From IMG/VR virus record IMGVR_UViG_2595698902_000001, positions 64,001 through 128,000 of that record: a stretch of DNA of 64,000 nt; one strand, given 5' to 3'. This DNA comes from a virus (Duplodnaviria > Caudoviricetes). The position numbers were made by a program, and so were the translations under genes. Below are positions 1 to 64,000 of the stretch, piece after piece (position 1 is the first letter of the stretch; each line of letters begins with the position of its first letter). The notes beneath the pieces were generated by a model. It was not told the origin of the DNA. It made no database searches and saw nothing but the letters and a program-made list of their open reading frames with translations.

Positions 1-16
1 TTACCTTCGTGTAATT

Positions 17-382
17 TCATTGTTTTGTGTATCCGAAAATTGGCGCAAATTCGTAAGGCGTCATGGTGACGCGAGCGATCAGGGTTTCCGACTCTTCCTC
101 ATACAGCAGGAAGCAATTCCAGTGGAAAACAAGTTGGAAACTATGCAGCACTCGGGATTCCAAAGTGTCGATCAGCATGTTCAGCGATTCGCTGGTGGCA
201 ACCAGATCAAATTCACCGTCGTACACATGCTGGATGCACTGTTGCAGAAATTCCTGAAACTGCGCAAGGCGCGGATCAGTATCGTCCACGCCATGCACGT
301 CAAACGCTATCAGGTGGATGGGAGAACCTTCTAGATTTTCACACCCTTCTTCTTCCAATATTTCGCCTGTTTCAGCGCCCAT
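17..382 (-). CDS. hypothetical protein (start uncertain; overlaps the polymerase 3' end)
   Basis: 121-aa ORF co-directional with and directly downstream of the DNA polymerase. Confidence 0.55.
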   Translation of the reverse strand: MGAETGEILEEEGCENLEGSPIHLIAFDVHGVDDTDPRLAQFQEFLQQCIQHVYDGEFDLVATSESLNMLIDTLESRVLHSFQLVFHWNCFLLYEEESETLIARVTMTPYEFAPIFGYTKQ

Positions 383-3282
383 TCGGGTCCGTCCTCTTTC
401 ATACGGCTCATGATTAGTTTCATTGTCTTCTTAACGTCCACGTCGTACTTGAGCACGTCGCGCTGGCCTTCCAGAGTCTTTTTCAGAATCGTATCAAGGC
501 TGTCCTTGTCTTTCATCCCGAAATCACCAGTGAGCGAATAGTTCCAGCCTTCGCACTGGTCGAGCGCATAACCAAATTCAAAGTCGATTGCCAACGGAAT
601 GTCGAACTTGAATCCATGACGTTCAATCATCTGTTCTTCCACAGCAGAAGTCAGACCTTTTTCGATCATGGTAATTGCAAGCCAAACGTCCTCGTATGCG
701 CAACTGAATTCGAGGGAGTCGTGTACGCTGTTCGCCTGAATGAAATCAGGATAATGGCCGGTCTTTTGGTAATGCTCAAAACGCTGGCGTTCAATCTGCC
801 GTGCGCCTGTCATCATAAAGTCAGAACCCATGCCCTGTACTGGACTGTTTACAGATTGACGCTCAGAACGCGACAGGATGTTGCCCGCGTCTTCGTGTGA
901 TTGCGGAGTCATCAGGCCCCACAGGTTACGACGACGGCCAAGCGGCGATTCCACATACAGGAATTTTCGTGCATGTTCTTTGATCTTGTCGAACCAACCT
1001 GCTCCCACCGGGAAGCGTTTAAAGAACTTGGTTGTCAGATCACGAACCATTTCCACCGTGGCGTCAATCGCCTTGGCAGTACCCTTTTCACCCTGTTGGT
1101 AAATCAGACCGAAAATTACCTGCTTAACGCTGTCCCGTTTCGGCTTCTCAATTTTCTCAATTGGAATTCGGAAGAAGAACGATGCGTTAACCTTGTGAAT
1201 GTCACCCTTGAGTTCCCATTCCTGCCCGAGTTCCTTGTTAGGTGCGGTGCGGAAACGGTCGCGCAAATCCATACCAACACGGAATGCTTTTGCTACATCT
1301 TTGTCGCCGGAAATCAGCGACCAGCAACGGACTTCGTGAACCGCATAGTCCACCTTGATAATGATTCGGCCTTTCGGCGAAACAAAAAGACGTTTGATCA
1401 GCTTACCCATTTTGCTTCGCGTTGGAATCGTCTGCAAAGTAGGATCGCGTGCCGATGTTCGACCGGTCACAACGTCAAGGTAGCCAAAGCGTGGCCGCAT
1501 ACAACGGTCATAACGGAAGTCTTCATCCTCCGACCACTTCTTAATAAAGCTTTTGACGTATGCGTTGTACAGCTTCTCGATTTTGGTCAGCTCGGTGAAC
1601 AAGGCAATCTCAGGAACATCCTTATATTTCTTCTGGAAGTCCTTGTCGATTTTGCCCTTGCCTTTCTTGTTGACCGACAGCGGTTTCAGCTTGAGCACTT
1701 CAAAGAACAAAAGCTCTTTGTGCTCGGATTTCCTGATGCTGAATAGCTGGGTTTTCGTGCGACCGAACAGGCCCATAGACGGCACGCCTGCGCGCTTCGC
1801 CAAAAGCTTGTTGGCTTTCTGCACACCCTCGGACGCATACAGCTCTTTGACGACGCGGTTACGTTCCTTAACAATGTGCGAATCTTTCGACTTCAACTGG
1901 AACAGCCAATCGATATCAACGAACGAACCGTTGAATTCAAGGTTGCTCAGCGTGTGAATCTGGTCGCTCAATTGGTGCGATACTACAGATTCGTATTTCT
2001 TGTAGCCAATTGTCTTAGCGTATTTCATTTGCAGACGATGAATATGCAGCAGCACGATCACGTCCACGGCCATGTACGTAAGCACCGGCCCTTCTAGTTC
2101 CATGTCCGCGATGAACGCCCGCTGCTCTTTACCGAAATCGGATTCGTAGTAAGCGCGACAGCCGTACTGCATCGTGATATTCAAAAGCGAATAATAGTTC
2201 CGCCCTGTAATACCGCGAATCGCTTTGTGGTTTTCATCCTTGGCAAACTCCGCCGCGATAACACACCACAGGCGGGTTTTGAACCAACGCACCCCGAGGT
2301 CACGACGCGCTGCAATCAGGTCGAACGCGGCGTTAGCGTAGAGGTTGTATTTGTTCTTGGATTTGTACTCGAAGTAATCCCGCAATTCCTTTTTGATATA
2401 CTCCAGCTCTTTCGGCAAGAACGGCGTATCCTTGTGGAACAGAGGGAGGATGAATGCCCTGCCGGTTTCCGTCGCAAACTGATACGTTACCGTATAGTTT
2501 TTTCGCCGGTTAAGCGACCGGGACTCGGTGTCGATAGCCACCACTTCGGCGTTGATAATCACCTTCATCATTTTGTCGAATTTCTTAATCGTATCTACCA
2601 TCACGATTTCATAATCCAACTTCGGAACCTTGTACATCAACTTGCCGTCATTGAGGGCAGTAGTCAGGTTCCGCGACACGTAACCAGCAGCCGCCATCGT
2701 TTCGTCGTCTTTCTGCAACGAACGAAGCGACAGGGTAGAAACGTGTTTGAATTTGTGGCGTTTGTCTTTGTGCGTAACCGTGGTTGAAATCGGCACGCCA
2801 TAGAAGTGTTGCCACTGAATGCCTTTGTTGCCGACGTGTTGCGAAATGTAATCGCCGTTTAGTGCTTTGGTCGGATCAGGTCCGAACGTTACAACGGTGT
2901 CCGGTTTGTAAGTGGTGATAATGTATTCAAGACGTTTCTTGAATTCCGCATGTGCAATTTCCATGAACGCAGGCACACCGCCTACGGTCTTAAAGCTGTG
3001 ATAGGAAATCGCCAACCAATTGTAATCGTCAAGCTTGTTCGGGGCCTTGTTGTAATCCTCAGCAGCCCATATCAGGTTGCCGAACAAATCCCCTGTAGCG
3101 CCATCGAAAATTTTCTTTCGACGGAGTGCCTCCCCCGGCATGTAGTCCAAAACAAACAGAATTTTCCCACGCGGCTTTTTGGTTGTGTGCTTCGCCAGTT
3201 GTACGTCATCGAAGCCGGTAACGTCGTACTGCCTTAGCGCCTTGCCGTATTTGTGGGTAAACTCTACATATTCATACTTCAT
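331..3282 (-). CDS. polA: Family A DNA polymerase with 3'-5' exonuclease and N-terminal uracil-DNA-glycosylase-like domain
   Basis: ExoI VAIDTES; TGRTSARDPTLQTIP; motif A KVDYAVHEVR; motif B RDSVKQVIFGLIY; motif C VHDS; N-terminal KILFVLDYMPGEALRRKKIFDGATG resembles the UDG family 4/SPO1-polymerase N-domain. Confidence 0.95.
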   Translation of the reverse strand: MKYEYVEFTHKYGKALRQYDVTGFDDVQLAKHTTKKPRGKILFVLDYMPGEALRRKKIFDGATGDLFGNLIWAAEDYNKAPNKLDDYNWLAISYHSFKTVGGVPAFMEIAHAEFKKRLEYIITTYKPDTVVTFGPDPTKALNGDYISQHVGNKGIQWQHFYGVPISTTVTHKDKRHKFKHVSTLSLRSLQKDDETMAAAGYVSRNLTTALNDGKLMYKVPKLDYEIVMVDTIKKFDKMMKVIINAEVVAIDTESRSLNRRKNYTVTYQFATETGRAFILPLFHKDTPFLPKELEYIKKELRDYFEYKSKNKYNLYANAAFDLIAARRDLGVRWFKTRLWCVIAAEFAKDENHKAIRGITGRNYYSLLNITMQYGCRAYYESDFGKEQRAFIADMELEGPVLTYMAVDVIVLLHIHRLQMKYAKTIGYKKYESVVSHQLSDQIHTLSNLEFNGSFVDIDWLFQLKSKDSHIVKERNRVVKELYASEGVQKANKLLAKRAGVPSMGLFGRTKTQLFSIRKSEHKELLFFEVLKLKPLSVNKKGKGKIDKDFQKKYKDVPEIALFTELTKIEKLYNAYVKSFIKKWSEDEDFRYDRCMRPRFGYLDVVTGRTSARDPTLQTIPTRSKMGKLIKRLFVSPKGRIIIKVDYAVHEVRCWSLISGDKDVAKAFRVGMDLRDRFRTAPNKELGQEWELKGDIHKVNASFFFRIPIEKIEKPKRDSVKQVIFGLIYQQGEKGTAKAIDATVEMVRDLTTKFFKRFPVGAGWFDKIKEHARKFLYVESPLGRRRNLWGLMTPQSHEDAGNILSRSERQSVNSPVQGMGSDFMMTGARQIERQRFEHYQKTGHYPDFIQANSVHDSLEFSCAYEDVWLAITMIEKGLTSAVEEQMIERHGFKFDIPLAIDFEFGYALDQCEGWNYSLTGDFGMKDKDSLDTILKKTLEGQRDVLKYDVDVKKTMKLIMSRMKEDGPEWALKQAKYWKKKGVKI

Positions 3283-3316
3283 AGCATGACCCGCAATATG
3301 TGAACCCCATGTCCTA

Positions 3317-3327
3317 TATTTACAGTT
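3317..3327 (-). promoter_or_regulatory. phage promoter motif AACTGTAAATA upstream of the DNA polymerase
   Basis: 35 nt upstream of the ATG; the same motif recurs upstream of other replication genes. Confidence 0.7.
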
Positions 3328-3338
3328 TTCGCAGACAC

Positions 3339-3374
3339 AAAAAACCCGCCAGTCCCTAATGAGAAAGGCGGGTT
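3339..3374 (-). terminator. Rho-independent terminator
   Basis: AACCCGCC...GGCGGGTT stem followed by a U-run on the minus strand, just downstream of the ORF stop at 3380. Confidence 0.75.
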
Positions 3375-3379
3375 AGTCG

Positions 3380-3862
3380 TTAGAACAGACGCACATACCG
3401 ACAGATTTCATCGATACGGTCTTTGCACTCTTGCGGTGTTTCGTAGGCGAAGTGCTGGCGCCCCATCGTCAGCAGTGTTTCACTGGCGAGAGAGCGCACA
3501 CCTAGCTGCGTGTAAACTTCCCAGTTGATAGGAAGTTCATAAAGGCTTTTCGGCCCACCACGCAAAACTACTACGGGTTTGTGTTGGGGAGCCGCGTCGA
3601 TGAATCCCAAAAATCTAGGATGATCTTTCCACAACATCAAAGCGTATTCGGTGTCAGGAATTTCCTGAGTGGAAACGCCGTCGTCCAGCCCGTCAATCCG
3701 TGGTCCCCAAAACTCGCCAGAACCTAGACCGAAAAAGCCGAACAAATCAGACGTAAAGTGACCGGCCACCAATTGCGGGAAATTGGTAGTTAGAATCCGG
3801 TACTCTTTTCCGTTCACCTTGAGGTAGGCGTAGTGAAGCGCGATTTCACTACGCGTCATCAT
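3380..3862 (-). CDS. hypothetical protein
   Basis: 160-aa ORF, overlaps the upstream stop, followed by a terminator. Confidence 0.75.
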   Translation of the reverse strand: MMTRSEIALHYAYLKVNGKEYRILTTNFPQLVAGHFTSDLFGFFGLGSGEFWGPRIDGLDDGVSTQEIPDTEYALMLWKDHPRFLGFIDAAPQHKPVVVLRGGPKSLYELPINWEVYTQLGVRSLASETLLTMGRQHFAYETPQECKDRIDEICRYVRLF

Positions 3863-4226
3863 CGCCGCTTTCCTCGTTTGTTTCGGGGCGCACGCTCACC
3901 GGATTCGGAATCGGATTCGGCGTCGGCGTCACCGGCTTTGGGGCACGGGTACGCGTCTTAATGATTTCTGCCATTTTTTCCGGCGTCATGCTGCGGTGAT
4001 TCAGCAGGCGCTTTCCGTCCCAATACAAACCCTTCGGCAATTTGCCTTTTGGTGCGAATGGCAAACCGTTAGACGGTACGCCCGGAACGTATGCGTCTTC
4101 GCGCTCAAAAGCTTGTTTTGCGCGAATGCTTTCGCCACTCCAAATGCCGTCAATGGCACCCTTGTAAAAACCGAGGAACGCCAGCACGACCTGTTGCGCC
4201 ATCAGTTCTGCTTTACCAGTTTGCAT
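3849..4226 (-). CDS. peptidoglycan-binding-domain (PG_binding_1-like) protein
   Basis: QQVVLAFLGFYKGAIDGIWSGESIRAKQAFE matches the Q..L..LG.Y.G.iDG..G..T..A...F pattern; GGAGG RBS. Confidence 0.7.
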   Translation of the reverse strand: MQTGKAELMAQQVVLAFLGFYKGAIDGIWSGESIRAKQAFEREDAYVPGVPSNGLPFAPKGKLPKGLYWDGKRLLNHRSMTPEKMAEIIKTRTRAPKPVTPTPNPIPNPVSVRPETNEESGDDDA

Positions 4227-4268
4227 AAATCCTCCAGTGCTAAATGGGCCTTCCTTGGCCCGTGCTAC

Positions 4269-7200
4269 TTAGCGGGTTTTGTATTTGAAGTTGATTTCGG
4301 TCAACTCTTTGATCGCTTGTTCTTTGTTCGACACAGTGACGTTGCGCGCCACTTCGTTGATCTTGGAACGCAGATCAGTTTTGTTTTTACCGAAATACAT
4401 CCACTCGCCATCACTGCGCTGCCACTTCACACCACCGCCCGGAATTGCTTTGCCAATGTGTTTGACAATGGCTGGGTTAGTGCGAATGTCCACGCAAAGC
4501 ATAACGTGCTCCTCGGTGAAAATCGGGAATACACGAACGGCTTTGCGGTTGCTGCTCATGCGTTTCTGCACGGCAAAGAATGCAGGCAGCTCACTTACCG
4601 GGGCCAGCTCAAGGCTGTACCAAAGTTTGTGAGTGTTTTTCGTACCCGTTTCAAAGGCGCTGTTAAGCTTCTCGAATAGGGTGTTGAAGCGAGTGTCCAC
4701 TTCAAAGTTATCGTAGAACCACTCGTAAATCGTGTGGAACTTTTTCTTGTTGTTGACGGTGATATACGCGTAGGCCGGAGTATGCTTGAAGCCGAATTCT
4801 TTCAGGCTTACTTCCTGCTCGGTTTCCATCATGGCTTCCAGAGTTGCAAAGCCGTGGTAGTACGCCGGGTGCAGAGAAATAGACGCGACTTCTTCGTCTT
4901 CATATTCCAGCTCTTCGTCTTCCACCTCTTCCTGCATAACGCCCATGTTCGGATCGTCGGTCGGCTTGAGTTTCTTGCCGCCGCCAATCTTGATCACGCC
5001 GCCAGTATCGTAGATACCGTCGTTGAGCGGTTTGCCTTTCTTCTCGTTCTCTTCGCGCTTGTCGCCGTCCGCTTTTTCTTTCTTGATGATGCTTACGTCT
5101 TTCTTCTCTTGCGCTTCGCGGATTTTCCGCTCCTTTTCTTCCAGCTCTTCCTGAGCCTTACGCTGTTTCTCCAGACGGATATTGCGCTTGTTGTTCCGTT
5201 CCTCTTCGGTGTTGGTCGCGTCGGTCGAAACGTCGAAGTATTTCGCTTCGTGTTCCGGCGATACCGGGTTAGTAGCCATGTAGCACATGCTAACCGGGAT
5301 GTTTTGACGGGAATCCATACCAGCAGGAGGATTTTTCAGGTTCACAACGATACTGGAAATTTCCTTGCTTCCTTTCTTCTTCAAGCGGAAGCCAACAATT
5401 TTACCAGTACCCCACTCGGTCAGAGCGGGTTTAGTGCGCATCCGGGCAACGTGGTCGGCGGCAAATTCCTTGTCACGCAACAGAACTTCGACGTTTACCA
5501 GACCCCAGTTGTGCGGATCGTTTACCTGCATGTTTGGAACGAACGGACGCATTTCCATTTCTTTCGCGCCAGCCACGTTCGGAGCAGCTTCGATCACAAG
5601 CATTTCTGCTTTGTTTTTCGCACGCATTTCCGCGAATTCTTTCGCTTCCACGGAGTTCAGGGCTTTGTAGTTTGTAACCATGTCGCCGAATGGTTCATCA
5701 CGCAGACCTGCGGTAGTTGCCAGCATTTCGATACTGAGGGAAAGACGGCGATCTTCCTTCTCGGTCAATACTTCGGCATTATTCAACAAGTCTTGATACA
5801 GCGGGTTTGCAGCTTCGGTGATTCGTGCGATACCGAAAGTTTTGGAAATAACGCGAGCAAGTTTTGCAACTTCCATCGTGTTATCAGCCAGTACCCAGTC
5901 GAGGAACACAACGTCACGGGTAAGACCGCCAGTGCCTTTCGCCGCTTCAATTGCGCCCTTAGCGTCTGGTCGCCATACACGGGCTGCGGTTTGGTTCAGT
6001 GCGCCCGGACCCCAAGGGGCTTCGGCACGAATCATACGCGATGCCAATTGCAGGTTGTGACCTTCGGACATGCCCTGTTCGTTGGCGATCAGAATCTGAA
6101 TTTTGTCATCAGTTTTAAACTGGTTAAACATCTTGACTTTATCAGGTTCGTCACCAGTGAACTTCACAGCTTGATCTTTGTAGTTCGGCGGCAACGCATC
6201 GTAAACAGCGGACGCGGAGTGGTTGAAACGGGTGATAATGATCAGCTTGCCGCGAGGCTCAGCTTTCCAATATTCGCTGTTTTCGTCAGGCGGCAGACCG
6301 ATTTGCGAATCCGGCAATTTAACGCGAATTTCGCCGTCGGTGTATTTCCGCGCAACGTACAGCTGCCCGTTGTGCTCGACCAGATCAAGCTCGACGTATT
6401 GCTTATTGCGCTTCCACTGGTCAGGGTTGAAGTGCTTGTGAACGAGGTTAGCGATATACGACGCTTTCCGCGAAACAAAACCTTCGCCCATGTCGCCGAA
6501 TACTTCTTCAAACGCAGGATCGTACTGCGGAGCAATAATCAGACGCTCGAAACGTGCGAGGTGTTTCTCCCACATTTTCTGCGACAGATGCTCGCCAGCA
6601 AAGTCTTCGTCGTTATCCTCAAACTTATTGTCGCCTGCTGGGCCATCGTCTTCGGAGTCCCGGTCAACTTCGCGATCCAGCTCTTTGTTAGCAGCCTTTT
6701 CCGCTTTCTCTTTCTGAATCATCAAGTTTGCAATTTGTTCTGTGGTTTGTTTCAGAACAAGTTTGTACAGCTCTTCGTGCAAACGTTGCTGTTCGATTTC
6801 TGCCGGAGTAGTACCGTCCACGCCGTCGAAGTCCACCATTGGAACCGGGTGGAAACTCTCAATTGCAGACGGCAGCATGTAAGCCCAATCCTTTTTGTTT
6901 TTCACAATAAAGGAAATGTAGTTACTCAGCTTATCCACTGCGCGCTTACCGTTGAGCGGGGTAAACGTACCGATAACACGATCACCGGCTTTTACCACAC
7001 TTTCTTGTGCGTCGGCGTTCGGGTTAATGTTTGCAATGTCGCCAGCACGGAAAACGTGCGGAGCTTTCAGTGCAATTTGACCTTCGATATCCTTTGCACG
7101 GTCAGGCATGATCGTACCGGTCAACAGGCGCAACCATTTAACCGTAGTCGAAGTGGTCAGAGCCTTAACCGCACGGTGACGCGCAGACGTGAAGTTTTTC

Positions 7201-10200
7201 AGGTTGTGCGATTCGTCAATTGCCACGTAGGTCGGAGCAATACGGCGAATCATTTCGAGGTTTTGCGACAGACGAATCTGCGTAGAACCTACGCTGACTT
7301 TTACGGTACGGCCACCGATGAAAGTCATGGAAGTGATGAAAATGGTGTTTGGTGGAGCGGCCAGAGCAGCTTCCATCAGACGTTTTTCGCCCCAACGCTT
7401 GAGCGTACCGGCGGTAATCGGGAACGGGTTCCAGTTAGAGCCGAGGAAATACTTCATTTCATCACACCACGTCGGCACCAGACCGTTCGGGCAGATGATC
7501 AACGGAACCACTTTAGCGCCACCAGCCGCCGCCATATCCTGCATCAGGCAGGTAATGTCGATAACGCCTTGACCGGTTTTACCGCCGCCCGGAGCCACCG
7601 CAATAATTGCGAAGCTTGGCGGATTTTCTTTACGCAGATAACGCTGAATATCTTCTTGGTGCGGGAAGATTGCGCGAGCATCTTTGGTTTCCAGACCGGG
7701 AACCTTGATATCGTCGGCGCTGAAAGATTCGTCGGGTTGAATCGACTTCACTTGCGCTTCCGCTTCCGCGAAAATGGTTTCAGAATTCGGTGCGTATTTG
7801 CCGAGCATCAGGGAGAACGGCAGAACATCACGGAAAATCTGAGTGTTCGTTTGCGGGTGCAGCTGTGGAACGATATGACGCGAACCTTCCTGATCCGGCC
7901 ACGGACCGAAATCGAGGTTTACATCAGCGCCTTTTGCATCCAGCCAGTGCTCTTGCGGAACGCTGTTAATTGCGTCCAGCATTTGCTTGTAAACCTGACC
8001 GCCGAAATAGGTGAACAGTTTCGCGAAATCAGCAGTAGTCGAAGACGACGCACGGAAATAGTTCGGGTGATTTTCCAATTCGTCTTCAACTTCAATCGAA
8101 GTCGGAACGGTGTCGGCAGTTTTCAGCGAATCGTAGGTTTCTTTCCAGATGAAAGTACCTTGCTTGCCCGACGCTGCGTCAACAGCCGCAAAGAACAAAC
8201 TGTTGATAACCGATTGAGGTTCGTGCGAGAACCGTTCGATTACAGTGCCGTCTTCATTCAGGAAAGTTTTGTAACGGGTGAGGGCGTCGTGGCCTTCGGT
8301 CGGCAGTTTGGTGTAACCGAGGTTGCGCATTGCGGCTGCCAAAAGTTCCGGCAATTGCGGAACAATTTTATCACCGTAAGCGACACGCATATACGCACGT
8401 TGCAGACCAACGAAAACTGGCGCATTGGTGAATTTTGTTGCTTCGCCCAGCGAACCGTAAACCATTTCTGCTTGTGCGTAAGCAGCCATAGTGTGGTCAG
8501 GACGGTTAATGGTGAACATCGCTTGCGCAAAAGTACGCTTTACCGGACGCTCGCCTTCCTTCGCCATGTTGTAACCGAGCCAATCCGCAATTGCCAGCGA
8601 ATCAGTGCTAACGGCGCCAACTTGGTGAGTGGTGGTAACGGCGCCAGCAGTTTTACCTGCTACGGCATTCAAACCAAAGTCCCAGTCGTAACCGAGAGTA
8701 CAGCCGTTAAAACCTTCGATTTGAGCACGCAGTTTTTCCAGACGTTCCAATTCCTGCGGATCGACATGCGGCCAGAATGCAGCATACGGCGACCGCATAT
8801 AGGCAGCAACGGTCATTTCGTTGCGAGCGATAATGTCGAGGAATTCGTCCGAAATTCGTTCGTGCTCTTCGGACAGTTTACTTTTGGTCAGAGTTTCCGC
8901 GTCTGGACGAACACTCAGAGTACCGTTGCTCTGAATGAACATACCGTCAGCGTTACCCTTGGTTTTTTCAACCGAGAATCCGTTTTGCGCACGCAGCGCC
9001 GGAATCTTTTTCAGGGTAGAGGCGCTGGTGGTGTAGCGCGGAATGTTTTCGATCTTGATCGCTGCGGTGTTGTGCAGGTCGTAAGTGATCTTGGTTTTCT
9101 TCGCACGCATTACCTGCGAAATGTACACGCTAAACCATGCGTTTGCACGCGACAGGCTAACGGTTTCCGATTCGGCAGATTGCGTAACGAAATGCGCAAT
9201 ATCAGCTTCCAGCGTATAGCGAATTGCAGTGCGCAGGGTAACGTTCAGCAGTTCGGCTTCAAGCGCGATATGCTCAGGATCGTTTATCAGTTCGTTAATG
9301 CGACCGTTAATGGTGTGCGCACCGGCAGCATCATTGGTGGCGGCTTTGCGGGTTTCCCGCGCCAGTTCCTGCACTTTTCTGCTTGGCTGTTTCAGCACTT
9401 CAATTTGCAGGAATTGTTCTGCAAGCGGATTCGCCAAAACCATATCGGTAACAATGTCGCCGCCACTTGGCAGTTTAATGCCGGTGTGTTTCAGCCAGAT
9501 TGCTTCGATATCGGTAAACTTGGTGTCGATTGGAATGCCGCGATGAATCAACCGCTCGCTAACGGCAGTGGTGCCGAACAGGAAAACGTTGATTTCTTTT
9601 GCAGCTTCCAGAATAGCCAAACCTACCGGAGACTGCCAGCGACCACGACGACTATCGTTTACGAAATAGTTGTCTTTTCCACCTTCGCGCAGTTTGTGCT
9701 CAGGGTTGGTGTTTGCGTCTTCTTTACCAAAGAACGGCGCAGGCAAACCTTCTGCCGGGTCTTCACCGTCACCCATCATCACGATATCCAGACCGCCCGG
9801 ATAACGCTTAGAGCGCAGGATGGTATGGAAATCGGTTTCAGGACGGCGCGAAGCACGAACGAAGTTATCTACCTCGGTAAGGATCGATTTCGATTCGCGC
9901 TTGCCTTCAAAAATCTTGACGAAGATTTCCGAAATCAGACGTTCGCGTTGTTCCTCGTTGTAGCTCGACAGAGTGTTCGCGTAGAACATGCAGGCCCGCA
10001 TAAAGCGGAAAAACATGTTTACGTTGGACGTTACGTCGGCCAGCGATTCCAGAACAGGCAGCATGAAATCGCGGCCAGCCTTGGGGAAAAAGAACGATTC
10101 AAATTCGGCGTTACGCGATGGTTCCAGCGATACGGTACGCAGCGCTTTTACAAAGTTGGATGCGGTTTCCGACAAAGAACCTTTGCCTTCGCCGTCACCT

Positions 10201-10331
10201 TCATCGCCTTCGTCTTCCCCGTCGTCTTCATCAGAAGCCGCGAAAGCGTGATACAAATCTTCTTCCATTTCTTGTACTTGACCGCGCACGGCAGCGGCCA
10301 GCGGAGTCTCATTCCAGTTAGCACGTTTCAT
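4269..10331 (-). CDS. giant SNF2/SF2-family helicase-like ATPase (~2020 aa)
   Basis: Walker A APGGGKT, motif Ia LIICPNGLV, DESH, LLTGT, EGHNLQ, QTAARVWR; start placed at the ATG overlapping the upstream stop (ATGA). Confidence 0.88.
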   Translation of the reverse strand: MKRANWNETPLAAAVRGQVQEMEEDLYHAFAASDEDDGEDEGDEGDGEGKGSLSETASNFVKALRTVSLEPSRNAEFESFFFPKAGRDFMLPVLESLADVTSNVNMFFRFMRACMFYANTLSSYNEEQRERLISEIFVKIFEGKRESKSILTEVDNFVRASRRPETDFHTILRSKRYPGGLDIVMMGDGEDPAEGLPAPFFGKEDANTNPEHKLREGGKDNYFVNDSRRGRWQSPVGLAILEAAKEINVFLFGTTAVSERLIHRGIPIDTKFTDIEAIWLKHTGIKLPSGGDIVTDMVLANPLAEQFLQIEVLKQPSRKVQELARETRKAATNDAAGAHTINGRINELINDPEHIALEAELLNVTLRTAIRYTLEADIAHFVTQSAESETVSLSRANAWFSVYISQVMRAKKTKITYDLHNTAAIKIENIPRYTTSASTLKKIPALRAQNGFSVEKTKGNADGMFIQSNGTLSVRPDAETLTKSKLSEEHERISDEFLDIIARNEMTVAAYMRSPYAAFWPHVDPQELERLEKLRAQIEGFNGCTLGYDWDFGLNAVAGKTAGAVTTTHQVGAVSTDSLAIADWLGYNMAKEGERPVKRTFAQAMFTINRPDHTMAAYAQAEMVYGSLGEATKFTNAPVFVGLQRAYMRVAYGDKIVPQLPELLAAAMRNLGYTKLPTEGHDALTRYKTFLNEDGTVIERFSHEPQSVINSLFFAAVDAASGKQGTFIWKETYDSLKTADTVPTSIEVEDELENHPNYFRASSSTTADFAKLFTYFGGQVYKQMLDAINSVPQEHWLDAKGADVNLDFGPWPDQEGSRHIVPQLHPQTNTQIFRDVLPFSLMLGKYAPNSETIFAEAEAQVKSIQPDESFSADDIKVPGLETKDARAIFPHQEDIQRYLRKENPPSFAIIAVAPGGGKTGQGVIDITCLMQDMAAAGGAKVVPLIICPNGLVPTWCDEMKYFLGSNWNPFPITAGTLKRWGEKRLMEAALAAPPNTIFITSMTFIGGRTVKVSVGSTQIRLSQNLEMIRRIAPTYVAIDESHNLKNFTSARHRAVKALTTSTTVKWLRLLTGTIMPDRAKDIEGQIALKAPHVFRAGDIANINPNADAQESVVKAGDRVIGTFTPLNGKRAVDKLSNYISFIVKNKKDWAYMLPSAIESFHPVPMVDFDGVDGTTPAEIEQQRLHEELYKLVLKQTTEQIANLMIQKEKAEKAANKELDREVDRDSEDDGPAGDNKFEDNDEDFAGEHLSQKMWEKHLARFERLIIAPQYDPAFEEVFGDMGEGFVSRKASYIANLVHKHFNPDQWKRNKQYVELDLVEHNGQLYVARKYTDGEIRVKLPDSQIGLPPDENSEYWKAEPRGKLIIITRFNHSASAVYDALPPNYKDQAVKFTGDEPDKVKMFNQFKTDDKIQILIANEQGMSEGHNLQLASRMIRAEAPWGPGALNQTAARVWRPDAKGAIEAAKGTGGLTRDVVFLDWVLADNTMEVAKLARVISKTFGIARITEAANPLYQDLLNNAEVLTEKEDRRLSLSIEMLATTAGLRDEPFGDMVTNYKALNSVEAKEFAEMRAKNKAEMLVIEAAPNVAGAKEMEMRPFVPNMQVNDPHNWGLVNVEVLLRDKEFAADHVARMRTKPALTEWGTGKIVGFRLKKKGSKEISSIVVNLKNPPAGMDSRQNIPVSMCYMATNPVSPEHEAKYFDVSTDATNTEEERNNKRNIRLEKQRKAQEELEEKERKIREAQEKKDVSIIKKEKADGDKREENEKKGKPLNDGIYDTGGVIKIGGGKKLKPTDDPNMGVMQEEVEDEELEYEDEEVASISLHPAYYHGFATLEAMMETEQEVSLKEFGFKHTPAYAYITVNNKKKFHTIYEWFYDNFEVDTRFNTLFEKLNSAFETGTKNTHKLWYSLELAPVSELPAFFAVQKRMSSNRKAVRVFPIFTEEHVMLCVDIRTNPAIVKHIGKAIPGGGVKWQRSDGEWMYFGKNKTDLRSKINEVARNVTVSNKEQAIKELTEINFKYKTR

Positions 10332-10744
10332 TCGGAAGCCTCTGAGAAAATTCCACCTTGTTGGATAAGAACGGTCCACACGGAACTCGGTTTGCGTTTG
10401 TGTTCCTGTGCAATTCGCACAAGCGCACGGCAAATCGCTACGCGGACATGTGGGTCGCGTTCATCGCTGAGGGTGTCGGCGGTGTAGTGTGCGTAAAGGT
10501 TATTGTAGATTTGTTTACTGAGCTGTTGATACAGCGCCTCTACCACTTCCTCCATATCGAAGGTAGGCGGTGGCAGTTCAGGAACATAATCGGCGTAACG
10601 TTCCTCGGCCAAATCCTGAATGGTGTTACGCAGGCCTTCAACGATTGGCAAAATTGCCGAAAGTTTTTGGGCAGCGTCCGCATTGCCTTTTTTGATAATT
10701 GCCAAGACAGATTCAACACTGTCTAGCGCGGAACTATGACTCAT
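10328..10744 (-). CDS. hypothetical protein
   Basis: ATGA translational coupling at both ends. Confidence 0.75.
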   Translation of the reverse strand: MSHSSALDSVESVLAIIKKGNADAAQKLSAILPIVEGLRNTIQDLAEERYADYVPELPPPTFDMEEVVEALYQQLSKQIYNNLYAHYTADTLSDERDPHVRVAICRALVRIAQEHKRKPSSVWTVLIQQGGIFSEASE

Positions 10745-11427
10745 TGTAAGTCTCCAATAGATGCCCGTCGCCACACGGCAAAGAGGGTTTGTTTTAGATC
10801 AGGATAATTAGGCAGCTCCACGTCGAAATACACTTCGTAGAACAACGCCAAGTTATCGCTTTTTAGTCGAGCGATACTGATTTTGTAGTCGCGCCCTAAT
10901 GCAACGGAAACCTTATCCCATTCTTTAACGTCTCGCACCTTTGACGGGTGGCGATCTTTGTAAACGGTTGTGGCTTTTCCATCCTTTATCGCTCTGCTGG
11001 CAGTAAGCTTTAGGGATTGAGGTACTTCTTTCAGCACCTTGACCGAGGCCATACGCTCCAGCAAATGATTTAAGGAAAACCGTTGCGCTTTCAATCGCGC
11101 ATTGCCGCGCACAATGAAACGTTTAGCGACATTGGTTAAACCGTCGCTTTCGATTTCGATATCAAACGTGTGCTTTTGGGGCACCAGATGGTACAAAAGG
11201 AACTTAGAATGCAAGGCATTGCTAAACTCCGTATACCTCTTATTTACAGAAAAGAAATTGCGCAGGTCGTACAGGCATTTGGTTCGGGAACCAGCCTGAG
11301 TCAGCAAAATGCGAAAGCACTCCGACAAAACCTTTTCATCAAGTTTCTTAGTCGCAGGCAATTCCGTAAAAGCTTCCCACGCTTCTTTGAAGTCGGTGTT
11401 AATGTCGGAGGGTATTTTTCGCTTCAT
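10741..11427 (-). CDS. hypothetical protein
   Basis: 228-aa ORF in the operon. Confidence 0.75.
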   Translation of the reverse strand: MKRKIPSDINTDFKEAWEAFTELPATKKLDEKVLSECFRILLTQAGSRTKCLYDLRNFFSVNKRYTEFSNALHSKFLLYHLVPQKHTFDIEIESDGLTNVAKRFIVRGNARLKAQRFSLNHLLERMASVKVLKEVPQSLKLTASRAIKDGKATTVYKDRHPSKVRDVKEWDKVSVALGRDYKISIARLKSDNLALFYEVYFDVELPNYPDLKQTLFAVWRRASIGDLQ

Positions 11428-11761
11428 CTTTTTTCTTCTTTGCCAGAATTAGATGCTTAGAATTCCTACTCGACGCACATTGCGCGTGGCAGTCAGCGCA
11501 AAGGGTGCGCAGGTTCGCCATTATGGATAATCCGCCCTTGGCTACCGAGCGAATATGGTCTACCTGCAAATAGGACGTGGCCGGGCAACGTGTGCATTTG
11601 TAGCCATCACGTTTCAGAACTTTTTCACGGAGCGCCATCCAATCGCCAAACGATCCGTAGGCCTGTTCTTTCGTGCGGCGTACCTTCGCGACAACCTTGG
11701 CTTTACCCGGAGAAGAAATCACACTTTTTACACGCTTGGGCGCCACACGTTTTCTTTGCAT
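11399..11761 (-). CDS. small HNH endonuclease
   Basis: W..LR..VLKRDGYKC..C, LQVDHIRSVAKGG, NLRTLCADCH. Confidence 0.9.
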   Translation of the reverse strand: MQRKRVAPKRVKSVISSPGKAKVVAKVRRTKEQAYGSFGDWMALREKVLKRDGYKCTRCPATSYLQVDHIRSVAKGGLSIMANLRTLCADCHAQCASSRNSKHLILAKKKKDEAKNTLRH

Positions 11762-12528
11762 TACATGAGTACCTTGTTAATGCGGTCCACGGCTTTGGCG
11801 TAATCCTGAGTCAGCATTTCTGCGGCTTCACCTACAGAGTTTTTCAGCTTTTTCAGAATCTCTTCGCGCACGTCTTCGTCTGCGACGAACTTAGTCAAAG
11901 CGCCGTGCATGTGGAAATAAATGTTAGTGAATTGCTGCGCCACTTCCATATGGTATGGCTTGAGCACACTCACTTCCATCTGTTGAACTTGGGCCGTGAT
12001 ATCCCGCGATGCGCGCAGGTCGGCGATCACTTCGCGAATCTGAGAATAAATGGTGTTAAGCGCATAAACGTCTTTGTTGTAAATGCGATCTTCCATTTGC
12101 TCTTCAAGGCGCGTAGCCAGACTTACCAGCTGCTCAAAAATCCGACGTGTTTCTTCATCGAATTCATCAACAGGCGCTGGCAGTGCTGCATACTCTTCGA
12201 TTGCCTCGACAAGCATTTGCTTACCTTTCCCGGCTTTCTTGAGTGCAGCAGGCGAAGCAGGCACAAGGTCTTTGACCTCTTTCAAAACGGTGCCGTCTTT
12301 CGACTTCTTTTTCTTTTTCTTTTCGGTAGGTTCCTGTCCAACCTTGTAGGTATTATCCTCAATGGTGAACGGCTCTTTTGCTTCTACCTTTTTCTTTTTC
12401 TTTTTCAGGTTCTTGCCACGGCTACCTTCCTCGGCATCGCGGTTGCGGAACTTGCCACGCTCGTCTACACCGTCGTCATCGCCGCCACGAACGGAAATAG
12501 GTTTTACGGCAGAACTTTTCTTAGCCAT
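11761..12528 (-). CDS. hypothetical protein with Lys-rich N-terminus and helical C-terminus
   Basis: ORF coupled (TAATG) to the HNH gene; start at MAKKSS after GGGGAAAG. Confidence 0.75.
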   Translation of the reverse strand: MAKKSSAVKPISVRGGDDDGVDERGKFRNRDAEEGSRGKNLKKKKKKVEAKEPFTIEDNTYKVGQEPTEKKKKKKSKDGTVLKEVKDLVPASPAALKKAGKGKQMLVEAIEEYAALPAPVDEFDEETRRIFEQLVSLATRLEEQMEDRIYNKDVYALNTIYSQIREVIADLRASRDITAQVQQMEVSVLKPYHMEVAQQFTNIYFHMHGALTKFVADEDVREEILKKLKNSVGEAAEMLTQDYAKAVDRINKVLM

Positions 12529-12550
12529 AACTTTCCCCACCACAACAGAC

Positions 12551-12574
12551 AAAAGGGGACCGAAGCCCCCTTTT
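12551..12574 (-). terminator. Rho-independent terminator
   Basis: AAAAGGGGACCGAAGCCCCCTTTT hairpin after the highly biased gene at 12589-13449. Confidence 0.7.
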
Positions 12575-12588
12575 GTATATTGCGAAGC

Positions 12589-13449
12589 TTAGAAGAACAC
12601 GTAAGAACGAACGCGATCCATGAACGCTTGGAAGTAAGCAGGACGGCGAGCGAAAACGCGGCTGTAGAAAGCTTGGAAACGGTCAACGTCGGCAGCGGCA
12701 GCGGTTGCTACAACTTCGCCAGCTTCCTGCACGTCTTCTTCTTCCAGATGGTCAGCGCCAGCGATAGCAACGATCATTTCGCGGTGAACCATTTCTTTCT
12801 GACCGTTCGGACGAACAACCATGATATCCGGGGTTGGCGAACCGTCGTGATTGTCTACGGCAGCGGCAGCAAATGCCATTTGCATATCGCAGGATTGCTG
12901 CGAAACGTAGAAAATCAAATCGCCGCCCTGTACCATTGCGCGATCCTGAGCGGATTGCAGGTGCAGGTTTTTGTTGTTGAAATCGTTGTGGTCGGTCGAA
13001 GCGCAAGCCAGCAGGTTTTGCATGATTTGCAGATCGTCGGTGCCAACGGCTTTAACCATGACTTCGCCGGTTGCGGTTTTACGCAGTGCCCACAGCGATT
13101 CGGCTTCGCCATCCATCATGTACATGTTGGCGGCAACAGCTTTGAATTTGTCGCGGTTATTGTCGTTGTAAACAACGCGCTCGGAAACCACACCGACAAT
13201 ACCTTCAAACACATGCTTGGCGGCGTCGGTCGCCAGAGTCATGAAGGAACCCGGAATCGGAGTAATGCCTTTGAATTGTTGGCGAATGCCTTCAAAGACT
13301 TGCTCTTTGGTTGCGTTTGCAGAAGCGGTTGCAACGATACGCATAAAGCGATCATCAACTTCAAACGCTTCACGAATATCAACTTTGGTTACAGCGGTTT
13401 TAGCCGAAGTTACGAGGGCAGCTTGGGCTTTGGAAGCATTGAACGACAT
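12589..13449 (-). CDS. putative abundant virion protein
   Basis: strong codon bias, GGAG RBS, upstream GTAATTTA motif, its own terminator. Confidence 0.6.
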   Translation of the reverse strand: MSFNASKAQAALVTSAKTAVTKVDIREAFEVDDRFMRIVATASANATKEQVFEGIRQQFKGITPIPGSFMTLATDAAKHVFEGIVGVVSERVVYNDNNRDKFKAVAANMYMMDGEAESLWALRKTATGEVMVKAVGTDDLQIMQNLLACASTDHNDFNNKNLHLQSAQDRAMVQGGDLIFYVSQQSCDMQMAFAAAAVDNHDGSPTPDIMVVRPNGQKEMVHREMIVAIAGADHLEEEDVQEAGEVVATAAAADVDRFQAFYSRVFARRPAYFQAFMDRVRSYVFF

Positions 13450-13476
13450 AGGAATGTCTCCAGTTGGTTATATCAG

Positions 13477-14340
13477 TTAAATTACGAATTGTTTTAATTC
13501 AGCGTTCCACAAGTGTTTGAATTCATCACGAATAACAAACACCATCTTGCCACGCGGCAGGCCGGTTGTGTCCTTTGCTTCGGGGCTATGGAACGCATCG
13601 CTGTACAACTCACATCCAATTACCGTTCCCAGTTTGGCCTGAGATAGGATATCGCTTTTAGTAATCGGGTCCAGCATGGTTGCAAACAGATCAGAACCTA
13701 GAATGCTTGACCATGCGTCCGCATGAACCAAAACGTATTTGGATTTGCAGGCAAAACCCATCACGTATGCAGGCTCGGTTTCAATAAGTTCTACGTCAAG
13801 CTGTACGCCGTGAGTCATGGCTTCGGGCAACCGTTTAAAGTATTCCGAATTCGCTATTTCTTCCTGAACTGGGGTTGTCTCAGGAACGTCGTGCTTAGCC
13901 GCATGGTGCGGAACAAAAATCACTTTGCCTTGCGTTTCAGGCGAATGATCTTTCAGGTGCGGCGGCAGAAAGGCATCTGTGTAAACGCGACAATTGGCCA
14001 GCGTGCCTACGCTGCCATCCAGCACTAAATCGTAACGGGTGATCGGATCAAGCAAATAGGCCCAGTGATTCATGCTTGCGATGCTCGCCCACGCACTATT
14101 ATGGATGAGAACATAAGCAGCTTCTGCAAGATAAGGAAGCGCTTTATCGGGGTTGTCGAAAACGTTTTCGTCTACAATCTCGCCGTGCTCCAAAGCCTCT
14201 TGCAGCCTTACGAAATACTCACAGCCTGCCTGCTGTTCATCATCCGTCGTGTATTGCTTCGTCGGATGTTTTGCGGCAGTGGCCTCAAGCAGTTGCACAA
14301 TTTTTTCACGCAATTCTTCGTTACAAGGATGCTCGCTCAT
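13477..14340 (-). CDS. protein of two tandem repeats resembling the major capsid protein A-domain
   Basis: internal duplication: YVLIHNSAW..LDPITRYDL..GSVGTLANCRVYTDAF versus YVLVHADAW..LDPITKSDI..AKLGTVIGCELYSDAF. Confidence 0.6.
   Translation of the reverse strand: MSEHPCNEELREKIVQLLEATAAKHPTKQYTTDDEQQAGCEYFVRLQEALEHGEIVDENVFDNPDKALPYLAEAAYVLIHNSAWASIASMNHWAYLLDPITRYDLVLDGSVGTLANCRVYTDAFLPPHLKDHSPETQGKVIFVPHHAAKHDVPETTPVQEEIANSEYFKRLPEAMTHGVQLDVELIETEPAYVMGFACKSKYVLVHADAWSSILGSDLFATMLDPITKSDILSQAKLGTVIGCELYSDAFHSPEAKDTTGLPRGKMVFVIRDEFKHLWNAELKQFVI
13478..13485 (-). promoter_or_regulatory. putative late-promoter motif GTAATTTA
   Basis: similar motifs at 18720, 20168, 38485 and 38519 upstream of putative late genes. 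Confidence 0.4.
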
Positions 14341-14367
14341 TTATTAAAACCCCATGTCATTTTAGTT

Positions 14368-15582
14368 TTAGAAGAAATTGCGGAAGAAACCGCCAGTAGA
14401 GCCACGGCCCGGATATCCCGGCAAACGCGTCATTGGTGTATTGGAAACACCCAATACGCCGAACGCTCGGCTGGAATCAATGAAGCCTCCGCCTGCGCCA
14501 CCATCGCCACCCAAAATGCCAGCACGACCCAGCAGTTTTTTGTATGGCTTTACCTGCGATTCAATTTGCGCATCGATACGACCCAGTGCGCTTTCGAGTG
14601 CAGGCGTGCGGTCTACGTTTAAGCTAACCGTTTGACCGCCGAAATCAAATGCTAACGAACCCTCTGCCAAGTTCTGCGAACCCAGCGCGTAAATTGCGGA
14701 ACAGGTCAACCAGCAATCAAGCAAAGCACCCTGCATATTCGTGCCGGTGAAATTCGTGATATTTGGTTGCAGACTGTTGAAGAAACTCAAGCCACGGCTC
14801 AAGTATTCCATGAGGTCGGATTGCGTGTATTCCAATTCAGGAATGATATTCGCAACTCGCGCCCGGTTAATGTAATCCTCAAGCTGGCGCGCAGCTGTAA
14901 GGATTTGCGGAGTAATCATCCACACTTTGTAGGTCAGCGTGGTTTTCGCCAGCTTGCGCGCAGGCGTATGATCAACCAGCAAAGTCAGCGGGAACATTTG
15001 CGCTTTACCTATCACGGTCGGCATATCAATAACGGTGCGCTTTGCTTGCGCTTCCACCTTGATTTGCGGATCGGTAACATCCCAATCGTTAAAGATCGTT
15101 TTGTTGTTGTAGAAAAGCGAAACGGTAAGGGAATCTCCCTCTTTTCCCGGCTTGGCTTTAATCCCATTTTTGAAGTCTGCGGGAGTCGCGGCAACAGGCG
15201 GTTTGTATTTGATCGGCACGGTCAATTGCATACGGGTATCACGCCCGCACAAAACAACCAGATCAGAGTCCCGCCCTAATGTCGCCGGTTCAACTGTGAT
15301 TTTTGTTCGCGCCTGATGGTGCCCATCCTGTCCTTGGAAAGTCCAGCGCGCAACTAAATCAACAGAGTCCCGCAAATCCATGTTGGGGATTGGCAAATCT
15401 GCCATCCATACGCCCGGCTGCGTGGCGTGGTTTTTGGCGTAGACCTCGGCAATCACGGATTTATCAACGTCAAACAATCGTACTAACGGCGCGGGGCTAT
15501 CCTCTGCCGGTAATACAGGATCGTCAAAATCGTCAAAGAATTCTTCTGTGATTGTGCATGTAGTGCCTTCGTAAACACTCAT
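14368..15582 (-). CDS. putative virion neck/head-completion protein
   Basis: 404 aa; C-terminal AFDFGGQTVSLNVDRT resembles T4 gp13-type adaptor proteins; structural-gene context. Confidence 0.45.
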   Translation of the reverse strand: MSVYEGTTCTITEEFFDDFDDPVLPAEDSPAPLVRLFDVDKSVIAEVYAKNHATQPGVWMADLPIPNMDLRDSVDLVARWTFQGQDGHHQARTKITVEPATLGRDSDLVVLCGRDTRMQLTVPIKYKPPVAATPADFKNGIKAKPGKEGDSLTVSLFYNNKTIFNDWDVTDPQIKVEAQAKRTVIDMPTVIGKAQMFPLTLLVDHTPARKLAKTTLTYKVWMITPQILTAARQLEDYINRARVANIIPELEYTQSDLMEYLSRGLSFFNSLQPNITNFTGTNMQGALLDCWLTCSAIYALGSQNLAEGSLAFDFGGQTVSLNVDRTPALESALGRIDAQIESQVKPYKKLLGRAGILGGDGGAGGGFIDSSRAFGVLGVSNTPMTRLPGYPGRGSTGGFFRNFF

Positions 15583-16481
15583 TAGTCAATCACCCCTTGC
15601 GCCAACTTATTCGTCAGCGTTTCGATATCATGCAAAGCGGAATCATCCAGCGGCAATAGGCTCACCAATCCAGTTTCATCCGGCCCCACTTGGTTTTGCA
15701 CGTAACGCAACAGGAATTGGCGGATATTATCCTTTGCCTCTTCCTCATACTTTTCGTAGTATTTGCTACGGCGCCGCATGGGCAGATTCGGTGCAATGTA
15801 GCGGACATAGTATTCAGTGAATTTCGGTGTCCATTCTACCTGCAACAAATCCGGCATTCGTTTCCAGAAATCCAGAACGTATTTCCAGTCGGGCATTGCG
15901 GTGTAAAACATTGCCCGAGGGATGTTCTGCCGTAGAAACTTGGTTGCCGTTAAATCTACGCCACCACTGAATTCTCGCATGGAACGAATCACGGCTTTTG
16001 TGTAGCCGCCAGCGATATCAAAAAGATAACGCTGGTCGCGTTCCATCATTTGCTGCATACGCGCTCTGGTCAGCACAACCATCGGAATGGAAATGCTAAT
16101 GAATTCGTCCGATTGTACGTCGGTCGGTCCCCAAATTGCGGTGTACCCGCGCAGCCATGCGACATGCGCAGCTTTTGCAGCTTCGTTACGCTGAGTCCGG
16201 GCAAACGTGAAAACTAGACCAGTACGGCGCACATTCGCGGGCGGCAAATCAACTAGGCCGACGCTAGTGTTTGTGTACTGGCTCCAAACGTTCACTAGGG
16301 TAAACGTCGTTTTCGTCAAGAATGCTAACGGAGTTTTTCGCAATTGTTCCTCAAGGTAATCGAGGACCATTTTGATATCGATCAGGTAACGATCAGTGTT
16401 GTAAGTGGTGATGTAGCGGTCGCCACCGTAGGGCCATGCCGAAAGACGGAAATCTAACGGCATGGGAATGTAGATTTTCAC
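15582..16481 (-). CDS. hypothetical protein
   Basis: 299-aa coupled ORF. Confidence 0.8.
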   Translation of the reverse strand: MKIYIPMPLDFRLSAWPYGGDRYITTYNTDRYLIDIKMVLDYLEEQLRKTPLAFLTKTTFTLVNVWSQYTNTSVGLVDLPPANVRRTGLVFTFARTQRNEAAKAAHVAWLRGYTAIWGPTDVQSDEFISISIPMVVLTRARMQQMMERDQRYLFDIAGGYTKAVIRSMREFSGGVDLTATKFLRQNIPRAMFYTAMPDWKYVLDFWKRMPDLLQVEWTPKFTEYYVRYIAPNLPMRRRSKYYEKYEEEAKDNIRQFLLRYVQNQVGPDETGLVSLLPLDDSALHDIETLTNKLAQGVID

Positions 16482-17683
16482 TTCAACACAAGGCTGTAGG
16501 AGTGCATGTTGCCGTCGATAGAACGCAGCGAACGTGCATAACCAGATTTAACCAGCTTGGCGATATTCGGGAATCGATCAAACGCACGCAGAATCTGCGC
16601 CTGAATTTCGCGATCACCTTCGGGGAATTCCAGCAGCACTTCGTTATTTTCAACGGTAATGCCGGTAATGCCTTCGATAGCACCGACGCGGGCCTGCACT
16701 TCGGTAGCGTCAAGATTCAAATCAGCTTTAACGCTAAACGTTACGACTTCGTGCAGCGCCACTTCGCGCTCTACGCGGTTGATCAGTTTGTTTGCGATAT
16801 CGGCGGTATCTTTACCAGCAACTGGGCGGCCAATTTCGTATTTGTTCGGCAGCACAATACGGTCGTGAACATTCACGAAAGTAGTGAGGTTGAATTTGTC
16901 ATCAGCCGGAGCCAGACGCGCAGTAACCACAACTACCAACGCTTTGTGGAAGCCGTTGGTCATGTCGCGCCAGTGAGTGATATCGATGTTGAAAACGAAA
17001 TCAGTAACGCCGTCTTTGGTGCCGATGTTGACGAAATAGCCAACGGTGTCGGCATCGTCCAGCTCTTGCTGCGCGTCGGTTACGTCTTCACCTGCTTCTT
17101 TGCGGGCATCGATTTCTTTTTGCGCAGCTTCGATACGGGCACTTTCGATTTCTTCAAAATGCTTTTGCACACGGAAGAAAAGGTCATTAACTGCTGGCGG
17201 GGTATTACCCTTCGACAGTTCGGTCATGCCGTTAATGGCTTCCATGTACAGATCAACCATTGCGCTATGACGTTCGGTCATTGGTACAATTTCAGCGCGC
17301 ATACGTTCGTTCTCGGTTTTCGAGCACGCTTCGATAATCGCTTCAATCTGATCAATTGCATCGCGCATTTCCAGCGCGTCGAGGTTTTTCTGTAGCTGGC
17401 GTGGACCGGGCAAATCCAGTTTATCGACAACCAGCGAATGACCAGAACGACCACCAATTTTCTTTGGTCTGCCGCCTACGTCATCGCTGCCGCCACGAAC
17501 TTCGATAACGCTTACGCCCGAGGCAGTAGCGAGGTGACGGCCACGGAATACTTTACCGAACAAAGTACGCAGCAGACTGGTAAACTTGGAAATCAGTTTG
17601 CTGTAGCGGCCTTCGTTCTTTTTGTAGTATTTCAGCGCCTGCTCTGGCGTCATCCGTCGGATATAGCTGTAGTCTTTTTTCAT
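16478..17683 (-). CDS. hypothetical (putative virion) protein
   Basis: 401-aa coupled ORF. Confidence 0.8.
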   Translation of the reverse strand: MKKDYSYIRRMTPEQALKYYKKNEGRYSKLISKFTSLLRTLFGKVFRGRHLATASGVSVIEVRGGSDDVGGRPKKIGGRSGHSLVVDKLDLPGPRQLQKNLDALEMRDAIDQIEAIIEACSKTENERMRAEIVPMTERHSAMVDLYMEAINGMTELSKGNTPPAVNDLFFRVQKHFEEIESARIEAAQKEIDARKEAGEDVTDAQQELDDADTVGYFVNIGTKDGVTDFVFNIDITHWRDMTNGFHKALVVVVTARLAPADDKFNLTTFVNVHDRIVLPNKYEIGRPVAGKDTADIANKLINRVEREVALHEVVTFSVKADLNLDATEVQARVGAIEGITGITVENNEVLLEFPEGDREIQAQILRAFDRFPNIAKLVKSGYARSLRSIDGNMHSYSLVLK

Positions 17684-17686
17684 TCT

Positions 17687-18685
17687 TTAAGAATCCATGA
17701 TTGTGTTGAGTTTATCTTTCTCAGTCTTGCCGACGTTGAGCAGTTTTGTCAGCTTGTTAAGAGAGCGTGCATCATAGATTTTTCGTTTACCTACGATGAA
17801 CGAAATCATCTTGTTGTTACCGTACTGGGATACGCGGTGGATGATATCCGTGTTCGGCAGATTCACGGCCCGGCGCAGGTACGGCAAAACCCGCTGCAAA
17901 AACTTGTTGATATCGTCCGGTTGAACAAACGATTTCAGCACAACGTTTAAGCGGTCTTCGGTGACTTCGATGTTCTTAACCAGCTTAGACGCCAACAGCT
18001 TATCGTCTTTCGGTTCGGGCGTGCCGATATACTCGAAATCCGACAGGTTATTGGTTAGATACAGTTGAACATCCTTCGCAGTATCCACGCGTGATTCGTC
18101 GCTGGAAACATACGGAGAATCTGGAACGGAAATGCGATATTCCCCACCGAGCAAAGTGAGTTTAACGGTAATGGGACCACTAACGAATCCGTTAGCGTCG
18201 GCAATACCGCCGTCCGTGCGGAAACAAATCATTTGATAGTCAGGCAAACGGACGTGCAATTGCGTGGTGTGGCTAATCTTCGATAGCAGCTTGTAAACAG
18301 GCTCTGCCAGATAGCTCAAGTGCTTGTCCATTCGAGTGGAACAAACACCATCAATCAGATTCAAAAGGCTCTTTTGGAAATCGTGAATGTTGGACTGCAT
18401 AACGCCAATCATTTGGAAACAGCGGTCGCGTTTGGAATCGCTGAATTCCTGCACAATGGATCGAGCACAACGCAGTTCAAGCAAAGAATCAACGCAAAAC
18501 GTAAGCGCTTCAACACCATCCGACACTTTCAGCTGGGATAGTTTCTTTTGGTTGAATTTGGAAACCAAAACGCTAGTGGTCATGTTAATGCGGTTTAATA
18601 CAGCGACAACCTCATTGGCGTTTCGGGCGTTTTTTAGATCAATGACGTTCTTTGAGTCATCAATATACTTTGATTGTATTTGCAA
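17687..18685 (-). CDS. hypothetical protein
   Basis: 332-aa ORF downstream of a GTAATTTTA motif. Confidence 0.75.
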   Translation of the reverse strand: MQIQSKYIDDSKNVIDLKNARNANEVVAVLNRINMTTSVLVSKFNQKKLSQLKVSDGVEALTFCVDSLLELRCARSIVQEFSDSKRDRCFQMIGVMQSNIHDFQKSLLNLIDGVCSTRMDKHLSYLAEPVYKLLSKISHTTQLHVRLPDYQMICFRTDGGIADANGFVSGPITVKLTLLGGEYRISVPDSPYVSSDESRVDTAKDVQLYLTNNLSDFEYIGTPEPKDDKLLASKLVKNIEVTEDRLNVVLKSFVQPDDINKFLQRVLPYLRRAVNLPNTDIIHRVSQYGNNKMISFIVGKRKIYDARSLNKLTKLLNVGKTEKDKLNTIMDS

Positions 18686-18740
18686 TGCTCGAACACCTAA
18701 GAATATGGTGGGTATATCGTAAAATTACCGTCCAGATAGC

Positions 18741-18777
18741 AAAAAACCCGCCTTTCCTAATGGATTGGCGGGTTTTC
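18741..18777 (-). terminator. Rho-independent terminator (possibly bidirectional)
   Basis: AAAAAACCCGCC...GGCGGGTTTT. Confidence 0.8.
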
Positions 18778-18803
18778 TGTATTACCTTAACTCAACCTAG
18801 AAA

Positions 18804-20093
18804 TCAGGAGAAGCTAAGTTTCTTCGGCATAGCGCCGCTTTGTTTCTTCACTGCGCCACCGCTGGCCTTGGCAGCTGGTTTAGCAGCGGCGGCTGGTTTA
18901 GCGGCAGGAGTTTTCTTGCTTGGGGTTTTCTTGTCAGCTTTAGCTGGTTTTGCGGCGGGTTTAGCTGCCGGGGTTTTCTTCGGACGACCCGGAGATTTTT
19001 TAGCTGGCTTTTCAGCTGCGGCTGGAGCGGCTGCGGCTGGGGTTTTCTTTGGACGACCCGGAGCCTTCTTCGGGGTGCCGTCTTTTTTCACGCCATGCGG
19101 AGCTGCCGGAGCGGCTGCGGCTGGGGTTTTCTTTGGACGACCCGGCTTTTTCTTTTCAGGCGCTGGAGCTGCTGGAGCTGCGGCGGCTGGAGTCTTTTTC
19201 GGACGGCCCGGTTTTTTCTTTTCTGGAGCGGCGGCTACTGGAGCGGCAGCGGGAGTCTTTTTCGGACGACCCGGTTTGCGTTTTTCAGGAGCGGCTGCGG
19301 CTGGGGTTTCAGCCGGTTTTACTTTTGGCTTACGGCCCGGAGTTTTAGCCGGGGTGCCGTCTTTTTTCAGCTTTAGACCCGAGGTTGCTGGGGCTGCGGC
19401 TGGAGCAGCGGCTGGAGTCTTTTTAGGACGACCCGGAGATTTCTTCTGAGCACCACCAGCGGCTGGCTTCGGATCAGTATTTACCAGACGTTTGCCTTTC
19501 GAGCTGATTGGCTGCTTCTGGAAGTTGCTGATGAAATCTTTCAGGCGGAACGCACCTTTCTTCTTGCTCGCCTTTTTGATTTTATCAACCACTTTCGAGT
19601 GGGCCTTGGTGGACTTCATACGCTCGGCTGCCAGAGCAGAACGCTCTTGTGCGTAACGCTGCTTTTCAGCAGTGCGCAGTTGAGCACGCTTGGCCGGGGT
19701 GACTTTGAGGTCACGGATTTTTTGCAGAGCTTTTTTGTGCTTGCTTTGTACCTGACCGCTCTTTTTACGCAGCGCTTCACGCACTTGACGCTGAGCATCA
19801 CGGGCGGATTTCAGCTGGCCGGCAGCGTGAGTACCGGCGTGGCGGTGCTTACGGCGACGAACATAGGCAGCTTTAGCTTTTTTGGCTTCGGCTTCGGTCG
19901 CACCGTGGCGCATGGCACGCAGGAAAACTTGGTGGGCCAAGTGAGCCAGTTTGTCCTCATGGGACATTTTCTGGTATTTCTCTTTGGCCTTTTTGTTGAT
20001 TTTGTGCTTATTCTTTTTGTAATAAGCTTTGTGTTTCTTGGCGTCCTTGACGACCTCGGCGCCCTTTTGCTTCTGTACAGCTTTAGTAGCCAT
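18804..20093 (-). CDS. histone H1-like/AT-hook-repeat basic DNA-binding protein
   Basis: very K/A/P-rich; six PGRPKKTP repeats plus one PGRKPK variant. Confidence 0.8.
   Translation of the reverse strand: MATKAVQKQKGAEVVKDAKKHKAYYKKNKHKINKKAKEKYQKMSHEDKLAHLAHQVFLRAMRHGATEAEAKKAKAAYVRRRKHRHAGTHAAGQLKSARDAQRQVREALRKKSGQVQSKHKKALQKIRDLKVTPAKRAQLRTAEKQRYAQERSALAAERMKSTKAHSKVVDKIKKASKKKGAFRLKDFISNFQKQPISSKGKRLVNTDPKPAAGGAQKKSPGRPKKTPAAAPAAAPATSGLKLKKDGTPAKTPGRKPKVKPAETPAAAAPEKRKPGRPKKTPAAAPVAAAPEKKKPGRPKKTPAAAAPAAPAPEKKKPGRPKKTPAAAAPAAPHGVKKDGTPKKAPGRPKKTPAAAAPAAAEKPAKKSPGRPKKTPAAKPAAKPAKADKKTPSKKTPAAKPAAAAKPAAKASGGAVKKQSGAMPKKLSFS
18968..19445 (-). repeat. coding tandem repeats (KKxPGRPKKTPAAA)
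   Basis: recurring GGACGACCCGG/GGACGGCCCGG units with ~60-90 bp periodicity. Confidence 0.85.
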
Positions 20094-20239
20094 CGGGATG
20101 TTCCTCGATTAAAGGTTTGTTTAGGTTGGCTTTAATCGTAGCGCCACGATGCTAACCAACTTAATCCTAAATTAGTATGTAAAAACAAATACGCTTTTGC
20201 GACCTAACCCGAGGAACCGCCCCAATAACTACCGTTTTA

Positions 20240-21295
20240 TTACACGCTAAAACCGAGCTGATTACAGGTGGCTTTTGCTTCTTTTAATGCGCGTTTGATT
20301 TCTTTTTTATCGAAACCTTCGGATACGAGGAAATCCGCTAATCCTGAAAGGGGATCAATATCCGACCGATCAATCGTAAATACTTCCTCAGTATCTACGC
20401 CCTTTTTATCACCTTCGCCAACCCAAACAATGCCACCAGTGATATTCGGATATTGCAGCATTAAATCAGGAGGCAAAGGAACCTCACGATCAATATGCAG
20501 CTTATAGCGAATATTCTGGTCGTTTTTAAGCTTTTTGTAATCGTTCAAATCGTTGATGAAAACGTTTTCCAGCGTGAAGCCCGGTTTATTCTCAACGAAC
20601 TTGTGTTTAACGTCTACAACGTCACCGTCCAGCGTGGCCTTGAAATGCACAAAACCTTTCGGTAATGCCTCGCCGAAATTCTTCTGGAACGGATTACCGC
20701 AATACACAGCACGTTTCGCTTTCATGTACTGGTATTGGTGGATGTGTCCGCTAATGGTGAAATCGTTTTTATGCGTGACCAATTCCTGCTTGGTTTTGAG
20801 GGCACGCCCATTATCACCAATTGCGCCGCTGTATTCAACGTGCGCGAAATTCAATGCACCCTGCTTTTTGCTCAGGGTTTTCAAACACGGATAAGGCAGC
20901 AGGTTTACCGGCACGCCTTCTATTTCGATACGCTCCGGTTTCAAGATAATGCGCAGGTTTTTGAAGGCGCGAGTCTTGGTCAGACGCTGCATGAAATTCA
21001 TCGCCATCTTTTCGATGTTTTCAAAGTCGTGATTGCCCGCGATGTAGATGATGGTTAGCAGCTTGTCGTATTTGTAGAACAGATTAAACAGCGCGGTGTA
21101 GGTGTCAAACGGCAGGTTCGGATGATCGGAAATATCACCGGGAATCATCACGTATTTAATGCCGTTATTCAGCGCGTATTGGAACATCTTTTCTGCTTCT
21201 GCGAGGATACGTGCATCGCCATCCTCGAAATGCTTATTCAGCCCGGTCAGGTGCCAGTCGCTGGTCGCAATACCTTCAAACGATTTGATAGCCAT
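20240..21295 (-). CDS. sbcD: SbcD/Mre11-like (T4 gp47-like) nuclease subunit
   Basis: SDWH, PGD, GNHD and GHIH metallophosphoesterase motifs; YCGNPFQKNFGE. Confidence 0.9.
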   Translation of the reverse strand: MAIKSFEGIATSDWHLTGLNKHFEDGDARILAEAEKMFQYALNNGIKYVMIPGDISDHPNLPFDTYTALFNLFYKYDKLLTIIYIAGNHDFENIEKMAMNFMQRLTKTRAFKNLRIILKPERIEIEGVPVNLLPYPCLKTLSKKQGALNFAHVEYSGAIGDNGRALKTKQELVTHKNDFTISGHIHQYQYMKAKRAVYCGNPFQKNFGEALPKGFVHFKATLDGDVVDVKHKFVENKPGFTLENVFINDLNDYKKLKNDQNIRYKLHIDREVPLPPDLMLQYPNITGGIVWVGEGDKKGVDTEEVFTIDRSDIDPLSGLADFLVSEGFDKKEIKRALKEAKATCNQLGFSV

Positions 21296-21326
21296 AAATC
21301 CTGCTCTAATTGTGCCGTCTTCTATC

Positions 21327-21337
21327 TATTTACAGTT
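21327..21337 (-). promoter_or_regulatory. AACTGTAAATA promoter motif
   Basis: 32 nt upstream of the sbcD ATG. Confidence 0.7.
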
Positions 21338-21767
21338 AGCCCGTACCGGCTATACCACGCTCTAGTTCGCGTGTGATCGTGGTCTTAAATACGATCTTTT
21401 CTAGAGGACGATCAGGCCTCCAGTCATACGAAACAATAACGCTGTGTTTTCTACCACGGCCAACCTTATTTGCTTTGCGGCGACCCCGCAGGATTACACG
21501 ATCAACCTGCTTACCGTCTTCGTCTAGCAATGCGACTTCGCAGCGGTTTTTTCTATCGCGAATTGTGTAGGATTCGACAAGGTGAGATTTGACGTTGAAA
21601 AAGTCTGGCGTTTTGTGGCGAGCCAATGCGCGCTCAAGTACCGCTTGGCACTCGTTCATCATTTGGGCGCGCTGCTGTTCGGGCGTTTGCTCTACATGCA
21701 GGGCCTCGTAAATACGGCGCTGGATTTCTTTGAGCAAACGCATTTGGTTTATTTCTTCGAGGCCCAT
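21336..21767 (-). CDS. hypothetical protein resembling the tail-sheath C-terminal domain
   Basis: MRLLKEIQRRI...RAQMMNECQAVL...WRPDRPLEKIVFKTTITR. Confidence 0.5.
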   Translation of the reverse strand: MGLEEINQMRLLKEIQRRIYEALHVEQTPEQQRAQMMNECQAVLERALARHKTPDFFNVKSHLVESYTIRDRKNRCEVALLDEDGKQVDRVILRGRRKANKVGRGRKHSVIVSYDWRPDRPLEKIVFKTTITRELERGIAGTG

Positions 21768-21776
21768 TGTTGTTCC

Positions 21777-22403
21777 TTAGCGGAGTTTGATCAGCTGGCC
21801 GGGGAAAATCAGGTCAGGATTTTTCAGATTGTTAATGCGCGCCAGTTCGCGCCAATCGGTGCCGGTGTACATGCCGATTTCGGACAACGTATCGCCCGCA
21901 CGGACGCGGAAATACCCAACGCGAATAGCAGCGATAAATTCCGAATAATTGTGAACGATGCTAAGGGCACTGCGATCCACACTATCCGGTACGTTGTCAA
22001 TCATGGCCTGTACAGCTAAAGGCAGGTTATCTGCAATTGCGTTGTCGCACAGGAATTCCGGCTCAGCGGGCTTCCACATTTTTGCGAACTTCAAAACGTT
22101 TGGCACGTTGTCCGATTCGACTGGCTCAACCACAAGGCAGGTGGCCGCGCCGTTGCAGATGGTATTTTCGTGGCCCGCCCAGCAAGTGAGCGTGTTACGA
22201 ATCTTTTCAAATTCGCGGTGATTCACTTTCAGTACGACTTTGCGGAACGAGCGGCGGTGCCAATCGTTGTACCACTCAAGCTGCTCATGAGAACGACCGG
22301 GCGAAGTGAAAAATTCGTGTGCATTCAGCATCGAATGGGCGACCAGCGTAGGCACCATGTAATCCGGCGCTTCGTCAATTACCGCAATGTACATTTTCTT
22401 CAT
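21777..22403 (-). CDS. PTH2-like (peptidyl-tRNA hydrolase fold) domain fused to a C-terminal LysM
   Basis: KMYIAV...VAH...W....FRKVVLKV...TCLVVEP; LysM VRAGDTLSEIG...LARINNLKNPDLIFPGQLIKL. Confidence 0.75.
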   Translation of the reverse strand: MKKMYIAVIDEAPDYMVPTLVAHSMLNAHEFFTSPGRSHEQLEWYNDWHRRSFRKVVLKVNHREFEKIRNTLTCWAGHENTICNGAATCLVVEPVESDNVPNVLKFAKMWKPAEPEFLCDNAIADNLPLAVQAMIDNVPDSVDRSALSIVHNYSEFIAAIRVGYFRVRAGDTLSEIGMYTGTDWRELARINNLKNPDLIFPGQLIKLR

Positions 22404-22410
22404 CGGAATC

Positions 22411-22911
22411 TCACAGATATTCGTCGAGTTTGGTAATGCCTGCGCGAGTGCAATATTCCATCAGCGTGCCAATGCAATATTCGTCAATGTGCCCGGCGCG
22501 AAGGTCGGCTAAATCTTCGTGCGTGATCATCAATTGCGTGCAGAGTGCTACGTCGTCTTTGCGCGATGCTTTGATCCAGCGGTTCAATGTACGCAGGATA
22601 CGGGCTTTAATGCGTAGCTCGTCACGCATACAGTCTTCGTCAATCAGCGAATCCCACACATCAGGAACTGGTTTTTGCGGTTCGCGGTAGGAATCGGTAA
22701 TCAGCGTCACGTCTTCGCTAAGCTGGGTGATTTTGCGCTCAGGCGTGTCCTCGACCACACGCGGATAGGTAACGGTATTTTTCGGACCTGTTTCAGACGG
22801 CACCACAATCGCGCCCATTCCGTGCAGTGTGATATCCACATTGAGATTATTATTCTCCACGTCTTCCGGCGTATTGTTGGTTTCGTCGCAAATGACTTCG
22901 TAGTTACTCAT
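22411..22911 (-). CDS. chimeric protein: sheath-like N-terminal motif plus XRE/HTH-like C-terminus
   Basis: YEVICDETNNTPEDVENNNLNVDI; C-terminal LMITHEDLADLRAGHIDEYCIGTL. Confidence 0.6.
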   Translation of the reverse strand: MSNYEVICDETNNTPEDVENNNLNVDITLHGMGAIVVPSETGPKNTVTYPRVVEDTPERKITQLSEDVTLITDSYREPQKPVPDVWDSLIDEDCMRDELRIKARILRTLNRWIKASRKDDVALCTQLMITHEDLADLRAGHIDEYCIGTLMEYCTRAGITKLDEYL

Positions 22912-23729
22912 TCCATACCTTCCTTTTTCTCGACGCCAGAATTAATGGCTCGGATATAACGCATTTCGTAGGCACTGATTTTTAACTTCATCGCTACGTC
23001 GTCTTCATCGCCTTCCATCTGCAACGCTTTGCGGTACAGATCGACCACTTCGCCGCTCAGCAAATCCATCAATTTGGCGACTTGTTTGTCAGTCAATTTG
23101 ATTTTCTTGCTAAGCGAGGCAACCCGCGATTGCAGTTGCTTTTCGGTTTCCGTCGAGGCCAACCATTTGCACACAAGCTGGCGCACCGGGGTTTGGTGGG
23201 TAGCAGACGGCATGGTATAAACGAACGACATGAAATTCATCAGGAAAGTATGCTGTTCGCGAGCGACTTTCTTGGCCGCTTCCACCACGTCGAATTTGGT
23301 ACGCGTGATATGCTGCTGCTTTGACGCAGGAATGCTTTTGAAATCGACAAGATTAAACCCGTCAACGTGGAACGCTTCCGCTGCTTTGTAGTCTACCGGA
23401 ATCACGTTGTACATCGACAGGGAAATAGGATCGTCACAGACGTAGCAAATGGTTTTATCAGTGATGCTTTTGCGGTGCGCCTCAAACGTAAACACGTCAG
23501 AGAAAATCACATGCTTGCGCTGCTCAAACTTGGCAGGGCTAGCCACAAGCGCAATGGCGGATCGTGGCGTACCGAGTTTGCGCAGGTGAACCAAAACTTT
23601 GTCAGGCGCAGTGTGCGCAAACCCGTATGCGATCATTTCTTTTTGCTCTTTCTGACTTGTTTCAACAGGCTGGCGGTCATCGCTTTCGCGCTCACGTCGA
23701 ACCGATAGGAGGCCATGAAATACGTACAC
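22908..23729 (-). CDS. hypothetical protein (start may be 23636)
   Basis: long ORF in the operon; stop overlaps the downstream ATG. Confidence 0.75.
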   Translation of the reverse strand: MYVFHGLLSVRRERESDDRQPVETSQKEQKEMIAYGFAHTAPDKVLVHLRKLGTPRSAIALVASPAKFEQRKHVIFSDVFTFEAHRKSITDKTICYVCDDPISLSMYNVIPVDYKAAEAFHVDGFNLVDFKSIPASKQQHITRTKFDVVEAAKKVAREQHTFLMNFMSFVYTMPSATHQTPVRQLVCKWLASTETEKQLQSRVASLSKKIKLTDKQVAKLMDLLSGEVVDLYRKALQMEGDEDDVAMKLKISAYEMRYIRAINSGVEKKEGME

Positions 23730-23766
23730 ATGTTCGCGTATTTCAGGTTACGCATTTCAACCGTTT

Positions 23767-24048
23767 TCATCGAACGTCACTCAGTTTGGCGCCCGCTTTG
23801 CATAACTCGTAAGTCATGCGCGACAGGCTGGTAAGATCGAGCACAAAAGAAACGGCAACATCGAAGCTTTCTTCGCGCCACTGTACACCGAGAATGCACG
23901 GATAAAACGTTGGCAATTCGTCCTCGTTACGAACGTAGGGCAAATCACCATTTCGTTCGTCGTCATTGTCGGCGTACACGGCACGCAGGAAATCGTCTAC
24001 TTCGCGTTTGTCTTTTACGACTTTTGCGTAGACGCTAGCTGGCAGCAT
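23767..24048 (-). CDS. hypothetical protein
   Basis: ATG overlapping the sbcC end; 93 aa. Confidence 0.6.
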   Translation of the reverse strand: MLPASVYAKVVKDKREVDDFLRAVYADNDDERNGDLPYVRNEDELPTFYPCILGVQWREESFDVAVSFVLDLTSLSRMTYELCKAGAKLSDVR

Positions 24049-26347
24049 CGTATCGAACACTGGAAACCCCTTTATGTTTCGTGACTGTAACGTAAGAGCA
24101 CTTCGGATGGGAGTGCTTGCCCTTTTGCGTGATGATGAAAACTTGTGGAACAATTCGGCGCAGGAACGGCACGTAACGCTCGACAAAAAGATTCGTCGTG
24201 GCTGCGTCCATGTGCGCGTCGGGTTCGTCAAGAATAGCCAAGTTAACCCGGCGATCATCCTTCGCCATAATCACACAGGCAAGGAAGTGTAGCAGACGGA
24301 AACTATCCGATTCAGCGCCGGACAATTCGCGCACGTCGGAAACGTTACCTTGGCCCCGGTCTACCGTAATATGCACGCCGTCTTCTTTCGCCACTACTTC
24401 AAACTTGAACGGCTCAGCGAAAATCAGCTGTGCATGTTTGTTGTAGTTTTGCTGGAGGCCGTAAACGATTTCGTGCATCGCATTTCGTTTCAAGCCCTTG
24501 CTGGAGTAGGCTTTCGCCATAGCACGGTACAGCTTGAGCTTGGCAATTAGCGGGTTGATTTCTTCAAGCTTTGTGCTCACTTCATCGCGCTGTTTGGTCA
24601 GCAGTTTATGCTCAGCGCGATAGGCGTTGTATTTCACCGTAACCTTGTGGGCTTTGGTGTATTTCTTCTCAACCTTTTTCAGTTGCTTTTCGACTTCCTT
24701 GAGCTGGGCTGCAAGATTGTCGTTTTCCGGCACTTCATCGAATTCAGCGAGGCGCGCTTCCAGACGTTTGATATCGTCCAGCATTTCCGCGTGCGCTTCC
24801 AGTTCTTCGACCGTCATGGAGGCCGAACCTTTCGGCTTCTTCGGCTTTTCCAGTTCGGAAAGCTGTTCGTTGATTTCGTCAATCCGCACAGAGTTTTCCA
24901 GCTTCTCTTGTGCGTCGTCTATTGCAGCGCGCAGCTTTTTGATTTGCTTGCGTGCCCTGTAGAAACCTTCCTCGTCGAAGCCCAGCTTTTCGATGATTTC
25001 GGTATTCTTGGCTTTGGTCATCCGAATGTCCAGCGCATGGATCATCGAATGCAAAATGCCTTTGCGTTTCTTCGCCGCTTTGACAGTGGCTTCAATGTCT
25101 TTGAGGTTTACTTTCTGGTGACAGGTCGGGCACTGGTCGCCGCCTTCGTGGTTGTGCAGCAGGTCAGCAAGTTTAAGCGTGGTTTTAACAACGCTCATTT
25201 CTTCCTGCAAAGTATCCATCGGATTGAGCTTTGCTTTGTTGCAGCGCGACAGGAACGCCCGCAGCTCCGGCTCGGTGTGATCGTCAAGGTTTTCCAATTC
25301 GCGCACGGCTGCGTCGTGTTTGTCGCGAATTTTTACCAGACGTGCATCGTCCGCTTCCAGCTTGTCGAGTTCTTGGCGCATGGCTTTTACAGAGCCGCGC
25401 AACTCTTTGCCACCAACCGCACCGCCCAGCTCTTCCAGCTTAGCCTTGAGCTTTTTGGAGCGGCGATTGTAATCCTGCAAAGCGTCTTCGTATTTCTCCA
25501 ACGCTTGCAAGTATTTGTACTGCTCTTTCAACTCGGCTTTGGTGAACTTTACTTTGCCCTTGAGTTTCTTGAGCTGCTTTGTCGTCTCCGCGTAAAACTC
25601 TACCTGCTTCAACAGGCTTTTGAGTTCCTGTCGCTTGGACTGCAATTTGGTAACTTTTTTCGACGTGGCCTTAACCGTTTCGGTAGCTTCGTCCAGTTCC
25701 TTTTGCTTGTCGCGGTTCCACCCGTTTTTATTCAGGGCGTCATTGATATTCAGCAGGTTGTGTGAGTGAACGTCGGCCTTGTTTTGCGCGATTTTTACTT
25801 CGTCTACTTTCTTTTCGTAGAACCGACGCAGCACGTCGAACTGATCTAGGCGCCACACATCGGTAATATACGACATTCGCGCACGCGGCGTACCGTACAG
25901 GAATTCCAGTTTCTTCTGCGATTGCAGATGCACGTAGGAATACCATTCCTCGGTTGTCAGCGGAATGATTTTCTCAATCTGCTCCCGCTGCGCGGCCTGT
26001 CCGCGTACCTGCAAATCAACGCCGTCGCGGAAGATTTTGTAACCAGAACCTTCCTGCCGAATTGTCCACTTGTGCCCAAGGTTGTTCACGTCAAATTCAA
26101 TGAACGAACCTTTGGAGTGAATGCGGTTTTTCTTGCGGGTATCTGCCAACGGCGTCTGCTCGAAACGCACGTTGGGCAGCATGGAGAACAGCAAGGATTT
26201 ACCAGCGCCGTTATTCTGATCTTTTGCAATCAGGGAATCGCGGTTGTGACCGCTAACCGTAGTCAGGCCGCAGTTGTTGGTAAAATCAAACTCGCCTTTC
26301 TTGTAGGAAACGATGCCCTCGAAACGGCTGCCGGTAATCTCGATCAT
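24035..26347 (-). CDS. sbcC: SbcC/Rad50-like (T4 gp46-like) SMC ATPase
   Basis: NGAGKS Walker A, coiled coils with CPTC zinc hook, LSGAE signature, ILDEPD Walker B. Confidence 0.92.
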   Translation of the reverse strand: MIEITGSRFEGIVSYKKGEFDFTNNCGLTTVSGHNRDSLIAKDQNNGAGKSLLFSMLPNVRFEQTPLADTRKKNRIHSKGSFIEFDVNNLGHKWTIRQEGSGYKIFRDGVDLQVRGQAAQREQIEKIIPLTTEEWYSYVHLQSQKKLEFLYGTPRARMSYITDVWRLDQFDVLRRFYEKKVDEVKIAQNKADVHSHNLLNINDALNKNGWNRDKQKELDEATETVKATSKKVTKLQSKRQELKSLLKQVEFYAETTKQLKKLKGKVKFTKAELKEQYKYLQALEKYEDALQDYNRRSKKLKAKLEELGGAVGGKELRGSVKAMRQELDKLEADDARLVKIRDKHDAAVRELENLDDHTEPELRAFLSRCNKAKLNPMDTLQEEMSVVKTTLKLADLLHNHEGGDQCPTCHQKVNLKDIEATVKAAKKRKGILHSMIHALDIRMTKAKNTEIIEKLGFDEEGFYRARKQIKKLRAAIDDAQEKLENSVRIDEINEQLSELEKPKKPKGSASMTVEELEAHAEMLDDIKRLEARLAEFDEVPENDNLAAQLKEVEKQLKKVEKKYTKAHKVTVKYNAYRAEHKLLTKQRDEVSTKLEEINPLIAKLKLYRAMAKAYSSKGLKRNAMHEIVYGLQQNYNKHAQLIFAEPFKFEVVAKEDGVHITVDRGQGNVSDVRELSGAESDSFRLLHFLACVIMAKDDRRVNLAILDEPDAHMDAATTNLFVERYVPFLRRIVPQVFIITQKGKHSHPKCSYVTVTKHKGVSSVRYDAAS

Positions 26348-28446
26348 TTTGGTTCCAGATATTCTCGGATTTCTTTGAGTTGGTTCGCTGCCATGCCCTG
26401 ATGCTCAAAGCGCAGGCGCTCTTCCATCATTTGCAGCGTAACAATCCACGAAGGTTTTACTACGGGCACCGGCAGTTCGGACAAGAACGCCTTTTCACTT
26501 TCAGAGTACACGCGAGGACGATGCACACGCACCGGCTCTTCACTGCGACCGCCGCGATACTCTTCGATCAATTCGCCGTTTTCATTTTCGCGTGGCAATG
26601 CGTCAACGTCGATTCCCAATTCTTCGGCCATGTCGCTGCTCATAATGATAAGTTCCGGTAATTCAGTGGATTCAGATGCTGCCAGAACCTCAGCGAGTTC
26701 TGCGAGTTTTTCGCCAAACTCTTTGCTTACTTCTGGATGCTCGCCAACGCGAACAAAACCGTCGTCTGCTTTGCTTACGTCAGGCAGGCTCGGGTCCAAA
26801 TCTTGCGCAGTGGTCAACCGGTTTTCAGCTACTGCAACTTCTTGCAAAGCTTCTACCAATTTTTCCTCTTCGCCTTCGGTCCAAACGTGCGGTGGTGTAC
26901 CGATTGGTGCAGGCGGTGCGGTAAGGGTAAGCGTGCCGTCTTCCAAACCCTGCTTGAGCTGTTCGACAATTGCAGGATCGACACTCATACTATTTACATT
27001 TTCCAGACCGGCGACTTCGCTAGCGTCACGCTCAGCAATTTCGATCTGTTTTTGCTCTTCCTCTTCGATGCAAGCGACAAGTTCTTTCGACAGCTCGTCG
27101 GACAACAGGTGATCGGCAGGCAGCTCGATTTCCACTACCTGTTTTTCTTCTGCGCGAGGCGGGAAAAGCCACTGCGTTTCAGCGTCGAATTCCGCCAGCT
27201 TAGTCAGGGTCAGCGCGTCGAGAATCTTTTTACGATCCGACAGATTCAGCTGGAATTTTTTCATGAACGCGGAGAAGCGGACGCCAGTGCTGATGAAATC
27301 AACAATGTCCTTGGAATCCAGCTCTTCGATTTGCTTGTACTCTTGCGTCGGGAAAGACGACGGTTTGTGATGCTGGAAATTCTCGGTTTTGTGCGGTTGT
27401 TTGGGCGAATGCTGGAAGCGCCCAAGGTGTTTGCCTTTGCTGATGTTGGCGAGATTACTAAGGTTGTAATCCAGCTCTTTCAGCACAGAGATAATCGTTT
27501 TCGGAGCCAACCGCAGCTCCATCACAACAGCAAGCAAAGAGAAACGATTATTGCGCTCAACGAATTCAGAAACGCGGGCGCGGATTTGATCCGGCTCAAG
27601 CCCAACCACGCGAATCATATACAGCGCTTCTGGATTGTAATCCGCCGTCGGGTCAACAAACTGGCCGTCGTCGTAGCAGATAACGTCATCGCTTTGCACA
27701 ACGTCGTCAAAAACATTCATGAATGCGTTGTAGTCACACTCATGGTCTTTGCAAAGGTCTTCGTAGCAGGATTTCGCGGTGAACGAATCAGTCTGCGCAC
27801 GAATGAAATCAGCAATATCAGAATCGCTAATGTGTTTGCTTTCTGGCTCTGCAACTGGCGCCGGTTCCGACGTAACCGGGATCGGTTTCACAGCTGCACG
27901 CTTGAATGCTTCGCCCGGATTGGCGAGTTCGTAGAACGAATCGATTTTAATCAGCTGTCCAGACTGACAAAGCGCACGCAACGGGCGCGCAACAGAACGC
28001 CCGTCCGTGTGCCCAAGTTTGCCCGCAATCCACGATGCTGTACGACGTTGGCCGTCGTTCATGTAGTACATAATGGATTCTTCGGTAATCACACCGACAC
28101 CAGAACGCGGCGGCAGATCGTCATTGTTTTTCGGCTTCATCGCCTCTTCAATCAATTCTTGCTTACGATCTACCATTGGCTCTACTTCCTGTGTGCTCTG
28201 TTCTGGCTCAGGCAGGCCGTAGGTTTGTGCAACCTCGGCCTGCTCTTTCTTCATGAATTCGTCGCTGATATAAAAACGGTTGTCTTCATTGCAACGAACA
28301 TACATAAGTGATTTTAGGCGTGTCACCGCACGGCTGATTTGCGTGTAAGACGACATGCACATGTCGGTGTAAACGGTAAGAGTACGCCCCGGCGCTTCAA
28401 TGATCGAAAGCAGCAGTGCGGCCTCTAATGCGGACAAGTCTTTCAT
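26344..28446 (-). CDS. hypothetical protein with several predicted winged-helix domains and an acidic linker
   Basis: repeated HTH-wing-like segments (QISRAVTRLKSLMYV; SVARPLRALCQSGQL; KKILDALTLTKLAEF). Confidence 0.65.
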   Translation of the reverse strand: MKDLSALEAALLLSIIEAPGRTLTVYTDMCMSSYTQISRAVTRLKSLMYVRCNEDNRFYISDEFMKKEQAEVAQTYGLPEPEQSTQEVEPMVDRKQELIEEAMKPKNNDDLPPRSGVGVITEESIMYYMNDGQRRTASWIAGKLGHTDGRSVARPLRALCQSGQLIKIDSFYELANPGEAFKRAAVKPIPVTSEPAPVAEPESKHISDSDIADFIRAQTDSFTAKSCYEDLCKDHECDYNAFMNVFDDVVQSDDVICYDDGQFVDPTADYNPEALYMIRVVGLEPDQIRARVSEFVERNNRFSLLAVVMELRLAPKTIISVLKELDYNLSNLANISKGKHLGRFQHSPKQPHKTENFQHHKPSSFPTQEYKQIEELDSKDIVDFISTGVRFSAFMKKFQLNLSDRKKILDALTLTKLAEFDAETQWLFPPRAEEKQVVEIELPADHLLSDELSKELVACIEEEEQKQIEIAERDASEVAGLENVNSMSVDPAIVEQLKQGLEDGTLTLTAPPAPIGTPPHVWTEGEEEKLVEALQEVAVAENRLTTAQDLDPSLPDVSKADDGFVRVGEHPEVSKEFGEKLAELAEVLAASESTELPELIIMSSDMAEELGIDVDALPRENENGELIEEYRGGRSEEPVRVHRPRVYSESEKAFLSELPVPVVKPSWIVTLQMMEERLRFEHQGMAANQLKEIREYLEPK

Positions 28447-28448
28447 TA

Positions 28449-29570
28449 TCAATCCTTGGCAATGAACGCACCAACCGCAGAATAAAATGCTACCGTTTCA
28501 TCGACGGTGGTGGTGTTCAGCTTGAGTTCAATCTCACTCAGCAAATTCTGGATTTGCACCAGTTCGGGAAGCTTGGATTTAACCTTGAGCGCTTCAAACA
28601 ATTTGCCATTGTACGGCGTGTATTTGTTCAGGCCGGTATGCTTGCCGATGCAGTATTCCACCAACCAACGGGTTTTGCTGATCAAGCCACGGGCACCGCC
28701 GCAGGTCTTGATTGCCTGAATCATTTTCACGTAGTCGGCTTGCAGGATCGCCGCCAGCAAGTGCGCGGAATACTGATCGAGGTCCGCTTCCATATCGACA
28801 AACGACGACATGTCGTCTGGATTGTAATCGGCACCAGAAGCCAGAACAGAAAGAAAAATATCCAGCTTCGACACTGCTTCACGAAGCGAGCCGTTACTGG
28901 ATTCTGCAATGGTGCTGATCGCTTTCTTCGCGGTCTTCTTGATCGTAGCGCCTTCGGCTTCGGCGATGAACAACAGACGCGAAACCATTGTTTCCATTTC
29001 AATCTGTTTAAGGCGCAGGTGAGTCGCACGACTTACCAAAGCTTTGTTCATTTTTTCCGGGTTGGTGGTACAGAGAACCCAAATGGTATTCGGGCTAGGA
29101 TTCTCGGTCGCAACCAACAGTGCTTTTTCACTGGCATCGCGCAGGGCGTGAACCTCGTCCACGATCACCACACGTTTGCGGAATGCTGGCGCGTTATTCG
29201 ATCCAGAAATCAGCGCACGAATTTCATCGATCTTGCCATGCACGGCGGCGTCGTGTTCGATGATATCCGGGTGCTTGTTGAATTTGCAGCTGGTGCATTT
29301 GCCGCACATGCTCAGCTTTTCGCAGTTGATCTGCTTAGCCATGATTTTGGCAAAGGAAGTTTTGCCGCAACCGTAGTGGCCGGAGAACATGATAACCGCA
29401 GGAACTTTTCCGCGTTTGAACATGCCTTCCAATGCAGCAACGGTTGCGTCTTGGCCTACCACGTCTTTCAGCCTTCGCGGGCGGTACTGGTTAGCCAATT
29501 GCGAAGTTTCAAGCGTCACCTTTTCCGAGGATTCGCCTTTCTTCTTTTTCACTTTCTCTTTAGTCGCCAT
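28449..29570 (-). CDS. dnaX: DNA polymerase III gamma/tau-like clamp loader subunit
   Basis: YRPRRLKDVVGQD, GHYGCGKT, CGKCTSC zinc module, VDEVH, SR arginine finger, GSLREA. Confidence 0.92.
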   Translation of the reverse strand: MATKEKVKKKKGESSEKVTLETSQLANQYRPRRLKDVVGQDATVAALEGMFKRGKVPAVIMFSGHYGCGKTSFAKIMAKQINCEKLSMCGKCTSCKFNKHPDIIEHDAAVHGKIDEIRALISGSNNAPAFRKRVVIVDEVHALRDASEKALLVATENPSPNTIWVLCTTNPEKMNKALVSRATHLRLKQIEMETMVSRLLFIAEAEGATIKKTAKKAISTIAESSNGSLREAVSKLDIFLSVLASGADYNPDDMSSFVDMEADLDQYSAHLLAAILQADYVKMIQAIKTCGGARGLISKTRWLVEYCIGKHTGLNKYTPYNGKLFEALKVKSKLPELVQIQNLLSEIELKLNTTTVDETVAFYSAVGAFIAKD

Positions 29571-29601
29571 GTCGAAGCTCTTTCGTTGTGGGTATACCTA
29601 C

Positions 29602-29612
29602 TATTTACAGTT
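29602..29612 (-). promoter_or_regulatory. AACTGTAAATA promoter motif
   Basis: 32 nt upstream of the clamp loader ATG. Confidence 0.7.
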
Positions 29613-29919
29613 AGATAACCATAGATGCAGGTGCGGGTTTAGGTGGCGCTGGGACAGGCGCGGGCAGAGCCTGTTTAGGTGGAATGCCGCACAAAATAAC
29701 TTTGCTATCCGTTCCAAACTTTGCAGTGTAGGAAACTGTGTTGCCGGTGTAAATGCGAATGTACACAATGCCGTCCACACAGATTTGATCTTGAGTGGAG
29801 CCGCTTCTGTAAACCATCGCTTGCCCTTCTTGCGAAAGGCTATACACAGGCGGAGGCGAGTCGGAACCACAACCGGCCAGAGCCGATGCCAGTGCGGCAA
29901 TCAAAAATACCCGTTTCAT
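29611..29919 (-). CDS. putative lipoprotein
   Basis: MKR, hydrophobic stretch and LAGC lipobox. Confidence 0.75.
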   Translation of the reverse strand: MKRVFLIAALASALAGCGSDSPPPVYSLSQEGQAMVYRSGSTQDQICVDGIVYIRIYTGNTVSYTAKFGTDSKVILCGIPPKQALPAPVPAPPKPAPASMVI

Positions 29920-29937
29920 GTCCCAGTACCTATTTCG

Positions 29938-31104
29938 TTATTCGGCTTTGGCCGCTTTGATAGTTTTTTCGAGAAGCTTTGTGCAAGACTTCGGAATTTG
30001 CTTGCCTTTGAGGTGCGCTACAAATACTTCGGCAAACATTTTCTGCACGGAGGTGGCAGCGACTTGGCCCAACACGGCAGTTACCGAACCAGTGTTAGAA
30101 GTTGCTGCCGAGGTCGGCCAGATATCACCGAGAACCTTGCTGTTTTGGTTCAGCAGAATGTTCACGTCTTCTGGCGACATTTTGTGAATTTTCTTGAGGT
30201 AGGCCAGCGCCTCTTTGAACAGCGCGGCTTCGTCTTCTTCAAGATCACGCTGGAATTCGCGCACGCTCATTTGCGAGGAAACCAGCGAAGTGAACAGCGC
30301 TTCCATGTCGGCTTTTTTCGCCTTGGAAACTTTGGTCAGGGAGTTGTAAAGTTCCAGCCATTCCGAACGCACTTTCTCAGGAACGTAACGGAACCAAATG
30401 GCAAGGCCCGTTTCGTGGAGAACGTAGGTTTGGTTTTCGATCTGATCCTCAAGGATGACCGGGTGGAGTTTTACCAAATCAATCGGCGAGCCAGTTTTGA
30501 AACTGACGTTGTAGGTGCCGGTGGCTTTGCCTTTTGGCGAATGCACTTCGACACGCGCAAACGGATAGACTTTACCGAGGCCAATTTCTTCGACTTTCGC
30601 TACGGCTTTCTTGATGCCGATGCGCAGCGCTTTGGCTTCCGCTTCGTTGATCTTGCGGTAGTCGTGAATCTGCCCGATTGGCGAATCGATTTCACCGTGA
30701 CGCGGATTAATGGAAACGCCGAAAGCAGAACCGGGCGACGGCTGCTTACCGAGGTTGGCAACCAGCGAATCCGCGTCATATTCCACGGTTACTGGTTCGT
30801 CCATTTCCATTGTGTCCTCGACGTAAGCGGTATTGCGCTTAGGCGAGTGAGCGAAACAGAGTTTGTTTTTCTTGCCGATGCGGACGATGATGAAATCGTC
30901 TTTTTCGACAGTGATCATTGTCTTGTTGGAGACTTTGACCTTTTTCTTTACTTCGGTCGGTTCAGCACTGCCAGACACGTCGATGCTCTGGTCTTTCATG
31001 CTTTTCTTCGACTTCTTTTCTTTCTTCGGTTGCAGGTCGAGTCCTTTGGACAGGGCTACGTCCTTAGACTTCTTTTTCTTCTTTTTCTTTAGATCATCAC
31101 TCAT
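29938..31104 (-). CDS. hypothetical protein with poly-Lys N-terminus and a degenerate zincin-like HETGL motif
   Basis: 388-aa ORF; YVLHETGLAIW. Confidence 0.75.
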   Translation of the reverse strand: MSDDLKKKKKKKSKDVALSKGLDLQPKKEKKSKKSMKDQSIDVSGSAEPTEVKKKVKVSNKTMITVEKDDFIIVRIGKKNKLCFAHSPKRNTAYVEDTMEMDEPVTVEYDADSLVANLGKQPSPGSAFGVSINPRHGEIDSPIGQIHDYRKINEAEAKALRIGIKKAVAKVEEIGLGKVYPFARVEVHSPKGKATGTYNVSFKTGSPIDLVKLHPVILEDQIENQTYVLHETGLAIWFRYVPEKVRSEWLELYNSLTKVSKAKKADMEALFTSLVSSQMSVREFQRDLEEDEAALFKEALAYLKKIHKMSPEDVNILLNQNSKVLGDIWPTSAATSNTGSVTAVLGQVAATSVQKMFAEVFVAHLKGKQIPKSCTKLLEKTIKAAKAE

Positions 31105-31429
31105 TTTTCAGTACCTCTATGTACGCTACTTCTCCCTCGTAAGGAATGCCTGTAGCGGCGTGAAAGAAACGGGAAAGCTTGCGGGAATTCGCGGTGTGCA
31201 GTTTGTGTGCATCGACATGCACGCGAGAGCCTGCAAGCTTCACATAATGAATTTGCGAGAATGGAATCTCACGCTCTTCGACAATCGTGCGGATACTGGC
31301 GAACTTTTCCTTTTGGAAATCGCCCATGTACCAACCGCCTGTGAACGTTGGCAGGCTGGTCGGTGCGGGCGAACCGAACGTGCAGCGCCACACTTTTACT
31401 TTACGAAAATTTACTCTGCGAGATTTCAT
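31097..31429 (-). CDS. hypothetical protein
   Basis: 110-aa ORF in the operon. Confidence 0.65.
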   Translation of the reverse strand: MKSRRVNFRKVKVWRCTFGSPAPTSLPTFTGGWYMGDFQKEKFASIRTIVEEREIPFSQIHYVKLAGSRVHVDAHKLHTANSRKLSRFFHAATGIPYEGEVAYIEVLKNE

Positions 31430-31453
31430 AGGTTTGCATCTTGCAATAGGGCG

Positions 31454-31711
31454 TCACGACGGACGGCTTAGGCCTGCCAAATAGACAGCTGGGTTAAACG
31501 ATTCGTCGGCTACCACTTTCAGTTCCAATTTCTGGACTTGGTAGTGGCAGTTGCCGTTACGAATTGCACTAAGAATGTCGTTGTACTTTTGCTCACTGAT
31601 GAATTCCCAATCGTCCCAGTCGGCTTCGATTTGTTCATCGGTGTGTGGGCCGCGACCGGCTGTGTCGTAGCGATACCAGCTCCGCTTTCGGTAAACGAAT
31701 TCTGTAGACAT
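31454..31711 (-). CDS. hypothetical protein (paralog of the N-terminus of the 31711-32220 protein)
   Basis: shared EQIEA.W..WE.ISEQKY...HYQ.Q.L...SFNPA.Y. Confidence 0.8.
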   Translation of the reverse strand: MSTEFVYRKRSWYRYDTAGRGPHTDEQIEADWDDWEFISEQKYNDILSAIRNGNCHYQVQKLELKVVADESFNPAVYLAGLSRPS

Positions 31712-32220
31712 TAGCGCGTCCGTTCGTGTTCTGGATTGTGGAACGTAAACGTGGTGTGCAGCACGTTGCCGATTTTCAGCGAACCGTAGGTGCCTTGGAA
31801 TTCCAGTGCAGCCGCGTATTCAATCTGCGCAATTCGTTCGTTTGCATTTGCGGCATACACATGGTTTCGCTCAGCAAGCAACCACGGCGTCCACTCTTTG
31901 CCGTCGAAGCAACGGAACAGCGAAATACGTTTCGTTTTTGCAGGTGTCGGGATGTTCTGCTTTGCCCGTTCGTGCTCGATGTATTTCGCCGGGTTAAACG
32001 ATTTGTCTTCTGCGACCACAACGTCAAGCGCCTGCGCCTGATAATGGCTCGGGCTAGGCCACGCAATGTATTCGCAGATTTCTTTGTACTTCTGCTCGCT
32101 GATGATTTCCCATTCGCCCCAGCCTGCTTCGATCTGCTCAGGCGTGATATCTTTGTGGCGTGAACCGTACCAGACGTTCACGTCCCAAGTGCGATAACGA
32201 TAAATCTTTTCGGTTGTCAT
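31711..32220 (-). CDS. hypothetical protein
   Basis: 169-aa ORF with a paralogous N-domain. Confidence 0.8.
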   Translation of the reverse strand: MTTEKIYRYRTWDVNVWYGSRHKDITPEQIEAGWGEWEIISEQKYKEICEYIAWPSPSHYQAQALDVVVAEDKSFNPAKYIEHERAKQNIPTPAKTKRISLFRCFDGKEWTPWLLAERNHVYAANANERIAQIEYAAALEFQGTYGSLKIGNVLHTTFTFHNPEHERTR

Positions 32221-32222
32221 GA

Positions 32223-32843
32223 TTATTCGCCGACCGTAACGTGACCAGCCAAGGCTGCAATTTGTTTGGTCATGAAACCGTTAACCAAACATTCGTTTTC
32301 AACGAGGCCCATATACTCCAGTTTGATATTTTCTTGGAACTGGAACTCGCCACCGGGCAGCATGGTTTCATTGAAACGTTTGAGGGTTTTTGCCCAAATA
32401 CAACCGTTGCCTCCGACGTAGAGGACCGTTACCGGGTAGTTTTCCCGTGCGTTCGGATTTGCGCGTTCGTTCGCATAACCCAAAACCAGATATCGATTGC
32501 CGTTAGTGTGATGGGTAAACGAAGCGCCGATGCCGGGCAGCATATGACTGGACGGCACGCCTTCAATAGCACGCGGACGGTTTACGATTTCGTATGCGCC
32601 ACCCAACTCAAACGAATGAACAATTTTGGTTTCGCCCGCATCGTTAACACCCACGATAACGGAATCATCGGCGGCGGTGATGTGATACAAACCAGAATCG
32701 CATTTAATGCTGTGCAGTCCGACAACACACGGCATGTATTTCAGCACGCCAGCTTCTACGCGCACATTGTACAGGCGCTGGCTTTGGTTAAGCGTCATTA
32801 CCTGATCAATCAGGTCGTTTACTTGCTCTTCGTTGTATCGCAT
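32223..32843 (-). CDS. hypothetical protein with a DUF1653-like C-terminal domain
   Basis: G..F.H..G..Y.VLG.AN...TVLY......IWAK.L..F. Confidence 0.6.
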   Translation of the reverse strand: MRYNEEQVNDLIDQVMTLNQSQRLYNVRVEAGVLKYMPCVVGLHSIKCDSGLYHITAADDSVIVGVNDAGETKIVHSFELGGAYEIVNRPRAIEGVPSSHMLPGIGASFTHHTNGNRYLVLGYANERANPNARENYPVTVLYVGGNGCIWAKTLKRFNETMLPGGEFQFQENIKLEYMGLVENECLVNGFMTKQIAALAGHVTVGE

Positions 32844-33469
32844 GGCGCACCTTTAATCATTAGTTTGTTTTGCAGTAGGAGGACAACGGCGTACCCGTGC
32901 GCGGCGATGATATGCGCTTTTGTGGATAAACAGGTGCCGTTGTATGCGTTGCTCAAAATGACGTATGGATCGAAATCCAATGGGAGGTCCGCTGCCTCAC
33001 AAATGCCCAGCAATTTTTCTACCAGCTCAGGCATTACCATAATCGGCAAAGGAACCGGGCCATTCTTTGGCGCTGCGTCCCGCATAACGATTCGACCGTG
33101 CGCGTCGGGGAATTGCACAACAATGCGATCCGCCAATACATGCACACGGGCCGTTTGCCACATATCAACCACGGTCGAAGTGTACGAAGCAAACGTTACA
33201 AACGAATCGAATTCGGCGCGGACAAAACTTAACAGCTCATAGCCGAGATTTACGTCGTCTAATTCAAGCTGCAAAGGTTTTGACCGCGTGCCGCTCGGGC
33301 GCCAATAGCCCTGTTTGGTTAGCGCGGTGTACGGGCGTTTCTCCCGAAAACCAACCGCGTATCCGTTGCCCGCGAAGTAATACAGGCTGTTGTCGTAAAG
33401 GCACATATTCGCGCCGAACGAACGGCACTGTTTTACAAAGGCAGAGTCAAGGATGCTAACCTCGATCAT
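32819..33469 (-). CDS. hypothetical protein
   Basis: 216-aa ORF with a promoter motif at 33499. Confidence 0.7.
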   Translation of the reverse strand: MIEVSILDSAFVKQCRSFGANMCLYDNSLYYFAGNGYAVGFREKRPYTALTKQGYWRPSGTRSKPLQLELDDVNLGYELLSFVRAEFDSFVTFASYTSTVVDMWQTARVHVLADRIVVQFPDAHGRIVMRDAAPKNGPVPLPIMVMPELVEKLLGICEAADLPLDFDPYVILSNAYNGTCLSTKAHIIAAHGYAVVLLLQNKLMIKGAPCDTTKSK

Positions 33470-33498
33470 GGTGAGTTTCCTACTACGTTGTTTCCTAA

Positions 33499-33509
33499 TA
33501 TTTACAGTA
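33499..33509 (-). promoter_or_regulatory. TACTGTAAATA promoter motif
   Basis: 30 nt upstream of ATG 33469; overlaps the upstream stop codon. Confidence 0.6.
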
Positions 33510-34890
33510 TTTCGCCCTGCATACGAATGGTTGGAATGCGCTTGAATTCAATTTCGTCGGGCTTTGATTTCTTTTTCTTCGGCGCTACCTTGGCTACCGG
33601 TTTCGCTTTCTGTTTGGCAGCAGCCTTTGCAGCTTCGTCGTCTTTCTTTTTCTGGCGGGCGGCGCGGCGCTCTTCTTTCTGGCGCTCTTCCTCAGCCTTT
33701 TTATTCAGACGTTTTTCCCGGCGTTCGTCACGCGCTTTGTTTTCTGCATCGACCACTTTACGGCGGGCGGCTTGCTCATTCGCTTTACGTTTATCCAGAT
33801 AGGCCTTGGCCTCGCTGGCGTCTTTGTTCCGTTTCTCTTCTTTTTCCATTGTTTTCAGGCGATCAATCGTTTCGTTGCGATAGCGCACGGTAAGTTTTGC
33901 TGCAACGTCCGTAGGTTCAGAATCAGCGGTAACGTTGGTGTGCTCAACCTGCATACGGCAATCGATTGTGAAAAACCGATCTTTTACTCGCGCGTTGCGG
34001 GTCTGTACCTGCGCCATAACCAGCATGTCGTAAAGGTGATCGATGCCGGTCGCCTGCTCGATCATGCCCTCGCGCCGCGTCATGTGTTTTTGCAAAGCAA
34101 TGGTGCGGGTTTTGCTCAGAATGTCGCGAACTGCTTCCACGCGATGGAAAGAGTATTTTTCAAACTGCGCAGCGCGGTCGCCTGCAATCATATTGGAATA
34201 CTGCGCCGGGAAACTGAATACTGCGCTTTCAAAATCTGTTTGGTTGGCGTAGTGCTTTTTACGCTGGATGGGACTCAGGCTCAGGTGGCTTTCGTAAATG
34301 TCGCGCTGGTATTTCCAACGCTTCGCCATGTTCGCATATTCCTTGCGCGCAAGGTTGAGCATGACCGAACCATAATGCAGGTTTTCAAAATGCTTGCCGT
34401 CGGTAGCCAACGTCAAAGCAATCTGGCCTTTGCTGCTGTAGGACGTGAACAGCACAGCAAACGGAACGGTCGGCGCTTTATACGAAATTTCTTGCCACTC
34501 ACGGGTAAAACAAGTGCCGTCAATCAGCACGCTTTCTGTTTTCCCGCTCCAATAGGTATCAGCGTAGATTTTGCGCAGGTACGCTTCCTGCTCGCGGAAA
34601 TCATCCATGCCCTGAATGTCCCACATTTCGATAATGCGCAGCGCAAACGCATTCATGTTGCTAAGCATTTTGCGGATGCTGGATTCTGTGCTGCCCCAGC
34701 TTTTCGGACAGCCTTTCGACAGGCGACGTTTTGCGTTGTATTCGGGATTGAATTCTAAGCCGGTCACGTCACGCGCAAGGCTATTGTGCATGAGGTGCGT
34801 ATAAATCATGGTGAACACGTTGTCGGTGTATGTTTTGCTAATGTGTTTTGCGTTGCCGCCTTGCGTGTAGCTAGGTACGTAAACTTGCAT
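33502..34890 (-). CDS. hypothetical protein with a basic coiled-coil C-terminus
   Basis: 462-aa ORF, GAGG RBS. Confidence 0.8.
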   Translation of the reverse strand: MQVYVPSYTQGGNAKHISKTYTDNVFTMIYTHLMHNSLARDVTGLEFNPEYNAKRRLSKGCPKSWGSTESSIRKMLSNMNAFALRIIEMWDIQGMDDFREQEAYLRKIYADTYWSGKTESVLIDGTCFTREWQEISYKAPTVPFAVLFTSYSSKGQIALTLATDGKHFENLHYGSVMLNLARKEYANMAKRWKYQRDIYESHLSLSPIQRKKHYANQTDFESAVFSFPAQYSNMIAGDRAAQFEKYSFHRVEAVRDILSKTRTIALQKHMTRREGMIEQATGIDHLYDMLVMAQVQTRNARVKDRFFTIDCRMQVEHTNVTADSEPTDVAAKLTVRYRNETIDRLKTMEKEEKRNKDASEAKAYLDKRKANEQAARRKVVDAENKARDERREKRLNKKAEEERQKEERRAARQKKKDDEAAKAAAKQKAKPVAKVAPKKKKSKPDEIEFKRIPTIRMQGEIL

Positions 34891-35638
34891 GGGTGTTTCC
34901 TCTGGTCAGTATTTCATTTATGTAATTCGAGTGGGCAAAGCTGGAGCACCCCGAAACCGAAAAGCGGCGCGGGGGAAAGGGGGCGGCGGAACTGGGGATA
35001 GGGGGCGCCTTTCGGCGCTATTATGCTAAGCCGCTCGGCGTGCATTATACGCCCTGAACCTTGTTATGGTTTGACCGTCCATTTATGGAACGCGCAAACA
35101 GAGCTATCCCTTTAATTCACTCCCCACCGGCCTGCCTCACGCCTTTTCATCCGATGTGGGTTTCGATGCTGAATGTGGGGGACGCTGGGTGGCTGGAATA
35201 GGGGTCGCTTCGCTCCCCTTTTCCGCTTCGCGGAATCCTATTCTTTTTCGCTTCGCTCAGCTCGCTAGCGCTCGCAGCGTCGCTGCGCTCCGCTACGTTG
35301 CTTTTGCAAGCTTCCAGCCGGTTCCTTATTCTGCATTTCTTTTTCAATCAACCTGTGTTCCTTGTGCTCCCTTGTGTGGGGGAATCTCTGCGCTTCCTGT
35401 GGTTCGTTCCTCACCCCGCATTGAACAATCATACCAACCATTGTTCCAATTGCTCCCTCAATACCAACGTCCCTATAGTCAGTATTTACAGATTTTAAAT
35501 CTACCCTAATCCAGCCTTAATCGGGGTCTATTAGGTTGGGTCCATTAGAATGCAACCCTAATGATTAGGCCCATTCATTCAAATGCGTATAATGCGGGCA
35601 ATAAAAAAGGGGACCGATTAAGGCCCCCTTTAGGTGGA
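34891..35638. other. long structured non-coding region; candidate replication origin or ncRNA locus
   Basis: G-run cluster, nested inverted repeats, CGCTTCGCTC repeats, CCTAAT repeats, flanking 11-bp inverted repeat. Confidence 0.5.
35603..35631 (-). terminator. Rho-independent terminator
   Basis: AAAAAAGGGGACC...GGCCCCCTTT just after stop 35639. Confidence 0.7.
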
Positions 35639-36307
35639 TCAATAGCTGGATGCTGATGCTGTTAGCGTGTCGTAAAGCTCAAGGATATTCGCATTAAAGT
35701 CGAATGCCTCGGTGCCTTGCTTGTTATTGCAGACAACGCAATTAGGCCAATCGTGTGTAGCGCAGCAATTGCTGGGTGGTAACGGGCATGGATCGGCGCC
35801 CATTAGCATACGCTCGCAAACCAGTTTAACCAGCTTGCAAATCTGATCAGAAGTAATGCCCGTAGTCTGGCAATCAGAATCTGCTGGGAAATTTTGAACA
35901 GGTACAGGTTCTCCCTGTGCAACCGCCGGTGCAACCTCCGTAACGGGCTGCAATTCGTTAATGGTTTCGCCATTTAAAGAAATGCGGATTTTCCGAGGTC
36001 CATAGGTTTGAATGCTAACGTCGGTCGCGCCGTCCCGCTGGAACGTCGTAACGTCTGCATACGAGCCTTCGCTGCTAGCCGTTGCTGTGTGTTGATGATC
36101 CAGCTTCCCTTTGATTTCGTGTTTAATGTGATCCCAAATCTGCGCGAATTTCTTGCTGCTTTTGTTGGCAATCGCATCAGCGAGTTTTTCGCCGTTGGAT
36201 TGGGAAAGCAGCGGCATAATCATGCGCAGCATTGCGGATCGTTTATTCTTGCCCGAGCGGTTGCGGGCCAGCGCAATCATGTTGGAGGCAATCTGTAATT
36301 CTTTCAT
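35639..36307 (-). CDS. hypothetical protein with a Cys-rich C-terminus
   Basis: 222-aa coupled ORF. Confidence 0.7.
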   Translation of the reverse strand: MKELQIASNMIALARNRSGKNKRSAMLRMIMPLLSQSNGEKLADAIANKSSKKFAQIWDHIKHEIKGKLDHQHTATASSEGSYADVTTFQRDGATDVSIQTYGPRKIRISLNGETINELQPVTEVAPAVAQGEPVPVQNFPADSDCQTTGITSDQICKLVKLVCERMLMGADPCPLPPSNCCATHDWPNCVVCNNKQGTEAFDFNANILELYDTLTASASSY

Positions 36308-36897
36308 TACTTGCCACCTTTGATTTTGTCGGCAATGCGGCGGTAGAACGAACGCTTTGGCCGGTGGATTTCACACGTCACCAATTCCAGATCATCGGTA
36401 CGGCCTACGGTTTTGATTTCAGAATGCACGAAATCTTTGTAGGTGCCGACTACGCTGCCTTCCGGGTCTTTTGCTGCGGCTGCGAACATATCAATAATCG
36501 CAATCAAATCTTCCTGCGTCGGTTGCCAATCATCGCTACCGATTTTCAGGTGCAGCATACGCTTGAGCGGACCGGGCAGATAACCGTTTTCAAATTCCGT
36601 CTGCGGGCTAAACGATTCGTAGCCGTTTTCGTAGCGAACGAAATAGCCGCCAGTGTGGACGAAATGATCCATGACGAATTCGTCTGAAACCACGACTTCC
36701 AGCAGGCCGGATACGTCGCGCAGTACGTATTCAGTTTTCTGTGCCGATGGGAACACGCTACCGAAACCGTCGCCGTGTGGAACCTGTACCATTTGCGGTG
36801 GCACAACTTCGCCATTTTTCATCTTGGGGCGAGCGGTAATGCTGAAAATCTGAAACGCTTCTACCTGCTTGTGGCACCGCCAGATAGGAAGTTGCAT
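36307..36897 (-). CDS. two-domain protein: GGY.V.Y..GY.S.SP..FE.GY domain plus a portal-like segment
   Basis: WRCHKQVEAFQI...GGYFVRYENGYESFSPQTEFENGY, then MLHLKIGSDDWQPTQEDL...DPEGSVVGT. Confidence 0.7.
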   Translation of the reverse strand: MQLPIWRCHKQVEAFQIFSITARPKMKNGEVVPPQMVQVPHGDGFGSVFPSAQKTEYVLRDVSGLLEVVVSDEFVMDHFVHTGGYFVRYENGYESFSPQTEFENGYLPGPLKRMLHLKIGSDDWQPTQEDLIAIIDMFAAAAKDPEGSVVGTYKDFVHSEIKTVGRTDDLELVTCEIHRPKRSFYRRIADKIKGGK

Positions 36898-37382
36898 TAT
36901 TTGTTTTCCTTTTTCAGTCTGTAGGAGAATTGAATCGAGCCGCCTTCTGGCGAACCGTGGGAAACGTGGCCTTCGCCGATTTCAAATAGCGATTGGGCAG
37001 CGTTAATCGTCTCAGGCCATTCCTGCAAAACCTGCCGACCGGTGAACGGGATTTTCGCTACCGATTCCGGGCGAGTAAACGTCAAGTAAATGCAATCGGA
37101 TGCCATAGTGATTTTCACGCGGTCCAGATGCGCACGCCACGGCTTCCAGCTGTCGAGCTTCAAAAACTCTTCTTTGATTTTGCTACACATGGTTGCCGAT
37201 GCAGTAACCAGCGCTTCTGCCAGTTCGCCGTCCAGCCAGCCATTGGATTTATTGGTGATTTGTCCAATGCTGCAACCGCGCACAAAGCTGATCGATTCTT
37301 GGCTATTGCGAATGGAAACCGTGGTGTCAGTCTTAATGTTTTCTGCGTTGTCGTCGTGCAGGTAAACGTGTTGGAATTTCAT
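36897..37382 (-). CDS. hypothetical protein
   Basis: ATGA-coupled start (MKFQHV). Confidence 0.7.
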   Translation of the reverse strand: MKFQHVYLHDDNAENIKTDTTVSIRNSQESISFVRGCSIGQITNKSNGWLDGELAEALVTASATMCSKIKEEFLKLDSWKPWRAHLDRVKITMASDCIYLTFTRPESVAKIPFTGRQVLQEWPETINAAQSLFEIGEGHVSHGSPEGGSIQFSYRLKKENK

Positions 37383-38464
37383 CGCAGTTTGTATCCTTTC
37401 GAGATAGCGCGCAGTGGTTCGGTTGGCTGTAGAACGCGAGCAGTACACACCCATTCCAATCGGGCCTGATCCTGCATGATTTTGCGTTCTTTGTCGCGGA
37501 CTTTCAAAAACAGATTCCGCTCAGGAATGCAGACGATATCGCCCTCGTTAACGTCGGATACTTCCGGGCCGAAAACGATTGGAATATCACTCATGGTTTG
37601 CAGACGGTCGTAGTCGAGCGTGGTGGTTTCGCCGCCGATGTTGGCATTCAACCGAGGCACACCCAAATCGAATTCAAAAACAATGTGGGTAAAGCGTTCG
37701 GTTTTCACGTAAACGTCAATTGCCGAACCGGCGTGACGGCGCAGGTCTTCGATGGTAAGAATCTTGCCGTTTGCTAGCGTAGGTTTTTCGCGCAGAATGT
37801 AGGTGTCTTCGCGAATGCTGTAGATCGCCGAAACGAAATACTTCGGCACCGTCACTTTGAATGAAACAAAACCGTCCGGGCTTTCCTGCACAAAGGCGTG
37901 CGGCATACTGGTATGATCCATATGTACGCCTTCGATGCGTTCGATATCGTAGTGCGTATAAACCTTGCGGTGCATACCATACGCTTTGTAACCGGGCTGC
38001 TTCAATGCGCGATAACAAATGCCACAATTGACAGAGCCTTGACCAACGGAATCCATGAAATCTTCTGCGGTTGTAACCGCTACAACGCCTTCGTCTCTGG
38101 TGCCGGAAACGTCGATTGGTTTCACGTCGTTAAAGATCATGTCATCCAGATCGGAACCGAAAATATCGTCGTCCTGAAACTGGATTTCCATATCCTCGTT
38201 TGTGCGGTCGCGTTGTGGAATGGTGGGCGTTACGCCTGCCGACATTCCTTGCACCGGCCTTACGTCCGTTTTGCAACAGGAACAAGGCCGACCAATCATA
38301 CGTTCAACCTGATACAACACCACCTGCACGGCGTTTACCGCCAATGAGTTTTGAACCTGATTGTTATACGCCGCTACCGTTTCATCCATGCGGGCTTGCG
38401 CCTGTTTCTGAATGAAGTTTCTTGCATGGTTTCGCTTTACGTTTGCTGGGCCTCGTTTGATCAT
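37379..38464 (-). CDS. putative virion neck/head-closure protein with a Zn-binding motif
   Basis: RPCSCC and NCGICY..PGY; GGAGG RBS before ATG 38464; upstream GTAATTTA. Confidence 0.55.
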   Translation of the reverse strand: MIKRGPANVKRNHARNFIQKQAQARMDETVAAYNNQVQNSLAVNAVQVVLYQVERMIGRPCSCCKTDVRPVQGMSAGVTPTIPQRDRTNEDMEIQFQDDDIFGSDLDDMIFNDVKPIDVSGTRDEGVVAVTTAEDFMDSVGQGSVNCGICYRALKQPGYKAYGMHRKVYTHYDIERIEGVHMDHTSMPHAFVQESPDGFVSFKVTVPKYFVSAIYSIREDTYILREKPTLANGKILTIEDLRRHAGSAIDVYVKTERFTHIVFEFDLGVPRLNANIGGETTTLDYDRLQTMSDIPIVFGPEVSDVNEGDIVCIPERNLFLKVRDKERKIMQDQARLEWVCTARVLQPTEPLRAISKGYKLR

Positions 38465-38550
38465 GTCGGGCACCTCCTAACCTTTAAATTACAGGCGCGA
38501 AAACCGAGAGTGCGAATAGTAATTCAAAGGTATGTGTTAGGAGAACATCA

Positions 38551-39177
38551 ATGGCTAAGCGGAAAGCTGCGAAGAAGAAACCGGTTAAGGTTGAACTACC
38601 GGTCCCAAAGAAGAAACGAATTCGTGTAACCGGTGCCGACATGGGCACCGTGAACTACGCAGTTACGCAGATCGAGGCGTGGCTGGTAGATGGTGAAATG
38701 CGTTTCAAAGTCATTGGTTCCAAAATGATGGAGCACATGATTCACGACGTAAAGAATGCGCAGTTTGAAAGCGTGGCATTCTTGAAAGAATATTCGGCAT
38801 TGCCGAAAGCGGACTACGTTGCAGCCGAACGTTACCAATCGCGACCGGGCCGAACGGCAGGCGGTTCCACCGTTGAATCCATTTCGATGATGATGGGCCT
38901 GATGTTGGCTGCGCATCCAAATATTCCGACCACGTTCTACACAGCTGCAACGTGGAAAAACGAATTCAATAAGACCGCCGCCGACCTGAAAGAAATGTAT
39001 GAGGATTTGAAAACCAAATACAAAGGCCAAGGCGTGGTCATTCACCAGCTGGATTCGTTCTTTATCGCGCTTTACCATGCGGCCAAATTGTTAAGGGTTC
39101 CGCCTTACCAATTCATTAAATCCCATACCGACGAACAGCGACTTTTCAATGTTCTAAGTAAGGCGCCAACCTTATAA
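38551..39177 (+). CDS. ruvC: RuvC-like Holliday junction resolvase
   Basis: GADMGTVNYA, ERYQ, AATWK and HQLDS acidic RNase H-fold motifs; AGGAG RBS. Confidence 0.8.
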   Translation: MAKRKAAKKKPVKVELPVPKKKRIRVTGADMGTVNYAVTQIEAWLVDGEMRFKVIGSKMMEHMIHDVKNAQFESVAFLKEYSALPKADYVAAERYQSRPGRTAGGSTVESISMMMGLMLAAHPNIPTTFYTAATWKNEFNKTAADLKEMYEDLKTKYKGQGVVIHQLDSFFIALYHAAKLLRVPPYQFIKSHTDEQRLFNVLSKAPTL

Positions 39178-39178
39178 A

Positions 39179-39189
39179 AAATGTAAATA
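39179..39189 (+). promoter_or_regulatory. AAATGTAAATA promoter-motif variant
   Basis: 36 nt upstream of ATG 39226. Confidence 0.55.
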
Positions 39190-39225
39190 TAAGAGAAATC
39201 TGGCGACAAAAATGGGGAAGTTTTT

Positions 39226-39678
39226 ATGAATAGTGGAATAGTGAAAACGGCTGTCGATTACGCGGTTCGGAAACGGAATTTTGCAGTGAGTTCTAACGGG
39301 AATGACGCTAATCCAGCGCTCCCCGAGGCCATTACCGATCACGTTCTGTATGCGAACATCGACATTGAACGTTCCAATGAAGACGACCGGATGCGTCCGC
39401 ATAATCTGGTTTTGGGCGTGGCTGAAAGACAATCGAATATTGCCGACCTGATGGACCTCGCTTGCGGTAAGCTGACACTGCCAAAAGAAATCATTGTGCA
39501 TACACTGCTGGGCAACAGCGAACGCGTCATTGCTCGCCGGGTATTCACCGATTTGAAATTGCGCATTGCGAATTCGCATTACACGAAGCTCCACGGATCG
39601 AGCGAAGAAATGAGCATCACCCGTTTGATTTTCTCCTGCTACCTGCAAGACGCTGAACCTGTGGTAGTGTGCAATTGA
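39226..39678 (+). CDS. hypothetical protein
   Basis: 150-aa ORF. Confidence 0.7.
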   Translation: MNSGIVKTAVDYAVRKRNFAVSSNGNDANPALPEAITDHVLYANIDIERSNEDDRMRPHNLVLGVAERQSNIADLMDLACGKLTLPKEIIVHTLLGNSERVIARRVFTDLKLRIANSHYTKLHGSSEEMSITRLIFSCYLQDAEPVVVCN

Positions 39679-40184
39679 GCAAAACCTGCCCGCTGCGTCC
39701 CGAATATTCGTTCCTGTCGAAATGCCGCATCACTACATGCAAATATTTCACAGAGAAAACGAACAACCGCTGCATGGCGCTGGACTCAGTATTTGCACCG
39801 ACCAACGACCTCACGGAAAAGAAAGCGGAAACTAATCTCGGCCTGACCGACGTTGAGTTACGCTTGCTGAAATTCCCGAACAAAACAAAACGTGAAGTCG
39901 CGGCAGAGAGAAAAAGGTATTGCGAGCAGGTTAAGGCCGTGCTCACCCTGCACCAGATCATTCAGGACAAAGCATACCGAGCCACGGAATTGTTTTACGA
40001 AACACCGGTAGTACGAAAAATTCTTGATCACCCGTTGTTCGGCGACGAAGAGCTGGGCCTTGAGTCGTGGATGATTCCGATGATTTTTGACGAATCGTTC
40101 CTTGAGCAATACGGCAAACCTAAACTACACCTGCTGTTCGGCATAACTGATCGTGAGTACGAACAGCATAAAACGCGAAAATAG
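39669..40184 (+). CDS. hypothetical protein with an N-terminal Cys cluster
   Basis: CP..C...C...C; coupled ORF. Confidence 0.7.
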   Translation: MQLSKTCPLRPEYSFLSKCRITTCKYFTEKTNNRCMALDSVFAPTNDLTEKKAETNLGLTDVELRLLKFPNKTKREVAAERKRYCEQVKAVLTLHQIIQDKAYRATELFYETPVVRKILDHPLFGDEELGLESWMIPMIFDESFLEQYGKPKLHLLFGITDREYEQHKTRK

Positions 40185-40202
40185 AACTGGAGAGTTGAAA
40201 AA

Positions 40203-40874
40203 ATGAGTCAACAAAACGTAGCCCTGATGCGTCCGCTCACCGTCGTGGAAGCACTGGCACGCAAAGAAGACCTGACCCTGTACGTCATGAACATGGTTCG
40301 CCCAACCCGCGAGCAACCGGATATGCGTCCGGGCAACATTAACCTCGGTGTGAAAGGCGACGACGGTTCGGTGCAAACCGTAGTAATTCCGAAAACCCAC
40401 GTACCAATCGACATGACCATGTTTATCAGCCGCGAAAACCTGCTGCTGAATCGTCATTTCCGCCAGCTGGTGCAACTGGGCCACATCGCAATTGCTCACC
40501 CGGAAGACGCTGAGCGTGCGATTCAAAGCAGCGCCTCGGCACAAAAAGAAATCAACCGCGTTCTTTCGCTCAATTCCTACGGCGCAGAAAACAACAGCCC
40601 GGCGCGTATGCTGGAACTGCGTTCTAGCCCGCTGATCGATGGCGCTAATGGCGTTCCTACTCTGGCTTCTGAATCGGCCCCGACCGAATTCCTGCCTGAT
40701 CCGTTCGCTGTCGGTATCGTCAACCGCGCTGCTGGCAACGAAGACGTAGCCGACCTGATTGGCGATATCGAAATTCAGCGTTTGGCTTTGACCGAAGCTG
40801 ACCTGACCTACATCGCCAACAACGTCGAAGACCCAGTGCTCAAGCAAGCAATTGCTGACATGATTTCTGCCTGA
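40203..40874 (+). CDS. hypothetical protein (highly expressed codon bias)
   Basis: GGAG RBS, downstream terminator. Confidence 0.8.
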   Translation: MSQQNVALMRPLTVVEALARKEDLTLYVMNMVRPTREQPDMRPGNINLGVKGDDGSVQTVVIPKTHVPIDMTMFISRENLLLNRHFRQLVQLGHIAIAHPEDAERAIQSSASAQKEINRVLSLNSYGAENNSPARMLELRSSPLIDGANGVPTLASESAPTEFLPDPFAVGIVNRAAGNEDVADLIGDIEIQRLALTEADLTYIANNVEDPVLKQAIADMISA

Positions 40875-40885
40875 TTTTAGGCAAT

Positions 40886-40925
40886 AAAAAAGGCCGCGAT
40901 CCCTAACCGGAAAGCGGCCTTTTTT
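40886..40925. terminator. bidirectional Rho-independent terminator
   Basis: AAAAAAGGCCGC...GCGGCCTTTTTT between convergent genes. Confidence 0.85.
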
Positions 40926-40939
40926 GTACCTACGATTTG

Positions 40940-41980
40940 TTATTTCTGCTTTGGTTTCTTTTTCTTCTTTGGTTCCGGCTCCGCGTCCTTGCCGTGGGCG
41001 TAGACGATTGCCTTCACCTTATCGATGATTTTCTGTGGCGCTGAGTCGGGGTCGAGTTTGATAATGTTGCCTTCGTCATCCTTTTTGCGCGGCAGCAACA
41101 GCTCTTCGACTTCGATTAGATTTCCGCAAACCTCGGTCACTAGACGAGCCATTGCACGACCGGCTTTGTCGTTATCGGTAAGAGTGTAAATCTTAGTTAT
41201 ACCCAAACCGGTTAGCAGCATCAGCTTTCGCTCGCCGAACATTTTGGAACCGAGAATTGCACACGCTGGAATTTTATTCAGCACCAACCGCAACCAGTCA
41301 CGCGGACCTTCACAGAGTACGACCGCTTTGCAACCGAACAATTTGTGTTCGCGGATGAAGTCGTAACCGAGCAGGCCGTAGTCCATAACCCAGTCGCCTT
41401 TGGTGTTGATATACGACGCGCCATTCTCCGCTTTTTCTAGCAACGCTTTCACGCCACCGCGATAGCGCTTGTTGATATACACAGGCAGACCGAGCAGAAC
41501 GCCTTCCCGATCATTCTCCGAAAACATCCAACCGTTTACCCGTGCGATCATCGAGCCGGGATAGCCGCGCCATTCCTTTCCTTTCGGCCAAGGGATTACC
41601 GCGCCGCCCAGTTCTTCGTGGAAACGTGCAATGGATTTGTTATTGGTGTTCTCACGTTCCTTTTTCCGACGACCGTAACGGGCATTGTTGCCTTGCGTAG
41701 AACCGTCGAAAAGCTGCCATGATTTGATTTGCTGTAAATTCAGTTTAGCAGCTAGTTTATTCCACTGTCCTGACTCGTTGCAGGACCAGCAGTTGAAGGT
41801 TCCGATTGGCACCTTCGACTCGAAACTAATATTGATACCCAGTGACGGGTTAGTGTCTTCATGAAAAGGACAAACGATTTCAACGTTGGAGCTTGTGTGC
41901 TTGATTGGGCCGGGGACTTTTTCCAGCTCGGTCATGATGATCGTAAACGCATCATCAAGATTCAACGATTCTTTAGCCAT
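40940..41980 (-). CDS. dnaG: DNA primase (CHC2 zinc finger plus TOPRIM)
   Basis: CPFHEDTNPS..FNCWSC; LCEGPRD; DNDKAG. Confidence 0.88.
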   Translation of the reverse strand: MAKESLNLDDAFTIIMTELEKVPGPIKHTSSNVEIVCPFHEDTNPSLGINISFESKVPIGTFNCWSCNESGQWNKLAAKLNLQQIKSWQLFDGSTQGNNARYGRRKKERENTNNKSIARFHEELGGAVIPWPKGKEWRGYPGSMIARVNGWMFSENDREGVLLGLPVYINKRYRGGVKALLEKAENGASYINTKGDWVMDYGLLGYDFIREHKLFGCKAVVLCEGPRDWLRLVLNKIPACAILGSKMFGERKLMLLTGLGITKIYTLTDNDKAGRAMARLVTEVCGNLIEVEELLLPRKKDDEGNIIKLDPDSAPQKIIDKVKAIVYAHGKDAEPEPKKKKKPKQK

Positions 41981-42016
41981 GTGCAAATCCGCGCATTCGA
42001 TGCCAATTTATTTATA

Positions 42017-42027
42017 TATTTACAGTA
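42017..42027 (-). promoter_or_regulatory. TACTGTAAATA promoter motif
   Basis: ~36 nt upstream of the primase ATG. Confidence 0.65.
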
Positions 42028-42040
42028 ACTAGGTGCGACC

Positions 42041-43153
42041 ATGTTCAAGCAACTCGCAGGCGGCATTAGAGACAGAAAACGCGCTGCCCGTGCTGAATCG
42101 CACGTAGGCAAGGTGTACGCGCAAGTAATGGAATCGACGATCAGAACGCCGAACGGACGCGGGCCTGAATATCGACCTTCCAGCTTTCCAATTTGCCCAG
42201 TTCTTGTACATATGCAATTCGTTAAAGCCGCGATGGATGGCTACTACGAATCCAATATGACTGCCGGTGGCGGTTACTTCACAACGGTTGGAACTGCTGC
42301 ACACGAAAACATTCAGTATTACATGGGCCAGACGGGCAAGGTGTTCGGGCATTGGAAATGCCGCAATAGTTTTTGCCAGAAGCATCACGACGCCCGCGAC
42401 CTGTACAACGAAAAAGGCGAAATCATTCGCCCCGGCAAACTCACCGCAGAAAACACAACGGACAACAAATGCCCGGCGTGTGGCGTGCCGTGTGAGTACG
42501 TGGAAATGTGCATCGATTATTTTGGGCTGAAAGGCCACATCGATTGCATCTACCTGATGCCCGATGGTTCCTATTGGGTAATGGACTATAAGACTTCCAC
42601 CAAAGGCCAAATCAACGGTAAGAAATTGCCTAAGCGCGAGCACCTTATGCAGGTGCCGACTTACTGCTATGTGCTTGAGAAGAAATACAAGATGAAAATC
42701 TCTGGTTTCTCGCTGCTGTACCTGAGCCGCGATAACCCGTATGAATTCCGCGAGTACGCAGAGCAGTGGGCCGAACGCCGACGCGCAGAAACCAAGAAAC
42801 TGATTATCGAGCAGAAGAAAATTTACCGAGCTGCCGTGAACAGTTTCATTCAGAACAAACCGTCCATTGCGATCAAGTGCAAACCTTGCCAAGTGCCGGA
42901 CGATTATGAGCGCCTGATGCCAGCGTATGACAAATGCCCGATGGCGTCTGTGTGCTTCAATAAAAAATCGCTAAAAGACAACATGCTGCACGCCTACAAG
43001 CCAGCTGAGCTGTTGAAGGTTGTGAACATCACGCGCAACATGTCGAATTACATTGAAGACGAACACATGCCGAAGGTGAAGAAAAAGCTCACTGTTCCTT
43101 TGGCTGAAAAGAAGCCCAAGAAAACTAAACTCAAGCGTGGTAAGACGAAATGA
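42041..43153 (+). CDS. Cas4/RecB-like PD-(D/E)XK exonuclease
   Basis: RPSSFPICP, GTAAHE, GHIDC, VMDYKT, QVPTY and C-terminal Cys cluster. Confidence 0.85.
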   Translation: MFKQLAGGIRDRKRAARAESHVGKVYAQVMESTIRTPNGRGPEYRPSSFPICPVLVHMQFVKAAMDGYYESNMTAGGGYFTTVGTAAHENIQYYMGQTGKVFGHWKCRNSFCQKHHDARDLYNEKGEIIRPGKLTAENTTDNKCPACGVPCEYVEMCIDYFGLKGHIDCIYLMPDGSYWVMDYKTSTKGQINGKKLPKREHLMQVPTYCYVLEKKYKMKISGFSLLYLSRDNPYEFREYAEQWAERRRAETKKLIIEQKKIYRAAVNSFIQNKPSIAIKCKPCQVPDDYERLMPAYDKCPMASVCFNKKSLKDNMLHAYKPAELLKVVNITRNMSNYIEDEHMPKVKKKLTVPLAEKKPKKTKLKRGKTK

Positions 43154-43932
43154 AAATTCAGATTAGCATGAAGGATTTCCGCGCCAGCGCAGGGAGTGCC
43201 TACAGCGCGCCGGATATGGCGGCTGCTGAGCAAACCCAGTATTCCGACGCAGAGCTGGCCGAACGCGACAAGGAAGAGCAGGCACGCCAAGAACAGGAAG
43301 CGGAAAAAGAAAGAAAAGAGGCAGCGAAGAAACAGGCTGAAAAAGCTGCCAAGGCTCCACAAACTCCAAAAGAATCTGGCGAGGATTCTGGCGGCGGTGG
43401 CGGTGACGACGAAGACGAAGATTCCGATGACGAAGATTCTGGTGACGAAGATTCTGGTGACGAAGATTCTGGTGACGAAGATTCTGGTGACGACGAAGAA
43501 TCCGATGACGACGAAGAATCCGGTGACGACGAAGAATCCGATGACGACGAAGATTCGGACGATGACGAAGAGGCCACTGCATCCGCATTGCCTTATCCCA
43601 ATGTGAAAACACGGGAATCGGACGTTATCGAGCCTGCTGCAAAAACCCGCGTCGTGGATGAAAAGCGCGAAGCGGAAAAGCGGGAAGCCGAGGAAACGGA
43701 ACGGAACGCGCAGAACAAATCGCAACCGAGCGCCAACGATCCGAACAACAAAAAAGCCGAGAAAAAGAAAGAGGGCACCGGCCAGTCACTGACTACCGCC
43801 AGCTCACTTCCTTACCCTAACGTCAGCTCCCGTGCGATTAGCGTTAGCGATGGTGCATCGTATTTCACCGCCTTTGCTAACACCAATGCGTCGGAATGGA
43901 AAAAGAAGCTGAAAAAGAAGAAGCGTAAGTAA
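43150..43932 (+). CDS. low-complexity acidic protein with a basic C-terminal tail
   Basis: DEDSG/DDEES repeats; two ASxLPYPNV motifs; WKKKLKKKKRK end. Confidence 0.75.
   Translation: MKIQISMKDFRASAGSAYSAPDMAAAEQTQYSDAELAERDKEEQARQEQEAEKERKEAAKKQAEKAAKAPQTPKESGEDSGGGGGDDEDEDSDDEDSGDEDSGDEDSGDEDSGDDEESDDDEESGDDEESDDDEDSDDDEEATASALPYPNVKTRESDVIEPAAKTRVVDEKREAEKREAEETERNAQNKSQPSANDPNNKKAEKKKEGTGQSLTTASSLPYPNVSSRAISVSDGASYFTAFANTNASEWKKKLKKKKRK
43404..43572 (+). repeat. 15/18-bp coding tandem repeat (GACGAAGATTCTGGT)n
   Basis: directly visible in the sequence. Confidence 0.9.
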
Positions 43933-43936
43933 TACG

Positions 43937-43973
43937 AAGCCGCATTCAGGTTCACGCCTGTTTGCGGCTTTTT
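43937..43973 (+). terminator. Rho-independent terminator
   Basis: AAGCCGCA...TGCGGCTTTTT. Confidence 0.75.
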
Positions 43974-43988
43974 CGTTATGGCGTGTAA

Positions 43989-43999
43989 AACTGTAAATA
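43989..43999 (+). promoter_or_regulatory. AACTGTAAATA promoter motif heading the topoisomerase operon
   Basis: 30 nt upstream of ATG 44030. Confidence 0.7.
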
Positions 44000-44029
44000 G
44001 GTTGTATACACATACGAGGGCTTCCTGTT

Positions 44030-44410
44030 ATGCTGACCCATGTTATCAATGGCACCGATCTTACCGGCGATAATCACACCCGCCAGAAATTCCTGAATAG
44101 CGTTGCGACATTCAAAGCCGACAAACGCCAGCACACAAAAGAATTCACGTTCCGGCATCACCACGTAGCCGAGCTGCATGGTGGCCGCTATTTGGTTTGC
44201 GTTAAAGACGCGGAAAGCGGCGCGGCCCTGCTGTATGAAGACGGCGTAAAGGCAGGCGTAGACCCAATCGTTATTTCCGATGCACACCCGCTGAAATACA
44301 CCGACATGCGTAACGAAGCCGCCGCACAGCTGACCGCCCATTTGACTGGCGCTCTTGCAAAAGAAATCAAGAAAGCAGGTAGCAAGAAAGTAGGGAAGGC
44401 AAAAGCATGA
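44030..44410 (+). CDS. hypothetical protein
   Basis: 126-aa ORF. Confidence 0.75.
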   Translation: MLTHVINGTDLTGDNHTRQKFLNSVATFKADKRQHTKEFTFRHHHVAELHGGRYLVCVKDAESGAALLYEDGVKAGVDPIVISDAHPLKYTDMRNEAAAQLTAHLTGALAKEIKKAGSKKVGKAKA

Positions 44411-44721
44411 CTGTCGAAATCCTGCGCTACGAAGCGAAGTGGGGCGAGCACGCCGAATGGCAGGAATGCAGCCAAACGGATTATGAAGCGATTCGCCTGT
44501 CGATTCACCAGCACCAATTCAAAGCCCGCGTGATTGGCATTGTTGAAGACCCCGCCGGTTTGTTGTTGCCCGGTCCGAATGGTTACGAATCGTGGCGTGA
44601 AGCTGCCGTGCATGAGAAGGCGAAGCGTGTTGAAATCGAGCGTGAATTGAAAGAAGTACGCAACGCACTCCGTCCAGTGCAAAAGCTGGAGGCCATTCGC
44701 AAAATTCTGGACGAGGAATAA
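44407..44721 (+). CDS. hypothetical protein
   Basis: ATGA-coupled ORF. Confidence 0.75.
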   Translation: MTVEILRYEAKWGEHAEWQECSQTDYEAIRLSIHQHQFKARVIGIVEDPAGLLLPGPNGYESWREAAVHEKAKRVEIERELKEVRNALRPVQKLEAIRKILDEE

Positions 44722-44726
44722 AAAAA

Positions 44727-45167
44727 ATGCGCCGAGGTTCTGAGGGATTTTTCTGGTATCAGGCAATCTACACCGAACTGGCCGACGACCCAGCCGACGA
44801 CCGCGAAGAGGTGCATTACTTTCCGCTGGAGGCCAATCCCAAGCGAAGTAATTACCCTGCGTTGACTAGCATCGGTTGGTTCTACGGACGTGATTTGCCT
44901 TCGCATATTTCTGTATCGATTGATCCTCTGTATCGCGTTCGGCAGATTGAAAACATGCGCAAAGAACGCGGCATTAGCATGGTTGACGCTTTCCATGATG
45001 CTCCGCATTTTTATCAGGAATCCCTGTGGGCGTTCTACGCGAGCATCGGTTACGACTACAAGAAAAAGAAATGGGGAGTGCGGCCTGAGCAAAGCGTGTC
45101 CATGACCCGCGCACAATTGGAGGAATATTGTTTGCAGAAGGATGCTAAATATGCGGACCATCCTTGA
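44727..45167 (+). CDS. hypothetical protein
   Basis: GAGG RBS, 146 aa. Confidence 0.7.
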   Translation: MRRGSEGFFWYQAIYTELADDPADDREEVHYFPLEANPKRSNYPALTSIGWFYGRDLPSHISVSIDPLYRVRQIENMRKERGISMVDAFHDAPHFYQESLWAFYASIGYDYKKKKWGVRPEQSVSMTRAQLEEYCLQKDAKYADHP

Positions 45168-45525
45168 GTTAGCGGACGGCAGGCAATTTGAGATTGCGCC
45201 TCTTAATTTTGAACAGTACGCCAAGCAATACGAGCCGATCAACAGCGTTATGGGCCTAGTGCCGCAGAGCGCTTATGATCACTGGAAAGACAGCAACCGT
45301 TACCGCGAAATTTCTGATTTCACTCTGCCGGAATTAGCAGGCGGGAAGATTACCTATTGCCTGTCCGCAGAGGAACTCGACATTGGCGACATTGCCGATG
45401 ATTGCGAGGACATAGCGCTGGAAATCCTGAAACGTCGCCGTACCGTGACGCAACTCAAACACACAATCAGCCTAGAAGAAATGGAACAACGTTTCGCAGG
45501 CGATGAAGAGAATTCTGATGGCTGA
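45151..45525 (+). CDS. hypothetical protein
   Basis: ORF bridging to gyrB. Confidence 0.65.
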   Translation: MRTILELADGRQFEIAPLNFEQYAKQYEPINSVMGLVPQSAYDHWKDSNRYREISDFTLPELAGGKITYCLSAEELDIGDIADDCEDIALEILKRRRTVTQLKHTISLEEMEQRFAGDEENSDG

Positions 45526-47614
45526 AAAGAAAACCCCCAAAGCAGTGAAGGCAAAGCCCGCTGCTGAGACGAAAACGAAGAAAACCAAAGTAGCAGAAGG
45601 CGTGGAGAAAACCACGCGGAAAAAGTCTGCAAGTCAAGACGACTTTACCATCCTTGAAGGGCTGTCTGGCATCCGGCACAATCCGAGTATGTATCTCGGT
45701 GAACGCGGGGCGCCGATGGCCTATCGTTGTATTAAGGAAGCGGTAGACAACTGCTACGACGAACACATTGCAGGCCGCAACAAAGTTATCGAAGTTATTT
45801 TGGACTACGATACCGGCTGCTACATCGTGGCGGACCAAGCGGGCGGCATTCCTACCGATTTCAAGAAATTGGAAGACGGTACGAAAATCAGCATCATGAC
45901 TGCCGCGTACACGAAGACGCACGCAGGCGCAAAATTCAACGATAAAGCGTACAAAACTTCTGCCGGTACTCACGGCATTGGCATGTCGGCAGTGAACGCC
46001 GTTTCCGAACGTATGCGCGTCTGGACAATGTACAACGGCAAGTTGGCTACGCAGGTTTACAGCAAAGGCAAAATTGCGTCGAAGGGCGATCACCCGATCC
46101 CGGCTAAGGCCGTGGACAAAGACGTTATGGATCACCTGAAAGACAAGCTGAAAAAATACGGCACAATCGTCGCTATCGAACTCGACCAAACCGTCGTTTC
46201 CGAAGATGCCCGCCGTGGTAAAGATTTGCCGAAAAACTTCCGCAAGTCTGAGCCGATTGCAGCTGAGGTTGCCAGCTGGTTGTCGAACGTGGCAATGCTC
46301 AACCCCGGTCTGGAAATCCGCTTTGCTTCCATCGTCAAAGGCAAACGCAAAGACGAAACTTTCCTCAACAAGAAAGACCTCGCCTTTGTGCCGAAAGACA
46401 TGTGCGAGCAGCGCGATCTGGTTGCCCAAGGTAAGCCATTTGTTTTCAAGAACGACAACATTACTTGCGCACTGGTTTGGTCCGACCACACCGACGCCGA
46501 TCATTTCCTGTCGTTTGTGAACACGTCGCCTACTGTTGACGGCGGCTGGCACGTTACGGGCTTTACCGCTGCGCTGTCCAAGGCAGTGAAAAAACATGTG
46601 CCGGAAAAGAAACCTGCAAAAGGTAAAAAAGGCGGTCAAGGTTACACCGGTTCTGACCTGCTGATCGGTTTGACTGGCATGTTTGACTGGCGTATGCACG
46701 GCGCGGCCTACACCTCGCAGGTAAAGGATAAACTTTCCTCGAAAGTAGACAAAGAAGTCGAAGAGCTTTTGTTCCCAGCATTCGACGCCTACTTCAAAGC
46801 AAACCCGAAAGTCGCAAAAGATATTATCAAGCGCGCACTGATCATGACCAAAGGTCGTGAAGAGCTGGCAGCGGTTGTTAAATCGATGGCCGACGTGAAG
46901 AAAAAAGGCAAAACAACTCTGCCTGTGAAGCTGGCCGTTGCCCCGCACTGCAAACCGCATGAGCGCGAATTGTTTGTTGTGGAAGGTGACTCGGCAAAAG
47001 GCCCAAGCGTGGATGCGCGAGACGGGCATTTCCAAGAAGTTTTGGCAGCTGGTGGTAAGCCACTCAACGCACTGAAAGCCACAATGGCAAAAGTGCTGGG
47101 CCACGAAGAAATTTCCAACTTCCTCGTAGCGATGGGTGCGGACGTGAAGTCGCTTGATCCGAAAGCGGAAAAGCCGACAATCAGCACTGACAAACTGCGC
47201 GTTGCAAACGTCTTTTTCCTTGTTGACCCGGACCCCGACGGTTTCCACATTGCGGTTCTGTATCTGGCAGCAATTTATCGCCTTATGCCGCAGCTTTACC
47301 ACGAAGGCCGGGTGTTCTGTGTGCAGGCGCCGCTGTATGCCGCACTGGATTCCAAAGGCACACTTTATGGCGGTATGACCTTTGACGAATGCCGTAGCGC
47401 CGCGCCGAAGTCGGTAAAAGACCAAGACATTGTGCGCATCAAAGGTTGGGGTGAAGTTGGCCCTGAATATATCGGTCCGATTGCATTCGACAAGCGCTAT
47501 CGCAAACTGATCCGAATCAATCCATTTGAAAGCGTTGCTGATGAACAGCATTTCCGGGCCGTAGTGTCTGAGGATGCCGTGAACCGTCGCCGCTTGCTGG
47601 GGCTTAATGACTGA
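45518..47614 (+). CDS. gyrB: type IIA topoisomerase B subunit (GyrB/ParE-like)
   Basis: IRHNPSMYLG, EAVDN, THAGAKF, AGTHGIGMSAVNA, VEGDSA, DPDPDGFHI, RIKGWGE. Confidence 0.95.
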   Translation: MAEKKTPKAVKAKPAAETKTKKTKVAEGVEKTTRKKSASQDDFTILEGLSGIRHNPSMYLGERGAPMAYRCIKEAVDNCYDEHIAGRNKVIEVILDYDTGCYIVADQAGGIPTDFKKLEDGTKISIMTAAYTKTHAGAKFNDKAYKTSAGTHGIGMSAVNAVSERMRVWTMYNGKLATQVYSKGKIASKGDHPIPAKAVDKDVMDHLKDKLKKYGTIVAIELDQTVVSEDARRGKDLPKNFRKSEPIAAEVASWLSNVAMLNPGLEIRFASIVKGKRKDETFLNKKDLAFVPKDMCEQRDLVAQGKPFVFKNDNITCALVWSDHTDADHFLSFVNTSPTVDGGWHVTGFTAALSKAVKKHVPEKKPAKGKKGGQGYTGSDLLIGLTGMFDWRMHGAAYTSQVKDKLSSKVDKEVEELLFPAFDAYFKANPKVAKDIIKRALIMTKGREELAAVVKSMADVKKKGKTTLPVKLAVAPHCKPHERELFVVEGDSAKGPSVDARDGHFQEVLAAGGKPLNALKATMAKVLGHEEISNFLVAMGADVKSLDPKAEKPTISTDKLRVANVFFLVDPDPDGFHIAVLYLAAIYRLMPQLYHEGRVFCVQAPLYAALDSKGTLYGGMTFDECRSAAPKSVKDQDIVRIKGWGEVGPEYIGPIAFDKRYRKLIRINPFESVADEQHFRAVVSEDAVNRRRLLGLND

Positions 47615-49239
47615 TGGCTAAATCCAAAAAAGAAGTGGCGAAAGTTAAGAATACTTCCGTCACGACGATGAAGAAAGAAAAGAAATCCAAAGAGCCGAAG
47701 GATATCGTCAACAACGGCGGCATTCTGAAAATCACTTCGCTCTATCCGGCTAAGGCGCAGGAAATCAAAGAGCAGTCGATCAAATCATTCAGTGATGAAG
47801 CGCTGTTTGTTTATGGTTCCTACGTGGTGGAAGATCGGGCGGTTCCCGACTTCCGCGACGGCCTGAAACCTGTGCATCGCGCTGTTTTGTGGTCGCTGGC
47901 TGGCCTCGGTCTGCGCTCTGACAAAGCGTTCAAGAAATCGGCGCGTACTGTTGGTGATGCAATTGGTAAATATCACCCGCACGGCGACGGCGCTTGCTAC
48001 GGCGCAATGGTTACAATTGCGAACAGTAACCCGCCACTGGTAAGCGGCCAAGGTGGTTACGGTAAACCGGACGGCACGCCAGCATCTGCCTATCGTTACA
48101 CCGAAGCGAAAATGTCGAAGTTCACTGACATGTTTTTGCTGGATGCGCAGTATCTGAAAGTGGTTCCGCACGTCCCGAACTTCTCGAATGACGACAAGCT
48201 CCCGCTGTACCTGCCTGCGTTGCTGCCGACACTGTTTTTCATTACCTCGACGCCGCCCCCGGCCTACGGCGTAAAAGTCGGCAACCCTGCGTTCTCGATG
48301 GGCACCATTTCCAAAGTCGTTATCGACATGCTCAACGGCAAAGAGTACACGCCGAAAAAGCTGGCTGAAACTCTGAAAATTTTCCACCCGTTCGGCTGCA
48401 TCGACGTGTCGAAAGATGAAGCCATCGAAGAAATGATGGCGACCGGCAAAGGCTCGGTGCAGTACATGCCTGTTGTCGATACCGATATCGAAAAGCGCAC
48501 AATCAATATTCGTTCTTTCTGCCCCGGCACGCTGGCGGGTGAGGATACGATTGCGCGCACCGTGGAAAAACTGGCGAACATTGACGGCGTGAAAAACGCC
48601 TACAACACGCCGGGCAAAAACGTTAAGGGTTCCGGTCCTTATGGTGCGCTGATTTCGGTCAGCTGCCCAAAGAACATGGACGAAGACCGCTTCGATGAAA
48701 TCTGCGCACAAGTGGATAAAATCGTGCGTAGTTCGGTGTCGTACCGTCTCGGTATCACCGTGCGGAAATCTGGCACCGAGGCGAACGAATTCAAATACGT
48801 TAACTTTGTCCAGTATTTCAATGCGTGGATCAAGTACCGCATCCGTCTGGAAGAGCGCCTGATCGAGAGCCTGTTGGAAAAAGCGGCCAAAGATTTGCAC
48901 CTCAACGAAGTGTACTTGTATGCGGTAAAAAACCGTGACCAGTTGCTGAAAGTTTTGGGCAAGGTGCTGGCCTCGAAAGACCCAGCTGGTGCGCTGGCTA
49001 AGGCACTCAGGATGCCGGTGGAAGACGCCGAAATTATTCTTGAGCGAAAAGTAAAACAGCTGGCTGCGCTGGAGGCCTCGGACCTTGAAAAGAAAATCAA
49101 GGATATCAAAGCCGAAATCAAAGCGCTTAAAGCTGACCAGAAGGAACCGGGCAAACGCGCTGCACGCGATACCGTCGAGCGAGTCAAACGCTACATGAAA
49201 CGCCCGGACGTAACCCAATCTGGAATTCCTGTGGAGTAA
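47614..49239 (+). CDS. gyrA: type IIA topoisomerase A subunit (GyrA/ParC-like, lacking the C-terminal pinwheel)
   Basis: DRAVPDFRDGLKPVHR, KKSARTVG, YHPHGD, catalytic AYRYTE. Confidence 0.93.
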   Translation: MAKSKKEVAKVKNTSVTTMKKEKKSKEPKDIVNNGGILKITSLYPAKAQEIKEQSIKSFSDEALFVYGSYVVEDRAVPDFRDGLKPVHRAVLWSLAGLGLRSDKAFKKSARTVGDAIGKYHPHGDGACYGAMVTIANSNPPLVSGQGGYGKPDGTPASAYRYTEAKMSKFTDMFLLDAQYLKVVPHVPNFSNDDKLPLYLPALLPTLFFITSTPPPAYGVKVGNPAFSMGTISKVVIDMLNGKEYTPKKLAETLKIFHPFGCIDVSKDEAIEEMMATGKGSVQYMPVVDTDIEKRTINIRSFCPGTLAGEDTIARTVEKLANIDGVKNAYNTPGKNVKGSGPYGALISVSCPKNMDEDRFDEICAQVDKIVRSSVSYRLGITVRKSGTEANEFKYVNFVQYFNAWIKYRIRLEERLIESLLEKAAKDLHLNEVYLYAVKNRDQLLKVLGKVLASKDPAGALAKALRMPVEDAEIILERKVKQLAALEASDLEKKIKDIKAEIKALKADQKEPGKRAARDTVERVKRYMKRPDVTQSGIPVE

Positions 49240-49242
49240 GCC

Positions 49243-49758
49243 ATGTCTGATGAAAAAATCTTTTCGCTTAGCAGCGACGTTGATTTCAATATTATCGTTT
49301 ACTGCCTCATGCGTGCTGTCCACCTGCCTGAGCTGGAAGGGCAAGAGTTGCCGCTGGTTGATACGTGGTTTGCAGTGCCTGCTGTGAAGCACGGCCCGAT
49401 GGTCGCGCTGGCCTACGGCGATATCGAAATGGCAGCTTTGCAAATGATCGATGCAGACGGAAAAGTTGTGAAGGCGCACCGCGTCAATCCGCACACTGTT
49501 CCGCCGCTGACCAACTACGAAATGGATTTGGTCAGAAAAGAAGCTTTCGACATTCCGCTGTGGGAGAAAACGACCAATACGCCGTTCCCCTACGCGACCA
49601 TGTTTGACAAAGACTTGTCGAAGCGTCGATTCGTGGAATCGGGCAGCACGAAATCCACCATGCTAAACATCGAATCTACCAACGAAACGTACAACATCAT
49701 CCGCAAGAAAATTCAGCCGCGACCCTGCACGACTTGCGGCGGGGGCAAACGTAAATGA
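49243..49758 (+). CDS. hypothetical protein with a C-terminal CxxC
   Basis: GGAG RBS; CTTCGGG. Confidence 0.75.
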   Translation: MSDEKIFSLSSDVDFNIIVYCLMRAVHLPELEGQELPLVDTWFAVPAVKHGPMVALAYGDIEMAALQMIDADGKVVKAHRVNPHTVPPLTNYEMDLVRKEAFDIPLWEKTTNTPFPYATMFDKDLSKRRFVESGSTKSTMLNIESTNETYNIIRKKIQPRPCTTCGGGKRK

Positions 49759-50216
49759 GCGAAGCGTATGCTCTTCTGCAAAAAGAGCTGGGAACCGACG
49801 TTGTAACCTACGGAGCGATTCACAAAAACTTCGTGAGTAAGCCGGTTCCGAAAATGGTTGTCTCGCTGATTCATTTGACGATGCAGCCGCTGGTGAATGG
49901 GGAATTGCTCGGTGCGGATACTGTGATTTTTCCCGCAATGGCTGAATTGCTTTACATCGAAGGTTTGGCTATCAGTTCCTACATCGACAAGGCGCACGCG
50001 CAAGAGCATCCGATGGATAAGCGTTATTTGCTTCGCTATCTGGAGCACCTTTGCCTGCGCCACGGCACGGAAAATCAAACGGCTATTGGTTTTGGTCACA
50101 CCGTTATCTACAGCCGCAAGCCGCTGGGCGATCAATACAAATCGTTCGACAATACCCAATATGTTCCGCCATTGACGGGGCACTGGGCAATTGCCGGTCG
50201 GGCGCCTCAACTTTAA
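49755..50216 (+). CDS. hypothetical protein
   Basis: coupled ORF. Confidence 0.75.
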   Translation: MSEAYALLQKELGTDVVTYGAIHKNFVSKPVPKMVVSLIHLTMQPLVNGELLGADTVIFPAMAELLYIEGLAISSYIDKAHAQEHPMDKRYLLRYLEHLCLRHGTENQTAIGFGHTVIYSRKPLGDQYKSFDNTQYVPPLTGHWAIAGRAPQL

Positions 50217-50225
50217 CTGTAAATT
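50215..50225 (+). promoter_or_regulatory. AACTGTAAATT promoter-motif variant
   Basis: intergenic, upstream of the 50280 ORF and exonuclease operon. Confidence 0.55.
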
Positions 50226-50279
50226 CAGGGTAGGTGAACGTGATTTGCCTGCCCTAATTTCAAAATCCGGTACATCGCA

Positions 50280-50510
50280 ATGGAACACGCAATACACGGA
50301 CTCATTAGCAGGTTGCAAATCGCTTATTACATGGCCGCGCTTGACTCTTCGCACGACGAAGCCTGCGCCGTTATGCGAGCTGTAGCGCAGAAATCTTTGC
50401 GCAATGGTTTGGTCCCGCATCATTTGCTTTTGCACGCAAACGCATTCGTGAAGTCGGACAATCCGCTGGAGCTGTCGGAACGAACGCAAGCGCTGTTTGC
50501 CAAGCGCTAA
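50280..50510 (+). CDS. hypothetical protein
   Basis: 76-aa ORF filling the gap. Confidence 0.55.
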   Translation: MEHAIHGLISRLQIAYYMAALDSSHDEACAVMRAVAQKSLRNGLVPHHLLLHANAFVKSDNPLELSERTQALFAKR

Positions 50511-50520
50511 GGACCGCGCT

Positions 50521-50943
50521 ATGAAAGATAAAATCGTCTTTGCGTCTGTGAACCGCACAAAGAAACACGAAACGTTTCTGGAATCGGTAAGCATGGAAGG
50601 CCCCGGCTCGCAGCCAATGCTGTTGGAGCTGCTGAAAACGCGCAATGTTTTCACACATGTGCGCAGGCCCGGTAAGTCATTGACGTTTTACCATGATCCA
50701 GCCTTTACCGAGGACGAACTTGCGGCAATTGCAGTGCCGACGAACAAGGCCGCAATCGGTAGGATTGGCTCACGAATTTTTATTGCAGTGCCGTACACTC
50801 GCACCCGGTTGGAAGCCAGCCTAGTTTGCAGTGCGCGGCTGCTGCATATGCTACGTATGCCCATACGCCTGATTACTCATGCGTCTGATCTTTCGTATAA
50901 AGCAGACGGCGAAGAAAAGGCTGATCCGCGTTTCAAGGATTAA
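50521..50943 (+). CDS. hypothetical protein
   Basis: AAGGA RBS before ATG 50521. Confidence 0.7.
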   Translation: MKDKIVFASVNRTKKHETFLESVSMEGPGSQPMLLELLKTRNVFTHVRRPGKSLTFYHDPAFTEDELAAIAVPTNKAAIGRIGSRIFIAVPYTRTRLEASLVCSARLLHMLRMPIRLITHASDLSYKADGEEKADPRFKD

Positions 50944-50946
50944 ATC

Positions 50947-51792
50947 ATGACCCTACTTTCGGTAGACGGCACCAACACGATGCACCGTGCGCACCATGCG
51001 ATACGATACATGGAACACAAAGGGACGCCGACAAATGCCATCGTCGGGTTCTTTAACATTGTGCGTTCTAATTTGAAAATCACTGGCGCCACACACGCCC
51101 TCGCTTCTTTCGACCGCCCCGGCGAAAACTTCCGGCATAAGCTGCACCCGGATTACAAAGGGCATCGGGAAAAGAATCCTGAGAAGAGCGCAGCGCTGGC
51201 GAAACAATTGCCAATCATTTGCGAATTGCTGGATGCTTTGAACTTTCCGTTTTTCGGCAAGCGCGGCATCGAAGCGGATGACGTGATTGGTTCCACCGCC
51301 TACAACTACACGGGCGGATTGGCCTACATCCTGTCGGGTGACAAAGACTTTGCGCAGGAATTGACTGCAAAGCACGTTCGATTGATCAACCCGAACAAAA
51401 AGCTAACCGTTACGCCCAAAATGTGCAAAGACGTTTACGGCGTTCGCCCAAAGCATATGATTGATTTCCTAATGCTGGATGGCGATGAAATCGACGGAAT
51501 CGACGGAATACCCGGCGTTGGCCCGGTAACGGCCATTAAGCTGATTGAAGAGTTCGGAAAGGCGGAAAACATTCCATTGGATCGTTTCCCACCAAAATCA
51601 AAAACTGTAAATATAAAGCAAAGGCTAAAGCTTAATCGAAAGCTTGTAACGATTAGGCATGACCTGTATGATGCGAATATGGAATTGGATTTGTCAATTT
51701 CAGATAGTATCAACACCAAAGCCTTCAAAAAGATTTGTGAGCGATACGGATTGGATAAGCTAAAGCAGTCCGTATTGACGCATGGCTTGTAG
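50947..51792 (+). CDS. 5'-3' exonuclease/flap endonuclease (Pol I N-domain, T4 RNase H-like)
   Basis: VDG, FRHKLHPDYKGHR, EADDVIG, SGDKDF, GDEIDGIDGIPGVGPVTA (H3TH). Confidence 0.93.
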   Translation: MTLLSVDGTNTMHRAHHAIRYMEHKGTPTNAIVGFFNIVRSNLKITGATHALASFDRPGENFRHKLHPDYKGHREKNPEKSAALAKQLPIICELLDALNFPFFGKRGIEADDVIGSTAYNYTGGLAYILSGDKDFAQELTAKHVRLINPNKKLTVTPKMCKDVYGVRPKHMIDFLMLDGDEIDGIDGIPGVGPVTAIKLIEEFGKAENIPLDRFPPKSKTVNIKQRLKLNRKLVTIRHDLYDANMELDLSISDSINTKAFKKICERYGLDKLKQSVLTHGL

Positions 51793-51861
51793 GTAACTAC
51801 AAATACCGGGATGACCCGGATAATCGGCATATCGCCAAAACCCAAAGATGGAATGAAAATC

Positions 51862-52353
51862 ATGTCTGACGTTAAAGTAAAAGTATCGAAAAACGAAGCC
51901 GCTGCCGTTCGCACTCTGGCTACCGCTGAAAAAACCCTGACCCAGCTGAAAGCTGACCTGAAAGCGGCTCAAGGTGTTGCTCGCACCAACGCCAAGCTGG
52001 CCCTGACCACTGGCCCGAAAGTCGTAGCCGGTCTGCAAAAGAACGCTGGCGCCGTTGTCGAATCGATCACCGCCGCGATCACCGTTGCCACCATCGAACG
52101 CGACGACGCAAAAACCGCTCTGAACAAAGTTCGCGCCGATGAAAAGGCTGCTGCTATTCAGAAAGCAAAAGACGACAAAGCTGCGCTGAAAGCAAAAGAA
52201 GCTGCCGCTGCTCAGAAGCTGAAAGATCAAGCTGCTAAAGCCGCTGCCAAAGCTGCACCAAAAGCCAAAGCTCCGGTCGTCGCCGCTGCACCGGTTGCAC
52301 CAGTTGCCGCCAAAGCCCCAAAGGCTACCAAAGCCAAGGTCGTTAAAGCCTAA
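51862..52353 (+). CDS. Ala/Lys-rich coiled-coil protein
   Basis: strong codon bias, downstream terminator. Confidence 0.75.
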   Translation: MSDVKVKVSKNEAAAVRTLATAEKTLTQLKADLKAAQGVARTNAKLALTTGPKVVAGLQKNAGAVVESITAAITVATIERDDAKTALNKVRADEKAAAIQKAKDDKAALKAKEAAAAQKLKDQAAKAAAKAAPKAKAPVVAAAPVAPVAAKAPKATKAKVVKA

Positions 52354-52377
52354 GCTTTCTAGCAACTGATAAAGAGA

Positions 52378-52404
52378 AGCGGCCTAGAAATGGGCCGCTT
52401 TTTT
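52378..52404 (+). terminator. Rho-independent terminator
   Basis: AGCGGCCTA-GAAA-TGGGCCGCTTTTTT. Confidence 0.85.
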
Positions 52405-52425
52405 ATTTTCTACACGGGGAATTCC

Positions 52426-53247
52426 ATGTTTAACGCAAGCGGAATTGTTCAGAACGCTCTGAACGGCATTCATTACCGAGATTTTCTGCGTGACCTGACT
52501 ATCGCCCAGCAAATGAGCGATAACCAATTAAGTCCTGCCTACGTCTCCAACATCGTAGCCGCGATGGGCTGTCGCCTCACGCTGGAAAAAGAAACAATCA
52601 AAGCTGTACCGTTCCACGATACAACCCCCGCCAACGTTCCCTCCTATATGGGCAGCAATCCCCGCCTATCCGTGCTGCCGTACATCAACGCAAACCCTTT
52701 TGTAATCCTTCCCGAGTGGAACACTCTTTATTCCCGGTTAGAAGTCGCGCTGTCGAGTAACAGTCCGGCGCCCGCAATTGTTTACCGCGACATTTGGCAA
52801 ATGAGCAAGGCGCGCAAGCTTTCGCTGCTGAATGCTCCGGCACAAATGATTTGCTTCCCGGTAATGTGCCTCACCGACGGTAACGTTAAGCAGGTTCGCC
52901 TATCGTTCTACAATTTCATTAAGACGCCCGCCGCTTTCTTCAACGGTGCGCCGTGTGTGATTAGCGGGCAACGTCTCAATAAAAGAATTTTCGCGGTCGG
53001 TGCCAACGTCGAGCACAGCTTTGACGGCAACGCTGCAAAAGAAGACGCCCGCGCAATTCTTGCCGAGTTGCATTCTGAATACGCGCAACCGAATCACATT
53101 ACAGAGGCGCAAGGCTATCTCATGCGCGCCCTGTTGGATGTTCGCAAACGGAACGCCGATCACATCCAAGACGTTATGGTTTCCATTCATACCGACGCCA
53201 AAGCAACCCGGACGCTGCCAGCACCGCCAACCAGCTCTAAGGCTTAA
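52426..53247 (+). CDS. hypothetical protein
   Basis: GGGGA RBS before ATG 52426. Confidence 0.75.
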   Translation: MFNASGIVQNALNGIHYRDFLRDLTIAQQMSDNQLSPAYVSNIVAAMGCRLTLEKETIKAVPFHDTTPANVPSYMGSNPRLSVLPYINANPFVILPEWNTLYSRLEVALSSNSPAPAIVYRDIWQMSKARKLSLLNAPAQMICFPVMCLTDGNVKQVRLSFYNFIKTPAAFFNGAPCVISGQRLNKRIFAVGANVEHSFDGNAAKEDARAILAELHSEYAQPNHITEAQGYLMRALLDVRKRNADHIQDVMVSIHTDAKATRTLPAPPTSSKA

Positions 53248-53340
53248 AGGCCCCATTGGCCTACGCGTATGCCCGCCCGCGTATTGAACGGCCTTTGAAC
53301 GGCCCTTATAGATGCCATAGACGTTCAATGCACAAAGCGC

Positions 53341-53369
53341 TTGACCGTATACAGGCCCTTTGCTACCTT
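53341..53369 (+). promoter_or_regulatory. sigma70-type (early) promoter
   Basis: TTGACC-N17-TACCTT with an extended -10 TGn. Confidence 0.65.
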
Positions 53370-53375
53370 AGAGGC

Positions 53376-53600
53376 ATCCGTGACGGAGTGTGGCCGAAAG
53401 CTTTACACTCACGGATTAGAGGAAGTTTCGGCGGACGGCATCTAAAGCGGCTATGCGCTTAGGTACGTTAGCCATGCCTTTATAGGGTGTGCGCGCCGGA
53501 TTTGGTAAGCCTTATGTGTAACGGGCTTGCTTTGTAGTGCTTCCCGTTATGCAGCAAACTAACCCCCCGGCGAGCTTAGGCCGCTACATCACGCTAAATT
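53376..53600 (+). ncRNA. candidate structured leader or ncRNA
   Basis: begins at the predicted TSS with an ATCCGT/GAGTGT...ACACTC/ACGGAT hairpin; further stems TAACGGG/CCCGTTA and GCGGC/GCCGC. Confidence 0.35.
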
Positions 53601-53621
53601 TTAAAACTTTGGAGATTCATC

Positions 53622-55472
53622 ATGGCTAACGAAATGGTTGGTGTTCTGGTAAACGTTATTCGCGGCAAAAAAGAGCCGGTCAAAGAGCGCGTTATCAAGC
53701 AGCTGAAAACTGGCGTGTGCCGTACCGAGGCCGGTACTGAATTCAACGTGTCCGACGTTTTCAATCGCGGCAAAGGTAAATTCGTCACCCTTGGCGCTAA
53801 AGGCGGCGCCGTTGCGAAACCATCGCCAGCAAAAGAAACCGTATCGGCTGCGTCTGCACGTCCGGCCCCTGATGCTGTGACTTTCAAAGAGCTGGAAGAA
53901 AAGAACGGCAAGATTAACGGCGTTGCTGTTGCCCGCTTCCTGAAATCGAAAGGTCTGGTAGAAACCGAAGACGGCAATACTTACGAGCTGGCGAACATTC
54001 GCCGCCGTGGTAAAGGTTTCGTTTGCGACGACGTTGCGGGCACTGCACCGAAGTCCTCCAAAGCTTCGCAGGAAGAAAACACACGCAAGCCGCGTACTAC
54101 CGAAGCCAAGCCAGCAGCCAAAGCTTCGACCAAAGCGCCGAAAGAAACCACCAAAGGCGGCGCGAAGAAAAAGCAAGTCATTCTGGATTTCGACGCTGCA
54201 ACCTTTAGCGCCGATGCTGGTTCGTTCACCAACAACGATATCCGTCACAAGGAAATCGACGTTGACGGCGAATTGACCAAAGTTGATACGCTGTATAAAT
54301 CCGGCAAATTCATCACCGAGGCCGGACACACTCTGCACGTTGACGACGTGCGCGCACTGGCAAATGGCACCTTCTGCGTTTACTCGGAAGAGTACGTAGA
54401 CCAGCTGAAAGAAGCGTTTGAAGAAGAGCAGGCCGCAGCCCAGCGTGAACTGGATAACGCCCGCGAAGCCAGCACGCCGAAAATCAAATACAAAGGCCGC
54501 CGCCTGCACGTTGGCGATACCATCCACGTCATCGAGCACAAATATCGCGACGATACCGTTAAGACCAATAAAGGTCTGCGCGTTGCGATTGAAGAAATCG
54601 AAGTCATTAACGAACGCCTCGTTTACACCGGCGAAATTCAACAGCCAAAAACCAGTGGCGCACTGCCGAAGAAACGTAACGTTCCGGTCGCTCCACAAGC
54701 ACCGCGCAAAGTTACAGAATTCGATCCAGAAACCGCCGCCGATCTGCGCGACGTGCTGGGCGACGCAATCCGCAAAGTAATCGCGACCGATTACGTGCTG
54801 GACGTTGTAAGCGTGTTCGGTTCGCGTGGTCAGAAATTCTTTACCCTCGGCGTTACGCTCGCACTGCCCGACGTGACCGAGGATGAAATTCAGGATTTTC
54901 TGACTCGCCAGAATTCTGAAAACTATTCCGACGATAAAAACTCGGACCACGGTTCGCACCAGCTTCCTGATGAAGAGGAAGAGGACGAAGACGAAGTAGA
55001 CGAAGACGAACAGGAGGAAGAGGAAGACGAACAGGAGGAAGAGGAAGACGAACAGGAGGAAGAGGAAGACGAAGAACTGGAAGTTGACGAAGAGCTGGAA
55101 GTTGACAGCGATTTCGGTAAACACCAGACTTTTGAAACCGAAGCCGAAACTTCTTTCCCTGCTGATCCGTCCGCCGATATCAAAGGCGCTGATGGCCGTA
55201 TGCAGGCAATCATTAAACGCGCTGGTTACTTCAAAGCAATGCACAACGCGGCAACAGAGTGGTACAGCTCGCAGGAAGTCTTCGACGCTTTCGGTTACGA
55301 AATCGAACCGGGCCAGTGCGTTAAAGTCGATGGCGAAGACCATATGCTGTTTGGTCTGTTCAACGGCGAAATTGGCCTGATGCGTGTTAGCACTCAGTCC
55401 GTGCGTAAGGGCGTTAACTTCGACGTGTTCAAATCCATTTGCGCACAAAACGATATCGAACTGCCGCAATAA
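53622..55472 (+). CDS. hypothetical protein with four ~40-aa small beta-domain repeats and an acidic tract
   Basis: GGAG RBS; repeats with a G...TE.G....V.DV pattern. Confidence 0.85.
   Translation: MANEMVGVLVNVIRGKKEPVKERVIKQLKTGVCRTEAGTEFNVSDVFNRGKGKFVTLGAKGGAVAKPSPAKETVSAASARPAPDAVTFKELEEKNGKINGVAVARFLKSKGLVETEDGNTYELANIRRRGKGFVCDDVAGTAPKSSKASQEENTRKPRTTEAKPAAKASTKAPKETTKGGAKKKQVILDFDAATFSADAGSFTNNDIRHKEIDVDGELTKVDTLYKSGKFITEAGHTLHVDDVRALANGTFCVYSEEYVDQLKEAFEEEQAAAQRELDNAREASTPKIKYKGRRLHVGDTIHVIEHKYRDDTVKTNKGLRVAIEEIEVINERLVYTGEIQQPKTSGALPKKRNVPVAPQAPRKVTEFDPETAADLRDVLGDAIRKVIATDYVLDVVSVFGSRGQKFFTLGVTLALPDVTEDEIQDFLTRQNSENYSDDKNSDHGSHQLPDEEEEDEDEVDEDEQEEEEDEQEEEEDEQEEEEDEELEVDEELEVDSDFGKHQTFETEAETSFPADPSADIKGADGRMQAIIKRAGYFKAMHNAATEWYSSQEVFDAFGYEIEPGQCVKVDGEDHMLFGLFNGEIGLMRVSTQSVRKGVNFDVFKSICAQNDIELPQ
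54969..55100 (+). repeat. acidic coding repeat (GAACAGGAGGAAGAGGAAGAC)x3
   Basis: directly visible in the sequence. Confidence 0.85.
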
Positions 55473-55543
55473 ACACCGCGAATCGGGGCACGGAATAATT
55501 CGCGCCCCAATACGCCCACCACATTAAGATTAGAGGCAATCAC

Positions 55544-56656
55544 ATGAACATTTTTGAACAACTGAAAAACGCCGCTTACCCAGCCCTGCAAACCACCTAT
55601 CGCGAAATCGCGTCGTCTATTTTCAGCACGTCGCCGGATGAACTGAGCGAGTGGCGCGAAGTCGATCCTATCGACGTTGGCTACGATGAAGACGCCGACC
55701 CGATGCACGCTAAGCGTGTGGTTTTCCCACTGTGGGAAATTCTGCCTTACGAATTCCAATCAGAGGCCGTGCATTCTGTTCTGTCCGCGCTGGATTTGGA
55801 ATACGAAACTTTCCATTACACCGCCGACATTCCGGGCTATATCATCGCGTACATTACCAGCGATCCGTTCGACCCTGCTGATATCATCGCTTTCTTTGGC
55901 GACCAAGAAGAGGAAGAGGAAGACGAAGAGCACGAAGAGGAAGAGGACGACGACGATAATCTGATCCCGCAGCGTTCGGGCGAAGTCGTGCGATTGGTTC
56001 CGCCCACTGCTGAATTGCAGCGACATGTCGTAGAAGACGAACCGTTTGACGTTGAAGACGAGCCGCTTGATATCGAAGTCGAACCGCTGCAACCGGAAGT
56101 AGCGACCCAGCCTGAAACCGCACCACAAGCGCCTGTAAGCGAAACCCCGGCCCCTGTCCTTACCGATGTTCGCGAAGTGGCTCAAACCGCACAGGAAGAG
56201 CAACCAGCGCCAGAAGTGCAGGCCGAACCAGCGCCAGAAGTGCAAGCCGAATCAGAGGCCGAACAAGCCTCGGTAATGGACGTGCAACCGGCTGTAGAAC
56301 CAGAACCGCAAAAACCGCAAGGCCCGGTACAAGATGATCCTGAATTGATCGTTGCGCGCCACGCTGAAAAACTGCAATTGCTGCAAGGCCGAGTGCCTAC
56401 CGATGTTCTCACTGAATTCAACGGTGAAAACAATGTTCTTTCGGTTGTGTACGAACGCCCGGTCGGTGCGGATATTTCCGAAGGCACCACCAGCGACGAA
56501 TGCCGTATCACCATGAAAAACGAACCGTTCCCGCCAGTTGGGCCTGTGCGTTTCCTCGATTTCTTCTACATGCACGACATGCAAGGCGATTTGCTGGTGC
56601 GTGCTGCGAGTGAAGACGCCGTGCTGCAAACGCTTGACAATCTGATGGGCAACTAA
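55544..56656 (+). CDS. acidic Pro/Glu-rich hypothetical protein
   Basis: GAGG RBS; 370 aa. Confidence 0.8.
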   Translation: MNIFEQLKNAAYPALQTTYREIASSIFSTSPDELSEWREVDPIDVGYDEDADPMHAKRVVFPLWEILPYEFQSEAVHSVLSALDLEYETFHYTADIPGYIIAYITSDPFDPADIIAFFGDQEEEEEDEEHEEEEDDDDNLIPQRSGEVVRLVPPTAELQRHVVEDEPFDVEDEPLDIEVEPLQPEVATQPETAPQAPVSETPAPVLTDVREVAQTAQEEQPAPEVQAEPAPEVQAESEAEQASVMDVQPAVEPEPQKPQGPVQDDPELIVARHAEKLQLLQGRVPTDVLTEFNGENNVLSVVYERPVGADISEGTTSDECRITMKNEPFPPVGPVRFLDFFYMHDMQGDLLVRAASEDAVLQTLDNLMGN

Positions 56657-56679
56657 TCGAAAGCTGCATTAATTAATTC

Positions 56680-56714
56680 GGGGAAGGACCGGGTTTCTGG
56701 TCCCTCCCCTTTTT
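56680..56714 (+). terminator. Rho-independent terminator
   Basis: GGGGAAGGACC...GGTCCCTCCCCTTTTT. Confidence 0.75.
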
Positions 56715-56732
56715 CGTTTCGGGAAAAACCAC

Positions 56733-57191
56733 ATGACTAACGCCGTAACCCGCGAGCAAAAAATCGAATCCATTGAATCCATTCTGCTGATGCACGCAAA
56801 GGATTTCGCCGGGTTCCAACTCACCACGCATTACTCCGGTCTGCAAGGCCCGCACGTTGCAATCAAAACCTCCCAATACGAAGGCGACGTAACCGTCGAA
56901 TTCAGCGGCTCCGTTGTCCGCTTCGATATCGAAGGTTTCCGCCAGCGCTTCGCTGACACCTCTGCGTTTTTCAATTTCTTCAAGCGCACGCTGCAAGCCC
57001 CTAGCGCAGCCTGTGTTTCCCTCGCCGCCGCGCTCCACGGTAAAACCGCTGGCGTTTGCGTCATTGCCGAGCACAATAAAATCCTTTACATGTTCACCGA
57101 GAAAGAAGGCATGAACAATATGTTTGAGGCCAGCTTCAACAATCAGAAAACTCTGATGGCCTTGACCGATATCATTTCTATTTTCTCCTGA
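56733..57191 (+). CDS. hypothetical protein
   Basis: 152-aa ORF. Confidence 0.75.
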   Translation: MTNAVTREQKIESIESILLMHAKDFAGFQLTTHYSGLQGPHVAIKTSQYEGDVTVEFSGSVVRFDIEGFRQRFADTSAFFNFFKRTLQAPSAACVSLAAALHGKTAGVCVIAEHNKILYMFTEKEGMNNMFEASFNNQKTLMALTDIISIFS

Positions 57192-57216
57192 TCAAATCGC
57201 GAAAGGAAAATCGGTT

Positions 57217-57495
57217 ATGAACTACGCTACGCTCGCCTCCGCCGTTCTTGGCCTGATGGAGCATCACCCCTATATCATCACCGATAACCCAACGACTGAC
57301 ACCGCATATGATGCGGCGTGCAATTTGAATCGTGCGCTCGACTTGCTGCCCGATGCGTTGCCTTGCCGTGCATTTGCAACTCCCGGCAATACGTTTTTTG
57401 TTATTCGCGTTTCTGAAATCGCAGAGAATATCGACCTGCTCGAAACCCACTGCGACAAACGCCACCTACAAGACATTCAGCAATTTGCGAGCTGA
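57217..57495 (+). CDS. hypothetical protein
   Basis: AAGGA RBS. Confidence 0.7.
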   Translation: MNYATLASAVLGLMEHHPYIITDNPTTDTAYDAACNLNRALDLLPDALPCRAFATPGNTFFVIRVSEIAENIDLLETHCDKRHLQDIQQFAS

Positions 57496-57498
57496 CCT

Positions 57499-58794
57499 AT
57501 GGAATTGCTAACCGCGATGATTCACCGCTTGTATGAGCGGGGCCACTTGAAAACCTGCAAACCTGCCGAAGATCACACGACCTATTCATACGAATATATG
57601 GGGCGTCTGGTTAAGCAGGCGGTGACGGTGGATGTACGTATGAAACGGACCGAACTACTGCGAATTGTGAACCGCGCTTACAACGGTTCCCCCGAGGACA
57701 TGCACACGCTGGCGATGCTCTACAACACCGGCTATGGCGTGCCCTACGACCGCGAGCGCGCCATTCTCTGGATGCGTTTCGCCACGCAACAAGGCATGTA
57801 CTACGATACGTTCGGCGCAGCGTATCAGCGTGCATTGATCGAAGCACAAAATTGTCCCGAGACGATTTTCCCTGATCCGATTATTTATCCGTGTCTGGAT
57901 ATCATCCAGAAAATTCACGACGTACATAGCGATTCCAAATTGCGGTTAGGCTGCGCCGTGATGCCGCGCCTTGAAGGCATTCGCGTTTATTTGATTTACC
58001 GTCACGTACCGGGCGTAACTCCACACTTGTACGCAGGTTTTTACCACGACGGCGAAAACTATTTCATGGCACTGGATAAGCTGGTTGCTTTGGGTGTGCC
58101 TCGCTATTTCGGCGAGATTCGCGACAAGGTAATCATTACTGACTATGCGCCATTCGGCAATAACACAATGTACGTGGTGGCCGGTACGATTTACGTGCCT
58201 GAGTCCAAACGCGCAGGTCAAACGCATATGGAAGTTTTCAATTCGTTTATGACGGATGATTCCACGCTGCTGACCCGTGCGCATTTCGACATTGAAGACG
58301 ACAAGGCCGCGCTGGAAGAGGCGATTAAAACTGTAAATAAGTTAGAGAGACAGCGAGAACGTTTTGAAGGCGCCAATCGGCCAATGCCCGAGGAAAGCCT
58401 AAAGGCATTGAAGAAAGCAAAGAAACAGCGCCGTCTGCTGCGTGAAACGCTTGCGGTTGCTGATCCTGACGCTGATTACCAGCGTTATTTGGAATCGCGG
58501 CCCGAATCCCGTTTGCGCTTTGTTGCATCTGAGCTGTATCGCTGGAACCGTCGCCTTGGCTTGCATACCGTTCCGATGGGGCGGCAAGGGCAACAGCACC
58601 TATCATCCATTGGCTTTACCAGTCTCGACCATCCAACATTGGAATTCGCCGGTTGGATTGCCGATCATACTGACGTAGCCAAAACTGTAAATATGTATGA
58701 AAGGGCATTAGATGCAAAGGTGAAATCCTTGATTATGTTCCCAGCACCTAATTCTTCTGCTCGTTTCGTTGACGTATCGAGGATTGAACTGTGA
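57499..58794 (+). CDS. Sel1-like repeat fused to a degenerate NAD-dependent DNA ligase adenylation-like domain
   Basis: GSPEDMHTLAMLYNTGYGVPYDRERAILWMRFATQQG (Sel1); MPRLEGIRVYLIY versus ligase motif I EPKxDG. Confidence 0.6.
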   Translation: MELLTAMIHRLYERGHLKTCKPAEDHTTYSYEYMGRLVKQAVTVDVRMKRTELLRIVNRAYNGSPEDMHTLAMLYNTGYGVPYDRERAILWMRFATQQGMYYDTFGAAYQRALIEAQNCPETIFPDPIIYPCLDIIQKIHDVHSDSKLRLGCAVMPRLEGIRVYLIYRHVPGVTPHLYAGFYHDGENYFMALDKLVALGVPRYFGEIRDKVIITDYAPFGNNTMYVVAGTIYVPESKRAGQTHMEVFNSFMTDDSTLLTRAHFDIEDDKAALEEAIKTVNKLERQRERFEGANRPMPEESLKALKKAKKQRRLLRETLAVADPDADYQRYLESRPESRLRFVASELYRWNRRLGLHTVPMGRQGQQHLSSIGFTSLDHPTLEFAGWIADHTDVAKTVNMYERALDAKVKSLIMFPAPNSSARFVDVSRIEL

Positions 58795-59660
58795 GTGACA
58801 CCATTTCGCACGAAGACCGGCAACAACAGCAATTGCATATGCGGCAAAAAGATTTGCCGCCTGCGCAAGAGCCAGAAGTTTTCAATCGTTTGCAAAGCCA
58901 CAACGCTAGCAACAGAAACCTGAAAGGGGAATTCCTGCTCAAGTTGGTGCCGCGTGTGGACGTGGTATTGAGCGCCTGCCTCAATACTGTAAATGATGTA
59001 GTAGACGAACACCGAACGCTGATCATCGGCGGCGAGGAACGTTCGCTCTACCGCCCGCTTTCCCGCAAAGAGCAAGGCGTAGCGATTCAGCCGCTGACTG
59101 ACCTGTATCAATACGTCACCGAAATTGCTGCAAATGAATACGTCGTTTTCGGCACCGACAAAGATCACGCCGAACGCGTAAGCGCTCTAGTTGAATTGCT
59201 GAATCAACATATGAAAGCCAGCTTTGCTGGTAGCGCATATGAAAACGAAAATGGTGATAGCGAATTCGCTATTTCTCAACGTGATTACTTCCAAACCAGC
59301 ATCCACGTTAGCGACGTTGAACGCGGAACTGTAAATGTAGTATATCTGAGCATTCGTGTAATCATTCACGCTGCCAGCCTGACCAAAGGCAACGCCGACC
59401 CGGAAACTGCGGTTAAGAACTTCAACGGTTCGTATCGCACCGTGGTCAAAAACTTTGCGAATGCTACCGGGATTGAAACCGGTGTGCATGTTGCTTTTGA
59501 CGTTTCTAATTTCACTGTACGTCCTCAATTGCTGTCCCTGTTTACCGCACTGTGCGGCGAAGAGCAGACCAGCGTTGAAGCGGTAAACCCTCAACATTAT
59601 CACGGCGCTAACACGTTGGTAAGCGTCGTTCTTTCGACAAAGGCACTGAAAAATGGCTAA
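58791..59660 (+). CDS. hypothetical protein
   Basis: GTGA-coupled 289-aa ORF. Confidence 0.75.
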   Translation: MSDTISHEDRQQQQLHMRQKDLPPAQEPEVFNRLQSHNASNRNLKGEFLLKLVPRVDVVLSACLNTVNDVVDEHRTLIIGGEERSLYRPLSRKEQGVAIQPLTDLYQYVTEIAANEYVVFGTDKDHAERVSALVELLNQHMKASFAGSAYENENGDSEFAISQRDYFQTSIHVSDVERGTVNVVYLSIRVIIHAASLTKGNADPETAVKNFNGSYRTVVKNFANATGIETGVHVAFDVSNFTVRPQLLSLFTALCGEEQTSVEAVNPQHYHGANTLVSVVLSTKALKNG

Positions 59661-60204
59661 GGCTGACAAAGCTCCAAAATCCAAAGCACGCGGCAAAGTT
59701 TCCAAACTCGACAAGGCTCTGCGTAAGCTGAACGGCACCAGCGCAAAAACCCCATTCACTCTGAAATCCGGTCAGTTCACCGTGACCAGCTACGCGGTCC
59801 AGCCTACCGAAGTTCCGGGCTACCTGATCGACCGTTCGGAAACTCACGTTGTTTACCGCCACAAGAAAACCAGCGCCTCGAAACAAATGGTCGTTTCGGT
59901 ATTCCCGATTGCCCAAGTGCTGGGCCTGCTGGGTGGCAAAGACGGCGGTTCGATTACCGTTCCGCAACGTCGCGCTTTCAACAGCGTAACCGGCACCCTG
60001 AAATTTGAAGGCAGCACCGTAGCCGTCACCGACGAACACGGCGTTGTTTCCTATATCGACCTGTCGAGCGGCGATCACGAAATTCGTGCAGCCGATGCCG
60101 AAGGTTCGCAAGCCTCGGGCCGTGGCGCCAAGGCTGATAAAGGTGACGGCAAGAAGAAAGCCAAAGTCACCGATATCAAAGAAGGCAAAAAGAAAAAAAA
60201 GTAA
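59653..60204 (+). CDS. hypothetical protein with basic termini
   Basis: strong codon bias; KKKKK C-terminus. Confidence 0.8.
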   Translation: MAKADKAPKSKARGKVSKLDKALRKLNGTSAKTPFTLKSGQFTVTSYAVQPTEVPGYLIDRSETHVVYRHKKTSASKQMVVSVFPIAQVLGLLGGKDGGSITVPQRRAFNSVTGTLKFEGSTVAVTDEHGVVSYIDLSSGDHEIRAADAEGSQASGRGAKADKGDGKKKAKVTDIKEGKKKKK

Positions 60205-60259
60205 CGAACACTCGTTACGAAGGCGACCTTGACTAAGGTTCTGGTCGCCACCTGCTTAA

Positions 60260-60348
60260 AACTGTAAATACATAGTAAGAGCGAACGATTCAGCGAAGGC
60301 GCCACTGATAGCCGCCTAGCCGGACACCGCCATACAAAACTGTAAATA
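60260..60348 (+). promoter_or_regulatory. tandem AAAACTGTAAATACA promoters
   Basis: two identical 15-mers with cores at 60260 and 60338, upstream of the poly-acidic gene. Confidence 0.7.
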
Positions 60349-60396
60349 CAGTGTAGATACACCAACTAAACCCAATCGATAAGTCTGGAGTTTCAA

Positions 60397-60876
60397 ATGG
60401 CAAAGGCAAAAAACAGCAAGAAAGGCAAGAACAAAGCAGCCCCGGAAATTTCCGCTGATCTGATGAACCTGATCAATCTGGACGTGCTGCAAATCGTTCT
60501 GCAAGCCCTGCAAGACGCCGGTTGCGAAACCGCCGAGGATATGATCGGCGCCGTTGGCATGATGCAGGAAAAGCGTGAAGAAGAAGACGAAGACGAAGAC
60601 GAAGAGGAAGAAGACGAAGACGAAGACGAAGAGGAAGAAGACGAGGACGAAGAAGACGAGGACGAAGAAGACGAGGACGAAGAAGACGAGGACGAAGAAG
60701 ACGAGGACGAAGACGAAGAAGACGAAGACGAAGACGAAGACGAAGAAGACGAGGATGAAGACGAAGACGAAGAAGACGAAGAGGACGAAGAGGACGAAGA
60801 CGAAGACGAAGACGAAGAAGACGAAGAGGACGAGGATGAAGACGAGGATGAAGAAGACGAAGACGACGACGAATAA
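60397..60876 (+). CDS. poly-Asp/Glu protein (~100-residue pure D/E tail)
   Basis: GGAG RBS; short folded N-terminus followed by only D/E residues. Confidence 0.85.
   Translation: MAKAKNSKKGKNKAAPEISADLMNLINLDVLQIVLQALQDAGCETAEDMIGAVGMMQEKREEEDEDEDEEEEDEDEDEEEEDEDEEDEDEEDEDEEDEDEEDEDEDEEDEDEDEDEEDEDEDEDEEDEEDEEDEDEDEDEEDEEDEDEDEDEEDEDDDE
60577..60873 (+). repeat. (GAA/GAC/GAG/GAT)n low-complexity coding repeat
   Basis: directly visible in the sequence. Confidence 0.9.
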
Positions 60877-60927
60877 GTCGGACTTCGCTTGACCTTCTGA
60901 CTTCGATTCTCGAACAGGAATATCTAG

Positions 60928-60957
60928 GAACCCGGACAACCGCATCCGGGTTTCTTT
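60928..60957 (+). terminator. putative terminator or stability hairpin
   Basis: AACCCGGA...TCCGGGTTTCTTT. Confidence 0.5.
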
Positions 60958-61000
60958 CTGCCCAAATTCAGCTTTTTAAAAAACCAAGGAAATTTTCGAC

Positions 61001-61534
61001 ATGGCAAAGAATGACGTAACCATCAACGGTAAACAGGAAATCTCCCGTCTGCGCAAACAAGAGCGCGCACTGGAAGCCACTCAGAAAGCAAACGAGAAAG
61101 TAGCCGACGCGGTTAACTCGCAGCTGGAAGAAGTGCGCGCCCAAATCAACGCCGTTGAAGGCAAGCTGGGCGGCGACGAAGCCCCAGCAAAAGGCAAAGC
61201 CAAAGCCGCCGCCAAGGCCCCTGCCAAAGCCGACAAGAAAGCCCCGGCCAAAGGCAAAGCCAAAGCCGAAGAAAAACCGGCTAAAGGCAAGAAATCTACC
61301 AAGGAAGAAGAGAAGCCTGCTAAAGGCAAGAAAACTGCCAAGGTAGAAGAAAAGCCTGCCAAGAAAGCCAAGAAAGAAAAGGCCGAAGAAAAACCGGCCA
61401 AGAAGGACAAGAAAGCCAAGGCCGAAGAAAAGGCCCCGAAAAAGTCCAAGAAAGCCGACAAGGCCGAAAAGGGCGGCAAGAAGTCCAAAAAGAAAGAAGG
61501 CAAATCCAAAAAAGACTTTGACGATTTCGAGTAA
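61001..61534 (+). CDS. histone H1-like Lys/Ala-rich protein with an N-terminal coiled coil
   Basis: EEKPAK/AKGKAK repeats; acidic DFDDFE C-terminus; AAGGA RBS. Confidence 0.85.
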   Translation: MAKNDVTINGKQEISRLRKQERALEATQKANEKVADAVNSQLEEVRAQINAVEGKLGGDEAPAKGKAKAAAKAPAKADKKAPAKGKAKAEEKPAKGKKSTKEEEKPAKGKKTAKVEEKPAKKAKKEKAEEKPAKKDKKAKAEEKAPKKSKKADKAEKGGKKSKKKEGKSKKDFDDFE

Positions 61535-61558
61535 TCGTTAAGCTCTACTGAGTTAGGG

Positions 61559-61582
61559 AAGGGGGCTATGCCCCCTTTTCTT
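61559..61582 (+). terminator. Rho-independent terminator
   Basis: AAGGGGGC-TAT-GCCCCCTTTT. Confidence 0.75.
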
Positions 61583-61584
61583 GT

Positions 61585-62364
61585 ATGCACTGGCTGCATT
61601 CAGTTGACCAGATCATCTACCGCTTAGGCTCTGCGTGTTTCACCTACACCGAATTTGCGCGTTTGCTTTATGAGCTGCGCGAAGATCGTAGGCACGCATT
61701 GGCTATGGCGCACGCTGAGTCACACCGTAGCGGTTCGCGGCAGACTCTATCTACGGAAGTTGTAAAAGACAAAGAAGAAACACAAGCGAATAAGCTAAGA
61801 GCGCAGGCCACTATCCTTGAGGATGGCGCCCGCAATTTAATTGCGCTGCCCGCTCTGTACGCTGCCCGCCTTGAACTTAAATCTATTGAGTTCATCCTCA
61901 CGCAAGTTGAACCTCACGTTAGAAATATCCCCTTTGCTTTCCAAGAATGCCAGCAGCTGGAAAACACTCTAGCGCTGTTGTGGAAATACCACTTGGAAAT
62001 GCGCACGTACAATCAGCCTACCTTCGATACCCTTTCCGAAATCTCCGCAAGGGGATTGGTCTGTCCGAATTTGTCCAATTGGGAAATTTCCCGTGACAAT
62101 TTCCTGAACAATTACAGTTCCAGTTCTATCGCAACGCATAAGCTTCTGCGGACCACTGACCTGCACGGCTTCTACGCGCTGACAATAGAGCATCTGAAAG
62201 CAGACGACGATTTGCTGATTGCAAAATACACGGAAGCCTTGACTGATGAATACAGCTCGCAAGCCGTTCTCGGTTTACCACCAACAGGCATACGAACTTT
62301 TGCAACAGCTAAAGGCCTTGAAGGACGAAGTTCTGGTTTACCAGACGGTCCCGCACGACCTTAG
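61585..62364 (+). CDS. hypothetical protein
   Basis: 259-aa ORF. Confidence 0.7.
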   Translation: MHWLHSVDQIIYRLGSACFTYTEFARLLYELREDRRHALAMAHAESHRSGSRQTLSTEVVKDKEETQANKLRAQATILEDGARNLIALPALYAARLELKSIEFILTQVEPHVRNIPFAFQECQQLENTLALLWKYHLEMRTYNQPTFDTLSEISARGLVCPNLSNWEISRDNFLNNYSSSSIATHKLLRTTDLHGFYALTIEHLKADDDLLIAKYTEALTDEYSSQAVLGLPPTGIRTFATAKGLEGRSSGLPDGPARP

Positions 62365-62569
62365 CATTTTCACGTTTGTTGCCTCGCTACGTACCACTGA
62401 TCCAGACGGAATTTCAATCGTTTACGAAGTGACTGTAAATGAAGAGAAGATACGCCTGATCGACGACCTGCCTGTCGAAGTTCTGGCGGCATACGGAATG
62501 TTCGTCAAGTATGTGGAAGACTGGAAAAATGGTGGCGTACTGCACGAACTACTTAGACACGATGATTAG
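62246..62569 (+). CDS. hypothetical protein (119-bp overlap with the upstream ORF)
   Basis: 107-aa ORF, stop coupled to the next ATG. Confidence 0.6.
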   Translation: MNTARKPFSVYHQQAYELLQQLKALKDEVLVYQTVPHDLSIFTFVASLRTTDPDGISIVYEVTVNEEKIRLIDDLPVEVLAAYGMFVKYVEDWKNGGVLHELLRHDD

Positions 62570-63221
62570 TTATTTCAGCTGTGGGTGCCACGCGACCGGC
62601 GACATTCCCACGCTGAGCCGCTGCGAAGAGCACGACGGTTATGTGGTTGTCTGTCACAACCAAAATATCAGCGAGCGCAGATTCTCCAACGAAGTCGGCA
62701 CCGTCTGGCAAGGCACGCTGCTGCATAGCCTGCGCAAATTGAAAGACGCCCAATTTTCGTATGTGTTCGCTTACCCCGAGCATCATGTGCTCAACGCCAT
62801 GAATTGGATTACCCCGCGTGCGTGGCGTGATGCAAGCATGGAAATGATGCGCCACCTAAAGCGCGTTTTAAAACCCGGCGGCTATATCAGTTTCATCGTA
62901 GACCCTAGCGTTGCCCACACGGTAATCTATCAGGCCTACAAGCTTGGCATGAGCGTTGACGTAAAGCCGCCAACGTTTGAGTATTTTGCCAAGCAGCCGT
63001 ATAGCGAATTGTCGTTTGCTTTCGCCGACGCGAAAATACGGCTGATCGTTTACACCGAACACCGCTCCCCGATTCCCGCTAGCGGCTCTGCCGTGCTGGA
63101 CATTAGCGGGATCAAGGTTGATCGCGTTCTGCGCCGAAAGAAAAATAACAAATTGTTGGTGCTGGCCGGGCACCCTAAGCAGTTTGAGATTGTGCAGAAG
63201 CGCCTTAGCCAAGAGGCCTAA
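62562..63221 (+). CDS. methyltransferase-like protein (probably degenerate)
   Basis: LRKLKDAQFSYVFAYP and HLKRVLKPGGYISF resemble N4/N6-MTase segments, but there is no DPPY or FxGxG. Confidence 0.45.
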   Translation: MISYFSCGCHATGDIPTLSRCEEHDGYVVVCHNQNISERRFSNEVGTVWQGTLLHSLRKLKDAQFSYVFAYPEHHVLNAMNWITPRAWRDASMEMMRHLKRVLKPGGYISFIVDPSVAHTVIYQAYKLGMSVDVKPPTFEYFAKQPYSELSFAFADAKIRLIVYTEHRSPIPASGSAVLDISGIKVDRVLRRKKNNKLLVLAGHPKQFEIVQKRLSQEA

Positions 63222-63224
63222 GCT

Positions 63225-63884
63225 ATGGCGATAAAAAAGATCAAAACCCAGTCCGTGAAAAAGAAGCGGACGACAACAAAGCCTAAGAAATCCCAAGCCA
63301 TTCGCGATGCGGAAAAAGCTAAGGAACGTAAGCAGAAAAGCAAAGCTGCGCCGTTGCGTTCCTCGATCCGCGTCAAGGTGCAGGGTATTCCGTACAAGCT
63401 GCGGAAATTTGAAAACCTCGGCGCCCGGAAATTGCCCGAGTCGTATTACACGATGCAGGGCCAGAGCCTCAAATCTCTGATCCGCAACACGCCTAGACTT
63501 TTCATAAATAATGCCGTGGACGTAGAGCCACACCGGATGCCCAAGCGTTCGTTTACCAAAGGCGGCAAGCCTGCGGTCAAAGGCATTATGTGGACAAACG
63601 ATCCGTTCCGACCTGATCGCGTGCGGCGTTACCACGAAACCTACATCGTCGGCCTCGATTTGAATGGTGAGGAAAAACCACTCTACAAGCACAAGAAAGT
63701 TCTTGTGCAATGTACGTGCGAATCCTACATCTACACTTACGAGTATGCGAACGCATGGCACGGAGCTGCATACCTGATTTATTCTAACGGTGAGCCGCCC
63801 GTGTGGATGAACCCGGCGTTTTCTCCGGGCATGTGCAAACACCTGATTGCGCTGTCCAAAATCGTTATCGAAAATAATCTGTGA
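63225..63884 (+). CDS. SWIM zinc-finger protein
   Basis: VQCTCESY...GMCKHL (CxC-xn-CxH). Confidence 0.75.
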   Translation: MAIKKIKTQSVKKKRTTTKPKKSQAIRDAEKAKERKQKSKAAPLRSSIRVKVQGIPYKLRKFENLGARKLPESYYTMQGQSLKSLIRNTPRLFINNAVDVEPHRMPKRSFTKGGKPAVKGIMWTNDPFRPDRVRRYHETYIVGLDLNGEEKPLYKHKKVLVQCTCESYIYTYEYANAWHGAAYLIYSNGEPPVWMNPAFSPGMCKHLIALSKIVIENNL

Positions 63885-63891
63885 GGAAAAC

Positions 63892-64000
63892 ATGGAACTT
63901 CTGCAACGCATTACCGGCGACCGTGCCCTTGCCCGCGTCGGCACCGAAAAAGATACCTACCAGCTGCTGACCCGCATTATCGGTGACTACGAGCTGGGCG
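63892..64000 (+). CDS. hypothetical protein, truncated by the window end
   Basis: GAGGA RBS and ATG; open to the window end. Confidence 0.65.
   Translation, partial: MELLQRITGDRALARVGTEKDTYQLLTRIIGDYELG

Follow-up and report, generated by a model that had tools for sequence, protein, structure and literature searches.

Small accessory proteins in a PaBG-group jumbo phage are built around diverged pieces of its own capsid, sheath and portal proteins

The source phage is a jumbo phage of the PaBG group, represented by a single contig of 280,538 bp, of which a stretch of 64,000 nucleotides (the window) was analysed here. Within 23 kb of this one genome lie four pieces of three different virion proteins, each carried by a small open reading frame (P1 to P4). 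These are real ORFs, all on the minus strand, located exactly where a sequence-only reading of the window had placed them. The features are as follows (window numbering; parent genes in contig numbering).

13477..14340, minus strand: P1, 287 aa, tandem units of ~130 aa, both matched by the family HMM
13870-14253, minus strand: P1 unit 1 (family HMM iE 9e-39 / 3.8e-37 for the two units)
13480-13869, minus strand: P1 unit 2, the second unit matched by the family HMM
13951..14121, minus strand: capsid-like segment of unit 1, residues 74-130, corresponding to major capsid protein (MCP) 242-298 (BLASTP, MCP-family HMM)
13528..13746, minus strand: capsid-like segment of unit 2, residues 199-271, corresponding to MCP 241-310 (hhalign, PHROG, BLASTP)
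21336..21767, minus strand: P2, 143 aa, diverged copy of ~105 C-terminal residues of the sheath (family-profile hhalign)
22411..22911, minus strand: P3, 166 aa, headed by the sheath motif, followed by a linker and a helix-turn-helix (HTH) (ORF and translation)
22825..22908, minus strand: P3 residues 2-29, sheath C-terminal motif VICDETNNTPEDVENNNLNVDITL (BLASTP, hhalign)
22435..22626, minus strand: P3 residues 96-159, HTH (Pfam HTH_37)
36307..36897, minus strand: P4, 196 aa, full-length phrog_11049 member (PHROG E 2.4e-96)
36574..36897, minus strand: P4 N-domain, residues 1-108 (tblastn, stand-alone ORFs)
36418..36567, minus strand: P4 portal-like beta-alpha-beta segment, residues 111-160, corresponding to portal 286-335 (BLASTP, hhalign, PHROG)
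G000:C1:37456-38550, minus strand: parent MCP, 364 aa (phrog_2522 E 8e-119)
G000:C1:54424-56064, minus strand: parent sheath, 546 aa (phrog_23 E 6e-73)
G000:C1:145942-147924, plus strand: parent portal, 660 aa (phrog_16240 E 2e-295)

The parent genes reside on the same contig but outside the window, ~40-50 kb away from P1-P4, which are surrounded by a block of mostly replication and repair genes. This agrees with their earlier description as dispersed small accessory ORFs. Their designation as non-structural calls for caution, as P1 directly adjoins a putative neck gene, whose counterparts in relatives carry the annotation head-to-tail joining protein, and a structural role is therefore conceivable. 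P1 is also flanked by conserved genes of unknown function. Moreover, structural and replication genes are interleaved in PaBG, and the virion protein table of PaBG includes its giant helicase-like protein, whose counterpart lies in the P1-P4 block (available text of PMC7412058).

Derivation of the segments from the phage's own MCP, sheath and portal, as had been proposed, is borne out by BLASTP for P1, P3 and P4 and by hhalign for all four proteins. Each P1 unit carries a 70-residue copy of MCP 241-310, a region with many invariant columns in an alignment of 24 MCPs. Unit 1 matches the MCP with a BLASTP E of 6e-10 (44% identity over 57 aa) and an MCP-family HMM iE of 8.7e-13, and unit 2 with a BLASTP E of 1e-9 and an E of 2.9e-14 for phrog_2522, the PHROG major head protein; together the two repeats match MCP 242-308 at 44% identity. 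Hhalign of P1 with the MCP (Prob 99.3, E 3.9e-20, 70 columns) leaves ~45 N-terminal residues of the unit without an MCP counterpart. Judged by homology to HK97-type capsid proteins, the copied piece falls within the A-domain region. The initial A-domain assignment thus stands at the level of sequence, while in fold searches the agreement with an HK97 capsid is weak: the unit model is confident (pLDDT 90.7), but its best capsid match (Z 4.8) ranks below a Pelota C-domain, Pelota/eRF1 C-domains being resembled as well (Z 4.9), and Foldseek with this model returned no match at E <= 0.001. The capsid-like part is better conserved than the N-terminal part (51.9% versus 34.4% mean identity), and the polar loop positions of the motif LDPITK.D are identical to those of the parent MCP. 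Among close metagenomic relatives, 10 of the 14 listed differences fall at third codon positions. The P1 slot holds a single unit in three related contigs, compared to the duplicated unit in the source phage, and is empty in phage HRDY3, where the flanking genes are 71-81% identical; in genomes G001 and G002 only the MCP was found.

The tail sheath was said to have donated its C-terminal domain twice. For P2 this holds at profile level for the last ~105 residues: its five-member family aligns to the sheath family with Prob 96.5 and E 7.5e-10 over 101 columns, P2 2-141 being co-linear with sheath 434-537, and control alignments to the MCP and portal families give Prob 0.3 and 0.1, respectively. 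The genome encodes a pair of full-length sheath proteins, paralogues of 530 and 546 aa with 32% identity, and against the second one, taken as a single sequence, the register is unchanged but Prob is only 14. BLASTP, PHROG and tblastn searches with P2 yielded no match. P2 is the weakest of the four cases, since it is matched at profile level only and with Prob 14 for the second paralogue. It further contains an inserted basic loop, GRRKAxKVGR, which the sheath lacks, and has orthologues in HRDY3 and three further contigs (L023, L024, L025).

In P3, on the other hand, the sheath piece is a hairpin-sized 28-residue motif and not the entire C-terminal domain. Its first 29 residues match sheath 491-519 (BLASTP E 7e-7), the PHROG tail sheath is matched with E 7.8e-6, and hhalign of the motif gives Prob 98.6 and E 8e-16. 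In alignments the same 28-residue motif is conserved from the source phage through T4 gp18. Its polar loop positions, CD.TNNTP, are identical in P3 and the parent sheath, where this CDxTNNTP motif is invariant and falls inside the ~105-residue C-terminal region copied in P2. Across four orthologues the motif has a mean identity of 66.5%, compared to 23.8% in the remaining protein. Residues 96-159 of P3 form an HTH_37 domain (28.1 bits versus a cutoff of 27, E 1.8e-6) with tblastn matches to HTH proteins of phiKZ-like phages. P3 is a fusion of two or three ORFs that stand separate in relatives: in HRDY3, G001 and G002 the sheath motif heads ORFs of 61-190 aa, followed by a separate HTH ORF of ~91-96 aa, so that the locus is split or fused differently across the four genomes.

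The portal segment recognised in P4 proved correct. Residues 112-162 match portal 287-338 with a BLASTP E of 3e-9, the PHROG portal is matched with E 6.4e-9, and hhalign identifies a 49-residue copy (Prob 98.1, E 1.1e-13). What P4 copies is a beta-alpha-beta segment from the centre of the portal, which shows 100% conservation in related portals and is identical across 76 residues in all four related genomes. P4 orthologues occur in HRDY3 (46% identity), seven IMG/VR loci and three protein clusters; the portal-like segment is retained in 8/8 orthologous ORFs, with dN/dS of 0.15-0.43 in five pairs of whole-gene dS < 1. The N-domain (60.9% mean identity among orthologues) is separate and widespread: tblastn matches are confined to residues 1-106 in 15 of 16 phage records, and it also exists as a stand-alone phage protein of 82-98 aa (ORFs in L014 and L015). 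Hence, as had been suggested, two of the ORFs, P3 and P4, are fused to unrelated domains. The P4 structure model is unreliable (pLDDT 48), and no solved structure was found among the sequence relatives of the portal.

Based on these comparisons we conclude that P1-P4 are small accessory proteins built on pieces exapted from virion proteins of the phage itself, and that these pieces are of old origin, have diverged, are kept by selection and have been recombined with further modules. Decaying relics can be rejected, as the pieces are kept in syntenic relatives, form the best-conserved part of each small protein and show dN/dS of about 0.2-0.4. Retention by relatives, purifying selection and homology thus speak against two outcomes that the sequence-only reading had regarded as fatal to it, i.e. 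a lack of similarity to MCP, sheath or portal, and neutral evolution or occurrence in a single genome. Its notion of copying is correct as homologous derivation, but recent copies can be rejected: in a phylogenetic tree, one well-supported branch (96/92) separates 15 capsid-like sequences from 24 MCPs, the former evolving far faster. The flanking genes, too, evolve much more slowly than P1-P4, whose distribution is accessory, patchy and plastic. The segments are 40-44% identical to parents that are themselves nearly invariant, with tree branches of 0.3-1.7 compared to roughly 0.05 or less; given this large drift, exact surface mimicry is not maintained, which counts against the mimicry reading given below. 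Re-use of the pieces extends beyond this genome. In the metagenomic protein P0027 the P4 N-domain (phrog_11049, E 8.7e-17) is linked to a capsid piece (phrog_2522, E 4.7e-5), and among 20 matches in a search of 1.84 billion representatives 13 are stand-alone capsid-piece proteins of 112-169 aa. The sheath piece occurs in ORFs of 63, 100 and 219 aa on unrelated phage contigs, where the neighbours are small genes or large ORFs of metabolic or replication type and a complete sheath ORF is absent within ±3 kb.

Association of the parent subunits with one another probably runs through the retained pieces. For the sheath, the C-terminal domain is described as the platform of the inter-subunit "handshake" beta-sheet (available text of bioRxiv 10.1101/2021.12.18.469577). 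According to the available text of PMC13581612, antiviral STAND (Avs) sensors recognise conserved cores of monomers and appear to target the monomer because models clash with the oligomerised forms; targets include the MCP A-domain's oligomerisation interface, and the portal is a known trigger as well. The tail sheath has no known sensor and is named there merely as a possible future target. Among the readings considered, mimicry of subunit-association surfaces for counter-defence accounts best for P1-P4, with a probability of roughly 0.38. Produced from the block of replication genes, the small proteins would tie up whatever partner usually binds a free monomer's association surface. As decoys they would bind an Avs-type pattern-recognition sensor without closing or oligomerising it; as shields they would cap newly made virion monomers and hide them from the sensor before assembly. 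A 130-residue tape-measure segment and a polymerase core are each "necessary and sufficient" for Avs activation (PMC13581612, available text). A conserved fragment can thus itself trigger a sensor, and a decoy must bind without activating it. Chaperone and dominant-negative alternatives fit the data equally well as the sensor-decoy idea.

A rather unlikely alternative is that P1-P4 regulate assembly, binding free MCP, sheath and portal monomers via the copied association element in order to time assembly or to block premature or aberrant products (polysheath, off-pathway capsomers, wrong portal ring size), and thereby serve the phage's own morphogenesis rather than immunity. Pilus chaperones, by donor-strand complementation, and FliS, which binds flagellin, complete or occupy a polymerisation surface; as proposed for P1-P4, they cover a beta-sheet or association surface and keep the free subunit monomeric. 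However, they are essential, conserved assembly genes and no homologues of their clients, whereas P1-P4 are accessory homologues. Ccm of SaPIbov5 is a satellite capsid-protein homologue that redirects helper capsid assembly via homotypic contacts and, like P1, is an MCP relative encoded outside the structural module; yet Ccm is a complete HK97-fold protein that co-assembles, compared to a piece of just 70 residues in each P1 unit, joined to an N-terminal part of unrelated sequence. The homology and conservation data suit assembly regulators just as they suit mimicry, P1 adjoins the putative neck gene, and ORFs of the P3 type are in every case followed by an HTH gene, an arrangement that could link transcription to the level of free sheath. 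The sheath C-terminal domain also docks the N- and C-terminal strands of its neighbours (bioRxiv 10.1101/2021.12.18.469577, available text), and the unusual two-protein sheath of this clade may need extra control. Against this, dedicated assembly factors tend to be conserved and to lie together with their clients, while P1 is missing from HRDY3 and only the MCP was found in G001 and G002, and P1-P4 lie far from the parent genes and outpace their neighbours in evolution.

Less probable still, the pieces could have been captured long ago as stable folding units that now serve functions unrelated to the virion (DNA binding or regulation for P3, some ligand for P1 or P4), with some perhaps decaying. 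An ancient, single capture, as indicated by the one branch of the capsid tree, the large divergence, the additional N-terminal residues and Pelota/eRF1 resemblance of the P1 unit, and the basic loop of P2 would all be in line with such re-use. It does not readily account for the concentration of four pieces from three virion proteins in 23 kb, for the virion-like piece being best conserved in every case, for parent-identical polar loops beyond the hydrophobic core, or for a P4 N-domain joined to both portal and capsid pieces. We consider it quite improbable that P1-P4 are minor virion components co-assembling at capsid vertex, neck or sheath end: the neighbourhood of P1 and the mixed gene order and virion list of PaBG would permit this, but the 70-, 28- and 49-residue pieces lack most elements required at a lattice position, close relatives can do without P1, and among the 14 protein bands of the PaBG table there is none whose description corresponds to a fragment of this kind, its gp numbers not being mapped to P1-P4 (PMC7412058, available text). 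Dominant-negative weapons poisoning capsid, sheath and portal assembly of co-infecting relatives or satellites are just as improbable, for although accessory, fast-evolving genes and clade-wide conserved parent segments, by which one mimic would hit many relatives, suit such a role, the mimics would equally poison the phage itself, whose portal and MCP segments are identical, and no immunity mechanism is evident.

Returning to interface mimicry, the raw process has a precedent in the same clade, the PaBG ("Lupandier") group, for which a two-component tail sheath arising from virion gene duplication is described; those paralogues are full-length and listed as virion proteins (PMC7412058, available text), whereas P2 and P3 keep ~105 and 28 residues in small accessory ORFs. 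P1-P4 retain conserved parent segments of the kind recognised by Avs, which represents the host side of the conflict while P1-P4 are phage-encoded; the available text of PMC13581612 makes no mention of a phage-encoded fragment of an Avs trigger. Likewise, the available main text of the EVADES catalogue of 268 anti-defence proteins (10.1101/2025.06.06.658234) contains no occurrence of the word "capsid". Mimic-type anti-defence itself is established, e.g. DNA mimics such as Ocr and the ICP1 antitoxin mimic Gp145 (available text of PMC13728456; EVADES preprint 10.1101/2025.06.06.658234), in which, as proposed for P1-P4, a small protein of the phage poses as the partner that a defence protein naturally has. 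While Ocr and Gp145 imitate DNA or an antitoxin, P1-P4 would imitate the phage's own virion proteins as their true homologues.

The four short ORFs P1 to P4 encode selectively maintained, modular accessory proteins, the cores of which are homologous to conserved segments of virion proteins. All of them are present exactly where the sequence-only reading had placed them, on the minus strand:

13477-14340, minus strand: P1, 287 aa, with two major capsid protein (MCP) pieces
21336-21767, minus strand: P2, 143 aa, with a putative piece of the tail sheath C-terminus
22411-22911, minus strand: P3, 166 aa, with a short tail sheath motif
36307-36897, minus strand: P4, 196 aa, with a piece of the portal

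The parental proteins of the phage, i.e. MCP (364 aa), sheath (546 aa) and portal (660 aa), are located elsewhere in the contig and are full-length members of their families. The MCP family matches the solved capsid protein 6wkk (E 4.6e-19) and the sheath is a relative of T4 gp18 (PDB 9mkb, E 1.7e-29); for the portal, sequence search found no solved relative. Compared to these parents, P1, P3 and P4 show significant local similarity by every method used. Both repeats of P1 match MCP residues 242-308 (BLASTP E 6e-10 and 1e-9; PHROG family phrog_2522, E 2.9e-14), and comparison of P1 with a 24-member MCP alignment yields an hhalign Prob of 99.3 (E 3.9e-20, 70 columns). Residues 1-29 of P3 match sheath residues 491-519 (BLASTP E 7e-7; PHROG E 7.8e-6; hhalign Prob 98.6), the motif mapping to VCDTTNNTPSVIDRNEF, a stretch that is nearly identical in T4 gp18 and the sheath of the phage. 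For P4, residues 112-162 match portal residues 287-338 (BLASTP E 3e-9; PHROG E 6.4e-9; hhalign Prob 98.1).

That P2 carries a sheath piece as well was not seen by BLASTP, PHROG or tblastn, none of which gave a match to the parents, and emerges from profile alignment. Here, P2 was combined with four orthologues into a profile, which runs co-linear with the C-terminal ~105 residues in an alignment of 10 sheaths (Prob 96.5, E 7.5e-10, 101 columns), while as a control the P2 profile reaches Prob 0.3 against the MCP alignment and 0.1 against the portal alignment. HMMs of the four families were run against all 938 genome ORFs of at least 80 aa; the P2 HMM had its best non-self match in the second of the two sheath paralogues, at the C-terminus (HMMER E 0.05). 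Alignment of the P2 profile to this single sequence leaves the register unchanged, but at a Prob of only 14 (hhalign). On these sequence comparisons we accept P2 along with the other three ORFs as carrying a virion-protein piece, P2 being the weakest case. Among the 37 ORF family HMMs of the minus-strand gene chain at 331-38473, compared with an ORF set lacking the 546-aa sheath, no further significant virion-protein link was found, tandem paralogues aside.

The two full-length sheath paralogues lie outside the window at G000:C1:33058-34650 and 54424-56064, both on the minus strand; they comprise 530 and 546 aa, share 32% identity and match phrog_23 over residues 7-525 and 7-539, respectively. 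This agrees with the two-component sheath described for the PaBG group in PMC7412058, by which virion-gene duplication is already known in the clade. A very long open frame runs antisense to the 546-aa sheath gene (genome 53785-56055, plus strand), and another runs antisense to the giant helicase gene (window 4734-10487, plus strand).

All of these similarities are partial. P1 is homologous to the HK97-type MCP family phrog_2522 without possessing a full-length HK97 fold, since a unit of ~130 aa covers only family positions 198-268 of 318, corresponding to 70 of ~370 MCP columns; the real MCP of the phage spans positions 2-317 of 318. The sequence-only reading had seen the sheath C-terminal domain twice. 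Homology to the C-terminal region of the contractile tail sheath (phrog_23 / phrog_10581; T4 gp18-like) indeed holds for both P2 and P3, but of the 546 residues P3 retains only 28 and P2 about 105, and a full-length sheath architecture is absent from both. P4 does not match the whole portal either, as it covers only positions 291-346 of 643 in phrog_16240 (49 hhalign columns); the real portal spans positions 1-636. The orthologue of P4 in the related phage HRDY3 (XDJ15160.1, 196 aa; locus L001, 4001-4591) is annotated as "portal protein" in the public record. Because the similarity of P4 amounts to 49 residues and HRDY3 encodes its real portal in another ORF, of ~670 aa, this label looks like a local-match misannotation.

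In P1, a unit of ~130 aa is duplicated in tandem; its MCP-like part occupies unit residues 42-114, and nothing in the MCP corresponds to the ~45 residues at its N-terminus. The predicted model of the unit shows a pLDDT of 90.7 and a pTM of 0.84. With this model, Foldseek returned nothing from the PDB at E <= 0.001, the prophage capsid 3bqw being found at rank 2 (prob 0.87, E 0.12), and in VIA-align none of 48,161 chains reached Z 5. Capsid or encapsulin shells account for about 22 of the 50 rows listed by VIA-align, the best of them (Z 4.8) being tied with the Pelota C-domain (Z 4.9), and the fold searches agree only weakly with a predicted HK97 A-domain. The genomic slot of P1 is bounded by a neck gene and a gene of phrog_17573, and its content differs from relative to relative: in HRDY3 a gap of 60 bp is left, and three related contigs contain a single unit, the duplicated form being present in our phage and one 97%-identical cluster. 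An exhaustive P1-type search of 1.84 billion representatives gave 20 matches at E <= 0.001. Two of them are full-length MCPs, 13 are single-unit proteins (112-169 aa) and 3 contain two units; one more has a unit joined to an unrelated extension, and the last is the protein P0027, which combines a P4-type N-domain (phrog_11049, E 8.7e-17) with a capsid piece (phrog_2522, E 4.7e-5). The whole-protein homologue search with P1 gave 1 protein among 1679 candidates.

In P3, the sheath motif is followed by a linker and an HTH_37 domain (PF13744), for which residues 96-159 pass the gathering threshold (28.1 bits, cutoff 27). Syntenic ORFs of 61-190 aa in HRDY3 and two further related genomes (G001, G002) begin with the same motif (63-69% identity) and are each followed by a separate HTH ORF; judged from this gene order, P3 is a lineage-specific fusion. 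A scan of viral contigs with the P3 motif left 80 loci. In 71 of them at least 129 residues of the ORF precede the motif and the stop follows 17-49 residues after it, as in a sheath gene; full-length sheath ORFs were seen in 7 of these 71 (7 inspected), and two (L089 and L090) contain a short 219-aa ORF that keeps ~90 residues of the sheath C-terminus. At the other 9 loci the motif starts within 40 residues of the ORF start: 4 are relatives of the present phage, 1 is cut by the contig end, and 4 lie in unrelated contigs and comprise two ORF types, one of 63 aa among small genes and one of 100 aa located shortly downstream of a pair of large ORFs of metabolic type. No full sheath ORF was found within the fetched ±3 kb around the 63-, 100- and 219-aa ORFs. 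A G(Q/M)LGT..GV.I.T motif similar to the signature of MCP and P1 at the end of P3-type ORFs (L067 1492-2040 in HRDY3; L070 1501-2073 in G002) was considered and discarded, as its HMM E values of 0.13 to 7.5 are not significant. The gene between P2 and P3 (21777-22403, minus strand) encodes a region similar to PTH2 peptidyl-tRNA hydrolase (PF01981, E 2.7e-5, 24.8 bits, cutoff 23) together with a LysM domain at the C-terminus; the label "endolysin" given to its HRDY3 orthologue probably stems from LysM alone.

P4 consists of an N-domain (residues 1-108), a portal-like strand-helix-strand segment (111-160) and a tail that varies. By itself, the N-domain is also a widespread phage protein of 82-98 aa, and full-length orthologues of P4 were recovered from HRDY3, 7 of the 9 IMG/VR loci detected and 3 protein clusters. 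The portal-like segment is kept in all 8 orthologous ORFs extracted. In the portal itself the corresponding segment is identical over 76 residues in 4/4 genomes, and for this reason the resemblance of P4 orthologues to their own portal is uninformative as a test of co-evolution. The predicted P4 model is poor (pLDDT 48.2); only the predicted order within the segment (strand 113-119, helix 128-142, strand 147-153) would fit a portal clip, and the assignment as clip domain is a guess. Homologue searches gave 3 proteins among 31 candidates with whole P4 and 3 among 11, none of them new, with residues 1-110. Both the P4 N-domain (36574-36897) and residues 66-108 of the protein P0008 weakly match a PHROG annotated as MazG-like pyrophosphatase (E 4.6e-4). 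Identification of the N-domain as Tad2-like / DUF2829 (PF11195) was rejected, given that no Pfam match appears even at E <= 5. The only link is an ESM Atlas row for the N-domain (TM 0.66) from a 233-aa cluster, in which the aligned part does not fall within the Tad2-like domain, and this is at most a lead to a fusion partner. The MazG-like and Atlas matches hint that the N-domain may be joined to modules for nucleotide or signal handling.

Across relatives, dN/dS values lie below 1 for P4 and P1, and the pieces are kept in relatives, not limited to a single genome. For P4, five pairs with a whole-gene dS below 1 give a dN/dS of 0.18-0.24 over the whole gene and of 0.15-0.43 within the portal-like segment; for P1, the pair with the least saturation gives about 0.4. 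In both P3 and the P1 unit, conservation is highest in the virion-like piece: mean identity is 66.5% in this piece of P3 and 23.8% in the remainder, and within the P1 unit 51.9% in the capsid-like part and 34.4% in the N-terminal part. Close relatives from three metagenome runs retain P1, with no indels listed, and 10 of the 14 listed differences fall on third codon positions. In a tree of the 70-residue capsid segment, one branch (support 96/92) parts 15 capsid-like proteins from 24 MCPs, with long branches among the small proteins and very short ones among the MCPs. This topology fits one old capture of the capsid piece followed by fast divergence, with no repeated copying or gene conversion, which a 70-column tree cannot prove. 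Of the notion that the phage copies its own structural genes, homology of the capsid piece to the own MCP is retained; the tree would point to a single old event.

The window covers bases 64001-128000 of one phage contig with a length of 280,538 bp. The nearest named relative of the phage is Pseudomonas phage HRDY3 (313 kb), with synteny over 43 kb and counterparts for 35 of the 37 minus-strand ORFs compared; by its MCP the phage belongs to the jumbo-phage group of PaBG, Yoloswag, Alexandra, AD1 and similar phages. Replication and repair functions make up the bulk of the coding content of the window, including family-A DNA polymerase, a 2054-aa helicase, HNH endonuclease, SbcCD, clamp loader, topoisomerase II, exonucleases and resolvase. 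The four ORFs had been described as non-structural, but the window does not consist of non-structural genes throughout, as P1 adjoins a 404-aa gene annotated as "head-to-tail joining protein" in several relatives. Moreover, structural and replication genes are interleaved in PaBG, whose virion protein table includes a giant helicase-like protein (PMC7412058).

Some other ORFs of the window deserve mention. Adjacent ORFs of 85 and 169 aa at 31454-31711 and 31711-32220 (minus strand) are paralogous over ~80 residues (phmmer 1.6e-17) and both match one HRDY3 gene region. A 260-aa ORF without PHROG family (43150-43932, plus strand) is weakly similar in residues 91-168 to residues 285-357 of the 634-aa phrog_20988 "ATPase" (phmmer E 2.7e-4), the gene of which adjoins the MCP gene; this ORF, too, may represent a piece of some larger phage protein. 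The 429-aa ORF at 18804-20093 (minus strand) is far more variable than its neighbours, its HRDY3 match being limited to residues 52-81, and its identity to two other relatives being 47-50%, over residues 1-346 in one and 1-223 in the other. In run X4, metagenomic contigs break off with loose ends inside this ORF, at 18839-18908.

Regarding function, the sheath C-terminal domain serves as the platform of the inter-subunit handshake according to bioRxiv 10.1101/2021.12.18.469577, and the MCP A-domain forms the penton or hexon interface according to PMC13581612. Because of these published roles we infer that the retained sheath and MCP segments are association surfaces, and for the portal piece we would guess the same. 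The MCP interface is bound by Avs7, Avs8 and Avs10, and Avs sensors appear to target monomers, with the portal among their triggers (PMC13581612). Since the sensors behave in this way, counter-defence by competition at these surfaces appears to be the most economical reading, with a probability of slightly below 0.4. Here, P1 to P4 would compete at subunit-association surfaces, the small protein occupying the surface either on the host sensor (decoy, as the sequence-only reading had proposed) or on the nascent virion monomer (shield). Against counter-defence, the segments of the small proteins are strongly diverged from their parents, and no sensor of tail sheath is known (PMC13581612). In addition, conserved fragments can themselves activate Avs proteins, as stated in PMC13581612.

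The main rival, which we consider unlikely, is assembly control, which would act through the same capping mechanism. Re-use of the fold is less probable still, and that the small proteins are minor virion components or poisons directed against competitors is in either case very improbable.

Returning to counter-defence, it is conceivable, albeit somewhat doubtful, that these proteins form a new class: diverged homologues of the phage's own capsid, sheath and portal association surfaces, which would be made before the virion proteins and would saturate receptors without activation or cap nascent monomers. Such a class would be modular, joining a common N-domain to either a portal or a capsid piece, and widespread, to judge from the mini-proteins with the sheath motif that unrelated phages carry; if true, sheath sensors that are still undiscovered would be implied.

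Mimic-type anti-defence proteins are already known (PMC13728456; 10.1101/2025.06.06.658234). In the literature searched on phage anti-defence decoys, Avs and portal, anti-Avs and HRDY3, we did not find a conserved small-protein set built from capsid, sheath and portal fragments, nor do the accessible parts of the PaBG genome paper (PMC7412058) and the EVADES catalogue (10.1101/2025.06.06.658234) contain one. As anti-Avs proteins, the EVADES paper describes a ligase and an AMP-binding protein, neither of them a mimic, and the consulted portions of the literature on MCP decoys in anti-defence, including PMC13728456, describe no virion-fragment decoy.

Whichever reading holds, local matches yield labels such as "portal protein" or "major head protein", as for the HRDY3 orthologue, which is a point for annotation. 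The findings bear on how phages, beyond point mutation, answer bacterial STAND sensors, which are now known to detect the conserved surfaces through which virion monomers oligomerise. Being true homologues of such surfaces, the small proteins provide a clonable candidate set, testable against MCP and portal sensors, and the sheath pieces could be used as bait for sheath sensors. If the small proteins are assembly regulators instead, they would represent a new route to chaperone evolution, by way of self-derived capping modules.
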